This document shows, one piece after another, positions 1 through 64,000 of a stretch of DNA of 64,000 nucleotides. Origin of the DNA: Limisphaerales bacterium (GTDB lineage: Bacteria; Verrucomicrobiota; Verrucomicrobiia; Limisphaerales; SIBE01); assembly GCA_044225505.1 (NCBI GenBank), contig JBGAIN010000025.1, positions 1 to 64,000 on the forward strand. Reading direction: 5' to 3'. Both the position numbers and the translations under genes were made by a program. Numbering within the stretch: the first letter of the stretch is position 1; each line of letters opens with the position of its first letter. The notes under the pieces were generated by a model. The model was not told the origin of the DNA. It saw only the letters and a program-made list of their open reading frames with translations, and ran no database searches.

Positions 1-811
1 CGTCGTGAGCATCTACAATTTCAGCAACGTTGATCAACGAGGCGCTTTGACTTTGAAGTTGCCGCCAGGTTGGACTTGCGACCTGCAGCCGTGTTCCGTT
101 CGTAAGCCTTCCAAACAACTGCCGGAGGACGCGCGTTTATCTCTCGCTGTTCGCTACCGGAAACGGGAAAAAGTAGGCAGCTTGGTGAGAAAGGATATCT
201 CACTTCGTATTGAAACTCCCAGCGCTGAATGGAAAAGCTGGGAGAGTCGAGTAATGATCGAAGGCACTTGGCGTGGGCCAGACTCCATCACCGATAGATT
301 CGTCATTTGGCTTGAACCGCAGCAAAACTCACGTTCGCCAAGCCAGGTTTTTGAGCCCGACGAGATACTGACGAAGCCAACACAACCTATGCTGTGGGAG
401 ATGGTGAGCTCTGGGTCTGGTTCGGCACGTCTTCGGTTGGCTCAACCAACTCCAGCCAGCGGTTTTGTGTCGCTGTTTTACTCTTTGCCGGAAGGCGTTA
501 GGCTGAATCCAAAGGACTACTTGTGTATAAATATTCGAGCCGCCGCTCGCCATGCTATTTCGAGTCGAGTTGAGCTGATCACGCGTGGTAAAGAAGTCTT
601 TGGCTATGGGGAAGATCAGGATGTAGCCAACGTGTGGACTTCCTTCAATTTTAGACTAGGGGACTTCGGTCGCCGACTTTGGTCTCACCTCGGTTCAGAT
701 TGGAGAATGCCATGGACCGAAATTCGATTCTTGCGGATAAGTTTCGAAGGCTTGGCTCAAGGGGATGAAATCGAGATCCGGAACTTTGGGCTCGCGACGG
801 GGCATCCATAA
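1..811 (+). CDS. 5'-truncated hypothetical protein with a probable C-terminal carbohydrate-binding (CBM11/CIA30-like) domain
   Basis: The frame is open from the window edge. The C-terminal beta-rich pattern (LCINIRA...VELIT...WTSFNFRLGDF...WTEIRFLRISF...IEIRNF) resembles galactose-binding-like jelly-roll domains. Confidence 0.5.
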   Translation, partial: VVSIYNFSNVDQRGALTLKLPPGWTCDLQPCSVRKPSKQLPEDARLSLAVRYRKREKVGSLVRKDISLRIETPSAEWKSWESRVMIEGTWRGPDSITDRFVIWLEPQQNSRSPSQVFEPDEILTKPTQPMLWEMVSSGSGSARLRLAQPTPASGFVSLFYSLPEGVRLNPKDYLCINIRAAARHAISSRVELITRGKEVFGYGEDQDVANVWTSFNFRLGDFGRRLWSHLGSDWRMPWTEIRFLRISFEGLAQGDEIEIRNFGLATGHP

Positions 812-854
812 TGGGACCTAGCCAGTTCGACCAGGAAGTACTAACGATCCGATC

Positions 855-2096
855 TCACTGCCTCATTAAGCGGAAAAACGCGGCGACCTCACTCAGGGAT
901 ACCTTCAAACTGCCTTCTTCCTCAGGAGAAAAGGGAACATCATGCCAGCCGGATGAGAGACTGTGCGACGTCTGCAGCCGCAATCCTGGCTCAGGTGTCC
1001 AAGATAGGACAATCGATCCGGCATCGAGTTTGATCGAGATGAGGAGATTGGAAGCCTTCTCCAGTTCATTGGCCAGTGGTTGGTTTACTGTTTGTGCCCA
1101 GGTTTGCCACGCCTGACTAAGAGCAAGCATCGGCGAAACGGTATCGATGGCCCAAATTAGGGCGGTATTGAGCATGTGATAGGAGGGGTCGAGGTAGGGG
1201 GGCGACCCCTGAACGATGTGTCGAAGGTCGTAGGCTGAGAAGCCCGCAACAGAATAGTAGGGCAGAACCAATGACAAGGTTTCGAGGAGTTTCTGCAGAG
1301 GACAGTCGACACTCGAGTCGTGTTCTCTCAGGTCATACAGTGCTAAGACTGCAAAACAGGCGTCATTAAGGGTGTAGGTATCAAGATGCCCTGGGTATTC
1401 TTGCACGATCGGAAGTCGTGATAGACTGGGATCAATTCCGGCCAACGAATCTAAGCAACCGCCAGAAGCGGTGTCTCTCAACATAAAGCTGGCCGCCCGT
1501 TTCGCTGCTTCCAGATACTTATCGTCCCCAAAGAGTTTGTAGGCGCGCAGCCAGGCGCTAATCGCCTGGGCCTGGGCTATTCCGCTCGTCCACCCGTTCG
1601 AGAGAGGCGGCGACCAACTTTTGAGGTCAAACTCCGCTCGCAGTGAACCGTCCGCCTGCTGAAAGTCCAGCAGTTTATCCGCATTGATTCGAAAGGCGCG
1701 CGCGAGCGGCCGATCATGGAGGTAGTCGCTGTAAAGCCAAAGTGCGTATTGTGCAATCGTCGTGGGCTGATAGACGAACGTGAGTCCTTCGTCGTAAGTT
1801 TGCACAATGACGCCACGGGCATCATTCGTTGTGTTGCCCCAACGCATTGGACTCCAAGCCGCTTCGGCCCAGTTCAGATAATCCCCGCCTGGGACGTACG
1901 GTCCGCTCAAGGTGAAGAGTCGCCAGTCCCAGCCTTCCACCGTATACTGAGCAAGTGCCTGGAGAACGGGCGCATTGTTAGCCGCAACGCTGCCCGTCGG
2001 CCAATGATCCAGTGTACTGTCGCCTAGATCGCATTCTGCTCCCGCAGAAACCGAATAAAGTACCCACATCGATAGGGACAGCGCTTTGATTAGCAT
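855..2096 (-). CDS. Secreted D-glucuronyl C5-epimerase (GLCE) family protein with a C-terminal F[YF]R domain
   Basis: Signal peptide. GLCE-like motifs WTSGIAQAQAISAWLRAY, DKYLEAA, QEYP..TLN, YDLRH and YH. The tail ends LQTSHSLSSGW...AFFRL. Confidence 0.8.
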   Translation of the reverse strand: MLIKALSLSMWVLYSVSAGAECDLGDSTLDHWPTGSVAANNAPVLQALAQYTVEGWDWRLFTLSGPYVPGGDYLNWAEAAWSPMRWGNTTNDARGVIVQTYDEGLTFVYQPTTIAQYALWLYSDYLHDRPLARAFRINADKLLDFQQADGSLRAEFDLKSWSPPLSNGWTSGIAQAQAISAWLRAYKLFGDDKYLEAAKRAASFMLRDTASGGCLDSLAGIDPSLSRLPIVQEYPGHLDTYTLNDACFAVLALYDLREHDSSVDCPLQKLLETLSLVLPYYSVAGFSAYDLRHIVQGSPPYLDPSYHMLNTALIWAIDTVSPMLALSQAWQTWAQTVNQPLANELEKASNLLISIKLDAGSIVLSWTPEPGLRLQTSHSLSSGWHDVPFSPEEEGSLKVSLSEVAAFFRLMRQ

Positions 2097-2312
2097 TCTT
2101 TGAATAAAAACGTCTTGCTGGGGATCGGTGGTCTGTCTCTCCCTAGGCAGTCTTCCCTAACTTGGACCAAACGACACCTGCACGAACTGAAAGTAGCCCG
2201 GGTCTTCTAGCCAATTCCCAGCGCCGTTCAGGCACGTTAAGTGCCTTTCCCGGAATGCGCTGATAGCGACTCTTGCTTGCCTAACACGTTTTGATTTGCT
2301 CTACTCATGTAA

Positions 2313-3830
2313 TTGCAGAACGTCAATCTGTCCAGTTCAGTTAGGTCGATAAGCGACGGGCCAGACCTGCCGCGGCCGGTCCCTCTGAGTGGGGTTCGTG
2401 ATCAGGATTCGCGTCGCGAACTAGTCAGTGCGGATTTTCTCCTGACCATTGCGTTGATTGGGGATGCCTTGATGGTTTTTGTCGGCCTGGTGTCGGCGTT
2501 CTGGATTCGATTTAAGTCGGGCTGGATCACTTTCGGTGTCGACGCTTATCAGCTTTATGATCTGGGCGACTATTTGAGCCTGATTTTAGTAGGCACAGTT
2601 TTTCTTCTCCTGGCTTTCGGATACTTGCGTTTGTATGACCGTCGTAATCTGTTAAGGCTTCGCCGCGTCGTGGCTATCACTTTTAGAGCGACAACGTTTT
2701 GGCTCTTTGCCTACGTGGGGGTCAGTCTTGCCCTAAAATTTCAACCGCCCATTTCACGGATATACGTTTTTCTTTCCTACGTTGGGACGCTCGGCGCATT
2801 GCTTGCCTGGCGATGGTGTTTTCATCGTTTGGTCGGTTGTGAGCGAATCGCGAGCAAGCTGCGCCAGCGGATGATCTTTGTGGGGTGGAACACTGAAGCT
2901 AAGCGCTTGACCGAAATGGTGGCGTCGGATCCAAGTCATCCCTACGAGATTGTAGGTTGCGTGCCTCCACCAGGCGGTATGTTCGAGAGTGATCCGCCCA
3001 AAACTGTGCCGCTGCTTGGGGAGTATTCCCAACTCGACAAGATCTTGAAGAAGCGTTTGACCGAAATCGTAATTCTCGCCGATCTTAACCCCGACATTGC
3101 TCAAATTGCCGGAATCGCCAATTCCTGCCAAAAGGAATTTGTTCAGTTTAAAGTCATCCCTTCATATTTCCAGATCCTCGTTTCAGCACTGCAGTTGGAA
3201 ACAATCAGCGGCGTTCCAATATTGGGGATTTCGGAGCTGCCACTGGACCGAGTCAGCAATCGGTTGCTCAAGCGCGCCGTAGACCTAATCGGTGGCTTCG
3301 TCGGTCTTTGCGCATCCATTCCAATAATGGCCTGGTGCGGTGCGCTCGTCTACTGGGAGTCGCCGGGGCCGATTTTCTTTGGCCAGGAACGAATCGGCCG
3401 CAATGGTCGCCGCTTTACGATGTTTAAGCTTCGGAGTATGAAGGTGGGAGCTGACCTTAGCGATCATGAGAACCAGTCCACCCGCCGCGAAGATCCCAGA
3501 CTGCTCAAAATAGGAAAATTTATGCGGCGCTGGAACTTGGATGAGGTGCCGCAGTTTTGGAATGTTCTCAAGGGCGATATGAGCTTGGTTGGACCTCGCC
3601 CCGAACGGACTTTCCATTCAATTGTGCTCAGTGACAAAATACCCCACTACAACGCCCGGTACGCGATAAATCCAGGCATTACTGGTTGGGCACAGATCAA
3701 TGGGCTCCGCGGGGACACCGACCTAGCGGAACGAGTAAGGTACGATCTGTTCTACTTGGAGAACTGGAGTATTCTACTTGACGCGCAAATCATGGTGCAG
3801 ACTTTCTTCAAACGAGACAACGCTTATTAG
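2313..3830 (+). CDS. Polyprenyl-phosphate sugar phosphotransferase (WcaJ/WbaP family priming glycosyltransferase)
   Basis: N-terminal TM helices. Motifs KRAVD, FKLRSM, DEVPQFWNVLKGDMSLVGPRP, PGITGWAQING, DLFYLENWS. Start position uncertain. Confidence 0.93.
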   Translation: MQNVNLSSSVRSISDGPDLPRPVPLSGVRDQDSRRELVSADFLLTIALIGDALMVFVGLVSAFWIRFKSGWITFGVDAYQLYDLGDYLSLILVGTVFLLLAFGYLRLYDRRNLLRLRRVVAITFRATTFWLFAYVGVSLALKFQPPISRIYVFLSYVGTLGALLAWRWCFHRLVGCERIASKLRQRMIFVGWNTEAKRLTEMVASDPSHPYEIVGCVPPPGGMFESDPPKTVPLLGEYSQLDKILKKRLTEIVILADLNPDIAQIAGIANSCQKEFVQFKVIPSYFQILVSALQLETISGVPILGISELPLDRVSNRLLKRAVDLIGGFVGLCASIPIMAWCGALVYWESPGPIFFGQERIGRNGRRFTMFKLRSMKVGADLSDHENQSTRREDPRLLKIGKFMRRWNLDEVPQFWNVLKGDMSLVGPRPERTFHSIVLSDKIPHYNARYAINPGITGWAQINGLRGDTDLAERVRYDLFYLENWSILLDAQIMVQTFFKRDNAY

Positions 3831-3871
3831 CTTGGCCCAAGTCGCGTGGCTTGCTGAGCGGGATCGAGGTC

Positions 3872-5095
3872 TCACCGCCCTCCCCGGATACCTTTCGAGA
3901 GAGTTTTGGAGAAGTGATCTTCGAACCGATCACACACTCGGCTGATCTCAAAGTTCTCATCCGCATATTTTCTCGCCTGGAGGCCGCACAATTCTCGGAA
4001 CTGTGAGTCGATAAATAGCTTTTCTGCGGAAGCCAAGAATTCTTCATCTCGCCCAGGTGAAACGCACAACCCGCTCCCAGCCGCCGCTATGATACGCGCT
4101 GCCAGGTTTTCGTTTGGGATAGACCCAAGAACCGGCCTCGCAGCGCAATGATAGGTCAACACCTTAGAAGGGACGGAGAATACCCCTGCATCTGGTTCGA
4201 GCACGGCGAGGAGGACGTCTGCGCTCGCTAGGACTTCTGACATCATGGAGAAATCCTGGAATGGCAGAAGTTCCAGGTTGTTAAGTTGGCCAGACTCTTT
4301 CTGCGCTTTCAGCCAATCTGCACCGGGCCCTTCAGAGACCACAACGACACGCACCGAGGGGTGGCTCCGAAAATTGGCGGCCAGTGCTGTGAGCAGTGCT
4401 GGGTTGTGCTTTAGCGCTAATGTTCCTGAGTAAAGGAAAGAAAATTCCTTATCGAGCCCCATTCGACGCGACCACGGATTGCTTTTTGGCATGACGGCAA
4501 TTTCATCTAGCGGAGCCCAGTTCGGAATCACTGTCGTGTTCGTGGTCGGCACTTTCAGGGCTCCAAGGATTGGAACAAAATCCGGGGTGATCGCTACGAT
4601 GCCATCGCTAAGGCATAGCATGCGCCTCTCTAGAAGGCGATACCATCGGCCGACAGCATACCCGAGAATCGGGATCCGTTTTCGGAGGAGCCGGTCGACC
4701 GCCAGACCGTAAAAGTCCTGAATCCACGTTACAAACCGGACTCCGCTTGTTCGACAAAATTTTGCCGCCGCCCATTGCGGTTCTGTGGGTGTGTTCCCGG
4801 AAATAACGAGTTCTGGCTTCACCTCCCTAATCAATTGGACTAATCTTTGCCCGTAATCCAATTCCATCCGCCTCCGCCGAGTGAAGTTATATTTGTTCGC
4901 TCGATATTCAGGATCCATTGATACTTCGCGAATCTCAAACAACCGGGGATCCTCTGCTTTCCGCTGCAATAATCCGCGTGGGGTGAGAAGGCCTCCCGCA
5001 AAAGCGTGCGTTACGTGGTGGGAACGACGTGCCAATTCGCGGCTCAGTTGAACCTGGAACGGGTGACCAACGTAATCGTGGACGAGAATCCTCAT
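3872..5095 (-). CDS. Glycosyltransferase family 4 (WcaI-like)
   Basis: Motifs WIQD, VIPNW, YSGTLALKH, ADVLL, SVPSKVLTY. Confidence 0.88.
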   Translation of the reverse strand: MRILVHDYVGHPFQVQLSRELARRSHHVTHAFAGGLLTPRGLLQRKAEDPRLFEIREVSMDPEYRANKYNFTRRRRMELDYGQRLVQLIREVKPELVISGNTPTEPQWAAAKFCRTSGVRFVTWIQDFYGLAVDRLLRKRIPILGYAVGRWYRLLERRMLCLSDGIVAITPDFVPILGALKVPTTNTTVIPNWAPLDEIAVMPKSNPWSRRMGLDKEFSFLYSGTLALKHNPALLTALAANFRSHPSVRVVVVSEGPGADWLKAQKESGQLNNLELLPFQDFSMMSEVLASADVLLAVLEPDAGVFSVPSKVLTYHCAARPVLGSIPNENLAARIIAAAGSGLCVSPGRDEEFLASAEKLFIDSQFRELCGLQARKYADENFEISRVCDRFEDHFSKTLSKGIRGGR

Positions 5096-5557
5096 GATCA
5101 GAGTCTCAGTAGAAATGAATACCGTGTGCCAGCGACTTTCACTTCTGATAGAACGGTTCCGTGCCTACGCCGATTTGACTCTTGGGCCGGAGTGAAACTT
5201 TGGTAAACCGGGTCAGCGCACCTCCTGCCGCCGTTGTATGTTTTCCCTATCAGTGGAGACCTAACGCTTGCGCCAATCCGCAGACAAAACAAAACCTCAG
5301 GCCACGCACAGCTTGACTTGGCGGAATGAACCGCGCTCTGCGGCGTATGGCCCGAGGCTTGGCCTCGTTGGTGATTTGCGGAGTGGATCCCGATGTGGGT
5401 AGATAGAGATTATCGTGACTGCAGAAGGTGTAAAACCGGAGAGCTCGGACCATAGACTTTAGAGCTGCTGCCTTCTGAAGTTGGAAGACTCTTCGAAGTC
5501 GATCTCTTAATGGATAAAGCCAAAACGCACGAGAGTTTCGCGTTCACCCAATCCAAG

Positions 5558-6538
5558 TCAAGGATTGGCCTTTAGCCACTGAACGGTTTCGCGCGTGGCC
5601 GACCGTAGATCATAGGGCAGAGGCCCGGTCAGCTCTCGAAGCCGGCTTCCATCAAACACAGCCGGACTGAGCATATTGTTGAGACGGTAAGACGTCAGAG
5701 GCACGGTTTTCCAACCGATAGCCTTAAGGATATCACCCACTCGAGCTGCCAGTCTCAGCGCACTCAAGGGCAATGTGGGATTCGGCTGGCGCCCGAACTC
5801 AAGCGCAATCGAATCCGCCCAATCGCGGAGTGACACTGGTTCATAGTCACCAATGTAATAGAGCTGGCGATCGACCTTCTCGCGCGGCGCGAGTAGCAGC
5901 CGCTCCATTTGGTAGACGGAGTTTTTGACGTAGCCAAACGTCTTCAAAGGATTCGCCCGTCCCAAATGAAAGTAAGTTCCGCGGCGGATCTGCTCAAAGA
6001 AATCTCGATAGGACGGGACCAGAAAGCCGGGTCCCCAAATTGCTGTTGGTCGAGTGATTACCCATTCCGGCCCAATTTCAGAACCTTTAACGATCTTTTC
6101 CGATTCTACCTTGCTTTGTCCGTAAAAGTTCGGAGGACAAAAATCATCGTCGGATTTTGGCATGTACTCGATCCGACAAACCAGCCGGCTGGATGTCATG
6201 ACCAACCGCCGAAGGCTCCGGCAAGCATTTGCTGCCGCGATGACGTTTTTCACGCCTTGCATGTTGGCAGCGTAGCCGTCCAGGGACTTACGTTCGAACG
6301 TGTCCGTGCGCGCTCCCAGATGCAATAAGAAATCGGGATTAAACCGCAAAAACAAGTTACGCAGCCCGATGCCATCGAGTAAGTCGCACCGAGAAAAAAC
6401 GGCCTCGTGCTCCTTTCTGCTCGGCGGAGCAATGTCGGTACTACAAACGACGTAGCCTCGGGACAAAAGGTAATCGATGGCGTTGGTGCCAATAAATCCG
6501 GAGCCACCTGTAACCAAGATGCGATTCAATGAGGACAT
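5558..6538 (-). CDS. NAD-dependent epimerase/dehydratase (extended SDR)
   Basis: TGGSGFIG and YGQSK (YxxxK). Confidence 0.9.
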   Translation of the reverse strand: MSSLNRILVTGGSGFIGTNAIDYLLSRGYVVCSTDIAPPSRKEHEAVFSRCDLLDGIGLRNLFLRFNPDFLLHLGARTDTFERKSLDGYAANMQGVKNVIAAANACRSLRRLVMTSSRLVCRIEYMPKSDDDFCPPNFYGQSKVESEKIVKGSEIGPEWVITRPTAIWGPGFLVPSYRDFFEQIRRGTYFHLGRANPLKTFGYVKNSVYQMERLLLAPREKVDRQLYYIGDYEPVSLRDWADSIALEFGRQPNPTLPLSALRLAARVGDILKAIGWKTVPLTSYRLNNMLSPAVFDGSRLRELTGPLPYDLRSATRETVQWLKANP

Positions 6539-6547
6539 GGAGAAAGG

Positions 6548-7744
6548 TTAGACGCGCATCATCGGGCGGGGTTTGTTGAGGGTCTGTGCGTAGGTGTTCA
6601 AGAGCAGTTCCGTTGACGACTCGGGTCGATATCGTGCCGCGACTAACGCCTTACCTTGATCGCCCATTCTGCGCAGATCGACCTCGTCGGAAAAGAGTCG
6701 TCGCAAACCCGCAAGAACTGATTCAGCTTCTGGTTGGCAAACGAGTCCGGCTCCAGCCGCCTCGATTTCACGGCTGATGTAAATCTCGTTAGAAATCAGC
6801 AAAGGCAAGCCCGCGTGCATCGCCTCAACCAAAACAATTCCAAAGTTCTCATTGAGAGAAGGCAGAGCGAAGACGTCAGCAGCGGCCATGGCGTCGAGCT
6901 TATCTTGACCTGCAATAAAGCCGACCTGGTGCGTGACATTCCGGATTTGATGTTCATCAATCCATGCTTGGACACGATTGGTGTAAGCGGCATCGCCTGT
7001 CCCTGCAAGGATGAACCGAACAGTCGGGTGTTCTCTATGCAGCTTTCCTAGCGCTGGGATAAGGAACTGGAGTCCCTTTTTGTAGTCCAGTCTGGACATA
7101 AAAAGTAAGACCCGTTCGTTCGCGGAGATTCCCAACCGCTTCCGAAACGCAGGGCCGTTGCCCGAAGAGTTCGGTAAACTGACTGGAAGAGGCATTACCA
7201 CGCGTCGAATTTGGGCGCCGTAAGTGACAAGTCGTTGTGCTTCGAGTTCTGCTGTCAGGACAGCTGCTTTGGCGCCAGCTAGCATCGGTCGAACAAAAAC
7301 AGGACCAACGAAGGCTTTCAAAAGCGAATGCTTCCGTAAGTCGAAAGGATCAAGTGAGCCGTGAGGTCGCACGAAATAGGGCTTGTTTGCCTGGCGACAG
7401 ATTTGGCTCGCCCGCCAGATGAAGGCTGAAAAGACCGTGTGAAGTTCGATCAAATCGAAATTACTCAAAACGGTTGGGAACCACTTCGCAAAATCCGCTG
7501 AATTGGCGTAGCGTTTAGGAAAGCTCCGGAGAAATCGGTGCGTGCGAAACTCGGGATATTCCGATTCCAGGTAATCCAGGTGGTCATCTGGCTCGAAGCT
7601 ACCTGCTACCTCGACTGCTTCTCCGGCGGTGGCCAAATACTTGCAGACACCCAGCGTGGCGTGCACCGCGCCGCCGAGCCTTGTGTCGAGTCGATAGACA
7701 ATGTGAAGAGTCTTGATGCCTGTCGGTTGGGGATTGAAGTTCAT
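6548..7744 (-). CDS. Glycosyltransferase family 4
   Basis: PHGSL, SRLDYKKG, PSLNENFGIVLVEAM. The ATG at 7744 overlaps the upstream stop codon (TGATG). Confidence 0.9.
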   Translation of the reverse strand: MNFNPQPTGIKTLHIVYRLDTRLGGAVHATLGVCKYLATAGEAVEVAGSFEPDDHLDYLESEYPEFRTHRFLRSFPKRYANSADFAKWFPTVLSNFDLIELHTVFSAFIWRASQICRQANKPYFVRPHGSLDPFDLRKHSLLKAFVGPVFVRPMLAGAKAAVLTAELEAQRLVTYGAQIRRVVMPLPVSLPNSSGNGPAFRKRLGISANERVLLFMSRLDYKKGLQFLIPALGKLHREHPTVRFILAGTGDAAYTNRVQAWIDEHQIRNVTHQVGFIAGQDKLDAMAAADVFALPSLNENFGIVLVEAMHAGLPLLISNEIYISREIEAAGAGLVCQPEAESVLAGLRRLFSDEVDLRRMGDQGKALVAARYRPESSTELLLNTYAQTLNKPRPMMRV

Positions 7745-8529
7745 CAAAAAGCACTCTTCGAACGGCTGTTTCGCGCTAGCATAAGGCACTGGCAAGGTTG
7801 GACACCGAGGACAGATAGTATCTTATCCCCAACTTGAAGTGCCCAATTGGGCAGCGGTGCCAAGACAGCATTAAGCAGTTTCGATAATGTTTTCAGGGGC
7901 AACGAATCTTTCCGTTGGCGGGCCATTGCGACGGGTTTCAGAATCTGATACAATCGATCGCAATCCTTTACATAGAGGATTTCTAGGCCACGCTGGGAGA
8001 CTAGCCGACGCAGTGCCTCGCTTGTGAACTGGTGAAAATGGTTGAGGTCCTCACCAGGTTGCTCGTTGATCGGGACTAGGATACAAAGAACCCCGTCAGG
8101 CTTCAACGCATAAACTAAATCATCAAGGACTGGCTCCGGATTTCCCGTATGTTCCAAGACATGAGAGGAAATCACGACGTCAAAACGAGACTTCCACTCC
8201 GACGCAAATGGCCTGTTTGGCTCAAAAACGCGGAGATCGACCTTCTTGAAGCCTCGATGCCTCGCTTCCTGAATGGCTGCTTCCACAGCGGCGGGTGAAA
8301 GTTCGAGGCCGGCAATTTCACAACTTCTTTTGAAGGTGAAAAGCATCGATCCCAGGCCAAACCCTTGGTCTAAGACGGTCAAGTTCTCTCGTTCTAGGAG
8401 GTCAAAGTCTTCCATTAAACTCCGAAACCGCTTTAGCTTTGTCTGGTTACTATAGGTCCATCGTCGACGCCGACGTTGGCTCCAGAATTGATCGTACTCG
8501 TTTCTATTCCTTAAGTAGTCCGCGTTCAT
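7744..8529 (-). CDS. Class I SAM-dependent methyltransferase
   Basis: VLDQGFGLG, FDVVISSHVLEH, LKPDG. Confidence 0.88.
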   Translation of the reverse strand: MNADYLRNRNEYDQFWSQRRRRRWTYSNQTKLKRFRSLMEDFDLLERENLTVLDQGFGLGSMLFTFKRSCEIAGLELSPAAVEAAIQEARHRGFKKVDLRVFEPNRPFASEWKSRFDVVISSHVLEHTGNPEPVLDDLVYALKPDGVLCILVPINEQPGEDLNHFHQFTSEALRRLVSQRGLEILYVKDCDRLYQILKPVAMARQRKDSLPLKTLSKLLNAVLAPLPNWALQVGDKILSVLGVQPCQCLMLARNSRSKSAF

Positions 8530-8565
8530 CTCGGGTGGAAAGTAGCTAAGCCGCGGATAGAGAAA

Positions 8566-9924
8566 TTATTTGGTCGAGGCGGACTGTCCCAATCGACTCC
8601 CAGGGGTGAACCGTCGAAACAGGCGCTTCTTAGCCATGAAATGGTAACTACAGACGATCACCATCGGGCCGATAAATCCTCCTTTCATGACAAAGTCGAA
8701 AAACGAGGTGGAGGTTAATGAAAGCAGAGATGGGAGACTGACAATCACGATCGGATAAAGAAGCGATGAGTCGAGTTTGAGCATCGCTCGGTCGATGGCC
8801 GTGGCTATGCCACAGAAAATCCCAGATATCGCGGCCACACCAAAGTAGCCAGCGGCGCTCCAGGCGACAGCCAACATTGCGGCATTCAAGGAAAACTGAT
8901 ATCCAGTAATCACTTCGGAAACGTCCTGGACGCCTGTGGACCCCTTGGTCGGATCGAAAAATATCGTGTCGAAAATACCAATTAACCCCCGAAACGGGAA
9001 CACCTCGGGAAACACAACGAACCAGGCCTGATTACTCGCGACTGGAATGATGAACATCCGATATACAGAGTGAACTAGGCTCTCAGTGACCGTCTCGCCC
9101 TCGGTGATCTGGTAAAAGACTGCCAGCATCAGAAAGAAGGTCGAAAATCCCAACACAATCATCTTTCCATCAATCATGCGAGAAATCATTGCCTTCAGCA
9201 ATGCGCCCCGGAAAAAGTGAACGTAGATGAGAACGTAGAGCAGTAACATCAACAGAACAGGGGCTTTTTGACGTAGCAAATAGGCAAATAGAAATGAGGC
9301 AACAAAGCAAATGCCTCCGATAAAAAATGCGGCGATTCTGGTCTTTTGGCTAACAATGGCGAAGAACGTAGCCAGTGGAAACAGGCAAAATGATGCGATC
9401 GTTGCCATTAACAAACCCTGACCTTTGGTGACAATGGCATCCAACTCTCCTCGGAACCGGTATGCTGCGTCAAAACTGTAATGGAAGTAGCTTGTGGTTA
9501 AAGCAAGGTTCAATCCTGGGCCAAAAAACATGAACTTTGCATATAAGGCAAACCCTATAAAAACGAGAATCAATGATAAACCAATAGATATATCCGATGA
9601 AAGCTCCAGGGTCAAAGCGGTTGATTGTGGGCGCTGACTTGAGTTCCTCAGGATTGGTAATGACGCGGCGATGATAAAAATCCAAGTCGAAATCGCCAGC
9701 GCTAAAAAGTCTTTGTCTGTTACCATCGTTTCATACATGGAACGCCAAATCAGTTGATTGAAAGCTGGAATGAATGCGAATGAAATTCCGATCCCGTTAG
9801 TAATGATATAAAGGGCAAGGTAGATGGGAAGCAGCATTGCTTTCCCGGAGCGGATGCCTCTAAGACTAACGAAAAGGCCTAGAATGCAGAACACCAAATT
9901 AACTACTGCTACGATTGGAATCAC
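8566..9924 (-). CDS. Polytopic membrane protein, probable Wzy-type polysaccharide polymerase
   Basis: About 10-11 hydrophobic segments, located among glycosyltransferases and flippases. The function is inferred from context. Confidence 0.6.
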   Translation of the reverse strand: MIPIVAVVNLVFCILGLFVSLRGIRSGKAMLLPIYLALYIITNGIGISFAFIPAFNQLIWRSMYETMVTDKDFLALAISTWIFIIAASLPILRNSSQRPQSTALTLELSSDISIGLSLILVFIGFALYAKFMFFGPGLNLALTTSYFHYSFDAAYRFRGELDAIVTKGQGLLMATIASFCLFPLATFFAIVSQKTRIAAFFIGGICFVASFLFAYLLRQKAPVLLMLLLYVLIYVHFFRGALLKAMISRMIDGKMIVLGFSTFFLMLAVFYQITEGETVTESLVHSVYRMFIIPVASNQAWFVVFPEVFPFRGLIGIFDTIFFDPTKGSTGVQDVSEVITGYQFSLNAAMLAVAWSAAGYFGVAAISGIFCGIATAIDRAMLKLDSSLLYPIVIVSLPSLLSLTSTSFFDFVMKGGFIGPMVIVCSYHFMAKKRLFRRFTPGSRLGQSASTK

Positions 9925-11165
9925 TTGATAACCTCCGGTACGGAAACCGTCTGATTAATCGCCGTTAGTAACTTGTTCGCCGCGATTGTGCGAGAGAATG
10001 CGCGGTTACGATCTGAAACCGCACTTAGTTTCTTCTGCGCGACACGCAGCAGACAATTACGAGCTGTTTCGAGATCCCACACCAATCCGTCGCACCCACA
10101 TTGCTCGAGGACGTGACGGAGTTCGCTTTTCCTGCCGGTGATCGCAATAATCGGACGCTGTGCGGCGATAAGCTCAAAGACCTTGCCAGTAATCATATGA
10201 TTAGCGCCATCATCTACTCCATTCAGTACAAGATTAACATCCGCCTCAGATTGAAGGAATTGGCTTTCTCGAAGGGAAACGGGGCTGTGACATTTGACAA
10301 GATGACTGACTCCATACCGAGCGGCTTCCGTCAGGACAAGTTCGGGGTCATTGCACCAAAATTCAAAAGACAGTTGCTCGGCACGAATACCTAAAGAGTG
10401 CGCAGCATCAAACAAGAGTACTGGAGTTCGGAGGCCGTGAATAAGGGTCCCAAGATACAGAATTCGAATCGCACCCGATGAAGAATACCCTCGATCTCGA
10501 TTGGGGAATTGATATATGGATTCCGGGTAACCATTATAGATAGTCACCGCGGGCGAATTGAAGTCGCGTTTCATCATCTCCGTCATGACATTGCTGACGG
10601 TCGTGACGAGGTTTGCTCGGCGATGGCAAGCAGCCTCCATCCTAGCTTCGATTCTCGTAAGAAAGCTGGGACTGCGTCTACGCATTGCTGGCGACGGATC
10701 ATTTGTCCACGGATCTCGAAGATCCATGACCCAGAATACTCTCTTGATGCTCCTCCGAATCCACCGAAGCATTTCGGTGTGAACGGAAAAACGCGGGCCC
10801 GATGTAACAACGATGTTTCTACACTCAGGACGCCAGACTTGGTCGATCTGTTCGACCGCAGCTCTGGCCCATCGCTTCTGGCGATCTGGCCAAAACAAGA
10901 AACTTTGTCCAACATGCCGCAATTGCCGTAGCAGCGGATTGTTCGGCGGGCGAGCGGCAAAACCATTGCGAACTGTTATCGTGCGCGACGGATCGGGCAC
11001 ATTCACGACTTCGACATTGATTTGTGGTTTCTCATCGGCATCGGCGCAGATAGCGACAATTGACCCATGATCGTGTAGAAGAGGTGACATTTCACGCCAT
11101 CGTTTGCCGCCGATACTTTTTTCTGAGCAGAAGAAATAGGCAACAATAATAAAATGGGAGTTCAA
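9921..11165 (-). CDS. Glycosyltransferase family 4-like
   Basis: TSGP, WVMDLRDPW, IYNGY, YLGTL, GKVFELIAAQRPI. Confidence 0.85.
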   Translation of the reverse strand: MNSHFIIVAYFFCSEKSIGGKRWREMSPLLHDHGSIVAICADADEKPQINVEVVNVPDPSRTITVRNGFAARPPNNPLLRQLRHVGQSFLFWPDRQKRWARAAVEQIDQVWRPECRNIVVTSGPRFSVHTEMLRWIRRSIKRVFWVMDLRDPWTNDPSPAMRRRSPSFLTRIEARMEAACHRRANLVTTVSNVMTEMMKRDFNSPAVTIYNGYPESIYQFPNRDRGYSSSGAIRILYLGTLIHGLRTPVLLFDAAHSLGIRAEQLSFEFWCNDPELVLTEAARYGVSHLVKCHSPVSLRESQFLQSEADVNLVLNGVDDGANHMITGKVFELIAAQRPIIAITGRKSELRHVLEQCGCDGLVWDLETARNCLLRVAQKKLSAVSDRNRAFSRTIAANKLLTAINQTVSVPEVIK

Positions 11166-11195
11166 GCGCGACGAAGCTGTGGGCTAATTCGTTAG

Positions 11196-12281
11196 TTACG
11201 CGCCGAGCGCACTCGCGATTCGGCCTGCGGCGTGGCCATCGCCATAGGGAGTCTCAGAGCTTGTAGATTGCGGGAAACCACTGCGAAAAACTGACTGAGC
11301 TTCCATGGCTAAACCGGCGGCGTCTTTAGCAGTCAGCAGACGGTTACACCCCAGGTCCACAAGTTCGACCCACTCTGTCTCGGAGCGTAAGGTTAGGCAG
11401 GGCACGCTGTGGAAGTAAGCCTCCTTTTGTAGTCCTCCAGAATCTGTACAGATCAGCCCTGATTGCTGCACAAGATCGACCATATCTAGATATCCGACCG
11501 GATCACAGACCAGGATGCCGTCTGTCGGGATGGCAAAGTGTTTCAGAGTCGCGCGAGTTCGCGGATGGATCGGAATCACGACGGGCATAGATTTGGCTAG
11601 TTCCGCAAGGCCCTGAAAGAGCATTAATAGCCTCGCCGGTTCGTCTGTGTTTTCGGCTCGGTGGATTGTCGCCAGGGCATAACTCTTTGGCTTTAATCCG
11701 AGACGCTCTCTCGCGGTTGACAGATTCGAAGCTTTTTCAGCGAAAAGACGAGAGCTGTCATACATGACGTCGCCAACGTTTAACACATGTTCAGAGGAGA
11801 TACCCTCGCGAGTCAGGTTGGCAACTGCCTTGGCTGTGGGGGCAAATAAGAGATTGGAAATATGATCCGTGAGAACACGGTTAATCTCCTCGGGCATTTT
11901 CCGGTTGAATGATCGGAGCCCAGCTTCAACGTGAGCTACCGGAATGTGGAGTTTGCTTGCTGCGAGGGCTCCGGCTAACGTCGAGTTAGTGTCGCCATAA
12001 ACCATAACCCAATCTGGGCTCTCGGACTCGAGCACATCTTCCACCGCTTCGAGCATGCGACCGGTCTGAGCCCCATGGCTGCAGGAGCCGATTCCTAGAT
12101 TGTAGGAGGGTTTGGCGATCTGCAACTCATCAAAAAACACCTGAGACATAATTTCATCATAGTGTTGTCCCGTATGAACCAGGATTTCTCGAAATTGGCC
12201 GGAGCTTTCGAGAGCCTTTGAAACAGGCGCGGCTTTAATGAACTGAGGCCGGGCACCGACAATGGTACAAATCTTTTTCAT
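11196..12281 (-). CDS. wecB: Non-hydrolysing UDP-GlcNAc 2-epimerase (WecB/WbpI-like)
   Basis: GARPQFIK, HTGQHYD, GDTNSTLA, HVEAGLRS, MPEEINR, DSGGLQKEA. Confidence 0.95.
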   Translation of the reverse strand: MKKICTIVGARPQFIKAAPVSKALESSGQFREILVHTGQHYDEIMSQVFFDELQIAKPSYNLGIGSCSHGAQTGRMLEAVEDVLESESPDWVMVYGDTNSTLAGALAASKLHIPVAHVEAGLRSFNRKMPEEINRVLTDHISNLLFAPTAKAVANLTREGISSEHVLNVGDVMYDSSRLFAEKASNLSTARERLGLKPKSYALATIHRAENTDEPARLLMLFQGLAELAKSMPVVIPIHPRTRATLKHFAIPTDGILVCDPVGYLDMVDLVQQSGLICTDSGGLQKEAYFHSVPCLTLRSETEWVELVDLGCNRLLTAKDAAGLAMEAQSVFRSGFPQSTSSETPYGDGHAAGRIASALGA

Positions 12282-13660
12282 AGGTCAAGGCTAGGAGCTG
12301 CGTATTTGTCTTGGGACGAACTCGCACCTGGAGCGTTCGCCGACTCTCTTGCCGTCGCCGATCTAATTCCACTGCGGCACATGAAGAACAGTATTACGTA
12401 TCCAAACAGCATTGCTCCGGAGTAGATGCAGACCGCTCTGAATGGACTCCACGCCAAATAGCAGCTTAAACTCAAGACGCCGACATTAAGGCCGAATCGT
12501 CCAATATCCCATAAGAGTTGAGCATCTTGACGTTCTAGTAAGTTGAGGGTTTGAGAGATCGGACCCACGACGAGCTGTCCGAGGTATCCAACGCACAGGA
12601 CTTGCACGTATCGTCCAGTTTCTCGCCACTGGGCGCCAAAAATAACCTCAAAGAGCCAAGGCCCAGCGGCAACCAGCACGACCGTTGGGACTATGCCGAG
12701 CAATAGCAGGTTTTGACTTGTCGCTCGAAACAAATCGTTAAAGCGCGTCGGATCGGTTCGCGCAATGAGCGCACCCTTGGAGAAGAACACCTGAGCGACG
12801 GCTTGTCCTACGAGCAACATCGGAATCGTTACTGTTCTTTGTCCCAAGGCCAACCATCCTGCAACAGTTGGTCCGTAAAACGAGGCGAACATTAAGAGAG
12901 GAATGGTCATTCCTGCGCTGTTGATCACACCCGAAAACGCGGACATCGCGGGGAAACGGTGGTAGCGTTTCGCTAGTGCGATTGCTCGCGTTGGGAGGTG
13001 CGACGGGATCCATAAGGCGCGGCGAGCCAAACCTGTGCCGAGTAACCGAACGAATGCAATACCGAAACCGACAATGTAGCCCACAATCAACCCGAGAGGA
13101 CCTCCTTTAAAGTAACCGCCGAGCATTTGGACAGCGACCCGACCACCACTTTGTAATACCCGCGTGCTAGAAAGGGAAGCAAAGTGCTTTTCGCGTAGTG
13201 CCCAATAGGTCAAGGCTTGATTCGCACCTGCCATGAATAATCCGAGCGGGAGAAAGAGCAAATAGGACGAAAGCGCAGGATTTCCCAACCAATGGACAAG
13301 GTGGTCACCGAAAGCCACAAGGGCAACTGCTACGACAACGCTCGATGCGAAAACCAGGGCGAAGGATAGCAAAAGAAGTACTATAGCGTCCTCGGTGTCT
13401 GATGCCAAAGGAATCGCTAGTTCGTAGCGAAACGCCGAGAAAACCACGAAGAAATCCATCAAGGAACAAAAAACCAACAGGACCCCAAAGTCATCTGGAT
13501 CGTAGAGCCGGGCAATGAGAACTGAGGTTACTGCAACTATTCCTTGGGCGACAAGCGTACCGGCAGCAAGAATTCTTACCTCCCGGCCAAGCCACTCCCT
13601 TCCTAAAACCCTTCGGAATACCGACAGAAATATATTCCGAAGAATCTCAGGAAGTCGCAT
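12278..13660 (-). CDS. Oligosaccharide flippase (Wzx/MOP family)
   Basis: Multi-TM protein with GTLVAQ, RLYDPDDFG, RYELAIPL, IFGAQW. Confidence 0.88.
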   Translation of the reverse strand: MRLPEILRNIFLSVFRRVLGREWLGREVRILAAGTLVAQGIVAVTSVLIARLYDPDDFGVLLVFCSLMDFFVVFSAFRYELAIPLASDTEDAIVLLLLSFALVFASSVVVAVALVAFGDHLVHWLGNPALSSYLLFLPLGLFMAGANQALTYWALREKHFASLSSTRVLQSGGRVAVQMLGGYFKGGPLGLIVGYIVGFGIAFVRLLGTGLARRALWIPSHLPTRAIALAKRYHRFPAMSAFSGVINSAGMTIPLLMFASFYGPTVAGWLALGQRTVTIPMLLVGQAVAQVFFSKGALIARTDPTRFNDLFRATSQNLLLLGIVPTVVLVAAGPWLFEVIFGAQWRETGRYVQVLCVGYLGQLVVGPISQTLNLLERQDAQLLWDIGRFGLNVGVLSLSCYLAWSPFRAVCIYSGAMLFGYVILFFMCRSGIRSATARESANAPGASSSQDKYAAPSLDL

Positions 13661-13777
13661 GAAAGGAAATTGAGGCGAATCGTCTAACCGGAAACCTTGA
13701 TACGGAAAACAGACTGTTGCTTCGCGCGAGCTCTTAGAGCTGCTTTGGGGAGAATGGAATGTCTTCCTCGAACAACG

Positions 13778-14437
13778 CTACGGCTTGGTGTCCGGCCGGT
13801 TCTTGAAGAAGCCAAAAGAGCGCGTGCCCTTGGCCAGTTCACTCGGAAGGCTGGCCTCCTCGGGAAGATCAATACATTCGACTTTGCCGCACTTAATCTG
13901 ATACCGCAATCCAGATTCCGGGCATGTCATGGAACCGGCTGAATCAGGATTCATCGGATGCCCGTGACGGCTCATCCACCCCTTCAAGCGGGCTGGAACT
14001 CCGATCACCCAGCCATAATCCGGAACGTTTTTGGTTACGACAGCTCCCGCCGAAACGAAGGCGTATCGTCCAATACTTACGCCGCACAGGATTGTTGCGT
14101 TTGCGCCAATGGTCGCACCGCGTCGAAGGACTGACCGTTCGTATAAAGCGTGTCGATTAATTTGGGACCGCGGATTACTAACGTTTGTAAGCACGCATGA
14201 CGGGCCTAGAAAAACATCATCTTCAACCGTCACACCAGTATAGACCGCGACGTTGTTCTGAATCTTGACGCGATGACCAACGCAAACATCGTTGGCAATC
14301 ATCACGTTTTGTCCGAGGATGCAATCCGACCCGATAGACGCCCCAGCGCAGATGTGGACGAAATGCCAGATTTTCGTGCCTGGTCCAATGGTGCAAGGTT
14401 GATCAATGACAGCAGTAGGGTGGGCAAAATAGGTCAT
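13778..14437 (-). CDS. Hexapeptide-repeat N-acetyltransferase (WbpD/WlbB-like)
   Basis: HPTAVID, IWHF, KIQNNV, VFLGPS.VLTN..NPRS, C-terminal CPESG. The ATG at 14437 overlaps the upstream stop codon. Confidence 0.9.
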   Translation of the reverse strand: MTYFAHPTAVIDQPCTIGPGTKIWHFVHICAGASIGSDCILGQNVMIANDVCVGHRVKIQNNVAVYTGVTVEDDVFLGPSCVLTNVSNPRSQINRHALYERSVLRRGATIGANATILCGVSIGRYAFVSAGAVVTKNVPDYGWVIGVPARLKGWMSRHGHPMNPDSAGSMTCPESGLRYQIKCGKVECIDLPEEASLPSELAKGTRSFGFFKNRPDTKP

Positions 14438-15438
14438 GATTGCAGAGTGTGTTCGAGCACGATCGGTCGGCCGTTTAGTTCTAGGGATACTTGACAGGCC
14501 TCGAGAACCCGGAGCACCCGAATCCCGTTGTTTGCGTCCGTCAAGGGAGGTTTCCGTTCTTGCAAGCAGCTTAGAAAATGCAGGCATTCTTGCCTTAACG
14601 GTTCATCCGCTGCAAAGTCAACTGGCTGAGCTTCCCCTTTTTGCAGAATTGGCTGTCGGTTGGCGATTTCCACTTTTTGGTGATAGACCACTAGTTTGTG
14701 GCCCTTCGCCGTATCGTCAAAAGTCGCCATCGCTCGATCTCCAACAACGACTAATTGTTGGGATTTGAATGGATGCAACCAGCTTACAAAGATGTGCGCT
14801 CGAACGCCTGTTCGAAAGTGGAGACACGAAACGGTGACGTCGGCCAAATTCGGAGTTACATAGCTTCCACCACAGCAGGTCACTTCAATAGGCAACTCGC
14901 CGAGGAGGCTCAAGATAACGGCGACGTCATGGGGTGCAAAACTCCAAAGGGCATTCTCCTCAACTCGAATCTTTCCGAAGTTCAATCGATTCGAATAAAC
15001 ATAGTTGATCTTGCCCAAGACCCCTTCGGTGAGCAGCTTCCTCAACGTGCTGATTGCAGGATGATACTCCAGTAGGTGACCGACCATTAGAATGCGACGA
15101 TGCTGAACTGCAGTCTCGCGCATGCGAAGTCCTTGAGCGACGGTTAAGGCCATGGGCTTTTCCACGAACACATCTTTCCCAGATGCAAGCGCGTTCAATG
15201 CGAGTCCTTCGTGCGTCTCGGCTGGTGTTGCAATCACGACCGCATCAATATCGTTACTCTTGACTGCCGTTTGAAAGTCCGTCGCCAATTCCGCATTCGG
15301 CGCAATTTGCTTCGCACGGGCGAGAGCTTGTGGACTAGGGTCGCAAACCATTCTGAGAACGCCCAATTGATGGAAATTGCGTACGAGGTTTTGTCCCCAG
15401 TAACCGCAGCCAAGAACAGCAAGCCTTTTTTCTGACAT
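14434..15438 (-). CDS. Gfo/Idh/MocA oxidoreductase (WbpB/WlbA-like UDP-GlcNAcA 3-dehydrogenase)
   Basis: GCGYWG, VEKP, VGH, APHD. Translationally coupled to the acetyltransferase. Confidence 0.88.
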   Translation of the reverse strand: MSEKRLAVLGCGYWGQNLVRNFHQLGVLRMVCDPSPQALARAKQIAPNAELATDFQTAVKSNDIDAVVIATPAETHEGLALNALASGKDVFVEKPMALTVAQGLRMRETAVQHRRILMVGHLLEYHPAISTLRKLLTEGVLGKINYVYSNRLNFGKIRVEENALWSFAPHDVAVILSLLGELPIEVTCCGGSYVTPNLADVTVSCLHFRTGVRAHIFVSWLHPFKSQQLVVVGDRAMATFDDTAKGHKLVVYHQKVEIANRQPILQKGEAQPVDFAADEPLRQECLHFLSCLQERKPPLTDANNGIRVLRVLEACQVSLELNGRPIVLEHTLQS

Positions 15439-15480
15439 AAATCCGACAAGCACTAGTAGGTTTCAGGGCGATCGCTGGGA

Positions 15481-16253
15481 TCATGGTCCAAAGGATAGCC
15501 ATTTTTCTGCGAAGGCCGTTAAAGTCACTACCGAGCGGCGGTAATCCGAATCCGCGGCGGTCGAGAGGCGGACAAACTGTTTCGCTCCGCGTACTTTCAA
15601 TCGTTTTTGGAGCGATTGAACGAAGTAATCGGCGCTCAGTCGGCGACCGGCAGCATACTGCCTCTCCTGAGGGATATCTGCCTTCCGGCTAGCAGTTAAC
15701 TTGCTTGACCGAAACCGCGATGATTCCGGGAGCACTTGACCGCCCACAATGGTACACCAAATCACCAACTCGCGAGAACTGCCATCTGGAGAGCGAAACG
15801 CACGACATTCAAACCGCAACGAGGCCGTGGTATTAAGTGGATCTGATTTTGATCCGCATGGGATCGCGATAACAAGTTGGTCTGGCTGGCCCAAGTCAAT
15901 CGGCAGCCAGCCCGCTCCCACCCAACAGATATCCGGTGTGTGTTGGATTACATTCAATCCAAGCGTTCGCGTGGCAGGCCACGTTGCGGCGAAGACGCGA
16001 ACCTGAGGAGATTGATCGATCGCCGAAACGGCGGCAGAATCAAAGACCCCATTCACATACTCGGGTGTGGCGAGTAATTGCAAGGCTGTTTCAGTGAGTT
16101 GCTCGCTTTTGAATCGATACGCTGGAATATTGGACGTCGTAAGCACGTGGCCCGGCATCGCCGACGGAGGGGGTGCTACGTTGAACCATGCCCAAGCACA
16201 AAGATAATGCGGCGCCAAACGTTCCCGCGATGGTGTGAAGCGATTGAATTCAA
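15481..16253 (-). CDS. Exosortase-associated EpsI-like protein; start uncertain, possibly frameshifted
   Basis: HTPDICWVGAGW motif and a C-terminal QFVRLS, directly downstream of the exosortase. Confidence 0.7.
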
Positions 16254-16282
16254 GGCAGGTGGCTTGTAATAAAAACGCTGAT

Positions 16283-17170
16283 TTAAGCCTTATTGGAAGC
16301 GCACCTCGGCAAGTGGGCCTCGAGTCGAATAGCCACCATCGCGCATCCTGCCAACAGCAACGCGGTGAGTGCAAGCACACTCCATCCGGCTGAGTCATGA
16401 GCGTTATGAGGCTTCGATGCCCTCCCAGACGCAACTAACGCCAAATAGAGCGAACGACCAAGATTGCCGATTATCGCCGAAGCCACCGCGACGATGATCA
16501 ATGCGACGCGAAGGGCCCGCGTTCGTAGAAGCAGATGCCCGAGGAAAGCGCCCGCCATTACACTCGATTGAAGGCTACGCACGCCGCTGCAGGCCTCGTC
16601 AATTCCAACTAGGCAGTTAGGCAGCTGAATAACGTTTGCGTGGCGGATCGCCGGTATTCCTAACAGAGATAGCGCCTCAACATTAAGCAGCGAGATCAGC
16701 GATTGAAGGCCGAGAACGATAGGATTCCAAATCACTTTTGGAATGGGCACGGCCACGAAGCAGAAGAATAACGGAAACGAGAAGTGCCACCATGTCTTGG
16801 GTCCAGCACCGACAAGCAACATCGCAGTGATAAACAGGGCACTTCCGATGCTAAGTGACATGCTTGAGATTGCCGTCGGGCCGATGGCTTGTTTGTAGAG
16901 TTCCGCAGTAAGAACAAGAGGAAAACCGATAAGCAACAAAATCGCGGCCTTCCAGGGAGCAACGGGCGTGTCCTGCCGAGGGCGGGCTCCCCAGCCTTCC
17001 CAAAGCAAGTAAGCAACCAGGATCAAAACGATCCATCCGAACTGGTACTCAGGCAAGGAGCTCCAGTGTACCTGCAAATCATAGAACCACCAAGTCAAGA
17101 TCAGGCCACAGCCGACATACGGTCCAGCTCCAATGTGGCTCGTAAACTCAGCGTTGGCCGGCCTTGTCAT
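16283..17170 (-). CDS. Exosortase/archaeosortase family transpeptidase
   Basis: About 8 TM segments. Putative Cys-Arg-His triad in EACSGVRSL, NLGRS and HDSAGW. Confidence 0.9.
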   Translation of the reverse strand: MTRPANAEFTSHIGAGPYVGCGLILTWWFYDLQVHWSSLPEYQFGWIVLILVAYLLWEGWGARPRQDTPVAPWKAAILLLIGFPLVLTAELYKQAIGPTAISSMSLSIGSALFITAMLLVGAGPKTWWHFSFPLFFCFVAVPIPKVIWNPIVLGLQSLISLLNVEALSLLGIPAIRHANVIQLPNCLVGIDEACSGVRSLQSSVMAGAFLGHLLLRTRALRVALIIVAVASAIIGNLGRSLYLALVASGRASKPHNAHDSAGWSVLALTALLLAGCAMVAIRLEAHLPRCASNKA

Positions 17171-17200
17171 CGGACGTGCGGTAGGCAAAAGGGTCAACAA

Positions 17201-18505
17201 TTATCGCTGCGATGCAGGATCAAGCGATAGATCACCTGCAGAAAGCTTGGCTGCGCGCAAGATGATGCAGAGATACACAGTATACATAATTAGGTCATTG
17301 AAGAGAACGGCTGATAGGATTGCCGGTGCTCCAGATTTTCCGGCGATGAAAAGTGCAACCGTAGTAGTCATTCCGTAGCCAACCTTCCAGAACGCGCCCC
17401 AGCGTATTTTACCGACGGCAGGGAGAGTCCAACTCAATGGAGAAATCACAAGCCGCAGCCCATAAGGCAGTGCGAGCCAGCGCACCATTTCTCCCGAGTT
17501 CTTCCACGATGAACCGAACAAGGTGCCAAAAGCCCAAGGGCCAGCCAGCCACAAAATTACCATCACTGGGGCACTGACTGACGCAAGGATGGTCAAGTAC
17601 TTGACGACGAGCGGCCTCACTCCCATTCCTTGTCTGCGTGCGATAGTTGCGCGTTGGAAGAAGACCTGACCCACGGATTCCGACATGATGTTGACTGGAG
17701 TTCCCAACACTAACATCACAAGATTCAGAGATCCCGCGGCTGGAGCCCCCGCAAACCAATTCATAAACAAGAGCGGTGCTGCAAGCGCATAGTTGTCGAT
17801 CAGTGAGCTGGATGCGTGAAACAATGGGAAATCGCGGTAGTCACGGGCATGAGTCCACAAAGACTTTTTGTCTCGATAGCAGAGCTGAGCACCCTTGCGA
17901 AAAACCGCTCGTCCAATCCAAACCAATGCACTGGCTTGCCCGATGACCCCAGCCAAGATCAACCCCCCTGCATTGCGGATGTAGTGCGCAAAGGCTAAGG
18001 CGGCGACCACAGTAAAAACGGATCGAAAAAATCGGCTGGACGCCAGCGCTTGGAAGTTTCCGTCGCGATTACACCAGAGAGAAAGAGACTGATATGCTCC
18101 CCATAGGAACAGGCTTACGGGCAGAAAAGCCAGCCAATCCGCAACATTGTGCGCACGGAAAAGGTCCGCAATCCACACCGGTGAAAGGAACGTCGGAATC
18201 GCAAGCAAAATACAAAATGCTGCCGCAACGACTATGCATAACGAGAGAATTTCTGACGCTTGCCTTTCACTTTTTGCGACTGGGATCGCTAGCTCGTATT
18301 TACCCGTTGTGAGGACACTCGCTGTGTTAACGACGGCGGTGTAGACACCCGCTATTCCGTAAGCTTCTTGAGAATACAGGCGAGTTAGCAACGGAGTCGC
18401 AGCAAAGGTAACCAATTGAGCGGCGACTGTACCGCTCATTAGCGTTAGAACGCTTCGAGTCGGAGCAGCGCAAACCATGCGTCGTGCTGTGCTGATAGCG
18501 GTCAC
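17201..18505 (-). CDS. Second oligosaccharide flippase (Wzx/MOP family)
   Basis: SGTVAAQ, PLLTRLYS, KYELAIP, LFGSSW. The GTG at 18505 overlaps the asnB stop codon. Confidence 0.88.
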   Translation of the reverse strand: MTAISTARRMVCAAPTRSVLTLMSGTVAAQLVTFAATPLLTRLYSQEAYGIAGVYTAVVNTASVLTTGKYELAIPVAKSERQASEILSLCIVVAAAFCILLAIPTFLSPVWIADLFRAHNVADWLAFLPVSLFLWGAYQSLSLWCNRDGNFQALASSRFFRSVFTVVAALAFAHYIRNAGGLILAGVIGQASALVWIGRAVFRKGAQLCYRDKKSLWTHARDYRDFPLFHASSSLIDNYALAAPLLFMNWFAGAPAAGSLNLVMLVLGTPVNIMSESVGQVFFQRATIARRQGMGVRPLVVKYLTILASVSAPVMVILWLAGPWAFGTLFGSSWKNSGEMVRWLALPYGLRLVISPLSWTLPAVGKIRWGAFWKVGYGMTTTVALFIAGKSGAPAILSAVLFNDLIMYTVYLCIILRAAKLSAGDLSLDPASQR

Positions 18506-20433
18506 GGATTGTAGGCGACTTGCGAATGGTGACTCCACTCGATGGCATTGACCCACCTCCAGAGCGAATTTCGGATTCTTGTGGGCTGGGAATGGTAATT
18601 GCGAAAGACCTCCAGCATTTGACGGCTATTGATAGCGGGAATCGACCTGGCGGTTTCCGAAGATAAGACGGATTCAACCCAGGGCGCTAGTTCACGAATC
18701 CAGACGTTCTCGGCGGTTGCGAACCCGATTTTGTCGCGTCGATCTAAAATGGCGTCAGGCACTAGTCCGCGCATTGCCGTTCTAAAAACATGTTTCGTGG
18801 TGCCATCCGGTCCGATGATAAACTCCTCGGGTAGTTGGTAGACAAAATTAACAATCGCCGGCGTAAGAAAAGGAACGCGACTCTCGATCGAGAATGCCAT
18901 GGAGTTGCGATCTTCGTAGCGCAGGAGGCTTGGAAGCGAGCCTGCCGTCAGGCTGCGCTGCAGAGCCCATTTTAGCATTTGGGGATCGGAGTCAGTTATA
19001 GGCTCCGTGCGAGGTGGTTGACCATTTTGGAACCAAGCATCGTTTAGACAGCGACGGCGACCGTCTCTGCGGATGAATCGCGCCGCGGCCGAATTGGCAC
19101 TTGATGGGAACAGAGCCGTGGCCACGTGCGAAACAAGGTAAGACCAAGCCAGTCCAGGGAGTCGACTTGAGCTGGCTAGCATTCTCCACGCTTGCTTCAG
19201 TTTCCGATCGACGATAAGAGAAGCGATTCGGGAACCTATAAAAGGAGGATATCCAGCCAAAATCTCATCGGCGCCCTGTCCATCGAGCATCACTGTAATG
19301 CCAGCCTCTTTCGCGGCTCGAAAGACGGCATACTGAGCGTAGATGCTCGTGCTGACGAATGGCTCGTCCTGCACTGAAATTAAGTGCGCGATGTCGGATT
19401 GGAGATTCCGCGGAGACAACCGGATTTTGTGAGGTGTTGTTCTCGCCTGCTGGTTTACGAGGTCAGCCCAGGGCTCTTCTCCGACCGTCACCTCCGTATC
19501 AACGTAGGTGAAGGTGTGAAGATCCAGCTTAGGACCTCCCAGGTAACGGATCGCATGCACGATCGAGGAAGAGTCAATTCCTCCAGACAGGCAGGCACCA
19601 AGGGGAACATCGCTTCGCAGGTGTAGTGAAACGCTTTCGACAAACAATTCGCGCAAACGGTTTGCGGCTTCGGAAAAGCTCAGATCTAGTGTCTGATTGA
19701 TACTCGGGTTCCAATAGGCTTGTGGTTGAGGCCAAGATTCTGCCGAAAGTTTGACCTCGAGGAAATGTCCGGCCGGAATCTGCCGAATGGATTCAAAAAA
19801 GGTCTCGCTTCCGCCGTCGCACTGGCCTTGAGTCATGTAAGCATGAAATCGAGGCGCATTGACTCTTCGAGTAATCCCGGGCAGTACGAAAAGCGCCTTG
19901 ATCTCGGAGGCGAATGCCAAACCGCGACTCCAGACTGCATAGTAGAGCGGTTTGATGCCGAAGAAGTCCCGGGCAAGAAAAAGAGTTTCGCGTGCCTTAT
20001 CCAAAACGACGAAAGAGAACATTCCGACTAACCGAGTCAGGCAATTAGCACCCCATCGAGCGAAACAGTTTAGCAAAACCTCCGTGTCAGAATTTGAACG
20101 AAACACGACGCCCAACGCCAAAAGCTCTTTCTTGAGCTCCAGGTAATTATAAATCTCACCGTTGAAGATCAGGCTGAACCGACCATCAGTGGTTGCCATA
20201 GGTTGCCAACCTCCGGATGAGAGGTCGATAATTGACAAGCGACGGTGGAGCAGTGCAAGGCGAGGAGCGATGTCTTTTCTGATCTCCTTCTGACAGAATA
20301 TTGCGGAGTCAGTTTGAAAGAGCCAGCCTTGGTCATCGGGGCCACGGTGCTTCAATACCTGGTCCAAAGAGCGACAGAGCCCTTCAACGTCTCGGGCGTC
20401 TTGGACTTGTGTGAAACCGGCGATACCGCACAT
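18502..20433 (-). CDS. asnB: Asparagine synthase (glutamine-hydrolysing) family amidotransferase, probably amidating the glycan
   Basis: MCGI, HRGPD, RLSIID, NGEIYN, LSGGIDSS, GQGADE, ESRVPFL. Confidence 0.93.
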   Translation of the reverse strand: MCGIAGFTQVQDARDVEGLCRSLDQVLKHRGPDDQGWLFQTDSAIFCQKEIRKDIAPRLALLHRRLSIIDLSSGGWQPMATTDGRFSLIFNGEIYNYLELKKELLALGVVFRSNSDTEVLLNCFARWGANCLTRLVGMFSFVVLDKARETLFLARDFFGIKPLYYAVWSRGLAFASEIKALFVLPGITRRVNAPRFHAYMTQGQCDGGSETFFESIRQIPAGHFLEVKLSAESWPQPQAYWNPSINQTLDLSFSEAANRLRELFVESVSLHLRSDVPLGACLSGGIDSSSIVHAIRYLGGPKLDLHTFTYVDTEVTVGEEPWADLVNQQARTTPHKIRLSPRNLQSDIAHLISVQDEPFVSTSIYAQYAVFRAAKEAGITVMLDGQGADEILAGYPPFIGSRIASLIVDRKLKQAWRMLASSSRLPGLAWSYLVSHVATALFPSSANSAAARFIRRDGRRRCLNDAWFQNGQPPRTEPITDSDPQMLKWALQRSLTAGSLPSLLRYEDRNSMAFSIESRVPFLTPAIVNFVYQLPEEFIIGPDGTTKHVFRTAMRGLVPDAILDRRDKIGFATAENVWIRELAPWVESVLSSETARSIPAINSRQMLEVFRNYHSQPTRIRNSLWRWVNAIEWSHHSQVAYNP

Positions 20434-20592
20434 ACGGCTATTCTTTGCGGAAGGTCAAGGAAGCGGACCGGCGTGTGAATAAACAGTTAGGAAGTGAAGA
20501 AAATTAAAGAGAAGAGGCAAGCGGGACCACTTCACCCGTACCCTCGGCCAAGGGCGGCCGTAGCCGTCGGATCGCGCAACGCCGACTGGTGA

Positions 20593-21687
20593 TTACCGGT
20601 TCGTCTGCTCCACAATTGTCCGCACGATGAGATCCTGCTCGCTTTCGGGCAGAAACGGATGCATGGGTAAGCTCAAGACTCTGCGCGACGCTTTTTCCGA
20701 GAGTGGAAACTGACCCCACTCATATCCGAGGTCCCGGAATACCGGCTGTTCGTGCAGGCACTTAGGATAATAAACCGCGGTTGGAATACCGACATCTTTC
20801 AAAGTGCTTGCCAGCAGGTCTCGATTGGGCAATTCAATTGTATATTGAGCGTACACATGAGTGTTTCCATTGGCCACGGCTGGAACGTGGCAGACCTTTT
20901 GGAGGGCCTCAGAATAACGTTGGCCAATCTTCGCCCGCAATTGAATCTCCTCTTCAAAGTACGGCAGCTTCGCGAGGATTACAGCGGCCTGTAGAGTGTC
21001 AAACCGACCGTTCATCCCGAGGATCGGGTGATGATGCCTTTTTATACCGCCGTGGGTACGGATGGCTCTCATCTTTTCGGCTAAGTCGTCATCATCAGTG
21101 AACAAGGCGCCTCCGTCGCCAAAACAGCCAAGCGGCTTCGCCGGAAAGAAACTTGTACTACCAATTCTCGTTACTCCGCAACTTTTCTGTCCATTCTGGG
21201 TTGCTCCAAAACTCTGAGCCCCATCTTCAATAACGGGCAGACCATGGTTGGCTGCAATCTCATTAATGCGTGTGAAATCCGGCATCTGGCCGAATAAGCT
21301 GACTGGCAGAATGGCCTTTGTAGCCGGTGAAATCGCTTTTTCCAGCTGATCAATGTCCAAACAGTACGTTTGGGGTTCGATATCGATAAAGACCGGTTTT
21401 GCTCCAACTAAGCTAATAACCTCAGCTGAACTAATCCATGTAAATGGGACCGTTATAACTTCGTGGCCGGGGCCAATACCGAGCGCTCGGAGTGCGATTT
21501 CTAGACTGTCCGTTCCACTCGCGACGGTCAGGCAGTGCCTCACGCCGACGTAATCAGCCAGCTTTTCCTCCAGCTCTGTTATCTCAGGTCCCATGATGAA
21601 ATGTCCGTGATTGAGAACACGGCGTAGGCGATCGTCGATTTCAGACTGATACTTCCGATATTGAGTTTTTAGGTCGATGAATTCCAT
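20593..21687 (-). CDS. DegT/DnrJ/EryC1/StrS aminotransferase (WbpE/WlbC-like)
   Basis: IEDGAQSFGA, SFFPAKPLGCFGDGG, NGRFDTLQAA. Confidence 0.93.
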   Translation of the reverse strand: MEFIDLKTQYRKYQSEIDDRLRRVLNHGHFIMGPEITELEEKLADYVGVRHCLTVASGTDSLEIALRALGIGPGHEVITVPFTWISSAEVISLVGAKPVFIDIEPQTYCLDIDQLEKAISPATKAILPVSLFGQMPDFTRINEIAANHGLPVIEDGAQSFGATQNGQKSCGVTRIGSTSFFPAKPLGCFGDGGALFTDDDDLAEKMRAIRTHGGIKRHHHPILGMNGRFDTLQAAVILAKLPYFEEEIQLRAKIGQRYSEALQKVCHVPAVANGNTHVYAQYTIELPNRDLLASTLKDVGIPTAVYYPKCLHEQPVFRDLGYEWGQFPLSEKASRRVLSLPMHPFLPESEQDLIVRTIVEQTNR

Positions 21688-21883
21688 TGCAATCGAATGA
21701 GTATGAACAGAGTGGAGGGTTCAGCCACGGAACGGGGAGTTTGCACTGATCTGCCGAAGATAATCAGAGAGGCGACTTAGGAAGATCCCGCTTGGAGCAA
21801 ATCTCGCGTGCAATTAACGGACTACAGTGCCCATCGGGATTGGACAGACTGAGATACGCTGAGCGCCTTGCTTCGTAGCGCTC

Positions 21884-21916
21884 CAAAATAAGAGCCAGCC
21901 GGAAATCCGGCTGGCT
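21884..21916 (-). terminator. Intrinsic terminator downstream of the nucleotide-sugar dehydrogenase
   Basis: Perfect 10-bp stem AGCCAGCCGG-4nt-CCGGCTGGCT, followed on the minus strand by CTTATTTT. Confidence 0.7.
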
Positions 21917-21971
21917 TTCAATTCTTGAATAAGACTCGGCGCAGGCAGGCTGTGAGCTTAACGACGTTCAA

Positions 21972-23258
21972 TTAGGCTTTCCAGATCCGACCTGGAGCGG
22001 CCTTCAGGTCGGACAACGCATTCCGAGTATCGATGATGCAGTTGCTCCAGTCGACCAGCTCCTTATAGTTCACCGCATCGTGGGCGGTCGCGATTACTAC
22101 TGCGTCAAAACCTGCGATAGTTTCTTTCGTCCAGGTGACGGATTTGAAGCCTGTCCATGCGGCATGCTCTCGCATCGGCCCAATCACAGGGATATGCGGA
22201 TCGAAATACGCGACCTCGGCTCCACGCTGTTTCAACAGGTCCATAAGAACAAAAGTGGGTGATTCACGAGGATCGTCGACGTTCGGCTTATAGGCCAACC
22301 CGATCAAAAGCACTCTGCTGCCATTGACAGAACGGCGTTTGGCATTGAGCGCATCGCCAACTCGGTTGACGACGTAATTCGGCATTGCCGTATTGATTTC
22401 ACCGGCCAGCTCGATAAAGCGCGTGTGTTGACCATATTCGCGGGCCTTCCACGTCAGGTAGAACGGGTCGATCGGGATGCAATGCCCTCCTAAGCCTGGT
22501 CCGGGATAAAATGCCATGAAGCCAAAAGGCTTGGTCTTTGCCGCATTGATAACTTCCCAAATGTCAATTCCCATCGCGTCGTAGACAACCTTGAGTTCAT
22601 TGACGAGCGCGATGTTTACTCCTCGAAAGATATTCTCGAGCAGTTTTGTCGCCTCGGCCACGCGGCATGACGAGACGGGCACCACCCGCTGTACCGCTTT
22701 GCTATAGAGCTGCTTCGCTTTCTCCAAGCATGCCGGCGTTAATCCGCCGACAACCTTCGGTATTTTTGCGACTTTGCTGTCGGGATTACCTGGATCTTCC
22801 CGTTCGGGGGAGAAGGCAAGGTGAAAATCCTTGCCTGCCTTCAGACCGGAGCCCTTCTCCAAGACAAGAAGCAGATCCTCGTCCGTTGTCCCTGGGTAGG
22901 TGGTTGACTCGAGTACGACCAAGATACCCTTCGTTAAATGCGGCGCAATCGACTCACCCGTATTTATGATATAGGAGATATCCGGTTCGCGGTTTTTGTT
23001 TAGCGGCGTCGGAACACAGATAATTACGGCTTCCACATCCTTGACGCGGCCGAAATCTGTGGAAGCGGAAAAGCGGCCCGCGTCCAGTTCGGCTCGAATT
23101 GCTGAAGGTTCAATATGCTTGATGTAGCTGCGGCCTTGCGAGATGGCATTGATCTTGTTAGGATCAATATCCAGCCCGAGTACCGACACGCCAGAACGAG
23201 CAAACTGCAAAGACAATGGAAGCCCTACGTATCCTAAGCCGACGATAGCGATTTTCAT
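21972..23258 (-). CDS. UDP-GlcNAc 6-dehydrogenase (WbpA-like nucleotide sugar dehydrogenase)
   Basis: GLGYVGLPL, CVPTP, ESTTYPGTT, SPEREDPGN, GGHCIPIDP, DDPRESP. Confidence 0.93.
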   Translation of the reverse strand: MKIAIVGLGYVGLPLSLQFARSGVSVLGLDIDPNKINAISQGRSYIKHIEPSAIRAELDAGRFSASTDFGRVKDVEAVIICVPTPLNKNREPDISYIINTGESIAPHLTKGILVVLESTTYPGTTDEDLLLVLEKGSGLKAGKDFHLAFSPEREDPGNPDSKVAKIPKVVGGLTPACLEKAKQLYSKAVQRVVPVSSCRVAEATKLLENIFRGVNIALVNELKVVYDAMGIDIWEVINAAKTKPFGFMAFYPGPGLGGHCIPIDPFYLTWKAREYGQHTRFIELAGEINTAMPNYVVNRVGDALNAKRRSVNGSRVLLIGLAYKPNVDDPRESPTFVLMDLLKQRGAEVAYFDPHIPVIGPMREHAAWTGFKSVTWTKETIAGFDAVVIATAHDAVNYKELVDWSNCIIDTRNALSDLKAAPGRIWKA

Positions 23259-23567
23259 TCGATTCGAGTCCTCAAGCGCAATTTGAACTAAAAAGCTGTT
23301 GTATCATTCTGTCCCCAAATCCTACAAGCCATCGCTAAGCAAATGGAATGCCGAGTTCTGCAACCCTGGATTCGCCTCCCATCGATAACCAACCCTAAAG
23401 CGAATAGGCCGTTTCATTGGCTTACATCCCGCCATATGCGGATACCATGTCCAATTCTAAGCCGCTGTTGACTAGACTCTGTACGCGTATGCCTTTCATT
23501 CGGTTGGACATTGTCTTGATCTCTTGCGCGACCGCCGGCTCAGCCAAGTGTAATCTGATTCTCAGAT

Positions 23568-24599
23568 TTATGGCGCAAGATTCTGACGATACCATTCCAA
23601 TGCTTCATCCAATCCCTGCTCAACTGTATGAGTCGGATCAAATCGAAGCAACCGTCGCGCTTTCGAGGTGTCTGCCTGCGAGTGGCGAACGTCCCCGGCT
23701 CTGAAAGCTTGATAAACCGGCTTGTATTCCTTTAGGTGTGGATAGCTAGGGCAAAGCCTATCCCGCAACATCTGGAAAAGGCCGTTCAAGGTGGTTCGTG
23801 CTCCAAGCGCGACGTTATAAACCTGTCGAGATGCATCGGTTTGGGTCGACGTTGCGGCGAGTAGATTCGCCTGCACGACGTTCGCAATGTAGCAGAAATC
23901 CCGGCTTGTCTCACCGTCTCCGTTGATCTGAGTTGGTTGGCCTCGGATCATTGCGGCGATCCACTTCGGGATAACTGCCGCATAGGCCCCTTCAGGATCT
24001 TGTCGTGGGCCGAACACGTTGAAGTATCGGAGTCCGATGCTCTCCAGACCATAGCACCGGGCAAAGATGTCAGCATAAAGCTCATTCACATACTTGGTGA
24101 GCCCATAAGGCGAAAGCGGTTTCCCAATGATATCCTCAACCTTGGGTAATCCCGGATGGTCTCCATAGGTGGCACTGCTCGCCGCATACACGAATTTCGA
24201 GACCTTTTGATCCCGTGCAGCGACCAGCATATTGAGAAAGCCAACGATGTTGCTTTCGTTCGTTGCGACTGGATCCTCGATCGAGCGCGGCACGGAGCCG
24301 AGCGCCGCCTGGTGCAAAACATAGTCAACTCGCCGACACGCACTCTGGCATGCATCGAGTTCCCGAATGTCGGCCTCCGCGAAAGTGAATCGAGCCCATT
24401 GTTCCGCCTTAACCCGTTCTTGGACTTCGACCAGATTGCGGCGGTGGCCAGTCGCGAAATTATCCAATCCCACGACCCGCTGCTCTAACTTAAGCAAGCG
24501 CTCCAGTAGGTTGGAGCCAATGAACCCGGCCACGCCAGTCACGAGCCAAGTGCGCGGGCTTTCGTGGAGTCCACGTTGTAAGGTTTCAAAATAGCTCAC
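23568..24599 (-). CDS. UDP-GlcNAc(A) C4-epimerase (WbpP/TviC-like)
   Basis: [55 protein letters not shown]. Confidence 0.92.
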
Positions 24600-24611
24600 A
24601 AGTCAAATTTC

Positions 24612-24980
24612 CTATTGTGTGCTTGAGGCTAGCGTCGGGGGCACAGCGGCAAAATGGAGCTTCTTTCGCAGCAGAGCAGACAGGATCATCGGCAACAGGA
24701 TGAGCCCGCACGCTAGCACCAACCGCAGGTCCAGACCTAGAACATATCCGGCGCTCAACAGCGCGACGAGCATGGCGGGTAATTGGTAAGCGAGATTCCT
24801 TCCTCCAATCGCCCCACGCGCGAGGTCGATCCAGTTTTGCCAGACACGGATGGCATCGGCAAAGCTAACAATATTTCGCCGTTGAAAGCTGCGAAGTGAC
24901 TTTTGAAAAGTCCCAGAAAAAGGCATCGGCGGAAATGTGACGGCAAGGGCTAGGAGCAGGTAAAGCCACTGAATTTTCAT
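24612..24980 (-). CDS. Small hypothetical membrane protein
   Basis: 122 aa with about 3 hydrophobic segments, tightly spaced within the operon. Confidence 0.6.
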   Translation of the reverse strand: MKIQWLYLLLALAVTFPPMPFSGTFQKSLRSFQRRNIVSFADAIRVWQNWIDLARGAIGGRNLAYQLPAMLVALLSAGYVLGLDLRLVLACGLILLPMILSALLRKKLHFAAVPPTLASSTQ

Positions 24981-25005
24981 CGTGTGGCGGCAAGCCTGGA
25001 TAAAG

Positions 25006-25518
25006 TTAGAGCAGCTTTTCCGCCAAAGGCACGAGAGTTTGAAGCCTTTTTTGCAGATGTGCGAATTTTTTCAGGCGGTCAGAGCAAAATTTGTAATCTT
25101 CGCGTGAGAGCGTGCCGTGAGAGAGATCGTTTTCCAACGATTCGTTCAAGCGCTCGAGTCGCTTCTGACCCGAAGTCAAACGGGGCTTGAGGAAGTCCTT
25201 GACTCCGGAACGCAGCAGATTTCCCAATTCCGGCTCGGCTTCGAAGTGGTCGCGGCGGTCGCCGGGAACCCAGACTTGACGGATGCCGCCCCATCCTGCC
25301 AGTTGGCGTGTGCCTATGCTCGCGCTGGCTTTGCTGATGCCCAGGAGTTCCGCGATGCTGTCCAGCGACAACGGGTCTGGCGCAAGATAGAGTAGGCCAT
25401 AAATTTGACCAAGCGATCGGGGAAGCCCAAAGACCTGACACACCCGGCCACACGCCTCGATGGTTTCCAGGCGCGTTTTGGACAATACGTGGACGGGTTT
25501 ACCATTGCTGGCGATCAT
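25006..25518 (-). CDS. GbsR/MarR family transcriptional regulator
   Basis: GLPRSLGQIYGLLYL, SLDSIAELLGISKASAS, GDRRDHF. Confidence 0.9.
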   Translation of the reverse strand: MIASNGKPVHVLSKTRLETIEACGRVCQVFGLPRSLGQIYGLLYLAPDPLSLDSIAELLGISKASASIGTRQLAGWGGIRQVWVPGDRRDHFEAEPELGNLLRSGVKDFLKPRLTSGQKRLERLNESLENDLSHGTLSREDYKFCSDRLKKFAHLQKRLQTLVPLAEKLL

Positions 25519-25622
25519 GGTGTTTTCTCGAGACGTCCAGGTTTTACATTGAGCACCAGGCACACTTCGTGCCGGTCAATTCGCCCTTACGCGCGGCGTT
25601 TTGACACAAAAGCTATATAAAA

Positions 25623-25642
25623 CGTTCAAGCCTGACTGAACG
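25623..25642. promoter_or_regulatory. Inverted repeat CGTTCA-N8-TGAACG, candidate operator
   Basis: Perfect 6-bp inverted repeat in the divergent intergenic region upstream of the GbsR-family gene. Confidence 0.45.
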
Positions 25643-25814
25643 AAGTAAACAAAAGCTCAGAAATTGCAAGCGGTTTTACCCGAAGCTCGATTCGAAATAG
25701 GGTAAAATGTGCTGCATTGGAGCCGGTGCATTCACATTGACGAAGATTGACGGGCACCCTCATTTTGTGCCACGTTCCCGTCCGGGAATCGACAACCAAC
25801 CCAAGAGGCGTATC

Positions 25815-26657
25815 GTGAAGATTCGAAAGGCCGTGATAACGGCGGCGGGAAGAAATCAGCACACTTTGCCACTGCAAACTTTGGTCGACCGCGACGGGGC
25901 CCAGAAGTTCGCCCTCCAGATTATTATCGAAGAAGCGTTGAGCAGCGGCGTGGAAGAGATCTGCGTGGTGATTTGCCCAGGAGACCGGGATTCATACGCC
26001 GCCGCCGCGGGTGCTTGGGCTAAGCAGCTGCAGTTCGTCGAGCAAGTAGCGCCGCTCGGGTATGCTCAGGCACTTTTCTGTGCCAAAGGCTTTGTTAAGG
26101 ATGAACCATTCCTGCATCTGGTCAGCGACCACCTTTACCTGAGCCGAGAGCAGCGCCGTTGTGCGCAACAGCTCGTTGACGTGGCGGCCGCTGAGAACGC
26201 GTCTGTTTCGGCCGTCCAAGCCACTCGGGAGAGTCTGCTTCCCTATTACGGCGCGGTTGGAGGCAAAGGTGTTCCCAATCGGTCGCATCTCTATCTTGTC
26301 GACAAAGTCCTTGAGAAACCGACGCCGACAGAAGCGGAACAGCAATTGATTGTACCCGGGCTGCGGGCAGGGCATTACCTATGTTTCTTCGGAATGCACG
26401 TGCTGACGCCGACGGTCATGGAGGTGTTAGCCGAGAATGTTGATCAGGCAGGTCCCGGTCTGGGCAGCCAGCTGTCCGCTGCCTTGGTGAAATTGGCCGA
26501 GCGCGAGCGATACCTGGCCTGCGAGATAATGGGCCGTCGATTCAACATCGGGGTTAAGTTTGGCTTGCTGAATGCCCAGTTGGCGCTGGCTCTCGACGGC
26601 CATGATCGCGAAGAAGTTCTTGCTCAGTTGGTAGATCTTCTCGCGCAACGCCACTAA
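25815..26657 (+). CDS. GalU-like sugar-phosphate nucleotidyltransferase with a degenerate signature
   Basis: [24 protein letters not shown]. The GTG start has an AAGAGG ribosome-binding site. Confidence 0.8.
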
Positions 26658-26702
26658 CCGTTCGCGACTTGAACCCGACAAACGTTACTTGGACGAAGGC
26701 GC

Positions 26703-29700
26703 ATGTCTAGTAAGCTCATTGCCGTTATCACGTCGGCCGATCCCGCCGTTCGCAACCGGTCGCTTGAAGCGGTCGGGGAAAGCTGTTCGCTGGACGAGTT
26801 GTTGTCCGAGTGCCAGCAACTCGAGAGCTTTCGACGAGACAGCCGCAATCTCTATGAACGGGTGCGCGCTCTCTTTTTCCTTTACGCGATTCATCGTTTC
26901 CATTTGCCGCTCAAACCGGGCTTTGCCGGGAAGGGTTTTGTTCCGTTTGAGGGTTATGAGCACTTGTTAAAACGCCGATTTGAAGAAGCCATCGCGGTTT
27001 TTCTCAATGCCCAGCGGCATGTCGGCGCGAACGACGCTATCTCCAGCGCTCTGGCGAGCGCCTACCATGACCTGGCCTTTCAGACGTTGGCGGATCAAGT
27101 CCGCCACAGCGTTCGATCGGTAAAGGGGAACCAGTGGATGTTTCGAATTGGTCATCCAGCGGACCAACCTTTAAGAATTCGTCCCGAATTGCTGCAGCGC
27201 TCCGCTGTGGACGGTTCATTCCCCGTTTTGCGGGAGCGCACTCCCGTACGCATGGATCTTTCCCATAGCGCTTGGAGTGACATTTTCTTTCTGGGCATGG
27301 ACTTTCCAGAAGGTGCGCGCGTGTTAAATGTTTCGATTGATCTTTGTGTGAAAGGGCGAGATCGCGGGCCGCAGCCACCTGTGGAAGCGTATTTGCGAGT
27401 GATTGATGAGCCTGTATTGCGCCTGACGAGTGTCGATTTAGGTGCGACGGTCGATCTCACGGATCTCGCTGAGGTGTTTAATTTTGCCAAGGACTACCTC
27501 GGCCTCTTAAAAGCGGCTGTTATCGCTTCTGGAATTGTTCCTCCTGGGATCGAAGGATCCAGCCAAAGCCTGGTGGAGCTCTTGGCACGCATCGTGGCGC
27601 CTGGCCATGGGCTGGAGATCGTGAGCAAGGTTAACGACATTCCGAAAGGCTCGCGGCTGGCCGTCTCCACAAACTTGCTGGCGTGCCTCATTTCGGCGGG
27701 CATGCGTGCGACTCATCAGGCCAAAGCTTTGACTGGCCCGCTCCCGGAGGCGGACCGGCGGATCGTGGCGGCCAGGGCGATTCTTGGCGAGTGGCTGGGC
27801 GGCTCCGGCGGCGGTTGGCAGGACTCGGGCGGCCTTTGGCCGAGCATGAAACTGATTGAAGGGACATTAGCGTCAGAAGGCGATCCCGAGTTTGGCATCA
27901 GTCGCGGTCGCTTGCTGCCCAAGCATAAGATTTTAGATTTTCAGGATGCGTCTGCGGCGGTTCGGCAGCGATTGCAGGAAAGCCTGGTGTTGGTCCATGG
28001 TGGGATGGCTCAGAACGTCGGTCCGATTCTGGAGATGGTAACGGAGAAATACCTGCTTCGCAGTCCTAAGGAATGGGCTGGCCGGCGTGAAGCGATGCAG
28101 GTACTGGACGAAATCTTAAGTGCATTGAAAGCGGGAGATGTTCCCGCGGTCGGCGCGGCGACCATGCGCAATTTTTTCGGACCGATTCAGACGATTATTC
28201 CCTGGGCCAGTAATCTCTACACGGAATCCTTGATTGGTCAGGCGCAGCGCGAATTTCAGAAAGATTTCTGGGGTTTTTGGATGCTTGGAGGGATGTCGGG
28301 CGGCGGAATGGGTTTCATCTTTGACCCAAAACGCAAAGCGGCTGCGCAAGCGCGGCTACACGAGATTATGTTAGCGACGAAGAAAGATTTCCAGTTCGCG
28401 CTGCCTTTTGCGATGGATCCCGTCGTTTATGATTTCGCGATCAATGAAGTAGGCACATGTGCGGAGTTGCTGCGGGACGATGAGAGTCTACTTCCGTCCA
28501 GCTATTACGGCTTGATTGTGCCCGATCTGCTGCGCGTCGATGCCCGCCAGCTTTCTCCCCTCCGCCGTTCTGAACTGGACAAGTTCGGCAGTGCGTGCCG
28601 TTTGAAACCGGAACTGCGGGGCATGGTCCAGACTCTCTTTGACCGCTTGCTGCCGCCGGCCGAGAAGCGTGCCAGTGGCACTCGCACATTGACTGCATTG
28701 CTGGAAGCCAACGGGTTTGACCGAGCTCAACACGATCAAATCCAGTCGGAGTTGCGCAGCGGCCGGATTGGGTTGGCTCAGAATCGTCTCCCGGCCAACA
28801 CCAATATCCGGGATGTGGAACCTTCCGATGTTGTCGAAGCGGAGAAATTGGCCCCGTCTTGCCGGCAAGAGGGGCTCGAGGCCTTGCGGTCGGGAATGGT
28901 AGCGGTGATCAGCCTGGCGGGGGGGGCGGGAAGTCGGTGGACCCAAGGGGCCGGAACGGTTAAGGCGCTGCATCCGTTCTGCAAGTTGGACGGTGCACAT
29001 CGGACGTTTTTAGAGGTTCACTTGGCGAAAAGTCGACGGATCAGCCGCTTGGCTGGGCCGTGGCTGCCGCATATTTTCAGCACGAGTTACTTAACGCAGG
29101 CGCCCATTGAACGCTTTTTGGCGCTTCATGGAGATTATGGTTATGGGGGACCGCTCCAACTGTCACCGAGCCGGGCGGTGGGTCTTCGCATGGTTCCGAT
29201 GGTTCGAGATCTTCGTTTCGCTTGGGAAGAGATGTCCCATCAAATCCTGGACGAACAGAAACAAAAGGTGCGTGAAAGCTTGCACGCCGCATTAATTGAC
29301 TGGGCCAAACAAACTGGGGAGGGGAGCGATTATACCGATAACGTCCCGCAACAATGTCTGCACCCGGTAGGGCATTGGTTCGAACTGCCCAACCTCCTTC
29401 GGAATGGCGTCTTGGCGAGCCTGCTCGCTGGACAACCGAAGCTGCGCTACCTAATGCTGCACAATATTGACACGGTTGGGGCTGATTTGGATCCGGCCTT
29501 GTTGGGATTGCATATTCAGCTCGGTTCCTGCCTGAGCTTTGAGGTGATCACAAGACGCATTGATGACCGTGGGGGTGGTTTGGCCCGGGTTGACGGCCGA
29601 CCGCGATTGGTCGAAGGGCTTGCTATGCCGCGCGAGCAGGACGAGTTCCTCCTTTCCTACTACAACACGATGACGACTTGGATCGACATCGACCAGCTAC

Positions 29701-30023
29701 TTCGTGTTTTTGCTTTGACCCGCGAAGATCTGTCTGTCCCAGACCGGGTCACGACGGCAATTCGCAATTTGGCAGCACGAATGCCGACTTATATCACTCT
29801 CAAAGACGTGAAGAAACGCTGGGGGCACGGCCAGGAGGATATCTTTCCAGTCGCGCAGTTCGAAAAGCTCTGGGGTGACATGACGGCACTTCCAGAAATC
29901 CCGTCGCGGTTCTTTGTTGTGCCGCGTCGCCGTGGACAGCAATTAAAAGACCCCGCCCAACTGGATGGATGGCTCCGGGACGGCTCGGCCGACTATTTGC
30001 AGTCGATCTGCGAATTTAAGTAA
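26703..30023 (+). CDS. Fusion of a GHMP (fucokinase-like) sugar kinase and a UDPGP-family sugar-1-phosphate uridylyltransferase
   Basis: Kinase motifs PVRMDL, IPKGSRLAVSTNL, GGGWQD, GGMSGGG. C-terminal LAGGAGSRW, PVGH, HNID, QFEK. Confidence 0.85.
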   Translation: MSSKLIAVITSADPAVRNRSLEAVGESCSLDELLSECQQLESFRRDSRNLYERVRALFFLYAIHRFHLPLKPGFAGKGFVPFEGYEHLLKRRFEEAIAVFLNAQRHVGANDAISSALASAYHDLAFQTLADQVRHSVRSVKGNQWMFRIGHPADQPLRIRPELLQRSAVDGSFPVLRERTPVRMDLSHSAWSDIFFLGMDFPEGARVLNVSIDLCVKGRDRGPQPPVEAYLRVIDEPVLRLTSVDLGATVDLTDLAEVFNFAKDYLGLLKAAVIASGIVPPGIEGSSQSLVELLARIVAPGHGLEIVSKVNDIPKGSRLAVSTNLLACLISAGMRATHQAKALTGPLPEADRRIVAARAILGEWLGGSGGGWQDSGGLWPSMKLIEGTLASEGDPEFGISRGRLLPKHKILDFQDASAAVRQRLQESLVLVHGGMAQNVGPILEMVTEKYLLRSPKEWAGRREAMQVLDEILSALKAGDVPAVGAATMRNFFGPIQTIIPWASNLYTESLIGQAQREFQKDFWGFWMLGGMSGGGMGFIFDPKRKAAAQARLHEIMLATKKDFQFALPFAMDPVVYDFAINEVGTCAELLRDDESLLPSSYYGLIVPDLLRVDARQLSPLRRSELDKFGSACRLKPELRGMVQTLFDRLLPPAEKRASGTRTLTALLEANGFDRAQHDQIQSELRSGRIGLAQNRLPANTNIRDVEPSDVVEAEKLAPSCRQEGLEALRSGMVAVISLAGGAGSRWTQGAGTVKALHPFCKLDGAHRTFLEVHLAKSRRISRLAGPWLPHIFSTSYLTQAPIERFLALHGDYGYGGPLQLSPSRAVGLRMVPMVRDLRFAWEEMSHQILDEQKQKVRESLHAALIDWAKQTGEGSDYTDNVPQQCLHPVGHWFELPNLLRNGVLASLLAGQPKLRYLMLHNIDTVGADLDPALLGLHIQLGSCLSFEVITRRIDDRGGGLARVDGRPRLVEGLAMPREQDEFLLSYYNTMTTWIDIDQLLRVFALTREDLSVPDRVTTAIRNLAARMPTYITLKDVKKRWGHGQEDIFPVAQFEKLWGDMTALPEIPSRFFVVPRRRGQQLKDPAQLDGWLRDGSADYLQSICEFK

Positions 30024-30078
30024 GGCGTCGGACCCCAAATTTCATTGTCAATCCGACAGCTTGGCTTACGCTGCGCGC

Positions 30079-32685
30079 ATGGCTCGGAAAGAAGCGTCCG
30101 GCGAGACCGAAGCTCGCGGCTGGAACGAGATCATCGGGATTATCATGGTCGCAGTCGGATTGCTGCTCGTAGCGTCGCTATTCTCTTACGATCGCAACGA
30201 TTTGGCGTCCAACCGCGTTCCACCCAATGCGCAGGCCCATAATTGGATCGGGCCCATCGGCGCTCATTTGGCGTCGGCACTTTTCACGATCGCGGGTGCC
30301 GCATCTTTTTTGGTGCCGGTATTTCTTTTCATGTTTGGCTTGGCGGGTTTTTTTGAATCCTTGGCCTATCTGCGCCGACGTTGGCTTTGGGCTCTCTTGC
30401 TCTTGCTCATCTGCATGGGGACGTTGGACCTCTATTCCGACGATTTGAATCTGAATATCAACGTTGATTCCGGTCGGGCGGGCGGCGTGTTGGGGATGGC
30501 TATGAACAAGGTGCTGTTCAACCATTTTGGGCGGGTCGGTGCGACGATCATCTTCGTGACTTGCTACCTTTTGAGTTTGATATCTTTGACCAACCTCGAA
30601 CTTGGAAACTGGTTGAAGGGGGTTTGGCAGCGCCGCCGGAATTTGATTCCCGAAGAACCGAGCGATATGAGTGCAGAGGAAAAGGCGTTGGCGAGGCGGG
30701 CCAAAGAATTGGAAAAACAAGCCCGTCAACTCCAAGAGCAGGTTGATAAATCCGCCATAGGAGCAGACTTAAAGCCTGTGCCGGAGCCAACTGTCCGTGA
30801 TTTGAGCGTGCCGCAAGCTCGGCCTAAGGAGCCTGGGAAGCCGGAACCGGCCCGGGCTGTGGAGGAGCCCAAGGTTGAAGAGGTCATCACGGCTCGCGAA
30901 ATCGCTGCTGCTAGCAGTCGCGACGTTCTCGGAAAACCCGGTGTGCCGAAGAACGGAGCGGACCATCCGGCAGCGCCGGACGTCGACAAAATTCTCCCGG
31001 ACGAACGCTTGCCTGTTGTGGGGGAGCCATTATCTCCTGGCGTTCCGAAGCCCAAACTGGTCCCACGCAAGAAGCCCATCACAGTGGCGGCGACTCCCAT
31101 GATTGGGAATTACGAGTTGCCAAAAATGAACCTTTTGAACCTCCCGGACGCGTCAGTGAAGCCGACCGAGTCCAAGGAGGATCTCGTAGCGAACGCCAGG
31201 CTGATGCAGGGGACATTGGCTCAGTTTGATATCGAGGTATCGCTTGGTGACATCACCAAAGGTCCGACGATTACTCGCTACGAGCTCCATCCTTCTCCAG
31301 GGGTTCGCCTCGAACGAATTACAGCGCTGAGCAACAACATTGCCGCCGCGCTCAAGGCGGAACGTATTCATATCTTGGCTCCCGTTCCTGGCAAGAGCTC
31401 CGTCGGGGTAGAGGTGCCCAACTTGATCAAGACCAAGGTTATCATGCGGGACCTGCTCGAGTCCGAAGAATGGGTAAATACGAAAGCCCGTATTCCCCTC
31501 GCCTTGGGAAAGGACGTCTACGGACATCCCATTATCGCGGACCTCGCGGAAATGCCGCACTTGTTGATCGCTGGCAGCACCGGGTCGGGCAAGTCCGTTT
31601 GTATCAACGCAATTATAGCTTCCCTACTCTATCGCTTTCCCCCAGATCAGCTTCGTTTTGTGATGATCGATCCAAAGGTGGTCGAATTGCAGCTTTACAA
31701 CTCCTTGCCCCATCTTGTGGTTCCAGTAGTGAACGATCCTAAGAAGGTCATTCTTGCCTTGCGCTGGGTCGTGAATGAGATGGAAAAGCGTTATCAGATT
31801 TTTGCTCGCGTTGGGGTTCGAAATATCAAGTCTTTCAATGAGCGTCCGAAGAACACGACGTTACCCGCCCGAGAGCCCGAGCTGCCGCTCATGGCCAAAA
31901 AGGAAAAAGTGGAAGCTGGAGCGGAAGGATTCGCGGTTGAATTGGATGAGGAAATCGTCGTTCCCCGCGATGAGGACATTGTCATTCCGGAACGTCTCAG
32001 CTACGTCGTTGTCATTATTGATGAATTGGCCGATCTGATGCTTGTTGCCCCGGCTGACGTCGAAATGGCCATTGCACGGATCACGCAAATGGCACGTGCG
32101 GCGGGAATTCACTGTATCGTGGCCACCCAGCGACCTAGCGTTGACGTTATCACCGGGGTAATCAAAGCCAATATACCGGCCCGTATCGCTTTCCAAGTGG
32201 CGGCCAAAGTCGATTCCCGGACGATTTTGGACGCGATGGGTGCGGACAAACTCCTTGGCAAGGGGGACATGCTCTATTTGCCACCTGGCTCGGCGAAATT
32301 AATTCGAGCTCAGGGAGCGTTGATTACCGACCAGGAAATCCAGGGGATTGTCGACGTTATCGCCAAACAGGGCAAACCGAGCTATGAAATGGAAATCCAC
32401 CAGCAACTTTCCAAGCCGACCTCCAGCATGGAAGAGGGGAGTGGGTGTGACGAAGACGAAGAGCTTATCCAGCAGTGCATCGAAGTCATTCGAAGCGAAC
32501 AAAAAGCCAGTGTCTCCTTAATGCAGCGCCGGTTGCGTCTGGGTTACACGCGAGCGGCCCGCATTATGGACGAGTTGGAAAACCGCGGGATTGTAGGCCC
32601 AAGCAAAGGGGCGGAACCGCGTGACATTTTAATCGACCTCGATGGCACTGGCGCCGACGGGCAAGGGCAATCCTCGCCCGCTTGA
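30079..32685 (+). CDS. ftsK: DNA translocase FtsK
   Basis: N-terminal TM domain, MPHLLIAGSTGSGKS, IDPKVVEL, IDELADLM, ATQRPSVDVITG, and the gamma domain QRRLRLGYTRAARIMD. Confidence 0.96.
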   Translation: MARKEASGETEARGWNEIIGIIMVAVGLLLVASLFSYDRNDLASNRVPPNAQAHNWIGPIGAHLASALFTIAGAASFLVPVFLFMFGLAGFFESLAYLRRRWLWALLLLLICMGTLDLYSDDLNLNINVDSGRAGGVLGMAMNKVLFNHFGRVGATIIFVTCYLLSLISLTNLELGNWLKGVWQRRRNLIPEEPSDMSAEEKALARRAKELEKQARQLQEQVDKSAIGADLKPVPEPTVRDLSVPQARPKEPGKPEPARAVEEPKVEEVITAREIAAASSRDVLGKPGVPKNGADHPAAPDVDKILPDERLPVVGEPLSPGVPKPKLVPRKKPITVAATPMIGNYELPKMNLLNLPDASVKPTESKEDLVANARLMQGTLAQFDIEVSLGDITKGPTITRYELHPSPGVRLERITALSNNIAAALKAERIHILAPVPGKSSVGVEVPNLIKTKVIMRDLLESEEWVNTKARIPLALGKDVYGHPIIADLAEMPHLLIAGSTGSGKSVCINAIIASLLYRFPPDQLRFVMIDPKVVELQLYNSLPHLVVPVVNDPKKVILALRWVVNEMEKRYQIFARVGVRNIKSFNERPKNTTLPAREPELPLMAKKEKVEAGAEGFAVELDEEIVVPRDEDIVIPERLSYVVVIIDELADLMLVAPADVEMAIARITQMARAAGIHCIVATQRPSVDVITGVIKANIPARIAFQVAAKVDSRTILDAMGADKLLGKGDMLYLPPGSAKLIRAQGALITDQEIQGIVDVIAKQGKPSYEMEIHQQLSKPTSSMEEGSGCDEDEELIQQCIEVIRSEQKASVSLMQRRLRLGYTRAARIMDELENRGIVGPSKGAEPRDILIDLDGTGADGQGQSSPA

Positions 32686-32759
32686 TCTGGGCTATTACCC
32701 ATCCGAAGTCCGGGGGCTTACCCCAGCCCAATCCATGTCGGAGTAACCACTGGCGCTAA

Positions 32760-33629
32760 TCAGTACCGCTCCAAGAGCTCGTAATCGACCAGCGCGTAGG
32801 GGGTTTGGCTCCGTTCGGCGCGCGGACAATCGAAGGGTTCTGGGAAAATGATGTGGTCCGGCTTCATATCAATGACGCGAAACCGGTCCTGCGCCAGGTC
32901 TGCAATGGCGCGCAAAGTGGTTTGCTGCAGAAATCCCTCCTGTCGATTGCCACATAAACCCAGAGCGCGGCTGGCCTGGATGGCGTTCAATCCGTCGATC
33001 CAACCGTAGAGCAGCAAATAAGGTCGATCAATCTCGAGTCTTGCCTCGGGATGACGAGCTTGCTTGGTTGCGAACTTGGATTCGTTTCGGCCGAGCTGCC
33101 ACAGTGCTAACCGTTGGGCTGGGGCATAAATCGCAAGCGGCCGTGTTGTGTAGAATAGCGGCTTGGCGTGAGCCTCGTAGGCCTGACGCAGCTCCATGAC
33201 CACCGCGAACTCTTCAAACGGTGTGTTAAACTCGACGTTCGGGTATCGACAAAGGGTGGCCTCGTCGACCGGAACTTGCTGGCCAACCCGGCTGAACCGC
33301 ACGACCAAATCGACGCTAAAACGTCCCAACGGCATGGTCGGCACTTTGAAAATTGCGCTCGTGCCTGGCAGCCTTTCCCGGTGCGACGCAAACCAGTGCG
33401 GTTCGTACCAGTTTGAGGGAGCTAGATGCTCTGCGATCTCCTGCCCAAACTGCGTCAGGTAAAGTTCCCCCCCATCGGACAGTCGAATGTGGCGATAATT
33501 CACACCCAATATGGTGAGGGAGTCTCCCCGTTCGCCGGATTCAGCAGCCGCATTCTCGCTTCCCGGCGGCGCGCCAATCCGAAGTGTGGCACCGCTGATC
33601 AGCGGCTCGCTTAACGTATTAGTGTTCAT
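32760..33629 (-). CDS. Hypothetical protein with protein-kinase-like motifs
   Basis: LPGTSAIFKV, VIDMKPDHII (catalytic-loop-like), ALVDYELL (DFG-like). Confidence 0.6.
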   Translation of the reverse strand: MNTNTLSEPLISGATLRIGAPPGSENAAAESGERGDSLTILGVNYRHIRLSDGGELYLTQFGQEIAEHLAPSNWYEPHWFASHRERLPGTSAIFKVPTMPLGRFSVDLVVRFSRVGQQVPVDEATLCRYPNVEFNTPFEEFAVVMELRQAYEAHAKPLFYTTRPLAIYAPAQRLALWQLGRNESKFATKQARHPEARLEIDRPYLLLYGWIDGLNAIQASRALGLCGNRQEGFLQQTTLRAIADLAQDRFRVIDMKPDHIIFPEPFDCPRAERSQTPYALVDYELLERY

Positions 33630-34064
33630 CACCGAATGCTCTACGGAACCGCGGCAAACTAAGGTCCCGTGATTGAGGCGTCCAATTCAATTTTCGAGTG
33701 CATCGGGATCCTGGATAGCCGGTTCATCCGCTCTGCTCCTGCGCGTAAAGGCCGAAGATCACTGCGGCAGGGTCAACACAGATTACGGACGCAGCTCCAA
33801 AGCGTCCTTACCGCGCCGGTTGAGGCGGGCCTCAGAAAACGGTTTCTGCGACGCCATGGTCGATTGCCGAAGCGACGTCACCAACGGTTGCGAGCACCGG
33901 ATCTAAGGCTCTCTCCGAACGAGCGTCAGCAACAACAATCGAAAATCAACTTCAGATGGGGAATGATTGGGTACCCTTGATCCCAAGTAGAGCGAGCTCA
34001 AGCTAAGCGAACTACGATACGGGGAAATGCGACTCCCGAGCTCAAGTGAGCGCGTCCCGGGCGC

Positions 34065-34391
34065 TCAGAACGATCGGCCGTAGGGACGGTGTGCAGCTTT
34101 CGTTGCGGCGGGATTTCGGCGCCCAGACCGACGGCCTCTCTGCCGAGCATTTTGCTCTGCTGGCCGTTCCTGAGGGTGGGCGTTGCCTTTAGCCTTTCGA
34201 GAAAAGGCGAATTGTTGGTCCCCGCTGCAGCGAGCGAAAGCCAGGTTGTAGGCTTGAGCGAATTCGATTGCTCCACGGAGCTTAATGGTCAAGTCGCGTC
34301 CGGTGAATATTTCGTCAAACTGAATGCGGTTTAGAGGGCATATGCCTCGTTGAGCGCAGTCATCCAGAATCTTTTCTGCGAGTGTGTTCAT
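34065..34391 (-). CDS. Small hypothetical protein
   Basis: The N-terminal part (MNTLAEKILDDCAQRG...AIEFAQAYNLAF) looks protein-like. No family recognised. Confidence 0.4.
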   Translation of the reverse strand: MNTLAEKILDDCAQRGICPLNRIQFDEIFTGRDLTIKLRGAIEFAQAYNLAFARCSGDQQFAFSRKAKGNAHPQERPAEQNARQRGRRSGRRNPAATKAAHRPYGRSF

Positions 34392-34662
34392 AGATTTTTC
34401 TTCAGATAGCGTCAGCTTCCGCTGCAATGACGCAGTCGGCAATGCAAATGTAAGGTTGCTGATTTAAAGCACTTATCGCGCCAATGTCGTGTTTTGCTGG
34501 TAACTCAGACCAGAAATTCTCAATGCGGATGGCCCGAAAGCCTCGCAGGCCGTTCGCCATGTCCTAAATCGCCCACCTTGTGCGAATGGCGGCATTTCCG
34601 CCATAATCTGCCTGCCACATCTCAAGGATCGCGCAGAATTTGCCGGCGCGACACGCCAAAGG

Positions 34663-36735
34663 TCATCCAGCTTTCCTAAGTTCGATCCAAAACACACTCC
34701 CTTCATTCAGGTTCGATTTCAACCCGATATCGCCCCCCATGCGTTCGACCCCTTTTCGAACAATGGAAAGACCTATCCCAGTTCCGGAATAGCGTGGACC
34801 ATGAAGCCGTTCGAAAACTCGAAATACTCGTTCATGGTGCTCTGCGGCGATGCCAAGCCCATTATCCTGGAGGTAGAGTCGAACTTTGCCCTCACGTGTG
34901 CCATCCGCCGCCACTCCACGGTCCTCTGCCCAAAAACGGACTTGGGGTTGAACCCCGGGTGCCACGAACTTCAAGGCGTTGCTCAAAAGGTTTGCCAGAC
35001 ATTGACTTAGCGTCGCCTCGTGCGCTCGGACCACGGGCAAGGAACCAATCGTCTCAATTTGGGCGCCACAGCTTTCCACTTGGGTTGAAACTTGAAACTG
35101 CGCGACGTTCCAGGCCTTGAGCACTTCAACCGGAGTCAGTTCCATTTCTGCTCGAGCGGTTCGGCCAAAAGCGAGTAGGTCCAGAAGGAGTTGGTCCATG
35201 AACTTCGCCGAAGCTCCGATGCGCTGCAATAGAGTCTTCCCGGTGTCATCCAGACGGTCGATATAGTCTTCGAGGAGCAGATGAGAAAACCCAGTCATGG
35301 ACCGAAGCGGCGCTCGCAAATCGTGGGCTATGGAATAAACAAAAGCTTCCAGGTGCTCTTTGGTCGCATTCAGATCCGCCGTGCGCTCGGTCACTCGGGC
35401 TTCTAACTCGCTTGCGTACTGGCGAAGCTGCGCTTCGGCTTTCCTAAGATCCTCTTCAGCCTGTTTCCGTTCAGTGACATCTCGAAAAACAGACACTTCT
35501 CCGACCGTTTTGCCTCGGGCGTCACGAATGGGGCTAACATTACCTTCAATGGATCGTCTCGTTCCGTCCTGGGTTAAAAGCTGCGCAGAGCCCCCTCCAA
35601 CGAAAGCCTTGCTGTCGTCTACGCCGGAGCGACTGGAGTTCCGTTCGACGAAGTGGAACACGCGACTTAGGGGTTGGCCGAGCGCTTGATCACTTCGCCA
35701 TCCGGTCAGGGATTCCCCAGTGAAGTTCATGAATGTCACCCGCCCTTCCGTGTCCGAGGTAATCACTCCATCACCAACGCTGGCCAGGGTTGTTCGCCAG
35801 AGTTGTTGTCCTTCCTGAATCCGCAGTTCGTGCGATCGAACCTTCTCCGCGGCCCACCACAAGAGGCAGACGAGCAACCCCACCTCGACCAGAGTCCGAA
35901 GAGCTGTCCCAAAAGCCGTATCGACCCATTGATTTTGCTGGATGTAAATCCGAATCCAACCCAATCCGAGCGGAACAAGCGTGACCAGGGGGAGGGCGCG
36001 TCGCATTAGGATTCCGCCGGCGCCTGGGTCGAGCAGCGTCCGCATGGGCTGTTGTTCCGGATGGCTAGCGACAATTCCGAGTCCCAGAGCGAAGATCATC
36101 GATGCAGTTTGAACAGCGATGCCCGTGAGCCTTGGCAGGGCATACATTTGGTCTGCTCCGTAGAGGTAACCGGTCAGAGAAAGCGAGGCAATGCCGGCAG
36201 CTCCGAGACCGAGCACGGCACTAATCCGCCGGGCTGTCCGGCGACGGTCTCCCGCCGCCAGGGCGGCGCCAAGGAGAAGAAAAGACGTCGACGCTGGGAG
36301 CCCCATCCGGCCGGGGGCGGTCGTGGCCCGTCGTCCGGGTGGCTCGTCGAAAAGCATCGTATCGATGCCTAGATTCCAACCTGTTAAGTGTTCTAGCAGT
36401 GTCAAACCTCCGATAAGGCCCACGAGTGCCCCCAGCACCCGGGTCGCTGGATGGGAAGACCGGCGCAACGCCTGGGTGAGCAGTGCTGCTCCGCCCGCGG
36501 CAGCGGCCACCGCGGTATTTGCTTTCATAGCGATCTGGTTGTCGAACCAGTCAGTGAGGCGATAGATGCCGGTTCCCCAGCCAACCACGGCCAGTAATCC
36601 TCCAACCAACGCGTAAATGGCAAAGGCGGCGACGACCGACTGCAATAATTGGGCGTGACGATTCGGCGAGCCATAAGCCGGGAATGAGGCGAACGCTTGG
36701 CCGTGCGTCACAGGATCTGTTGTTCGGTCAGTCAT
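34663..36735 (-). CDS. Membrane-bound PAS sensor histidine kinase
   Basis: N-terminal TM segments, PAS (TLASVGDGVI...FRDVTE), H-box AHDLRAPL, NLLSNALKF, DNGLGI, GTGIGL. Confidence 0.93.
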   Translation of the reverse strand: MTDRTTDPVTHGQAFASFPAYGSPNRHAQLLQSVVAAFAIYALVGGLLAVVGWGTGIYRLTDWFDNQIAMKANTAVAAAAGGAALLTQALRRSSHPATRVLGALVGLIGGLTLLEHLTGWNLGIDTMLFDEPPGRRATTAPGRMGLPASTSFLLLGAALAAGDRRRTARRISAVLGLGAAGIASLSLTGYLYGADQMYALPRLTGIAVQTASMIFALGLGIVASHPEQQPMRTLLDPGAGGILMRRALPLVTLVPLGLGWIRIYIQQNQWVDTAFGTALRTLVEVGLLVCLLWWAAEKVRSHELRIQEGQQLWRTTLASVGDGVITSDTEGRVTFMNFTGESLTGWRSDQALGQPLSRVFHFVERNSSRSGVDDSKAFVGGGSAQLLTQDGTRRSIEGNVSPIRDARGKTVGEVSVFRDVTERKQAEEDLRKAEAQLRQYASELEARVTERTADLNATKEHLEAFVYSIAHDLRAPLRSMTGFSHLLLEDYIDRLDDTGKTLLQRIGASAKFMDQLLLDLLAFGRTARAEMELTPVEVLKAWNVAQFQVSTQVESCGAQIETIGSLPVVRAHEATLSQCLANLLSNALKFVAPGVQPQVRFWAEDRGVAADGTREGKVRLYLQDNGLGIAAEHHERVFRVFERLHGPRYSGTGIGLSIVRKGVERMGGDIGLKSNLNEGSVFWIELRKAG

Positions 36736-37118
36736 GAATCGGCCCTTCGTCAAAAGAGCAAGCGAAGCGTGATTTTTACGAGCTGAACGTTCATTAGCAA
36801 GGCACGAGAACGGGTTTCCACTGGAACACCTCTGGCCAGTGACGAGAATTCCCTAACCATGGAAGCCCCAGCGACGGTCAACCACAGGCCTTACTCCCAG
36901 TTCCGAAAACGTTCCCACCGCTGGAGACCCGAGCATTGACGGAAACTCCTATTTTGGGCGGGCGAACTGCCGCAATACGATCGGCTCCCCGTCTTGCCCT
37001 GAATTCACCCTGCGGATTCCTGATTTGCGATAGCGGCATTGTAATTCACCGCGGAACAGGATACAGGAAAGCGTGCTTGAGGTTCGTCAACGCAGCGGAC
37101 AGAAGGAGACATTTTAGA

Positions 37119-38243
37119 ATGATTGCCACCCAAATTCGCCAAAAAGACGCTGTATTCTACTTCGTATCTTATCCCTCTGAACACCTGCTGAAGCGGGTTC
37201 GGTTTATCAGTCGTTTTTACGACGAAGAGGCTGGATCCATCCCAGCCGAGGCGGTTCCAGAGCAAGATGACGTGGCCCAGTTCATTGCCCGGATCGAACG
37301 CACCGAAAAGGCCTTCCAGCGACAACTTTCCCAATCCAAAGTGCGATCGATCCGCAATTTTTACGAGACGGCCATTACCCAGCCGCCCATTCCTGGAACC
37401 GTCCTCTTGTTTACGCCGCACAAGCTTCATTTCGACGCCTGGACCGATAACAGCGGGGTCGGTCGATTGCACGAGTCGGAGGACAAATACCTCATTATCG
37501 ATGGCCAGCACCGTTTGGCCGCCCTCCAATTTTACGAGCGTACTCATCCAGATGACGCCAGGAACATCAACGTCCCTTGCATTCTATTCGACGGACGAAG
37601 CGAAGACTTTGCCGCCGAGATGTTTGTCATTATCAATTCCACGCCCACGCGGATTAATAAGAGCCACTTGATCGACCTCTACGAACGGGTTTCCTGGACC
37701 GAACCGGACCGGCGCTTCACCGCTCACATCGTAGAGGCGTTATATCGCGAAGCTGACAGCCCATTGCGCTACCGCATCAATCGCCTCGGCGGACGCAGCC
37801 AACAAGAGAAATGGATCCTTCAAGCCGAAGTTTTCAACGAAATCCATCGTTGGGTGAAACAGGCTTGGGCGAAAATCGAGGGTGAGGGGACAGACAAGAA
37901 TAACGCAGTTCGCTACTACGGTATGGTCCGCGACTTCTTCAAAGCCTCCGCCAAGGTCTGGGGCGAGGCGTGGGGCGATCGGGACTATATGATCACCAAA
38001 CCGGTAACTCTTAAAGCATTAATCCGAGTCTGCGCCGATCTGACCGCGCATGACCATGGCGGGGAAGAGGATCGCATTGAACGTTGGCGCCAGCGTTTAT
38101 TGCCCTGGAGCGAACAGGTGCGCACTTTCCGCAACGAAGGGTTCTACGAGCGGTTCCCCGCCAAGGGCCAGGTCGAGCGCGTGGCTCGCATTCACCGCGA
38201 CTTGGCCAAGGCCGCGGGCATCCCTCTGCGTGGACGAAAATAA
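37119..38243 (+). CDS. DGQHR domain protein (DndB-like, ParB/Srx superfamily)
   Basis: FQRQL, IIDGQHRLAAL, EMFVIINS. The ATG at 37119 has an AAGGAG ribosome-binding site. Confidence 0.9.
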   Translation: MIATQIRQKDAVFYFVSYPSEHLLKRVRFISRFYDEEAGSIPAEAVPEQDDVAQFIARIERTEKAFQRQLSQSKVRSIRNFYETAITQPPIPGTVLLFTPHKLHFDAWTDNSGVGRLHESEDKYLIIDGQHRLAALQFYERTHPDDARNINVPCILFDGRSEDFAAEMFVIINSTPTRINKSHLIDLYERVSWTEPDRRFTAHIVEALYREADSPLRYRINRLGGRSQQEKWILQAEVFNEIHRWVKQAWAKIEGEGTDKNNAVRYYGMVRDFFKASAKVWGEAWGDRDYMITKPVTLKALIRVCADLTAHDHGGEEDRIERWRQRLLPWSEQVRTFRNEGFYERFPAKGQVERVARIHRDLAKAAGIPLRGRK

Positions 38244-38391
38244 CTATGACTTAGAGTCTTCGGACGATTCCAGGCAGGAATTGGACGGCCTTTGCGGCCA
38301 TTCATCTGGCCGAGTTTCCATCGCTATCCAGCACCTGCAGTTCGCCCCAACCGAGGGCTCGGACTCCCGGCTCGATCATGGCCCGGTCGGA

Positions 38392-38850
38392 TCAATCCTT
38401 CCAACCGGTCAACAGGCCTCGAGTAAAGTAAAGATGTTGCACGTCTTTCCGACGCTGCAAGATCCACTCTTCCTGCTGGGTCTGGGACGACGTTGTTTCT
38501 CTTTTAACCACGGTCCACAACGCGGCGACCCCGGTGTCACGATACGGCGCGATTCGAGCATCTGTGGTATAAGCCCACAAAGAGTAGCTCGCGATGACAT
38601 CCCAGGTCGTCATGCCGACCTTGAGCCCTTCCTTGAGAATGGCCTTACGGATCGCGGCGTTGGCCGGTGCATAATCCGTCAGGTAACGCTGGCGGACGGC
38701 CAGCCGCAATGAGGCCTCTTCGCGCTCGCGTTGGTCAGCGCGTTGCGTCTGAGCGCGCTGCTTGCGTTCTGCGACGGCTTCCGTCGACTCCGGTTGTTTT
38801 GGAGCAGCGCAACCACAAAGGATCACGACACAGAATAAGGCGAGTCTCAC
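38392..38850 (-). CDS. Hypothetical lipoprotein
   Basis: Lipobox-like ILCGC. The LKVGMT...EEWI...LYFTRGLLTGW pattern is reminiscent of BamE/SmpA-like small domains. Confidence 0.7.
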   Translation of the reverse strand: MRLALFCVVILCGCAAPKQPESTEAVAERKQRAQTQRADQREREEASLRLAVRQRYLTDYAPANAAIRKAILKEGLKVGMTTWDVIASYSLWAYTTDARIAPYRDTGVAALWTVVKRETTSSQTQQEEWILQRRKDVQHLYFTRGLLTGWKD

Positions 38851-39128
38851 CAGGGTAGTGAATCAGTCGCCGCCTTCCTTTGCAAGCTGTCGGTCGGACA
38901 ATTCATGGCAAACTCTGATCTCCAACTCGCTCACTGGCTGTTCGGTGCCAGCCGTTCGACGCACCACCGCTGACTTGGCGCACCCGCTCCTCAAACGGTT
39001 CAAGTTCCAGCGGGTCCACCAGTGTTTGGAGTCACCTTCATCACTGAGGCACGAAGCCACGGGCTTTCGCAAAGAGGGTCCGTAAAACTCGTTGCCTCAG
39101 CGGCAATTTCATGAGATGAGACATCCTC

Positions 39129-39773
39129 ATGGGAATACCCGGTCGAACTTGGGCCGTTCATCGGTGGGATGCTGCTTGGCGGTGGAGCGTTCTTCTGTGT
39201 GGAATACGTCTGCTAACCGCTAACCTCGATGCCGAGACCGTCGACACTGGGTTCCTCTCTCCACAAGCGGTCGCGCGTAAAGTCATCCTTCCTCTCTATG
39301 CGAAAGGAGAAGCTGAGCCAGCCATCGTCGTGCGGGCGTCACGTGTCTCCCGTGAGTTTCAACGACACGGTTTCTTCCGGTTGGGCCTCGCGCCACAAAC
39401 GGTCATGATCGATCTTAGCATTGAGGTCCGCGACGCGCCGCGAGCCCGGGAACTCCTGCGCGACGTGGTGTCGCGAGTTTCTTCTGAAAGCGGCAAAGGT
39501 CCTGTGTTGGTGCGCGGGATTGCGATATGCCTGCCGGGACAATCCGGGCCCGTAGTGAAAGCTTCCGGGCTCGATTTTGCTTCGGGCGTCTGGCGGCTAC
39601 GCGCGGGGACGCTCACCTTGTCGGGAAAGGATTCCACCGAATTTTCCGACGCCATTCTCAACGTCACAGGACCAAATGTCGGAAGACTCACATTGGCGGC
39701 TGACGTTGGCCCGAGGGTCATCGATCTTTTTGAAATCACTCCGAGTCATCTCAGTCTTAAATCACTGCCATGA
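39129..39773 (+). CDS. Hypothetical exported beta-rich protein
   Basis: Signal-like N-terminus. The stop codon overlaps the next start (ATGA). Confidence 0.65.
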   Translation: MGIPGRTWAVHRWDAAWRWSVLLCGIRLLTANLDAETVDTGFLSPQAVARKVILPLYAKGEAEPAIVVRASRVSREFQRHGFFRLGLAPQTVMIDLSIEVRDAPRARELLRDVVSRVSSESGKGPVLVRGIAICLPGQSGPVVKASGLDFASGVWRLRAGTLTLSGKDSTEFSDAILNVTGPNVGRLTLAADVGPRVIDLFEITPSHLSLKSLP

Positions 39774-41335
39774 AACTGCCTTGGCCTGCGTTGGTGCTAT
39801 CGATTTTGGTGGGGTTGCTAACGAACCGAGCTCAAACCGCCGATAGTTTGGTTTTACAGGGGCGCGCGCTCTTGTCCGCGAAGGATTTGCCTAATGCCAA
39901 CGCGCGCTTTTTGACGTCGGTGGAACTGTCGCCTACCCACCAGACGGCCAATGTTCTCTATGCCGCGACTCGGGTCCTGGCTTGGCCTTACAGTCGTCCC
40001 GCCCAAAACATGATGGATCGCTTGGGCATGACGCAAACAAACCGCGATCTCTATCTGTGGACGGCGAAGATTCCGCATGACACCAACGGGGTGCCGATTC
40101 CGCCCAACGACCTCAGTTCCGGCGAGGTGCTCGACTTGGTACGCACCAACCTTTTAACGGAGCTCTCGGGCGCGCTGGGCAATCTCGCGAAAGTCACCGA
40201 CACCAACTTCCTCCTGAACTTGACCAGCAATGAAACCAAGATGGGCGATGTGACCCTGGATTTTGGCGACGTGCAAATTCTCCGCGCACTGTTGCACGCG
40301 GGCGAGTTCTTCATTTACTCCATCCATTCCTACGACCTCAATGCTCAGTTCAACGCGTTATACAGCATGCACCAGCGCGGGGAGTTGACCATCGACCAAC
40401 TGCTGGCCAACTACCCACGGGCGCTGACCTATGCCACGACCAATGATCTCTCCTTGGCATCCAACGCCTTCGGCAACGCCGTCCAGACCTACCTGGCCGG
40501 ATCCGAGTTCATTCGAAGCCGCCCCACGAATATCGTCCGACTGTTCAACTACGATGCCGACATGGCCAAAGACGAAGCGCGCTTTCGCCAGACCCTGGTA
40601 GAACTGCGGGCTTCCTTCACGGCGCCGGTGAGATCGACCCAGTTGACGAACGATGCCGGTTCCATGGTCCTCAACCTTGGACGCGCCTATGACGGCACCA
40701 TGGTGCTCCGCTCGTTGCTGCCTACCTTCCACGCCGGTGGCATCCTCCTCGGTTCACTTCCAGACCCTACCTTCAACGGAGTGATCTCCGGGTTGAGTGA
40801 ATCGGACTTTTACGCGGCGCTCGGCGCGAATGCCAAGCTGTTCCCCTCGTTCCGCACTTTGCAGCAATTGCCGGACGGAGAGCTGCAATTCGATGTTCAC
40901 GCTGCTAATGGACGCCTTTACGCTATCGAAACGTCGAGCAATCTGGTGACTTGGACGGAGATCGATACGGTGGTCGGGGAACAGGGGCTCGTGAGGTTCG
41001 TGGACTCGGCGCTGGGAGGGCCGCTCCGCGCTTTCTATCGAGTGCGCGACCTGTCTGATGCCATTTCGTTTGAAGGCGAAGTTCTGGACGCGCGGACAGG
41101 CAAACCGCTGGCGGGTGTGGAGGTCTCTTCTACCATAGACAACCAGACCGCGACGACTGATGAATCGGGACGCTTTCTTTTGATTACGAGGAGAACGGCC
41201 AATTTCATCGGCTTTTTTAGCTTGACCTGTCGAGCGACCGGCTACACCTCCCAGCCCTTCTCCCAGTTTTTCAGCGGCGGCCGTCACGCCACGGACATCG
41301 TCTTGTGGATGATCAATCCTGTCGCCGCGAACTGA
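39770..41335 (+). CDS. Secreted protein with a helical N-domain, an internal F[YF]R domain and a C-terminal carboxypeptidase-regulatory-like domain
   Basis: Signal peptide, YAIETSSNLVTW...AFYRV, GEVLDARTGKPLAGVEV...TTDESGRF. Confidence 0.8.
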   Translation: MKLPWPALVLSILVGLLTNRAQTADSLVLQGRALLSAKDLPNANARFLTSVELSPTHQTANVLYAATRVLAWPYSRPAQNMMDRLGMTQTNRDLYLWTAKIPHDTNGVPIPPNDLSSGEVLDLVRTNLLTELSGALGNLAKVTDTNFLLNLTSNETKMGDVTLDFGDVQILRALLHAGEFFIYSIHSYDLNAQFNALYSMHQRGELTIDQLLANYPRALTYATTNDLSLASNAFGNAVQTYLAGSEFIRSRPTNIVRLFNYDADMAKDEARFRQTLVELRASFTAPVRSTQLTNDAGSMVLNLGRAYDGTMVLRSLLPTFHAGGILLGSLPDPTFNGVISGLSESDFYAALGANAKLFPSFRTLQQLPDGELQFDVHAANGRLYAIETSSNLVTWTEIDTVVGEQGLVRFVDSALGGPLRAFYRVRDLSDAISFEGEVLDARTGKPLAGVEVSSTIDNQTATTDESGRFLLITRRTANFIGFFSLTCRATGYTSQPFSQFFSGGRHATDIVLWMINPVAAN

Positions 41336-41458
41336 CCTTTCAGCGCGGCCCAACCGTGTGCTGGAATGAAGGTGTCAGAAGCCCTTTTCAGCGTCCGTTC
41401 ACGTCTCCGGATTCCTCTTAATACACAGCCTGAAACCCTTCAAATTGCTGCCCCAGCG

Positions 41459-44400
41459 TCACTGCGGCAGCCAGAGCACCCGGTAAAATCGTTTCCCAGG
41501 CTCTCCTGACACTGTTTTATCGTCAACGACGTAGGGCATGACGGAGCTCGATCGCCGATCTGCGGTCGTCCAGGCGCGCAAGTCCGGCGACACCTGAAGC
41601 TCGTAGGTCTGCCCGGCGTGTCCGCGGATCAAAAGTCGCGATCCCGCCGCTGCAGAAGGGGGTTGTTGCACCTCCACGGACGGGACCAGCGCGTCCAGGA
41701 GGAAACGGGCCTGGCGCTGGACCTCTGGAGTGACTCGGCCTGCCGAACTTAAGGCAAAGGTGGTCAGCGACTTCGCGGCGCCGAGGTAGTCCTTTAAGCC
41801 GACGCTCGCGGACGCCAGTACGAATTGATTATCGACCGCTTCCGGGTCTGCCGCTCCTGGAGTCAAAAGCGTCGCTTGTTGGGCGAGATCTCGGGCCGAT
41901 TCCCAGCGTTTCTGGTCCCAGGCTTGGAAGGCTAATCGCTCCAGATGCCGAGCACGCGTGACGTCATCGGCCGCTGCGGCGACTCGGAACGCGATCTCCG
42001 TTCCGGTCGTAGCGGAACCGCTGGCGGGAGCGGCCAGGGTGGCGAGGCCATGACCATCCCATTGCACGCGCAACGTATAGTTACCCGGTTCCAGTCCTGA
42101 AACGGCGGGGTCCGTCAAAAACTCCCGTGTCCAGCTTCCCAGCCGCTGTTCAATCCCTGTCGATGGGTCTGAAACGGTCCGGGAATAGGCTGCCCAACGG
42201 TCCGGGGCCAGCACGCTGGTTCGAGCCCCATTCGTTCCCAAGCGGAAGAGTTCCAGGCGCAGTCCGTTCCACCAGCCGGACGCGATGGCTGGGAGCGTCG
42301 GAGGTCCGTTGTGTTGCTCCTGGTGCAGGGCTTGAGTCCAAGCCTCCGTGGCTGACGGAGCGTTCAACCGGACCACTATCCGCAGCGGATCCCCCGCCAG
42401 AACCGGTTCCCAAACCACGTCCGTCGTCACTTGGAAGCTTGGGGCGGTCGCCGTCGCAAACGACTGTAGGGAGCGACTCGCCAACGGGACAGTCGCGTTC
42501 AGTGCCGCGGTTTCGATTTCCGGGCTGACGTCACGCGGGTGCAACGTCAGCAGGGAAGCTTTGCCCTGCCGGTCGGTGACATGAATCTGCTTATAGCACC
42601 CTTTGCCTTCCTTGGTGTCGGCGGCGCTTTGACAGAACTCCTGAGGCCGAATGGCATCGTTGTTCCAGCGCGCTTTGAGTTCCATCCGGTCGGTAACGTC
42701 CTTGGGACAATCGTCGTCCAGGTATCGCATATAGCATGTCCATGGCCCGCCGGTATTCGGAGAAAGCAAATCGTCGATGCCGACGCCATGGCCCATCTCA
42801 TGACTGACCCCAGCCATCAGGTAGAAATGATTCTGCGCTCCCCACTCGCCTGGGTGCGACAGAATATATTCATCGGCCAACCGTCGCCACTCGGTGTTGA
42901 GCCAAGCTTTTTCATCCGGCGGAGCCGAGGAGTAATTGGCAAACAACGGCAAAGCTGCCGTGTGATAGCGCACATAATAGCGGCAGATGTTCGCCAGACT
43001 GGGGGGATACAGTTCAATGACGAAGGTTGACCGTGGCCCATCAGGCCAGTTGCCGCCCGTCACGTCGTGGTAGGCGAAGCCGTAAAAGGCGCTGATGTCA
43101 TATTTCAGCGAACTGCCATATTTGGCGACCCACATCTCCTGAAAATCCGCCGGCACGGCGGGCGATGGACTCTGGACGACACGCACATGCACAGCGTGCT
43201 GGTCTGTGGCGTGGCCAAACCCGGACGTGTTGAAGTTCACGATCCGCTTGTCGCTGCCGGCGGGGCCAGGGCCGGTCCAAGTGTCCGGTTGCACAAATCG
43301 GACGCGCAGCTTGCTGGCATTTTCGAAACTCATCAGCGATTCGAGATTGAGCCGCACCAGGTTGTCCGGATCATAAACGAACAGATGCTTCTTCCGCGCT
43401 TTTAACCGTTCGTGAGTTTCTCCGAACTGAAATCCTCGATACTTCTCATACAAAGAAATTCCATCCCCGTTCGCTTCATGATCGTTTGGTTCGTCCGCTT
43501 CATCCCACGCTGGATCCTGGGCTTGCCCAAACGTCCCTTCCTCTTTTTCCCACGAGTCGGCAATGTGATTATTGTTTTCGTCCTTGGGCAAGGTGATCGT
43601 CTTTTGCTCCGGATTCCCTTCAACAAACGCCTCGATCTCTTCGCCAGTGTCCAGGATGGCCTTCACCCGGACTTTGCCATAAGCCCCATAATCGTAGCAG
43701 AGCACGACGGCGATAGCATCCGTGGTGAACCGCTCCGTTTCCAGGGACTGGGCCTGGTTCGGGGGCGTGAACCCTCCTGGCGTCGCAAACCCAAGATCGA
43801 AATAGTCGAGCGCTTGATCTTTGGTTGGATGGTTCATGCAGATGCCAGGTTCTTTTGACGTTTCCACTAGCTCGAAACGGAACTTGGCTTTCCGCACGGG
43901 CGGCGGTGCAGTCGTTCCGGCCATGCGCAATTCTGCCCGCACCTCGACAGGGAGAGTTCCGGGAAACACATGATCCGGACCCGCCTTCGGAATCCAAGCG
44001 TCGTAACTCCGCGGCGGAAGGATGACCGCTTCGACTTTGCCGTCGCCACCGCGGGAGAGAGTGAATCTTGCAGTCACCTTCCCCTGAGCGAGCGGATCCG
44101 AATAGCTGGCTTCTCCTTGTCCGGAAGCGTTGAACTCGGCGGCATTAGGTTGGAACTGGACCATTCCCGAACCCTCTTGCATCGAGTAGTTATCTTCGGC
44201 CATCTTGATGGCGGTTCGGGCCAGGCGTTCACTGCCTTGGCCAGCCTCGGGCGTCGACAGAATCAGATCGTTCAGGTAACTCCACCCGATCGTGGCCTTG
44301 CCTTGAGACGGCATATAGTTGACCGAAACCGTTCCTTTGGGCACGGATCGTTCGCTGTAAGTCCATGATTCAATATCCAGGATGTGTCCACCTCCAGAAG

Positions 44401-44695
44401 CCGTGAGGGTATATTGTTCTTCGGCAGCCTCTTTGTAGTGACCGGTGGCTGGATCAGGTCGGAACACAGCCCGCCCAGTCAAGTGCACTTCACATTTATC
44501 CGAGATCGCGGTTGAGACATTCCCTTCGCCGGTGCCCGAGACGTCGACAGTGACAACGAGTTCGTCCGCGCCAACGGCTCGGGTTGGGAGCGAGCCGTTC
44601 AGAAGCGCCAGGATGGCGGGCAGGAGCTTGACGATAAGGCGCAGTTTCGACGAGGCAAGTCTCAATTGTGGTAGCAGTCGACTTACTGAATACAC
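41459..44695 (-). CDS. Large secreted protein with a HExxH zinc-peptidase-like motif and a C-terminal F[YF]R domain
   Basis: Signal peptide (start may lie further downstream), SHEMGHGVG...CYMRY, a TPR-like helical segment, YELQVSPDLRAW...RFYRV. Confidence 0.8.
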   Translation of the reverse strand: MYSVSRLLPQLRLASSKLRLIVKLLPAILALLNGSLPTRAVGADELVVTVDVSGTGEGNVSTAISDKCEVHLTGRAVFRPDPATGHYKEAAEEQYTLTASGGGHILDIESWTYSERSVPKGTVSVNYMPSQGKATIGWSYLNDLILSTPEAGQGSERLARTAIKMAEDNYSMQEGSGMVQFQPNAAEFNASGQGEASYSDPLAQGKVTARFTLSRGGDGKVEAVILPPRSYDAWIPKAGPDHVFPGTLPVEVRAELRMAGTTAPPPVRKAKFRFELVETSKEPGICMNHPTKDQALDYFDLGFATPGGFTPPNQAQSLETERFTTDAIAVVLCYDYGAYGKVRVKAILDTGEEIEAFVEGNPEQKTITLPKDENNNHIADSWEKEEGTFGQAQDPAWDEADEPNDHEANGDGISLYEKYRGFQFGETHERLKARKKHLFVYDPDNLVRLNLESLMSFENASKLRVRFVQPDTWTGPGPAGSDKRIVNFNTSGFGHATDQHAVHVRVVQSPSPAVPADFQEMWVAKYGSSLKYDISAFYGFAYHDVTGGNWPDGPRSTFVIELYPPSLANICRYYVRYHTAALPLFANYSSAPPDEKAWLNTEWRRLADEYILSHPGEWGAQNHFYLMAGVSHEMGHGVGIDDLLSPNTGGPWTCYMRYLDDDCPKDVTDRMELKARWNNDAIRPQEFCQSAADTKEGKGCYKQIHVTDRQGKASLLTLHPRDVSPEIETAALNATVPLASRSLQSFATATAPSFQVTTDVVWEPVLAGDPLRIVVRLNAPSATEAWTQALHQEQHNGPPTLPAIASGWWNGLRLELFRLGTNGARTSVLAPDRWAAYSRTVSDPSTGIEQRLGSWTREFLTDPAVSGLEPGNYTLRVQWDGHGLATLAAPASGSATTGTEIAFRVAAAADDVTRARHLERLAFQAWDQKRWESARDLAQQATLLTPGAADPEAVDNQFVLASASVGLKDYLGAAKSLTTFALSSAGRVTPEVQRQARFLLDALVPSVEVQQPPSAAAGSRLLIRGHAGQTYELQVSPDLRAWTTADRRSSSVMPYVVDDKTVSGEPGKRFYRVLWLPQ

Positions 44696-44965
44696 GTCAA
44701 CAGATTAGTCAATTTGATCTTTAGCGGCAATCTCCAATGCTGCTTGCTGAGGGATTGCGCAAAGCTCGCGTCGTGCCTTTTGCGCGGAGATGATCTACGA
44801 TAACTCAACGTTTTGCGGGCGCAGTTTGCTGGCAAGTGTCTAGGCGCGGCTCAGCCATTCACTTGTTCTCGTTGAGTGGAGTAGTCCGAACCCGCACCGG
44901 CGGCCGGTATCAACGAAATTCGTCCTGCCGAGTTGGTGGGTTTTTTGCTATAGAAGCTGCATCGT

Positions 44966-47900
44966 ATGAAGCGCACTGTCCTTCTTGGGCTCTGGCACGT
45001 TGTCGGTTTCGCGCTTCAAACTTGGACGAGGGCCGCCGGGCAGTCGGACATAGCCCCCATACCCGGTCAACTGGACCCGGCCTTCGCTCCGGAAATTCTT
45101 CGCGATGGCATAGTCGCACATATTCAGAAAGCAGGAGCCGGGAAATTCATCGTGGTCGGAGATTTTACCCGAGTTAATGGAGACAAACGTAACCAGATTG
45201 CCCGCATTCACAGTGATGGGAGCACAGACAGCGACTTTAACGCTGGTGAAGGAGCTGATCAACAGATCGATAGTGTCATCGTCCAGCCAGATGGGAAGGT
45301 TCTAATCGCAGGCTCTTTCAGTAGAGTGGGCGGTTTACCTCGCCTTGGGTTAGCCCGGTTGGAACCTGATGGACGTGTGGATCGATCTTTCGATCCCGGA
45401 GTAGGTTCCCGGCCGGTGTTAGCGCTCCAGCCCGATGGAAAGATCGTCTGCGCAGATTGGGGCGGTGTCACCCGTCTCTTCCCAAATGGCAGCCCGGATT
45501 GGGAGTTTGGCGTTTCAACGCTTCTGCTGGTCAACAGAGGGACCACTGGGCTCTACCGCAAACCGAAGCCCCCATTAGGTCCCGCGCCGATCGATTTAGC
45601 CCTTGGCGTTGACGGAAACATTCTGGTGAACGAGAGCCAGGAAAATCCCTGGGGCAGACGAATCGTTCGCTTAACATCCCAGGGTGACATAGAGCCGAGT
45701 TTTGCGTCCGATACTCACGGACCGGTAGAATACGGATTCCACCCTTTATCGACGCCCGATGGGAGCCGGATTTTGTCGCTGCCCGATGGAAGCAGTGTGA
45801 TGGTTGGTTATTTCGACGATTCCAACGAGCCCAACCTTCCTCGCCTGCGCAAGCTGACACCCACTGGGAGGGTGGACTCAAGTTTTCAAGCGATTGCCAA
45901 CGACTACATTAGTTCCGTGAGAGTGACTCACGATGGGAAGCTGTTGATTGGGGGGAGCTTTACCCAAGTCAACGGGCTGCCTCGGAATCGCATCGCTCGT
46001 CTGCTTAGCAGTGGATCGCTCGATCCGACCTTTCAGCTTCGCTCCGGCCCAAACCGCGATGTCCATAGCGTCTGTCTTTTGGGAAGCGGTCAAGTCCTAC
46101 TTGGAGGCGAGTTTGATGAAGTCGACGGGGTGTATAGTCCCGGCCTCGCTCTTGTCTCAGAAACCGGGGAAGTGGATACGAGGTTCCATGCCGAGACGTC
46201 TCGAGCCGCGGCCGTGCATGCCGTCGTGGCACTTCCGGATGGCAAGCTACTGGTTGGCGGACGTTTCGATCAAGTGAACAACGAGCGTCGGCACAACCTC
46301 GTTCGCCTCGATGCAGAAGGGAGAACCGACCCCGCCTTTGAATTCTCGCTCACAAACGGCGTTGCCAAGCTGGCTATCGAGGCCGATGGTAAGATCGTTG
46401 CTGCTCTGTTCAATTCGCTGGGTTACGACTTCCCAGGCACCTTGTTCCGATTGAACGCGGATGGATCGGTGCTGGCCCGGCTGTCGCTGCCTCACACAGG
46501 CTATTACATCTCTGCCCTGCAGGAAGATCTTGATGGTGGCGTCTGGGCCAGCGGCTTCGTTCCCGGGGCCTCGGAAGGAGCTTTCCTGGACCGGCTATGG
46601 ACTGGCACGCCTCGCCGCGTGCCTTGGTTCTCGTCTTGGGATGGAGAATTTTGGGCTCTCGTGTTTCAAACGGACGGCAAGCTGATCGTCTCGAGAGATC
46701 CTACTCCCGCCGGCAGTTCCAGCGGCCCAGGGCTTGTCCGCGTGGACCCTGCCGGCCAGTTGGACTTAACATTTCAAACGAAGCCAGAGCTAGCCGGTGA
46801 AGTCATCGCGCTTGCGGTTGGCGCTGATGGAAAGATCATGGTTGGTCAGCGAGCCGAGCCGTTAAGCACTGTCACCATTCCTGCGATCGTCAGGCTAAAC
46901 CTCGATGGCAGCCAAGATGAGGCTTTTACCATCGGAGACGGTCCAAACGGAGCGGTCCATGATCTAGCCATCACTCACGACCAAAAGATTTTGGTTGCTG
47001 GCTCATTTACGACTTTCAACACCAGTCCAAGGCAAGGCTTAGCGCGGCTTTTCGGTGGCCATGGCGCAGTCAAGGTGGCTGGTGATGTCCCACAACTGCA
47101 TCCAAAGGATGCGCATGCGAGGTCCCAGGGAAACTCCTCGAGTGTCCGGAGCCGGACGGTCGGTGAATCAGCACTCGCCAGCTTGACGAGAGGAGTGTCC
47201 CCATCACTGGCTGAGGCGCTCGATGTCTCCAATCTTGTTTGGGAAACAGGTGGGGATGCTCTTTGGGTGGCCGATACGGTTGTAGCTCACGACGATTTCA
47301 GTTCGGCGCAGAGCGGTCGTATCGGAGCAAGGCAGAGCAGTTGGCTGGAAACCGAAGTGCGGGGTCCAGGTCAACTTAGCTTCTGGTGGCGTTTTGACTC
47401 CAAGGAGGAATACCCGCATGCGTCGTTCTCATTCGGTATCGGCAGTACAACCCTTCCAGCCTCCAAAGAATGGAAACAAGCAACGTTCTCGATCCCGCTG
47501 GGTGTTCATCGACTGCGATGGGACCTTAATGATTGGAATTCGTCCGGCGACCAGCTTTGGGTTGATGAAGTGACTTACGTGCCGGTACCGGCGCTAACAG
47601 TGACCTCCACAAACGACAGCGGACCGGGCTCCCTGCGGCAAGCAATCCTTGATGCAAATACGCAAAGGGGTTCTCAGCGAATCTCGTTTGCCATTCCAGG
47701 ACCAGGGCCCCACACCATTCGTCCCAATTCTGCGCTGCCGTCGGTGACAGATGCTCTCTTCATTGACGGGTATAGCCAACCGGGAACTCAGCCGAACATC
47801 GATCCAGTGGCCCAGAAAGCGGTTCTGTCGATTGAAATCGACGGGAGCAGCGCGGGATCCGAGGTCCATGGGCTAGTCGTCGCAGCTTCAGAGTGCATCG

Positions 47901-49960
47901 TGAGCGGACTGGTCATCAATCGTTTCTCTGGCGCCGGGATCGTCCTCGACGCCAGTCAATGTCGCGTCGAGGGAAACTTCATTGGCACTGATCCAACCGG
48001 GCGAACTGGCTTAGGCAACCAGGGCTCCGGGATCTGGGTGCGGTCCGGCGGCAGGATCGGCGGAACTCAACCAGCGGAGCGAAACCTAATCTCCGGGAAC
48101 GGCGGCAACGGAATTTTTTTGGGGCGAGCCAATGGCGCGATTCTTGGGAATCTCATTGGCACGGATGCGAGCCAGACGAGTCCGATTGGAAACCGTTGTG
48201 CCGGAATTGGCGTCGCAGCGGCCATTGGAATGTGGATCGAGAATAATGTTATCGCAGGAAATGGAGACGCTGGAATCTGGGTCTTGGGTCCGTTGTCCAC
48301 TAATAATTGGATTGAACTGAACTTGGTGGGAACCGACTCGAGCCGCACCAGGAAGTGGGGCAATGGTCCAAACGCGCCAGGATTGCGACTTGAAGCTTCC
48401 GACGTTATGGTCGGGCTCTCGAACGTTTTCGCGTTCCACGCCGCTGCTGGCGTGCGGGTGCTCTCCGGCATCCGCAATGAGATGCGACGTAATCTTTTCA
48501 CTGGGAATCAGAAGCTTGGTATCGACCTGGGATTGGACGGTCCTGACGTCAATGATCCGGGCGATTTGGATACAGGAGCGAACGAACTTCAGAACTATCC
48601 CATCTTAACTTCCGCATCCGTTGAGCATTCGACCGTTATCGAAGGGCAAATTATCGGCCAGCCAAGTCGTCTGCTTACGATCGATCTTTACGCTGCGTCT
48701 CAAGTGAACGCGGCGGGCTACGGACAAGGAGAACGGCTGCTAGCTTCGGTGAAGACTACAAGCGGTGCGGACGGGACCGCTTCATTCAGGCTAGCGGCGG
48801 AACCGATTTCCGTGGGAGAGTTCGTGGTGGCCACCGCGACAGACGACGGCTCCGCCTCAGCGGCTTTTGGCCTGGCAGAGTTTCGAGTTCAGGGGCTGCC
48901 TGGGCGAGGTCCCGGCGGGAATACGTCTGAGTTTTCACAGGGCATTCAAGTCACACCCGGGGTCCCGGGTATGGACGGCCCCCCTGAATTAGCCATATTT
49001 TCTGATCAGACCTGGGCGCGAGGGGAGTGCATCACTCTCAATTTCTTAGTGAGCGACGCCGAAACCCCTCCCGACGCTTTAACCGTGTCCGCGAGATCCA
49101 GTGATGAACAACAATTCCCCGCGGCGAAATTGTCACTCTCCGGCCCCTCGGTGGATGAATCTCGCACGGGAGCGCGCTGGACGCTATCGGCATGTCCCAT
49201 GGTGGCCAAGACTGGCCAGGTAACGATCAATCTTCAGGTGGCCGACTCGGCCGGTCAGACAGCGACGAGCAGTGTCACCGTGACCTATGTGGATGCCATC
49301 TCGCTAACACTAGCTCCCGACGCAGTCTCAAGCTCCGTGGGGGCGTCCACCTTGGTGCCTGTCCGAGCATTCGGTTTCAAAGGACTTTCTGCGCTGTCGT
49401 TGTCGATCCTCTGGGATCCCACTGTCGCTCGATTCCGCTCCCTTGAGCCAGGTGCCCTGGGATCTGATCTAGCAGTGGATCTTGCACAGGCCGACCGCGG
49501 CATCGCTCAAGCCAATTGGCTTCATCATTCCTCCCGAGAACTGAGTTTGCCGGATGGGACAAGCCTTTTCGGACTTCGCTTTGATGTCATCGGTCCAGTG
49601 GGCGCTTCGTCTTCCGTGCTCGTTGATGGAGTCTGGGCACACTCGCCGTTACTGGGGCTCAGTTCACCGTCAGTAACCAGTCGCGCAGGTGCCATTGTGG
49701 TTGTTTCGGAACCGGCGCTGATCACTCCCGTGAGTCTAAACGCGGTCCACGATCTGAATGCCGGTCTGCAAATCGCATTCAGCTCCTCGAGAGGCAACTT
49801 ATATGTTCTGGAAGCAACTCCAGTTGTGCCCGCTGAGCAATGGACCGAAGTAGCGCGCATCACTGGCGACGGGACGGACAAGAGTTACTCCATTTCTCCC
49901 GGAACCGCCCAATCCTTCTATCGTCTGCGTGTTCAGGCGGAATCGACTGCGGCGCCATGA
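44966..49960 (+). CDS. Secreted delta-60-repeat / beta-helix / cohesin-like multidomain surface protein
   Basis: Repeats QPDGK..I.G.F..V.G..R..IARL..DG..D..F. Also VTSTNDSGPGSLRQAI, GNFIGTD, cohesin-like ILWDPTV...PDGTSLFGLRF, and a terminal SFYRL. Confidence 0.88.
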   Translation: MKRTVLLGLWHVVGFALQTWTRAAGQSDIAPIPGQLDPAFAPEILRDGIVAHIQKAGAGKFIVVGDFTRVNGDKRNQIARIHSDGSTDSDFNAGEGADQQIDSVIVQPDGKVLIAGSFSRVGGLPRLGLARLEPDGRVDRSFDPGVGSRPVLALQPDGKIVCADWGGVTRLFPNGSPDWEFGVSTLLLVNRGTTGLYRKPKPPLGPAPIDLALGVDGNILVNESQENPWGRRIVRLTSQGDIEPSFASDTHGPVEYGFHPLSTPDGSRILSLPDGSSVMVGYFDDSNEPNLPRLRKLTPTGRVDSSFQAIANDYISSVRVTHDGKLLIGGSFTQVNGLPRNRIARLLSSGSLDPTFQLRSGPNRDVHSVCLLGSGQVLLGGEFDEVDGVYSPGLALVSETGEVDTRFHAETSRAAAVHAVVALPDGKLLVGGRFDQVNNERRHNLVRLDAEGRTDPAFEFSLTNGVAKLAIEADGKIVAALFNSLGYDFPGTLFRLNADGSVLARLSLPHTGYYISALQEDLDGGVWASGFVPGASEGAFLDRLWTGTPRRVPWFSSWDGEFWALVFQTDGKLIVSRDPTPAGSSSGPGLVRVDPAGQLDLTFQTKPELAGEVIALAVGADGKIMVGQRAEPLSTVTIPAIVRLNLDGSQDEAFTIGDGPNGAVHDLAITHDQKILVAGSFTTFNTSPRQGLARLFGGHGAVKVAGDVPQLHPKDAHARSQGNSSSVRSRTVGESALASLTRGVSPSLAEALDVSNLVWETGGDALWVADTVVAHDDFSSAQSGRIGARQSSWLETEVRGPGQLSFWWRFDSKEEYPHASFSFGIGSTTLPASKEWKQATFSIPLGVHRLRWDLNDWNSSGDQLWVDEVTYVPVPALTVTSTNDSGPGSLRQAILDANTQRGSQRISFAIPGPGPHTIRPNSALPSVTDALFIDGYSQPGTQPNIDPVAQKAVLSIEIDGSSAGSEVHGLVVAASECIVSGLVINRFSGAGIVLDASQCRVEGNFIGTDPTGRTGLGNQGSGIWVRSGGRIGGTQPAERNLISGNGGNGIFLGRANGAILGNLIGTDASQTSPIGNRCAGIGVAAAIGMWIENNVIAGNGDAGIWVLGPLSTNNWIELNLVGTDSSRTRKWGNGPNAPGLRLEASDVMVGLSNVFAFHAAAGVRVLSGIRNEMRRNLFTGNQKLGIDLGLDGPDVNDPGDLDTGANELQNYPILTSASVEHSTVIEGQIIGQPSRLLTIDLYAASQVNAAGYGQGERLLASVKTTSGADGTASFRLAAEPISVGEFVVATATDDGSASAAFGLAEFRVQGLPGRGPGGNTSEFSQGIQVTPGVPGMDGPPELAIFSDQTWARGECITLNFLVSDAETPPDALTVSARSSDEQQFPAAKLSLSGPSVDESRTGARWTLSACPMVAKTGQVTINLQVADSAGQTATSSVTVTYVDAISLTLAPDAVSSSVGASTLVPVRAFGFKGLSALSLSILWDPTVARFRSLEPGALGSDLAVDLAQADRGIAQANWLHHSSRELSLPDGTSLFGLRFDVIGPVGASSSVLVDGVWAHSPLLGLSSPSVTSRAGAIVVVSEPALITPVSLNAVHDLNAGLQIAFSSSRGNLYVLEATPVVPAEQWTEVARITGDGTDKSYSISPGTAQSFYRLRVQAESTAAP

Positions 49961-50268
49961 ACTTGTTGGTGCCCGCTTTTCCGTCGGAACGAACTGTGGA
50001 AGGACTGATGAATCACGCCACAGGATCGTGACGGGAAAGGAAACCAAGCCGACACAGACAAGTGCGTTGAGCTGATATTTGTGCCATTTCTCGCTGTTGG
50101 ATTCCCATGCTGATCCACTGAGTCAATCCCCAATGCTGCTTGCGGCCACGATCTGCCACGGTGAGCGTCGCGCGACTAGCGGGGAAATGTTCACAATTTG
50201 TGACACAATTTGTGAACGCCCTGAACCCGCGGTCTACGAGTGAGATAACCGCTGTTTTGCTTGCAGGG

Positions 50269-50784
50269 TCACTTTCCGAACAGCGAATCCATCACACCGG
50301 CCAGTAGCAGAAACGCGATCACAATTTGCAGGCAGACTCCGGCGATTCGCGTTCCGCGCGTTTCGACGAAGTGCAATTGATCGCAATCCGCGCAACGAAC
50401 TTGGCTCCGCTTGCTTCCATGGAGCAGCAGAGCGAGTGGAAGTCCTAGCAAATGCAGTGTGAAGCGACTTGAACGAGGAGTCAGAACCCCCGCCCGGGCT
50501 TGGTTCAAGGAACCACATCGAGGACAGCTAGCGGCCGGGACGGCGGCGATGTGCGGTCTCAACAGCGCAGTCGCCAAGGCGATCGGCAAAAGACCGCCGA
50601 CGACGAAAAACACGGCGAGCCAGGCCCCCGCAGTTTCCAGATCGTCATTCTGCAAGACAACCCCGATACAGCCCACAATACAGAACAGCCCGATGGCCCC
50701 GAGCAACACCCCTAAGCTGTGCTTCGCGATTCTCCAGACCTTCGAAGGAGGGGGAGCAACTGCCGCTTGAGTGAAGCCTTCCAT
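50269..50784 (-). CDS. Small membrane protein with a Zn-ribbon (CPRC...CADC)
   Basis: About 4 TM segments and two CxxC pairs. Confidence 0.7.
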   Translation of the reverse strand: MEGFTQAAVAPPPSKVWRIAKHSLGVLLGAIGLFCIVGCIGVVLQNDDLETAGAWLAVFFVVGGLLPIALATALLRPHIAAVPAASCPRCGSLNQARAGVLTPRSSRFTLHLLGLPLALLLHGSKRSQVRCADCDQLHFVETRGTRIAGVCLQIVIAFLLLAGVMDSLFGK

Positions 50785-51032
50785 GAATGACCCGTTTGCT
50801 GATTGCTTGGACGACTCTTCTACGCCGAACCGGCTATTCTGGCCAGCCCCAAACCGATCCGATGCCGCCTAGGAGAAGCTATTTAGCCGCTACGGGCGGA
50901 AAGCGTCGATCATCCAGGTCCCACCTCGGAATGACATGTTCATTTCCGCCTCGCGTCGAAGATCGTTTTTGCGGAAAAGCCGTGGAGGGTGACCAGGCTC
51001 CTAGGTCTGGCAATGCCCGGTAGCGTAATTGA

Positions 51033-51372
51033 TTGCGCGACAGCGTCTTGGAGTGCGGCGGATCTCCGCCGCTTTGTGGGGCGGACATCGGCGCCGTGCG
51101 GGTGCGGTTTCGGCGAGGGCGAGCGTCTCGGCGGAAAGCTGTAGGGGCTACAGCACTCCATAACCTGGCGGAGTAGGGGGCGCTTTAGTGGTTGCGCGAC
51201 AGCGTCTTGGAGTGCGGTTGCCCTCAACCGCTTTGTGAGGCGGACATCGGTGCCGTGCGGGTGCTGTTTCGGCGAGGGCGAGCGTCGCGGCGGAAAGCTG
51301 TAGGGGGCAACAGCACTCCAAAACCTGGCGGAGTTAGGGGCGCTTAGTGGATGCGCGCCAGCGTCTTGGAGT
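51033..51372. repeat. 159-bp tandem repeat (about 2.1 copies) made of inverted REP-like hairpin pairs (BIME-like)
   Basis: TGCGCG..AGCGTCTTGGAGT recurs at 51034, 51193 and 51352. Each full unit has TGGAGTGC-stem-loop-GCTTT in both orientations. Confidence 0.85.
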
Positions 51373-51700
51373 CCACAGAACAGCTGGCGCTCGAGCCGGT
51401 GAACGCACGGCCGACGCCTTTCGATTCGCTCAGCCTTCGATCCAAACGCAATGCTCACGCACACCTGACTCGCTCACGAGTGGGTCAAGGGTGTGTCAGG
51501 AGTGTGTGAACAGTGTGTCAGCTCCGAATGAAGAGCGAAAGTAGGGTGAGCAGGGAAGGGCTGGGGGAGAGGCTGCTTTTGAGGGTTATGCCCGAGGTTA
51601 GCGCAGGATCGCCACCGCGAGCGCTGGAGAATCTACAACAGCTTGTTCCAAAGCCGCTTCAGAGGCAGGCGGTCTCCGTCGGGAGCGGCCGCCCGGCGGG

Positions 51701-53623
51701 TCAGCCTTCCAGCTCCGTCAGGCGATGCGCTTCTGTTTCCCATTCCGCCCCAAGCTCTTTCAAACGGCTTACCACGTCCGAAAGTTGTCGGGTGATCTCC
51801 GCTCCTCGGCCTTGGATTTGATAGGTCTCCGGATTCTCCAGTTCTGCCGTGAGTTCCGTTTGCTCTCCTTCGAGTTTGGAGATCTCCTTCTCGATCGCCG
51901 ACACTCGGTCTTGCTGGGCCTTACGCTCGCGATACCGGACCTGGCGCTGCTCGGCTTCCAGGCGCTTTTGTTCTTTCTTGGCGCTGGGGCGAGAGGATTC
52001 ATCGGCGAGCGACCCGTTGCGGTCAGGTTTTACGAAAGCTTCCTCGGCGGCCCGGAGGGCTGCGGTTTTATCCAGGTAATACTGATATTCGCCTGGGTAG
52101 GGGGTGAGTTGTCCGGACTGCACATGAACGACATGATTGGCGATGGCGCGGATGAAATAGACGTCGTGGCTAATGAAAATCAGCGTGCCTTCAAACTGCT
52201 CCAGAGCAGCAATCAAGGCTTCGATGCTGGCCATGTCCAGGTGGGTCGTCGGCTCGTCCATCAGCAGCAGGTTGGGAGGATCGAGCAGCAGTTTCACGAG
52301 AGCCAAGCGCGTCTTCTCTCCACCGCTAAGAACGCTTACTCGCTTGAAGACGTCGTCTCCGCGGAATAGAAAGCAGCCCAAAACATTCCGAATGAAGGTT
52401 TCGGTAACACGCTGAGGGGTATCGAGGGCTTCCTCAAGAACCGTATGGGCCAGGTTCAGGTTCTCAACACGATGCTGCGCAAAATAACCGAACTTGACGT
52501 TGTGACCGAGGATTCGCTCGCCCGATTGACAGGGAACAACTCCGGCTAGCAGTTTGAGCAGGGTGGATTTGCCAGATCCGTTCGGACCCACCAGCACGAT
52601 GCGTTGACCGCGTTCCGCCTGAAAGTTCAATCCGCGGTAGACGGCAATCTGGCCGTAAGACTGGTCGACGTCTTTGAGCGTGATCACGCGCTGGCCACTG
52701 CGCATGGGCTGGGGGAATTTGAAATCGATCTCGGAGTCTTCACCGACGGGCGCCTCAATCTTTTCCATGCGCTCGATCTGCTTGAGCTTGCTCTGGGCTT
52801 GGGCCGCTTTGGTATTCTTGGCGCGAAACCTTTCGACGAACCGCATCAGTTGGGCAATTTCCCGCTGCTGGTTTTTGTAAGCGGCGCTGAGCTGTTCCTC
52901 CTGCGCTGCCCGTTGCTCGAGATAAGAATCGTAATTGCCGCGATAGCGCCACAATCGGCCCTGGCGAAGTTCTATGATGCTCCCAACCAATTCGTTCAGG
53001 AAGGCCCGATCATGAGAGATCAGCAAAATGGCGCCCGGATAGTTGCGCAGGAATGCTTGCAGCCACAAGAGCGCTTCCAGGTCGAGATGGTTGGTCGGTT
53101 CGTCCAGCATGAGCAAGTCCGGCTCTTGCACGAGCAAGCGGGCCAAGTGCGCCCGCATGATCCAGCCACCGCTCAATTCGCGGGAGGGACGATCAAAGTC
53201 TTTTTCTCGAAACCCGAGTCCGCGCAGCAGTTTCTTCGCCTTCGGCTCAAGCTCATACCCTTGGCCCTCGTCGTGGGCCGAGTGGTCCGAATGAAGCGCA
53301 CCGTCGACCGTGTTGGGATCGCCCGCAGCGCGGTGAATGTCGTGACTGATCTGGAGCGTGGAAGATGTTGCCAATTCCAGAATGGTCTTCTCTGTTGGAG
53401 GCAAGGTTTCCTGGGGCAGAAAGCCAACCGTCATACCTCGTTGGAGCGAGATAGATCCGTCGTCCGGCGTGTCCCGTTCCAGGATCAGACTAAACAACGT
53501 TGATTTACCCGCTCCGTTTGGCCCAACCAGGCCGATTCGATCCCCGCGATTCACCTGCAACGACACCTCTTCGAAAAGCGCGCGTCCGGCGAAAGCTTTG
53601 GAAACACCTGCAATACTCAGCAT
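51701..53623 (-). CDS. ABC-F family ATPase (ribosome-associated)
   Basis: Two ABC domains (GPNGAGKS/LSGG/LDEPTNHLD and GPNGSGKS/LSGGE/DEPTTHLD), linker GNYDSY, C-terminal coiled coil, no TM segments. Confidence 0.94.
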   Translation of the reverse strand: MLSIAGVSKAFAGRALFEEVSLQVNRGDRIGLVGPNGAGKSTLFSLILERDTPDDGSISLQRGMTVGFLPQETLPPTEKTILELATSSTLQISHDIHRAAGDPNTVDGALHSDHSAHDEGQGYELEPKAKKLLRGLGFREKDFDRPSRELSGGWIMRAHLARLLVQEPDLLMLDEPTNHLDLEALLWLQAFLRNYPGAILLISHDRAFLNELVGSIIELRQGRLWRYRGNYDSYLEQRAAQEEQLSAAYKNQQREIAQLMRFVERFRAKNTKAAQAQSKLKQIERMEKIEAPVGEDSEIDFKFPQPMRSGQRVITLKDVDQSYGQIAVYRGLNFQAERGQRIVLVGPNGSGKSTLLKLLAGVVPCQSGERILGHNVKFGYFAQHRVENLNLAHTVLEEALDTPQRVTETFIRNVLGCFLFRGDDVFKRVSVLSGGEKTRLALVKLLLDPPNLLLMDEPTTHLDMASIEALIAALEQFEGTLIFISHDVYFIRAIANHVVHVQSGQLTPYPGEYQYYLDKTAALRAAEEAFVKPDRNGSLADESSRPSAKKEQKRLEAEQRQVRYRERKAQQDRVSAIEKEISKLEGEQTELTAELENPETYQIQGRGAEITRQLSDVVSRLKELGAEWETEAHRLTELEG

Positions 53624-54033
53624 AAAGACCGCGCACTATGGCCGACCTGGAACACCTTGTGCAAGTGGAAGCGATCAAGTCCTAAACTTGAGGCAGGGAG
53701 CCAACTCGTTTCCGACAAGGGATGGAGAGACGCGGCGCTTGCTCTGACCGTAAAACCCGGAAATTGGAGACAATTTGTTCCCATGCATGACTCGTTGAAT
53801 GGCAGTAAGTTGCGGCAAATCAGCGCTTTATTTGCGTCGTTTGTATGACGCTCGTGCTTACGTGCCCAGACGGCCAATGGATGGGTCGGGCGACGTGGGG
53901 GGTCGCGATTTGGGAGGCGCGCCCGTGTTGGTTTCCAGATAGGTGCCGCTTAACTGATTCAAATCGGAACGGAAAGCGCCGGCCTGAACAGGAAAAGCTT
54001 TCCGGGAAATTCCGTCGGCATCAACATGGTGCG

Positions 54034-54792
54034 GTGCGCGAGCCAGGTGATAACACGATCGGGAAACGTCCTCAACCGGCGGCCGGTGTGTTTGCAACCA
54101 CGCACTGGAGCGTAGTATTGACCGCTGGCGGTGGAGAATCCCCTCAGTCTCATGCGGCATTGGAGAAGCTGTGCCATGCCTACTGGTATCCGCTCTATGC
54201 CTACGTCAGGCGGAAAGGATACGATGCGCATGCCGCACAAGACTTAACTCAGGAGTTCTTCGCACGATTGCTGACTCGGAATTATTTGGGTGTCGCGGAC
54301 CGTAACCGGGGCAAGTTCCGCTCCTTTCTCCTCGGTTCGTTGGAGCATTTTTTGGCTCGCGAATGGACTAAGGCTCACGCCCAAAAGCGCGGCGGCGGTC
54401 ACGCGCCCTTTACCCTCGATGCCTTGGATGCCGAGGATCGCTACCACCTGGAACCGGTCGATGAGTTGACACCGGACAAAATCTTCGACCGACGCTGGGC
54501 GACCATCCTGTTGGAATGCGCGATGCGCCGCTTGCGCGATGAATGCGCCGCGAATAACAAGCAAGAGTTGTTTAAGCGGGTGGAGGGCTTGCTGTCCGGG
54601 GAAAAGGGCGAGGCTTCCTATTCAGAAATCGCCGTAACTCTGGGAATGACTGAGGGGGCGCTCAAACTAGCGGTGCATCGTCTGCGCCAACGTTACGGCG
54701 CTTTGGTGCGCGACGAAATCGCACAAACGGTCGCCACTACGGAGGAGGCGGACGAGGAACTGAGCCATTTACTCGCCGTGCTGCGCGGCTGA
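54034..54792 (+). CDS. ECF-type RNA polymerase sigma factor
   Basis: FATTHWSVV, YWYPLYAYVRR, AQDLTQEFF, KFRSFLL, YSEIAVTLGMTEGALKLAVHRLR. Start uncertain. Confidence 0.9.
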   Translation: MREPGDNTIGKRPQPAAGVFATTHWSVVLTAGGGESPQSHAALEKLCHAYWYPLYAYVRRKGYDAHAAQDLTQEFFARLLTRNYLGVADRNRGKFRSFLLGSLEHFLAREWTKAHAQKRGGGHAPFTLDALDAEDRYHLEPVDELTPDKIFDRRWATILLECAMRRLRDECAANNKQELFKRVEGLLSGEKGEASYSEIAVTLGMTEGALKLAVHRLRQRYGALVRDEIAQTVATTEEADEELSHLLAVLRG

Positions 54793-55011
54793 AACAATGT
54801 GTGACCTTGACTCCGAAAAGGAGCAATCTGGGGGTGAACAGTCCAACACGCCAGCGAGCAATAAAAACCATCAAACGAACGAGTCAGTGATTCTGCCTGC
54901 CTCAGACAATGCGCAGATCTTCCGGGGGCGTCGGCCGGGAACTTCCGTGACGAATCTTTCACCGGTTGCATGCTTGGCTGAGGTGCGCGCCGGGCGCTCG
55001 GTTGGGAACCC

Positions 55012-57567
55012 ATGCGAACGGTAAGGACATGTCCGCAGTGTGGGGCAAAATCCTTGGGGGATGGGCCGGCGGGGAGTTGTCCCGCTTGCTTGCTGGGCCT
55101 AGCTTTCGATAGGAGTGCGAAGGCTGACGAGGTGGATTCCAACAGAACTGCTGATCAAGAATCGCAATCCAAGAGGTCCATCATCCGCTATTTCGGCGAC
55201 TACGAACTCACCGAGGAAATCGCGCGGGGCGGGATGGGCGTGGTTTATCGCGCGCGGCAGGTTAGTTTAAATCGGCCCATCGCGCTGAAGATGATTCTCG
55301 CGGGGCAACTGGCCACGCCAGCAGCGAAACAGCGCTTTCATACGGAAGCCGAAGCGGCCGCCCGGCTTGATCATCCTCACATCGTTCCCATTTACGAAAT
55401 CGGCGAGCACGACGGCCAGCATTACTTCAGTATGAAGTTGATCGATGGCGGGACGCTGGCCGACTGGATTGCGACGGGCCGACGCCCAGTGAACGAAGCG
55501 GCAGGTCTCTTGGAAAAGATCGCGCGCGCGGTGCATTACGCGCATCAGCGCGGGATTCTTCATCGCGATTTGAAGCCCACGAATATCTTGCTCGACCAGA
55601 GAGGCGAGCCGCATGTCACCGACTTCGGCCTGGCGAAACTGGCGGAGGACGAGTCGGGCCTGACCGTCACTGGCCAGATTCTTGGCACGCCAGGTTTCAT
55701 GTCGCCTGAACAAGCGGGGGGACCCCAAGGCGCAGTCACCATCGCCAGCGATGTCTATTCGCTCGGCGCGGTGCTCTGCTTTCTCCTCACGGGGCGTCCG
55801 CCGTTTGCCGCCGAGTCTTTGTCCGAAACTCTGCGCCAGGTTCACGAACTGGAGCCCGCCTGCCCGTCTCGGCTTAATCCTTCGGTCCCGCAGGACCTCG
55901 ACACGATCTGCCTCAAATGCCTGAGCAAGGACCCGTCTCGCCGTTACGACTCCGCCCAGGCCCTGGCCGACGACCTTGGCCACTTTCTGAACGGTGAACC
56001 CATTGACGCCCGCCCCACCGGATCGATGGAGAAGCTCTGGCGCTGGTGCCTGCGAGAGCCTGCCCTCGCGTCCGCTCTCGCCCTGACCTTCCTGCTCCTG
56101 CTCACCGTGGCGATCGGGTCCTCCCTGGCCGCCGCGCGCATTGCGCGCGAGCGCGAGCGCGCCGAGGCTCAAGCCAGGAAGAGCCAGCGGGTCTCCCAAT
56201 TCTTGACGGACATGATTCAGGGCATCCAGCCCGAACGCGCCTTGGGCCGGGATGTATCCGTCATGCGCGAAATTCTAGATCAAGCGGAGAAGCGCTTCGA
56301 CTCGGAGTTGAAGGGCTTGCCCGAAGTGGAAGCGGAACTGCGCGATACCATCGGTTCCACGTATCATCAACTCTTGGACTTTCCGAAAGCGGAGGCGATG
56401 CATCGCGAGGCTCTGCGCCTGCGCCTAGCCAATTTGGGCGAGACCCATCCCGATACGCTCGAGACGATGTTTCATTTGGTGCTCGATCTGTGGTATCTCA
56501 CCGAGCCGCAAGGGCAGCATCCTGAATTTGCCCCGCTCCTGCGGCGGACGTTCCAACGGCACGTTCAGGCACACGGATCCAACGACGTTCGGGCCGCGCA
56601 ACTCATCGGATGGCTGGGCCTGACCTTAGGAACACCGGCTGAAACCGAGGCCGCTCTGCGGAGAGCGCTGGGAATCTTGGAAAGTCTTCATGCGACCAAT
56701 GACAACGTTTACGGCTCGACTCTAAGCACTCTGGGAATGGTTGCCCGCCATCAGGACCGTTTTTCCGAAGCGGAGTCCTTCGGGTCCCGTGCCGTGGCCA
56801 TGTATCGGCGTTTGCTGGGCGACGCCCATCCGTCCACGGGGCATGCCTTATATGAACTGGCGCTGACATTGCGGGACGCTGGTAAACTTGAGGCGGCTGA
56901 GGCCGCCGCGCGCGAGGCCTGGCAAGTCCGCCAGCGTCTCTACGGGGCGACGAACGGAGCCGTGCTTGTCGTCTTGTCTCTCGCGGCTAGTACTGCGTTT
57001 GAACGCGGAGACTTCGCCCGCGCTGATGCGCTGCTGGCCGATGCCCCCTTACATGCCATCACAAAGACAACCGGACGACAGTTCGGCGGAGAGGAAGAAC
57101 GGTTCTGGCTGGTGCGGACTTTAATCGGCTTGGCCTGGCGTCAGCACGAGCAGTCAAACACTACCCGCGCCTGCCGATACGCGCACGATGCCGAATCGCT
57201 GGGCCGCTCGGCCTTTGCCTTGCGCCTCCAAGACGAGGGGTGCCCCGCTTGGCGCCGGGCGAATGCCTGCACCCTGTTAGGTGGAGCGCTGGCCAGCGTC
57301 GCTACCATGGACACCAACGCCAGCCCGGCCGTTCGTATCGCTAAACTTACCGAAGCAGAGCCTCTTTTGACGGACGGTTACGCCAAGCTCGAAACAGCCA
57401 GCGAGTTGGTTGGCGCTGGTCGTCGGCGCGCCCTGAGCGAAACCGCGACTTACCTTTTACAGATGTACCGGACTTGGGCCACCCTCGCCCCCGACGATCC
57501 CCACGCCGAGCAAGCCGCCACCTGGCGCGCAAAGCTGGCTGCAGTAAGCGCAGACCCCGGGAAGTAA
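55012..57567 (+). CDS. Hanks-type Ser/Thr protein kinase with a TM helix and TPR repeats
   Basis: N-terminal [40 protein letters not shown], a TM helix, then TPR-like repeats. Confidence 0.95.
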
Positions 57568-57755
57568 TTGGGCCGCATAGAGGCCGAAGTGTGTTTCGAT
57601 AAGCAACCTGGGCGAGAAAGCCCAACGGCATGATGTTGGGCCGGCCCGCCAGTTACCCCCCCCCCAGGGAGAATGATGCAGAATTTTCTGTAACCTTTCC
57701 TTCGCGATTAAGCAGTAACGAAGTGAATAACCAAGTTCACCTGAGGAACTGCATC

Positions 57756-60116
57756 GTGAAAAACATATACTCTGCAATCACTGGAATCGTGCTCGGAGCC
57801 ATGACGATTTCCCGCGGCGTCGCTCAATCCAATGACGAGCCTTACACCTTCACCACGCTCGCTGGGAGCGGCGGGTCCAACCGTGTGGAAATGCCCGGGA
57901 AAGCAGCGCGCTTCCGCGATGCGACCACCGTAGCCGTGGACGGAGCGGGCAATCTCTATATCGCCGAACAAGGCAACCATATCATCAGCAAAGTAACGCC
58001 CGATGGCGTCGTGACGACTTTCGCCGGACGGCCAGGGACGGCCGGCACCGCCGACGGGACGGGAAGCAATGCCCGTTTCAGCGGCCCTTCCGCTGCGGTC
58101 GTCGATAGCGCGGGTAATGTCTACGTGGCGGACACCTTCAACTCTACCATACGCAGGATATCACCCGCAGGAGAAGTGACGACCCTCGCGGGATCGGCTG
58201 GAAACTTTGGCAGTGCGGATGGGACTGGCAGCGCGGCGCGGTTCAATGCCCCTTTTGGGATGGGAGTTGATAATTCAGGGAACGTTTATGTGGGTGATTC
58301 CGACAATCATACCATCCGGAAGTTGACGCAGGTCGGCACGAATTGGGTGGTGACGACTTTGGCTGGGCGAGCGGGGGTTTCAGGCGTCATCGATGGGGTT
58401 GGGAGCGCAGCACGGTTTAATTTCCCAGGCCCGATTGTCGCGGACAAGGAGGGCAACCTCTACGTTGGCGATGGATATGGCCACACCATCCGCAAACTGG
58501 CGCCGGCTGGAACCAACTGGGTTGTCTCGACCATTGCTGGACGAGCAGGAGTGCGCGGGACTGCGGACGGAACGGGGAGAGATGCGCGCTTTAGTGAGCC
58601 TGGCGGTCTGGCATTCGACAGCGCCGGGAACCTATTTGTGGCTGAGTTCCGCAATCATACCGTCCGTAAACTGGCCCCGGAGGGAACGAACTGGGTTGTG
58701 ACGACGGTAGCGGGATTAGGAGGCCAGGCCGGCAGCGCGGACGGGATGAACAGTGAAGCGAGGTTCAATGTTGCTTCTGGCTTAGCGATCGACAGCGCGG
58801 ACCATGTTTACGTGATGGACTTAGGTAACGGCTTGATTCGCAAAATCGCGTTGACCGGCACGAACTGGGTCGTGACGACGTTCGCCGGGGTTGGGGCGAC
58901 TTTCGGGAGCGGGAACGGCGCGGGAGCGGATAGCCGATTCTATGGCCCGGCAAGCGTGGCGGTGAGCAGCTCAGGGAGTCTTTACGTGGCGGACAGTATA
59001 AATCACACGATCCGAAGTGTGACCACGGGCTCCGGAACGGTCATGACCCTGGCCGGACAAGCGGGCTATGCCGGGAGCACCAATGGCACCAACAACGTGG
59101 CCCGCTTTAACGCTCCTTATGGCATCGCGGTGGACAACGCGGACAATGTCTATGTGGTGGAGACGCTCAATCACACCATCCGCAAGCTTCACCCGAACGG
59201 CTCGGACTGGGTCGTGACCACCCTTGCGGGCGCGCCCGACCCCGAGGGGCCGGGCGGCAATGGTGGCAGCGCCGACGGAATAGGCAGCGCCGCGCGATTT
59301 TCCTTTCCAAGAGGCTTAGCCATCGACGCCGCGGGTAATCTCTACGTGGCTGATTCCGGGAACAGCACGATCCGGAAAGTGACTGCTGCAGGGGCGGTGA
59401 CAACGCGCGCTGGGAGCCCTGGAAAGTACGGAAGCACCGATGGCGTGGGCGGCGCCGCGCGGTTCAATAGCCCCAACGGTGTCGCCGTGGATAGCTCCAC
59501 CAACCTCTACGTCGCCGATACGTTTAACCACACTATCCGCAAAATCACACCTGCCCGAGTGGTGTCGACATTGGCTGGGTTGGCCGGCAGTCCCGGCAGC
59601 GCGGACGGAATCGGGAGCGGCGCGCGTTTCGAGCTCCCTTCCAGTATCGCGGTTGATCCGGCTGGCAATCTCTATGTGGCGGACACTTACAACAACTCCA
59701 TCCGAAAACTGACCCCTGTCGGGACAAACTGGGTCGTGACGACGCTGGGCGGCATGTCTGGCTTTTACGGCACCGCCGATGGAGCCGGGAGCACCGCCCG
59801 ATTCGGCAACCCGAGCGGGATCGCTGTCGATGCAAGTGGCACCCTCTACGTGGCGGATTTTTACTTTAACACCATCCGCAAGGGATACCCGCCGACGAGG
59901 CTCGCCAACCCCGGTTTTGAGGGCGGCCAATTCCGGATCGATCTCGTGGTGCCGCCGGTCCCGCCGGGCCAGTTGGCGACGGTGATCATGGAATCTTCAA
60001 CTGATCTTCTGCGCTGGGTTCCCATTGGGACTAACGCCCCGGGCAACGTGACCTTTATCGATTCATCGGCTGGCGTTCCCTTCAATCGCTTTTACCGCGC
60101 CCGGGTGCCGCAATGA
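57756..60116 (+). CDS. Secreted NHL-repeat beta-propeller protein with a C-terminal F[YF]R domain
   Basis: GTG start with a GAGGA ribosome-binding site, signal peptide, about 12 repeats of ARF..P.G.AVD.AGNLYVAD..N.TIRK, tail MESSTDLLRW...RFYRA. Confidence 0.92.
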   Translation: MKNIYSAITGIVLGAMTISRGVAQSNDEPYTFTTLAGSGGSNRVEMPGKAARFRDATTVAVDGAGNLYIAEQGNHIISKVTPDGVVTTFAGRPGTAGTADGTGSNARFSGPSAAVVDSAGNVYVADTFNSTIRRISPAGEVTTLAGSAGNFGSADGTGSAARFNAPFGMGVDNSGNVYVGDSDNHTIRKLTQVGTNWVVTTLAGRAGVSGVIDGVGSAARFNFPGPIVADKEGNLYVGDGYGHTIRKLAPAGTNWVVSTIAGRAGVRGTADGTGRDARFSEPGGLAFDSAGNLFVAEFRNHTVRKLAPEGTNWVVTTVAGLGGQAGSADGMNSEARFNVASGLAIDSADHVYVMDLGNGLIRKIALTGTNWVVTTFAGVGATFGSGNGAGADSRFYGPASVAVSSSGSLYVADSINHTIRSVTTGSGTVMTLAGQAGYAGSTNGTNNVARFNAPYGIAVDNADNVYVVETLNHTIRKLHPNGSDWVVTTLAGAPDPEGPGGNGGSADGIGSAARFSFPRGLAIDAAGNLYVADSGNSTIRKVTAAGAVTTRAGSPGKYGSTDGVGGAARFNSPNGVAVDSSTNLYVADTFNHTIRKITPARVVSTLAGLAGSPGSADGIGSGARFELPSSIAVDPAGNLYVADTYNNSIRKLTPVGTNWVVTTLGGMSGFYGTADGAGSTARFGNPSGIAVDASGTLYVADFYFNTIRKGYPPTRLANPGFEGGQFRIDLVVPPVPPGQLATVIMESSTDLLRWVPIGTNAPGNVTFIDSSAGVPFNRFYRARVPQ

Positions 60117-60177
60117 GCGGCGGTCGTCCTCAGGTCTGTCCGTCAATATCTCCAGAATCCCTCAGGAAAAAAAGACG

Positions 60178-62438
60178 ATGAAGAATTACATCGATCACGG
60201 CGTCGGAAGCTTGGTTCTGCTGGCGCTGACGGCCATTCGCTGTTTTGCCCAATCCACTTACGAGCCTTACACCTTCACCACTCTCGCCGGCGGGGGCGGC
60301 TACAGCACAAACGTCGCTGGAATTGCCGCGCGGATCAGTAATCCTGCGGGTGTGGCGGCGGACGCGGCCGGCAATGTGTATGTGGCGGACACCTTCAATC
60401 AGGCGATTCGAAAAGTGACACCGGCCGGAGTCGTCACGACCTTGGCCGGGCTACCGGGGACTTCTGGCAGCGCCGACGGGACAGGCAGCGACGCACGATT
60501 TTATTATCCGGACAAGCTCGCGGTGGACAACGACGGAAACGTCTATGTGTCGGACAACGAGAACCACACGATCCGGAAAATAACCCGGGACGGAGTTGTT
60601 ACGACGCTGGCGGGGCGGGCGGGCGTTTCCGGCAGCGCAGATGGGACGAACAGCGCCGCAAGGTTTAATTACCCCGAAGGAGTGGCCGTGGACAGCGCCA
60701 ATAATATCTACGTCGCGGATGCAAGCAATTCTACGATCCGAAAACTAACGCCAGTGGGAACGAACTGGGTGGTGACGACGCTGGCCGGACTGGCCGGGAG
60801 TTTTGGCAGCGCGAACGGGACAAATAGGACGGCGCGGTTCAACTTTGCCCAAGGCTTGGCAATCGACAGCGCTGGGACCCTTTACGTTGCGGACACGGAC
60901 AACCACACTGTCCGCAAAGTGACGCCGGTCGGAACCAATTGGGTGGTGACCACGCTGGCAGGGAATTCCTCCCAAAAGGATCAACTTGGTAGGCCTGTCG
61001 GCGGCTATGCCGACGGGATGAATAGCTCCGCTCGATTTAGCGAACCAAAAGGGGTTGCGGTGGACAGCGTGGGCAATATTTATGTGGCGGACGAAGGCAA
61101 TCACGCGCTGCGGCAAATGGCCCTCGTAGGAACGAACTGGATGGTGACGACAATCGCCGGACTGGGGGGTAATCCTGGCAGCACGGATGGGACGAACAGC
61201 GCCGCGCGGTTTGATTTTCCCTATGGCGTGGCGGTGGACAACACAGGCAACGTCTACGTGGCTGACTTATATAATGATGCAATCCGGAAGTTGACGCCCG
61301 ATGGCACGAACTGGGTGGTCGCCACGCTGGCCGGACTCGGAGGTGTTTCTGGCAGTACGGACGGCCCGGGTAATTCTGCGTTGTTTCGAGGTCCCGCCGG
61401 AGTTGCGGTGGATAGCGCTGGCGGTGTCTATGTGGCGGATCAAGTCAATCACGTGATCCGCAAACTAACGGCGGTGGGTGAAGTGACGACCGTGGCAGGA
61501 TTGTCGGGCTATGCCGGCAGCGTGAACGGGACGAACAGCGACGCGCGGTTCAATAGTCCTTATGGCGTAGCAGTGGACAACACGGGGAAATTCTATGTCG
61601 TGGAGCGAGGCAATGGCACGATTCGGAAAGCAACACCGGCAGGAACGAACTGGGTGGTAACAACATTGGCCTCGGGTGTTGGTGAACCCAAAGGACTGGC
61701 TGTGGACGGCTCGGGCAATGTCTATGTGACAGACTCAGGCAACCACACGATCGACAAAGTGACACCGGCTGGAGTTGTGACGATCTTGGCCGGATCGGCG
61801 GGCAGCTATGGCAGCGCGAACGGNNNNNNNNNNNNNNNNNNNNNNNNNNNNNNNNNNNNNNNNNNNNCCGTGCGAGAGTAGTCACGACGATCGCCGGAAT
61901 GGCCGGTAGTTCTGGTAGCGCGGACGGAATCGGGAACTCCGCGCGGTTTGATTATCCTTCTGGTATCGCGGTGGACAACTCCGGCAACCTCTATGTTTCT
62001 GATACCTACAACAACACCATCCGCAAACTGAAGCTGGTCGGCACGAACTGGGTGGTGACGACCCTCGGCGGAATGCCCGGCTTTTACGGCACAGCGGACG
62101 GAACCGAGAGCACGGCGCGATTCAGCAATCCCAGCGGCTTGGCCGTGGACGGTGCGGGCAACCTTTACGTGGCGGACTATTACTTCAACACCATCCGCAA
62201 GGGATACCCGCCGACGAGGCTCGTCAATGTTGGCCTCTTCGAGGGGGACTTTCGGTTCGGTTTCACGGGGCCACCTGGGCAAACCGTGATCGTGCAGGCA
62301 TCGTCTGACTTGGTGAGTTGGTCGCCGATATTGACCAATTCCATTGGACCCGACCTCGTTTTCCGCCGACCGCTAGCGGACGTCATCTCGAACGGCTTTT
62401 TCCGGGTCCGCGTCCCTTCGAGCCTATTTGAAAACTAG
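60178..62438 (+). CDS. Second NHL-repeat protein (paralogue) spanning the assembly gap, with a C-terminal F[YF]R domain
   Basis: ORFs 60178-61881 and 61899-62438 continue the same repeat series across the N-run. Tail VQASSDLVSW...GFFRV. Confidence 0.85.
61824..61867. other. Assembly gap (44 N)
   Basis: Run of N inside the repetitive NHL gene. Confidence 0.99.
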
Positions 62439-62692
62439 GAGGAGTGCTGTTTTCGCGGAAAAGGCGGTCTGGCTAGGCGCAAGGGAAGGAGCATCCCCGT
62501 CCCGACAGGTCGGGATAACCGAGCGAGCAACAACGCCGGACAGCCTTTTCCGCGAAAACCCTCCTCCTGCCGTTCCGAGCGTGTTTTGCCATGGTAGCAG
62601 CCGAGGTGAGGAGGCGGAAATGAATGCGCAAATCCGCGGGGAACTCCGCCTCATTACTTCGGCGGCTAGGGGATGTCGAGCTCCAAACAGGC
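62420..62692. mobile_element. Putative MITE-like palindromic element containing a GTAG-type REP doublet
   Basis: Short imperfect ends GCCTATTTG / CAAACAGGC, an internal 25-bp inverted repeat (62449-62473 vs 62535-62559), and a second inverted pair (62594-62618 vs 62645-62669). Confidence 0.55.
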
Positions 62693-63495
62693 AACGGGCC
62701 ACCGCCGATCTGTGCCAATCCGGGTGGTTTCGATTTGGTGTGCGCCGTCCGTGATGATCGTGCGACCACAGCGTGGCGTGTCAGATGATAATGCCGCTGT
62801 TCTACAAAAAGATGTTCGCGATCGAGCCGACGCTTCGTCCGGGGGCGGAAGATCGATCGGGCTGCAGGCTCGGCAGAATGGTCTGGCAGGAGTTCGTCCG
62901 TAAGTTCCGCTTGCAGGTTAGAGGAATGTGTTACTTCTTCTTTCGCTCCGACTGCTTGGACAGAGATTTGGTTGAGTTCCTGGAACTGCTGCTTTGCCTA
63001 TGACGCGGATCGTTTTCCTCATCACTTTGGTGTTATTGTCGTAGTTCCCCTTGGTTAAGCCGAGGGGCTTTGTCCGGGGGCGTGGTCGCAGATAGAGCCG
63101 GTTGGCGAATTTGACCGTGCGGTTTTTGGCTCGCCAAATACGCATCTTCGGTTCATCCTTTCTTTGTCAGGCGATTCCACTAGACACGCGGTAGTCCTGG
63201 CGGTGTGCTTGCCCTAACGCCTGAGAGTCGTTCACGGTTATCGCGTTTGGCGGTTTGATTTGAATCAATGCATAGCCGTCACTCCTTAGCGACAATGGGG
63301 TGAGTCCTGTATTGCCCTTGGAAGGTGGCGGTCGGCAGGGGGAATCCTGGGACGGGAAAGGTTGATTGGATGAAGAACGTGGATCGGCGGAGGCTTTGCA
63401 GCAACGGATACCTTCAGTGGCCTTTGACTGTAGTTGGACAGCGTTTGCACACTTCGATGTTTCTCCCAATTCTCGATCCAAATGGATCTTGGCTG

Positions 63496-64000
63496 ATGGT
63501 GACGTCGCACCTGATTAGGAGCTGTCTCTTCTATCTTTGCCTGGTTATGAACGTGGCTTCCTACGGCGCGGCCTTCTCGGATGTCCAAGTGGGATTGCCG
63601 AACCTGATGCTTCCGGGGGGTGCTTGGGGAGATTATGACAATGATGGAGACCTCGATTTGCTCCTGTATGGAAGCGATGGGTCAACGTTCCAACTCGATC
63701 TTTGGCGGAACGATCAAGGCGCATTCTCAAAAGTGACAGCGGGATTGCCTTCCGTGCCTGGCGTGTTGGCCACTTGGGGCGACTATGACAATGACGGCTA
63801 TCTGGACTTGGCCTTGTTCGTTGGTAACTACGCGACCTACGAGTATTCGGTCCAAGTTTGGCGAGGCAACGGAACTGCCTTCAATCAGCAATACTCCACG
63901 CCGGCCATGACTCCGCCCGGAGGCTTGAAATGGATTGATCTTGATCGGGATGGCGACCTGGATCTGGTTTGGGCGGATTATGGAGCGAGCGGCTTTACGG
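63496..64000 (+). CDS. 3'-truncated secreted FG-GAP/VCBS-repeat protein (absent from the ORF track)
   Basis: Manual translation gives MVTSHLIRSCLFYLCLVMNVASYGA...WGDYDNDGDLDL...WGDYDNDGYLDL...WIDLDRDGDLDL. The frame stays open to the window end. Confidence 0.88.
   Translation, partial: MVTSHLIRSCLFYLCLVMNVASYGAAFSDVQVGLPNLMLPGGAWGDYDNDGDLDLLLYGSDGSTFQLDLWRNDQGAFSKVTAGLPSVPGVLATWGDYDNDGYLDLALFVGNYATYEYSVQVWRGNGTAFNQQYSTPAMTPPGGLKWIDLDRDGDLDLVWADYGASGFT

Follow-up and report, generated by a model that had tools for sequence, protein, structure and literature searches.

A fibronectin III-class terminal domain on exported proteins of Limisphaerales lies beside type IV filament loci

Introduction

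Several groups of unrelated exported proteins share a common terminal part. The C-terminal domain (CTD) of the Bacteroidota T9SS is a β-sandwich of ~70 amino acids (aa) that ends hundreds of unrelated signal-peptide proteins, PEP-CTERM and GlyGly-CTERM are C-terminal suffixes on unrelated exported proteins, and T11SS (Slam) cargo has a C-terminal eight-stranded barrel. For type II-like secretion, we know of no common signal. Individual determinants have been described, however: in the available text of the respective reports, the Fn3 domain of PelI is a demonstrated T2SS determinant (PMC7949064) and the Ig fold of VesB is a graftable T2SS signal, whereas the GlyGly-CTERM of VesB serves surface retention and not secretion (PMC12369372). 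In both PelI and VesB, substrate-specific loops of the individual protein act as the signal. Akkermansia (Verrucomicrobiota) has a filament locus, MUL2/Amuc_1098-1102, which the accessible parts of two reports describe as a pilus or attachment system and not as a protein exporter (PMC4960237, PMC13174399).

Here, we analyzed a window of 64,000 nucleotides from a Limisphaerales bacterium (GCA_044225505.1, contig JBGAIN010000025.1, positions 1 to 64,000), in which an earlier note had proposed that six secreted proteins share a terminal domain (hereafter, the tail).

Results

The six segments belong to one domain family, as the note had claimed, and all lie in frame in long open reading frames (ORFs) at the following positions.

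855..2096, minus strand: carrier 1, D-glucuronyl C5-epimerase-like, 413 aa (PF06662, E = 4.9e-33)
858..1058, minus strand: tail copy 1, C-terminal, the weakest (30.3 bits)
39770..41335, plus strand: carrier 2, 521-aa signal-peptide protein with N-part unknown and a CarboxypepD_reg-like domain C-terminal to the tail
40835..41053, plus strand: tail copy 2, internal, the copy used for folding (39.1 bits; six strands, pLDDT 87.6)
41459..44695, minus strand: carrier 3, 1078 aa, one HExxH motif, without Pfam/NCBIfam match
41468..41686, minus strand: tail copy 3, C-terminal (35.7 bits)
44966..49960, plus strand: carrier 4, delta-60/DUF5122 propeller with beta-helix and Ig, 1664 aa
49721..49936, plus strand: tail copy 4, C-terminal (38.8 bits)
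57630..60116, plus strand: carrier 5, NHL-repeat protein (NHL-1), 828 aa
59886..60110, plus strand: tail copy 5, C-terminal (27.6 bits)
60178..62438, plus strand: carrier 6, NHL-repeat gene (NHL-2), two ORFs (60178-61881 and 61899-62438)
62205..62417, plus strand: tail copy 6, C-terminal (39.1 bits)

These carriers represent five cargo types, with NHL occurring twice, and none of the 20 other called genes in the window has the domain, both in agreement with the note. The one copy that it had flagged as internal, in the 39770 protein, indeed lies 91 to 95 aa before the end and is one of 13 internal copies in the genome. The claim that all six carriers have signal peptides stood in part: under the crude rule by which all signal peptides were called here, four carriers and the upstream NHL-2 piece were positive, but the C5-epimerase was missed. 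In NHL-2, a 44-base N run (61824-61867) interrupts the gene, so that signal peptide and tail fall on different called ORFs.

Five of the six segments align pairwise (E from 1e-14 to 0.2); the copy on the C5-epimerase aligns least well, with pairwise E values of 0.06 to 0.67, and it reaches 30.3 bits (E = 2.7e-6) against a genome-wide profile of which it is itself one of the seeds. This profile, iterated from the six seeds over 101,882 stop-to-stop ORFs, found, at E < 0.01, 298 copies distributed over 291 ORFs and had no matches among reversed decoys. The domain measures ~70 to 75 aa with six strands, longer than the ~60 aa first estimated, and mean identity within the family is 18 to 26%, with W (97%), R (95%), F/Y (97%), E/Q (91%), and L (71%) as the conserved columns. 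It occurs on ~5% of the genome's genes, which hold ~9% of coded residues.

Pfam and NCBIfam scans returned no model over the domain, and we found no description of it in the open-access full-text literature. The best PDB sequence match (E = 0.001) was to CBM32 glucanase domains, with weak Fn3 matches besides, and the ESM Atlas neighbors are unnamed Verrucomicrobiota clusters. The profile matched 85,601 representatives, an upper bound because ordinary Fn3 repeats are among them.

The tail is lineage typical and predominantly terminal on unrelated exported cargo. Among the 291 ORFs, 230 copies are C-terminal, 31 N-terminal (directly after the signal peptide), 13 internal, and 14 short or alone, and 3 are open. 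The 230 C-terminal copies lie at most 20 aa from the stop, against ~12 of 274 expected under uniform placement, so the position is not random. The N-terminal copies, together with tandem arrays that reach 10 true copies, do not fit a strictly C-terminal signal as it was first conceived. Of ~255 carriers, 246 have only one copy. The domain is almost absent from membrane or Tat-type proteins, and transmembrane (TM) segments occur in 3 of 259 carriers. Large exported proteins often bear it: an autotransporter barrel search of genome G000, in which the control matched, found none, yet 23 of 38 signal-peptide proteins above 1,500 aa in this genome have the tail. Some carriers have cohesin-like domains and some have c-type heme motifs.

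The predicted model is an Fn3-type β-sandwich of strands A to F without G. It matches many Fn3 chains at Z scores of 7 to 8 and aligns to residues 3 to 79 of 96 in 3mpc and 1 to 77 of 93 in 4lpu. Among C-terminal copies, 197 of 211 end within 8 residues of the conserved Arg (median, 5 residues after it), which leaves strand G no room. The tail is thus predicted to be a truncated fibronectin-III module, like Fn3 in fold and in the strand motifs L.W, Y.[LV][EQ], W, and [FY][FY]R, but with six strands instead of seven; the Fn3 model PF00041 did not match it. The PelI Fn3 domain superposes on the tail model over 70 aa (Z score, 8.1; rmsd, 2.2), a match that ties with those of many unrelated Fn3 domains. 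Like the T2SS determinants of PelI/Pel3 (Fn3) and VesB (Ig), the tail is a small terminal sandwich of the Fn3 class; unlike them, it is one conserved G-less domain common to ~290 unrelated cargoes.

Such a domain could be a generic mobile Fn3-derived cap or a stability or spacer module that domain shuffling has distributed over exported proteins and that has no routing role. Its profile cross-matches true Fn3 repeats (P0002), internal and tandem copies occur, and some orthologues lack the tail. We nevertheless regard this as improbable, in view of the extreme terminal bias, the single copy per protein, the near invariance of W and R at such low identity, and the mutual exclusion of the tail and known sorting tails.

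The note had likened the tail to the T9SS CTD, with which it shares size, sandwich architecture, and its place at the end of unrelated cargo, and in one cargo family the CTD fills the same slot (P0234). The tail differs in being also N-terminal and tandem and in lacking a sequence match: TIGR04183/PF18962 matched 0 of 39 members and TIGR04183 had no match in G000, whereas the TIGR04183 model scored the true CTD of P0234 at 42.3 bits. We therefore rejected the tail as a T9SS CTD. Solved T9SS CTD structures were not among its top 50 fold matches, an absence that does not amount to exclusion. The note was right to set PEP-CTERM aside, and we likewise rejected GlyGly-CTERM, as the tail is a folded soluble domain with no such motif, TM helix, or basic cluster, and the single VPEP match among carriers falls inside a tail. 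Glycine-rich tails do swap with the tail, as judged by eye, and PEP-CTERM proteins were found near multicopy pilin cassettes in other orders.

Among 120 homologues of the NHL cargo, 54 end in this tail, 7 end in another, and none has both. One ends in a T9SS CTD, dockerins occupy the slot in 3 of 120, and glycine-rich membrane-anchor tails do so in ~12 of 120 (recognized by eye, with no NCBIfam name). Dockerins and anchor-type tails in this slot point to retention rather than transport. On genes A and C of the secretin operon described below, the tail alternates with a different tail, a triple eight-stranded barrel of the T11SS-cargo fold type whose best matches are the C-terminal barrels of NHBA, fHbp, hemophilin, and TbpB (Z score, 10.3). 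Kinship between the two tails was considered and rejected, and of the two, it is the alternative one alone that shares the barrel fold of T11SS cargo, the tail itself being a sandwich.

The barrel swap and the T9SS-like many-to-one architecture would suit an export signal for a different outer membrane translocon, a Slam-like or T9SS-like β-barrel, with any linkage to filament genes reflecting coregulation of surface structures. We consider this unlikely, if slightly less so than a generic module. The 1.5 kb around each of 30 barrel-tail loci showed no barrel gene; PF04575 (DUF560/SlipAM) was found in 0 of 41 genomes of the order and SprA (TIGR04189) was not found in G000 (95% complete), with controls silent in both searches. 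No barrel family was enriched beside tail genes in G000, where only kinases, ECF sigma factors, and prepilin-like and FG-GAP families were, and N-terminal copies suit a threading translocon poorly. As the candidate machine, the uncharacterized outer membrane machine envisaged in the note gives way, by gene order, to the type IV filament systems (secretin, PilMNO, minor pilin) located elsewhere in the genome.

Across families of the order, three distinct type IV filament loci have tail genes immediately downstream, a linkage that is new here. In secretin operon I (Amuc_1098-1101-like), gene A and/or C bears the tail at 16 of 19 loci and at 8 of 8 further ones (24 of 27 evaluable loci). After secretin operon II (PilMNO-secretin), the first downstream same-strand gene does so in 10 of 20, and after the minor-pilin cassette, the next gene does so in 16 of 19, the remaining three being truncated at a contig end or broken by an N run. 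By comparison, the background rate in G000 is 143 of 3,386 (4.2%), other ORFs at these loci have the tail in 8 of 230 cases (4 of the 8 inside the operon run), and machine-core ORFs have it in 0 of 207. A tail gene lies no more than two genes away from 27 of 92 prepilin-motif genes, versus 15.6%. In a genome with only two tails, one sits on operon gene A. The tail never occurs on gene B, and at 4 of 19 loci gene A has no tail of any kind.

Operon I resembles MUL2/Amuc_1098-1102 of Akkermansia by its best matches, NF042912, NF038287, and NF045709, each scoring below its equivalog cutoff. Unlike that locus, it precedes a conserved run of large secreted proteins, three or four in number and for the most part tail bearing, and this downstream run is order specific. 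The tail-bearing genome has the parts of a T2SS-type machine, namely, secretins, six strong GspE/PilB ATPases, minor pilins, and an alignment complex; linkage to the tail is seen at the PilMNO-type operons, which are Amuc_1098-1101-like, and is missing from the two GspK/L/M-like clusters.

Across the phylum, the secretin is present in 193 of 201 genomes and the tail in at most 94, so that ~100 genomes have the channel and no tail. A secretin match was missing from two genomes that do have the tail, and families f8 (0/4) and f11 (0/2) lack both. In family f5, 5 of 15 are tail positive, and in genus g6, 6 of 16 are. Weak single matches in families f17 and f24 proved, in the two genomes inspected, to be F5/8-type C domains, which makes up to 8 of the 94 positives doubtful. 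Outside the order (other orders and classes), the tail adjoins a secretin in 1 of 20 loci and pilin cassettes in 4 of 20; with linkage largely within one order, it rests on ~three ancestral arrangements. In the Akkermansia-like genus g6, genome G078 has a single tagged protein, a GH18. Gene B was rejected as a phylum-wide partner (1 real match in 201 genomes), as were TIGR02600 and autotransporter profiles, which do not track the tail.

This patchiness against a near-universal secretin would fit surface docking, in which other features export the cargo and the tail then binds the surface noncovalently (a glycan, a surface-layer protein, or the pilus), like a dockerin or SLH, the filament-linked genes encoding pilus-bound accessory proteins. 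Docking would also accommodate tails at either end and in tandem, the dockerins and glycine-rich anchors in the NHL slot, and the retention of VesB by GlyGly-CTERM as far as that report's available text describes it. Against it, no candidate receptor codistributes (gene B being order specific), the tail swaps with export signals as well (T9SS CTD and T11SS-type barrel), and one copy in nearly all carriers would give little avidity. We hold docking to be a serious but somewhat doubtful possibility.

Discussion

With family, position, fold class, cargo bias, gene linkage in the order, and tail swapping directly observed, our tentative reading, to which we give slightly less than an even chance, is that the tail is a portable handle for secretin-dependent export. 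Sec would carry the cargo across the inner membrane, as suggested by signal peptides called with the crude rule, and the cargo, some of it with c-type heme motifs, would fold in the periplasm and present the tail at a free terminus, either the C or the N terminus. A type IV filament component may then read the conserved W/E/L/[FY][FY]R patch, whose RFYR strand would form an open edge of the sheet. Candidate readers, which might bind it directly, are a PilP/GspC-like Amuc_1099 homologue, the secretin N-domains, and a minor-pilin tip. As in type II secretion, the exit for the folded protein would be a secretin, either the Amuc_1098-type one or a second one of PilQ type; either machine may serve tail cargo.

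More speculatively, and in our view rather doubtfully, this could be a bulk export path of Verrucomicrobiota, the phylum's counterpart of the Bacteroidota T9SS. An Amuc_1098-type secretin with PilMNO and minor pilins would together work as a type II-like exporter whose dedicated sorting domain is a graftable Fn3 lacking strand G, its open RFYR edge being completed by a strand of the machine, and the tags (this tail, the triple-barrel tail, and an NLSTR tail) would be interchangeable by lineage.

The single tagged GH18 of G078 makes a clean test possible. If export by this handle holds true, secretin machines would have in the tail their first dedicated many-to-one tag, the tail could serve for display as a graftable tag, and the much-studied Amuc_1098-1101 locus would gain a second role. 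Surface and secreted proteins of Verrucomicrobiota from soil, marine, and gut habitats could then be predicted from sequence.

A widely shared domain absent from family catalogues

The earlier note had treated six segments on window proteins as one domain family, and the grouping held: each lies in frame within a long open reading frame (ORF), and a common profile recovers 298 copies. The window (G000:C62:1-64000) belongs to a 9.04-Mb genome of 342 contigs, 95% complete; the names of homologues and the Atlas taxa indicate Verrucomicrobiota, and the order is probably Limisphaerales/Pedosphaerales. This genome yielded 101,882 ORFs; at E < 0.01, the iterated six-seed profile matched 291 of them, with 298 domains in all. 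Reversed decoys gave no matches, and an independent 60-sequence phylum profile added only 4. Pairwise similarity of the C5-epimerase copy is weak, yet it fits the profile, although it was among the seeds. A 44-base run of N splits NHL-2. No Pfam or NCBIfam model covers the tail in the 39 members scanned, and no description was found in the open-access literature searched. The tail is both real and, as proposed, uncatalogued.

The AlphaFold2 model (39 sequences) has six strands (pLDDT, 87.6). Its matches are Fn3 domains at Z scores of 7 to 8, a level that is generic; PelI shares the top rank with others (Z, 8.1; rmsd, 2.2 over 70 residues). Because the model spans residues 3 to 79 of a 96-residue Fn3 domain and copies end near the conserved Arg (at most 8 residues from the end in 197 of 211 C-terminal copies), the modeled tail lacks strand G, with RFYR as strand F and an open edge. 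The profile also matches ordinary Fn3 repeats, and genuine tandem tail arrays occur.

Carriers are diverse and mostly tailed at the C terminus

The suggested C-terminal position held for most carriers: 230 of 291 bear the tail C-terminally, against a chance expectation of about 12 of 274. It did not extend to the 31 in which the tail directly follows the signal peptide or to 13 internal copies; another 14 are short or alone, and 3 are open. The cargo is unrelated, as claimed, since the 287 clustered carriers form 213 families once the tail is masked. A crude rule called signal peptides in 149/213 C-class and 27/31 N-class carriers, compared with 16/21 PEP-CTERM proteins, 9/96 P-loop proteins, and 1916/4791 other genes. 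Transmembrane segments occur in only 3/259 carriers (650/4173 others), in keeping with the earlier exclusion of PEP-CTERM, and Tat-like motifs in 1 carrier versus 142 others. Among signal-peptide proteins longer than 1500 aa in this genome, 23 of 38 bear the tail.

CxxCH is present in 8/259 carriers; multiheme cytochrome-like carriers on contigs C158, C198, and C201 are possible extracellular electron-transfer proteins. A DxDxDG..N..E hairpin motif precedes the tail in 27/259 carriers versus 4/4173 other proteins, and the same hairpin occurs in Amuc_1099-like proteins outside the order (loci L078, L080, L081, L088, L089, and L093-L096). Across the genome, the ECF sigma factor and Ser/Thr kinase families are overrepresented next to tail genes (14/35 and 24/69, respectively). 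Features in and near the window are as follows.

Window 26703-30023: protein of 1106 aa, weakly matching UDPGP and fucokinase-like models
Window 36936-38243: DGQHR/DndB-like protein
Window 39129-39773: protein of 214 aa with a signal peptide, its gene overlapping the second carrier at the latter's start, with no Pfam or NCBIfam match and no paralogue in the genome
Window 41459-44695: HExxH protein, with an 88.5% identical paralogue at G000:C19:595-3837
Window 53845-57567: ECF sigma factor and Ser/Thr kinase-TPR pair directly 5′ of the NHL carriers
G000:C62:64370-68596: seventh carrier, just beyond the window, tail C-terminal

Tail genes follow secretin and pilin operons within the order

The resemblance to T9SS C-terminal domains (CTDs) drawn in the earlier note was not upheld: the tail is neither a T9SS CTD nor a PEP-CTERM signal. 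TIGR04183 and SprA were not found in the genome, where their positive controls were also silent; an autotransporter was not found either, with a control that rang. Export through another translocon is, in our view, improbable.

The genome has six secretin matches and six strong GspE/PilB ATPases. Tail genes lie directly downstream of both PilM-PilN-PilO-secretin operons and of the single minor-pilin cassette; none directly follow the two GspK/L/M-like clusters, which were assigned by eye. Operon I resembles Amuc_1098-1101, with scores under the NCBIfam cutoffs. In Akkermansia muciniphila, Amuc_1098 is reported as the most abundant outer-membrane protein and interpreted as a pilus secretin (PMC4960237), and the account of the MUL2 locus describes it as kept in Verrucomicrobiales and undetected in Methylacidiphilales (PMC13174399).

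The DNA downstream of operon I was compared for 31 of the 40 order genomes, one per family. The first 20 loci were those with the best-scoring secretins, one of them cut by a contig end; the other 19 keep the A-B-C gene run, with a tail on A and/or C in 16 (A lacks it in 4/19). Of 12 further regions, 8 have the tail, 3 are uninformative, and 1 is cut; this last, from the order genome without a tail match (G207), ends at the apparent tail start. For operon II (20 of 31 positive genomes sampled), the tail is on the first downstream gene in 10/20, on the second in 1/20, and without direct link in 9/20. The pilin cassette was sampled in 19 of the 38 genomes positive for it; the next gene is tail bearing in 16/19, the other 3 being truncated at a contig end or by a run of N. 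This gene encodes a giant S8 protease, a candidate processing protease, found there in nearly all order genomes and split over two frames in G000. For comparison, the background tail rate in G000 is 4.2%; among other ORFs of the same loci, 8/230 are tail bearing (4 within the operon run), and among core ORFs, a class that includes an interposed exonuclease gene, 0/207. Common descent links these loci, so we treat them as roughly three arrangements conserved in many families rather than independent trials.

L001:7828-9411 (−), on G000 contig C78: operon gene B, a conserved secreted protein with an invariant N-terminal Phe and no Pfam match, which we take by eye to be matrixin-like without the zinc motif
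L195:100-8270 (−), on G000 contig C27: the giant S8 protease, which starts with a hydrophobic segment and carries its tails in tandem
G000:C260:88460-101443 (−): secretin in a 4328-aa open frame, mostly repeated N-domains, inside a T2SS-like cluster

Fn3 loops of PelI and Pel3 are described as touching GspC and GspD and acting as type II secretion (T2SS) determinants (PMC7949064), and the Ig fold of VesB as a graftable T2SS signal (PMC12369372). We tentatively favor, as the most plausible single reading, that the tail works like a T2SS determinant that has become a dedicated, portable tag. Its main rival, a putative role in surface docking, is possible but rather unlikely; in VesB, surface retention is attributed to GlyGly-CTERM (PMC12369372).

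The tail is exchanged with other terminal domains

In the three tail-less operon I loci, the product of gene C terminates with an unrelated ∼300-aa domain. It occurs in 17/41 order genomes, is terminal in 27/30 copies, and replaces the tail on genes A and C. This uncatalogued domain (L122, L126, L132, and L216-L245) is from order relatives, with none in G000. It is predicted to fold as three eight-stranded barrels (pLDDT, 94.6), the first matching C-terminal barrels of NHBA, fHbp, hemophilin, and TbpB (Z, 10.3); the barrel fold is like that described for T11SS cargo (PMC12282271). Slam (PF04575) was found in 0/41 order genomes, with positive controls silent.

Among the 120 best homologues of NHL-1, 54 end in the tail, always terminally, and 7 in an NLSTR tail; none have both. 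The other 59, judged by eye, include ∼12 glycine-rich membrane tails, 3 dockerins, and ∼6 divergent tail copies, with one confirmed T9SS CTD and no evident terminal tail in the remainder. The NLSTR motif stands at the start of its domain, a third terminal type, which also ends a large protein right after the secretin (L090:5323-9414, genome G060). Exchange of sorting signals as tails has been described (PMC3237569). It follows that this slot is one for sorting, although export signals and anchors both occupy it.

Range in the phylum and limits of the linkage

Two profiles, scoring no more than 28 candidates in each genome, found the tail in 93 and 94, respectively, of the same 201 phylum genomes. 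The weak single matches in families f17 and f24 proved to be CBM32-type false positives in the 2 genomes opened. In the order, 39/40 other genomes are positive, mostly with 23 to >130 copies; within families of the phylum the tail is patchy (f5, 5/15; genus g6, 6/16). That it is a neutral module is quite improbable. The sole tail of G078 ends a LamG-GH18-BACON protein (L113:8052-11885 [−]), whose orthologue in G063 likewise bears it.

Beyond the order, 1/20 secretin loci have a tail gene after the secretin, and 4/20 pilin cassettes have one alongside, one of these by eye only; operon gene B is order specific and never tail bearing. Multicopy pilin cassettes of other orders (L196, L198, L199, L201, and L203) lie near PEP-CTERM, not tail, proteins. 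A secretin is present in 193/201 phylum genomes, ∼100 of them without the tail. Two secretin-less families also lack the tail, and the two tail-positive genomes with no secretin match are both fragmented. Within the order, the linkage supplies concrete gene candidates for knockout, making the question directly testable.
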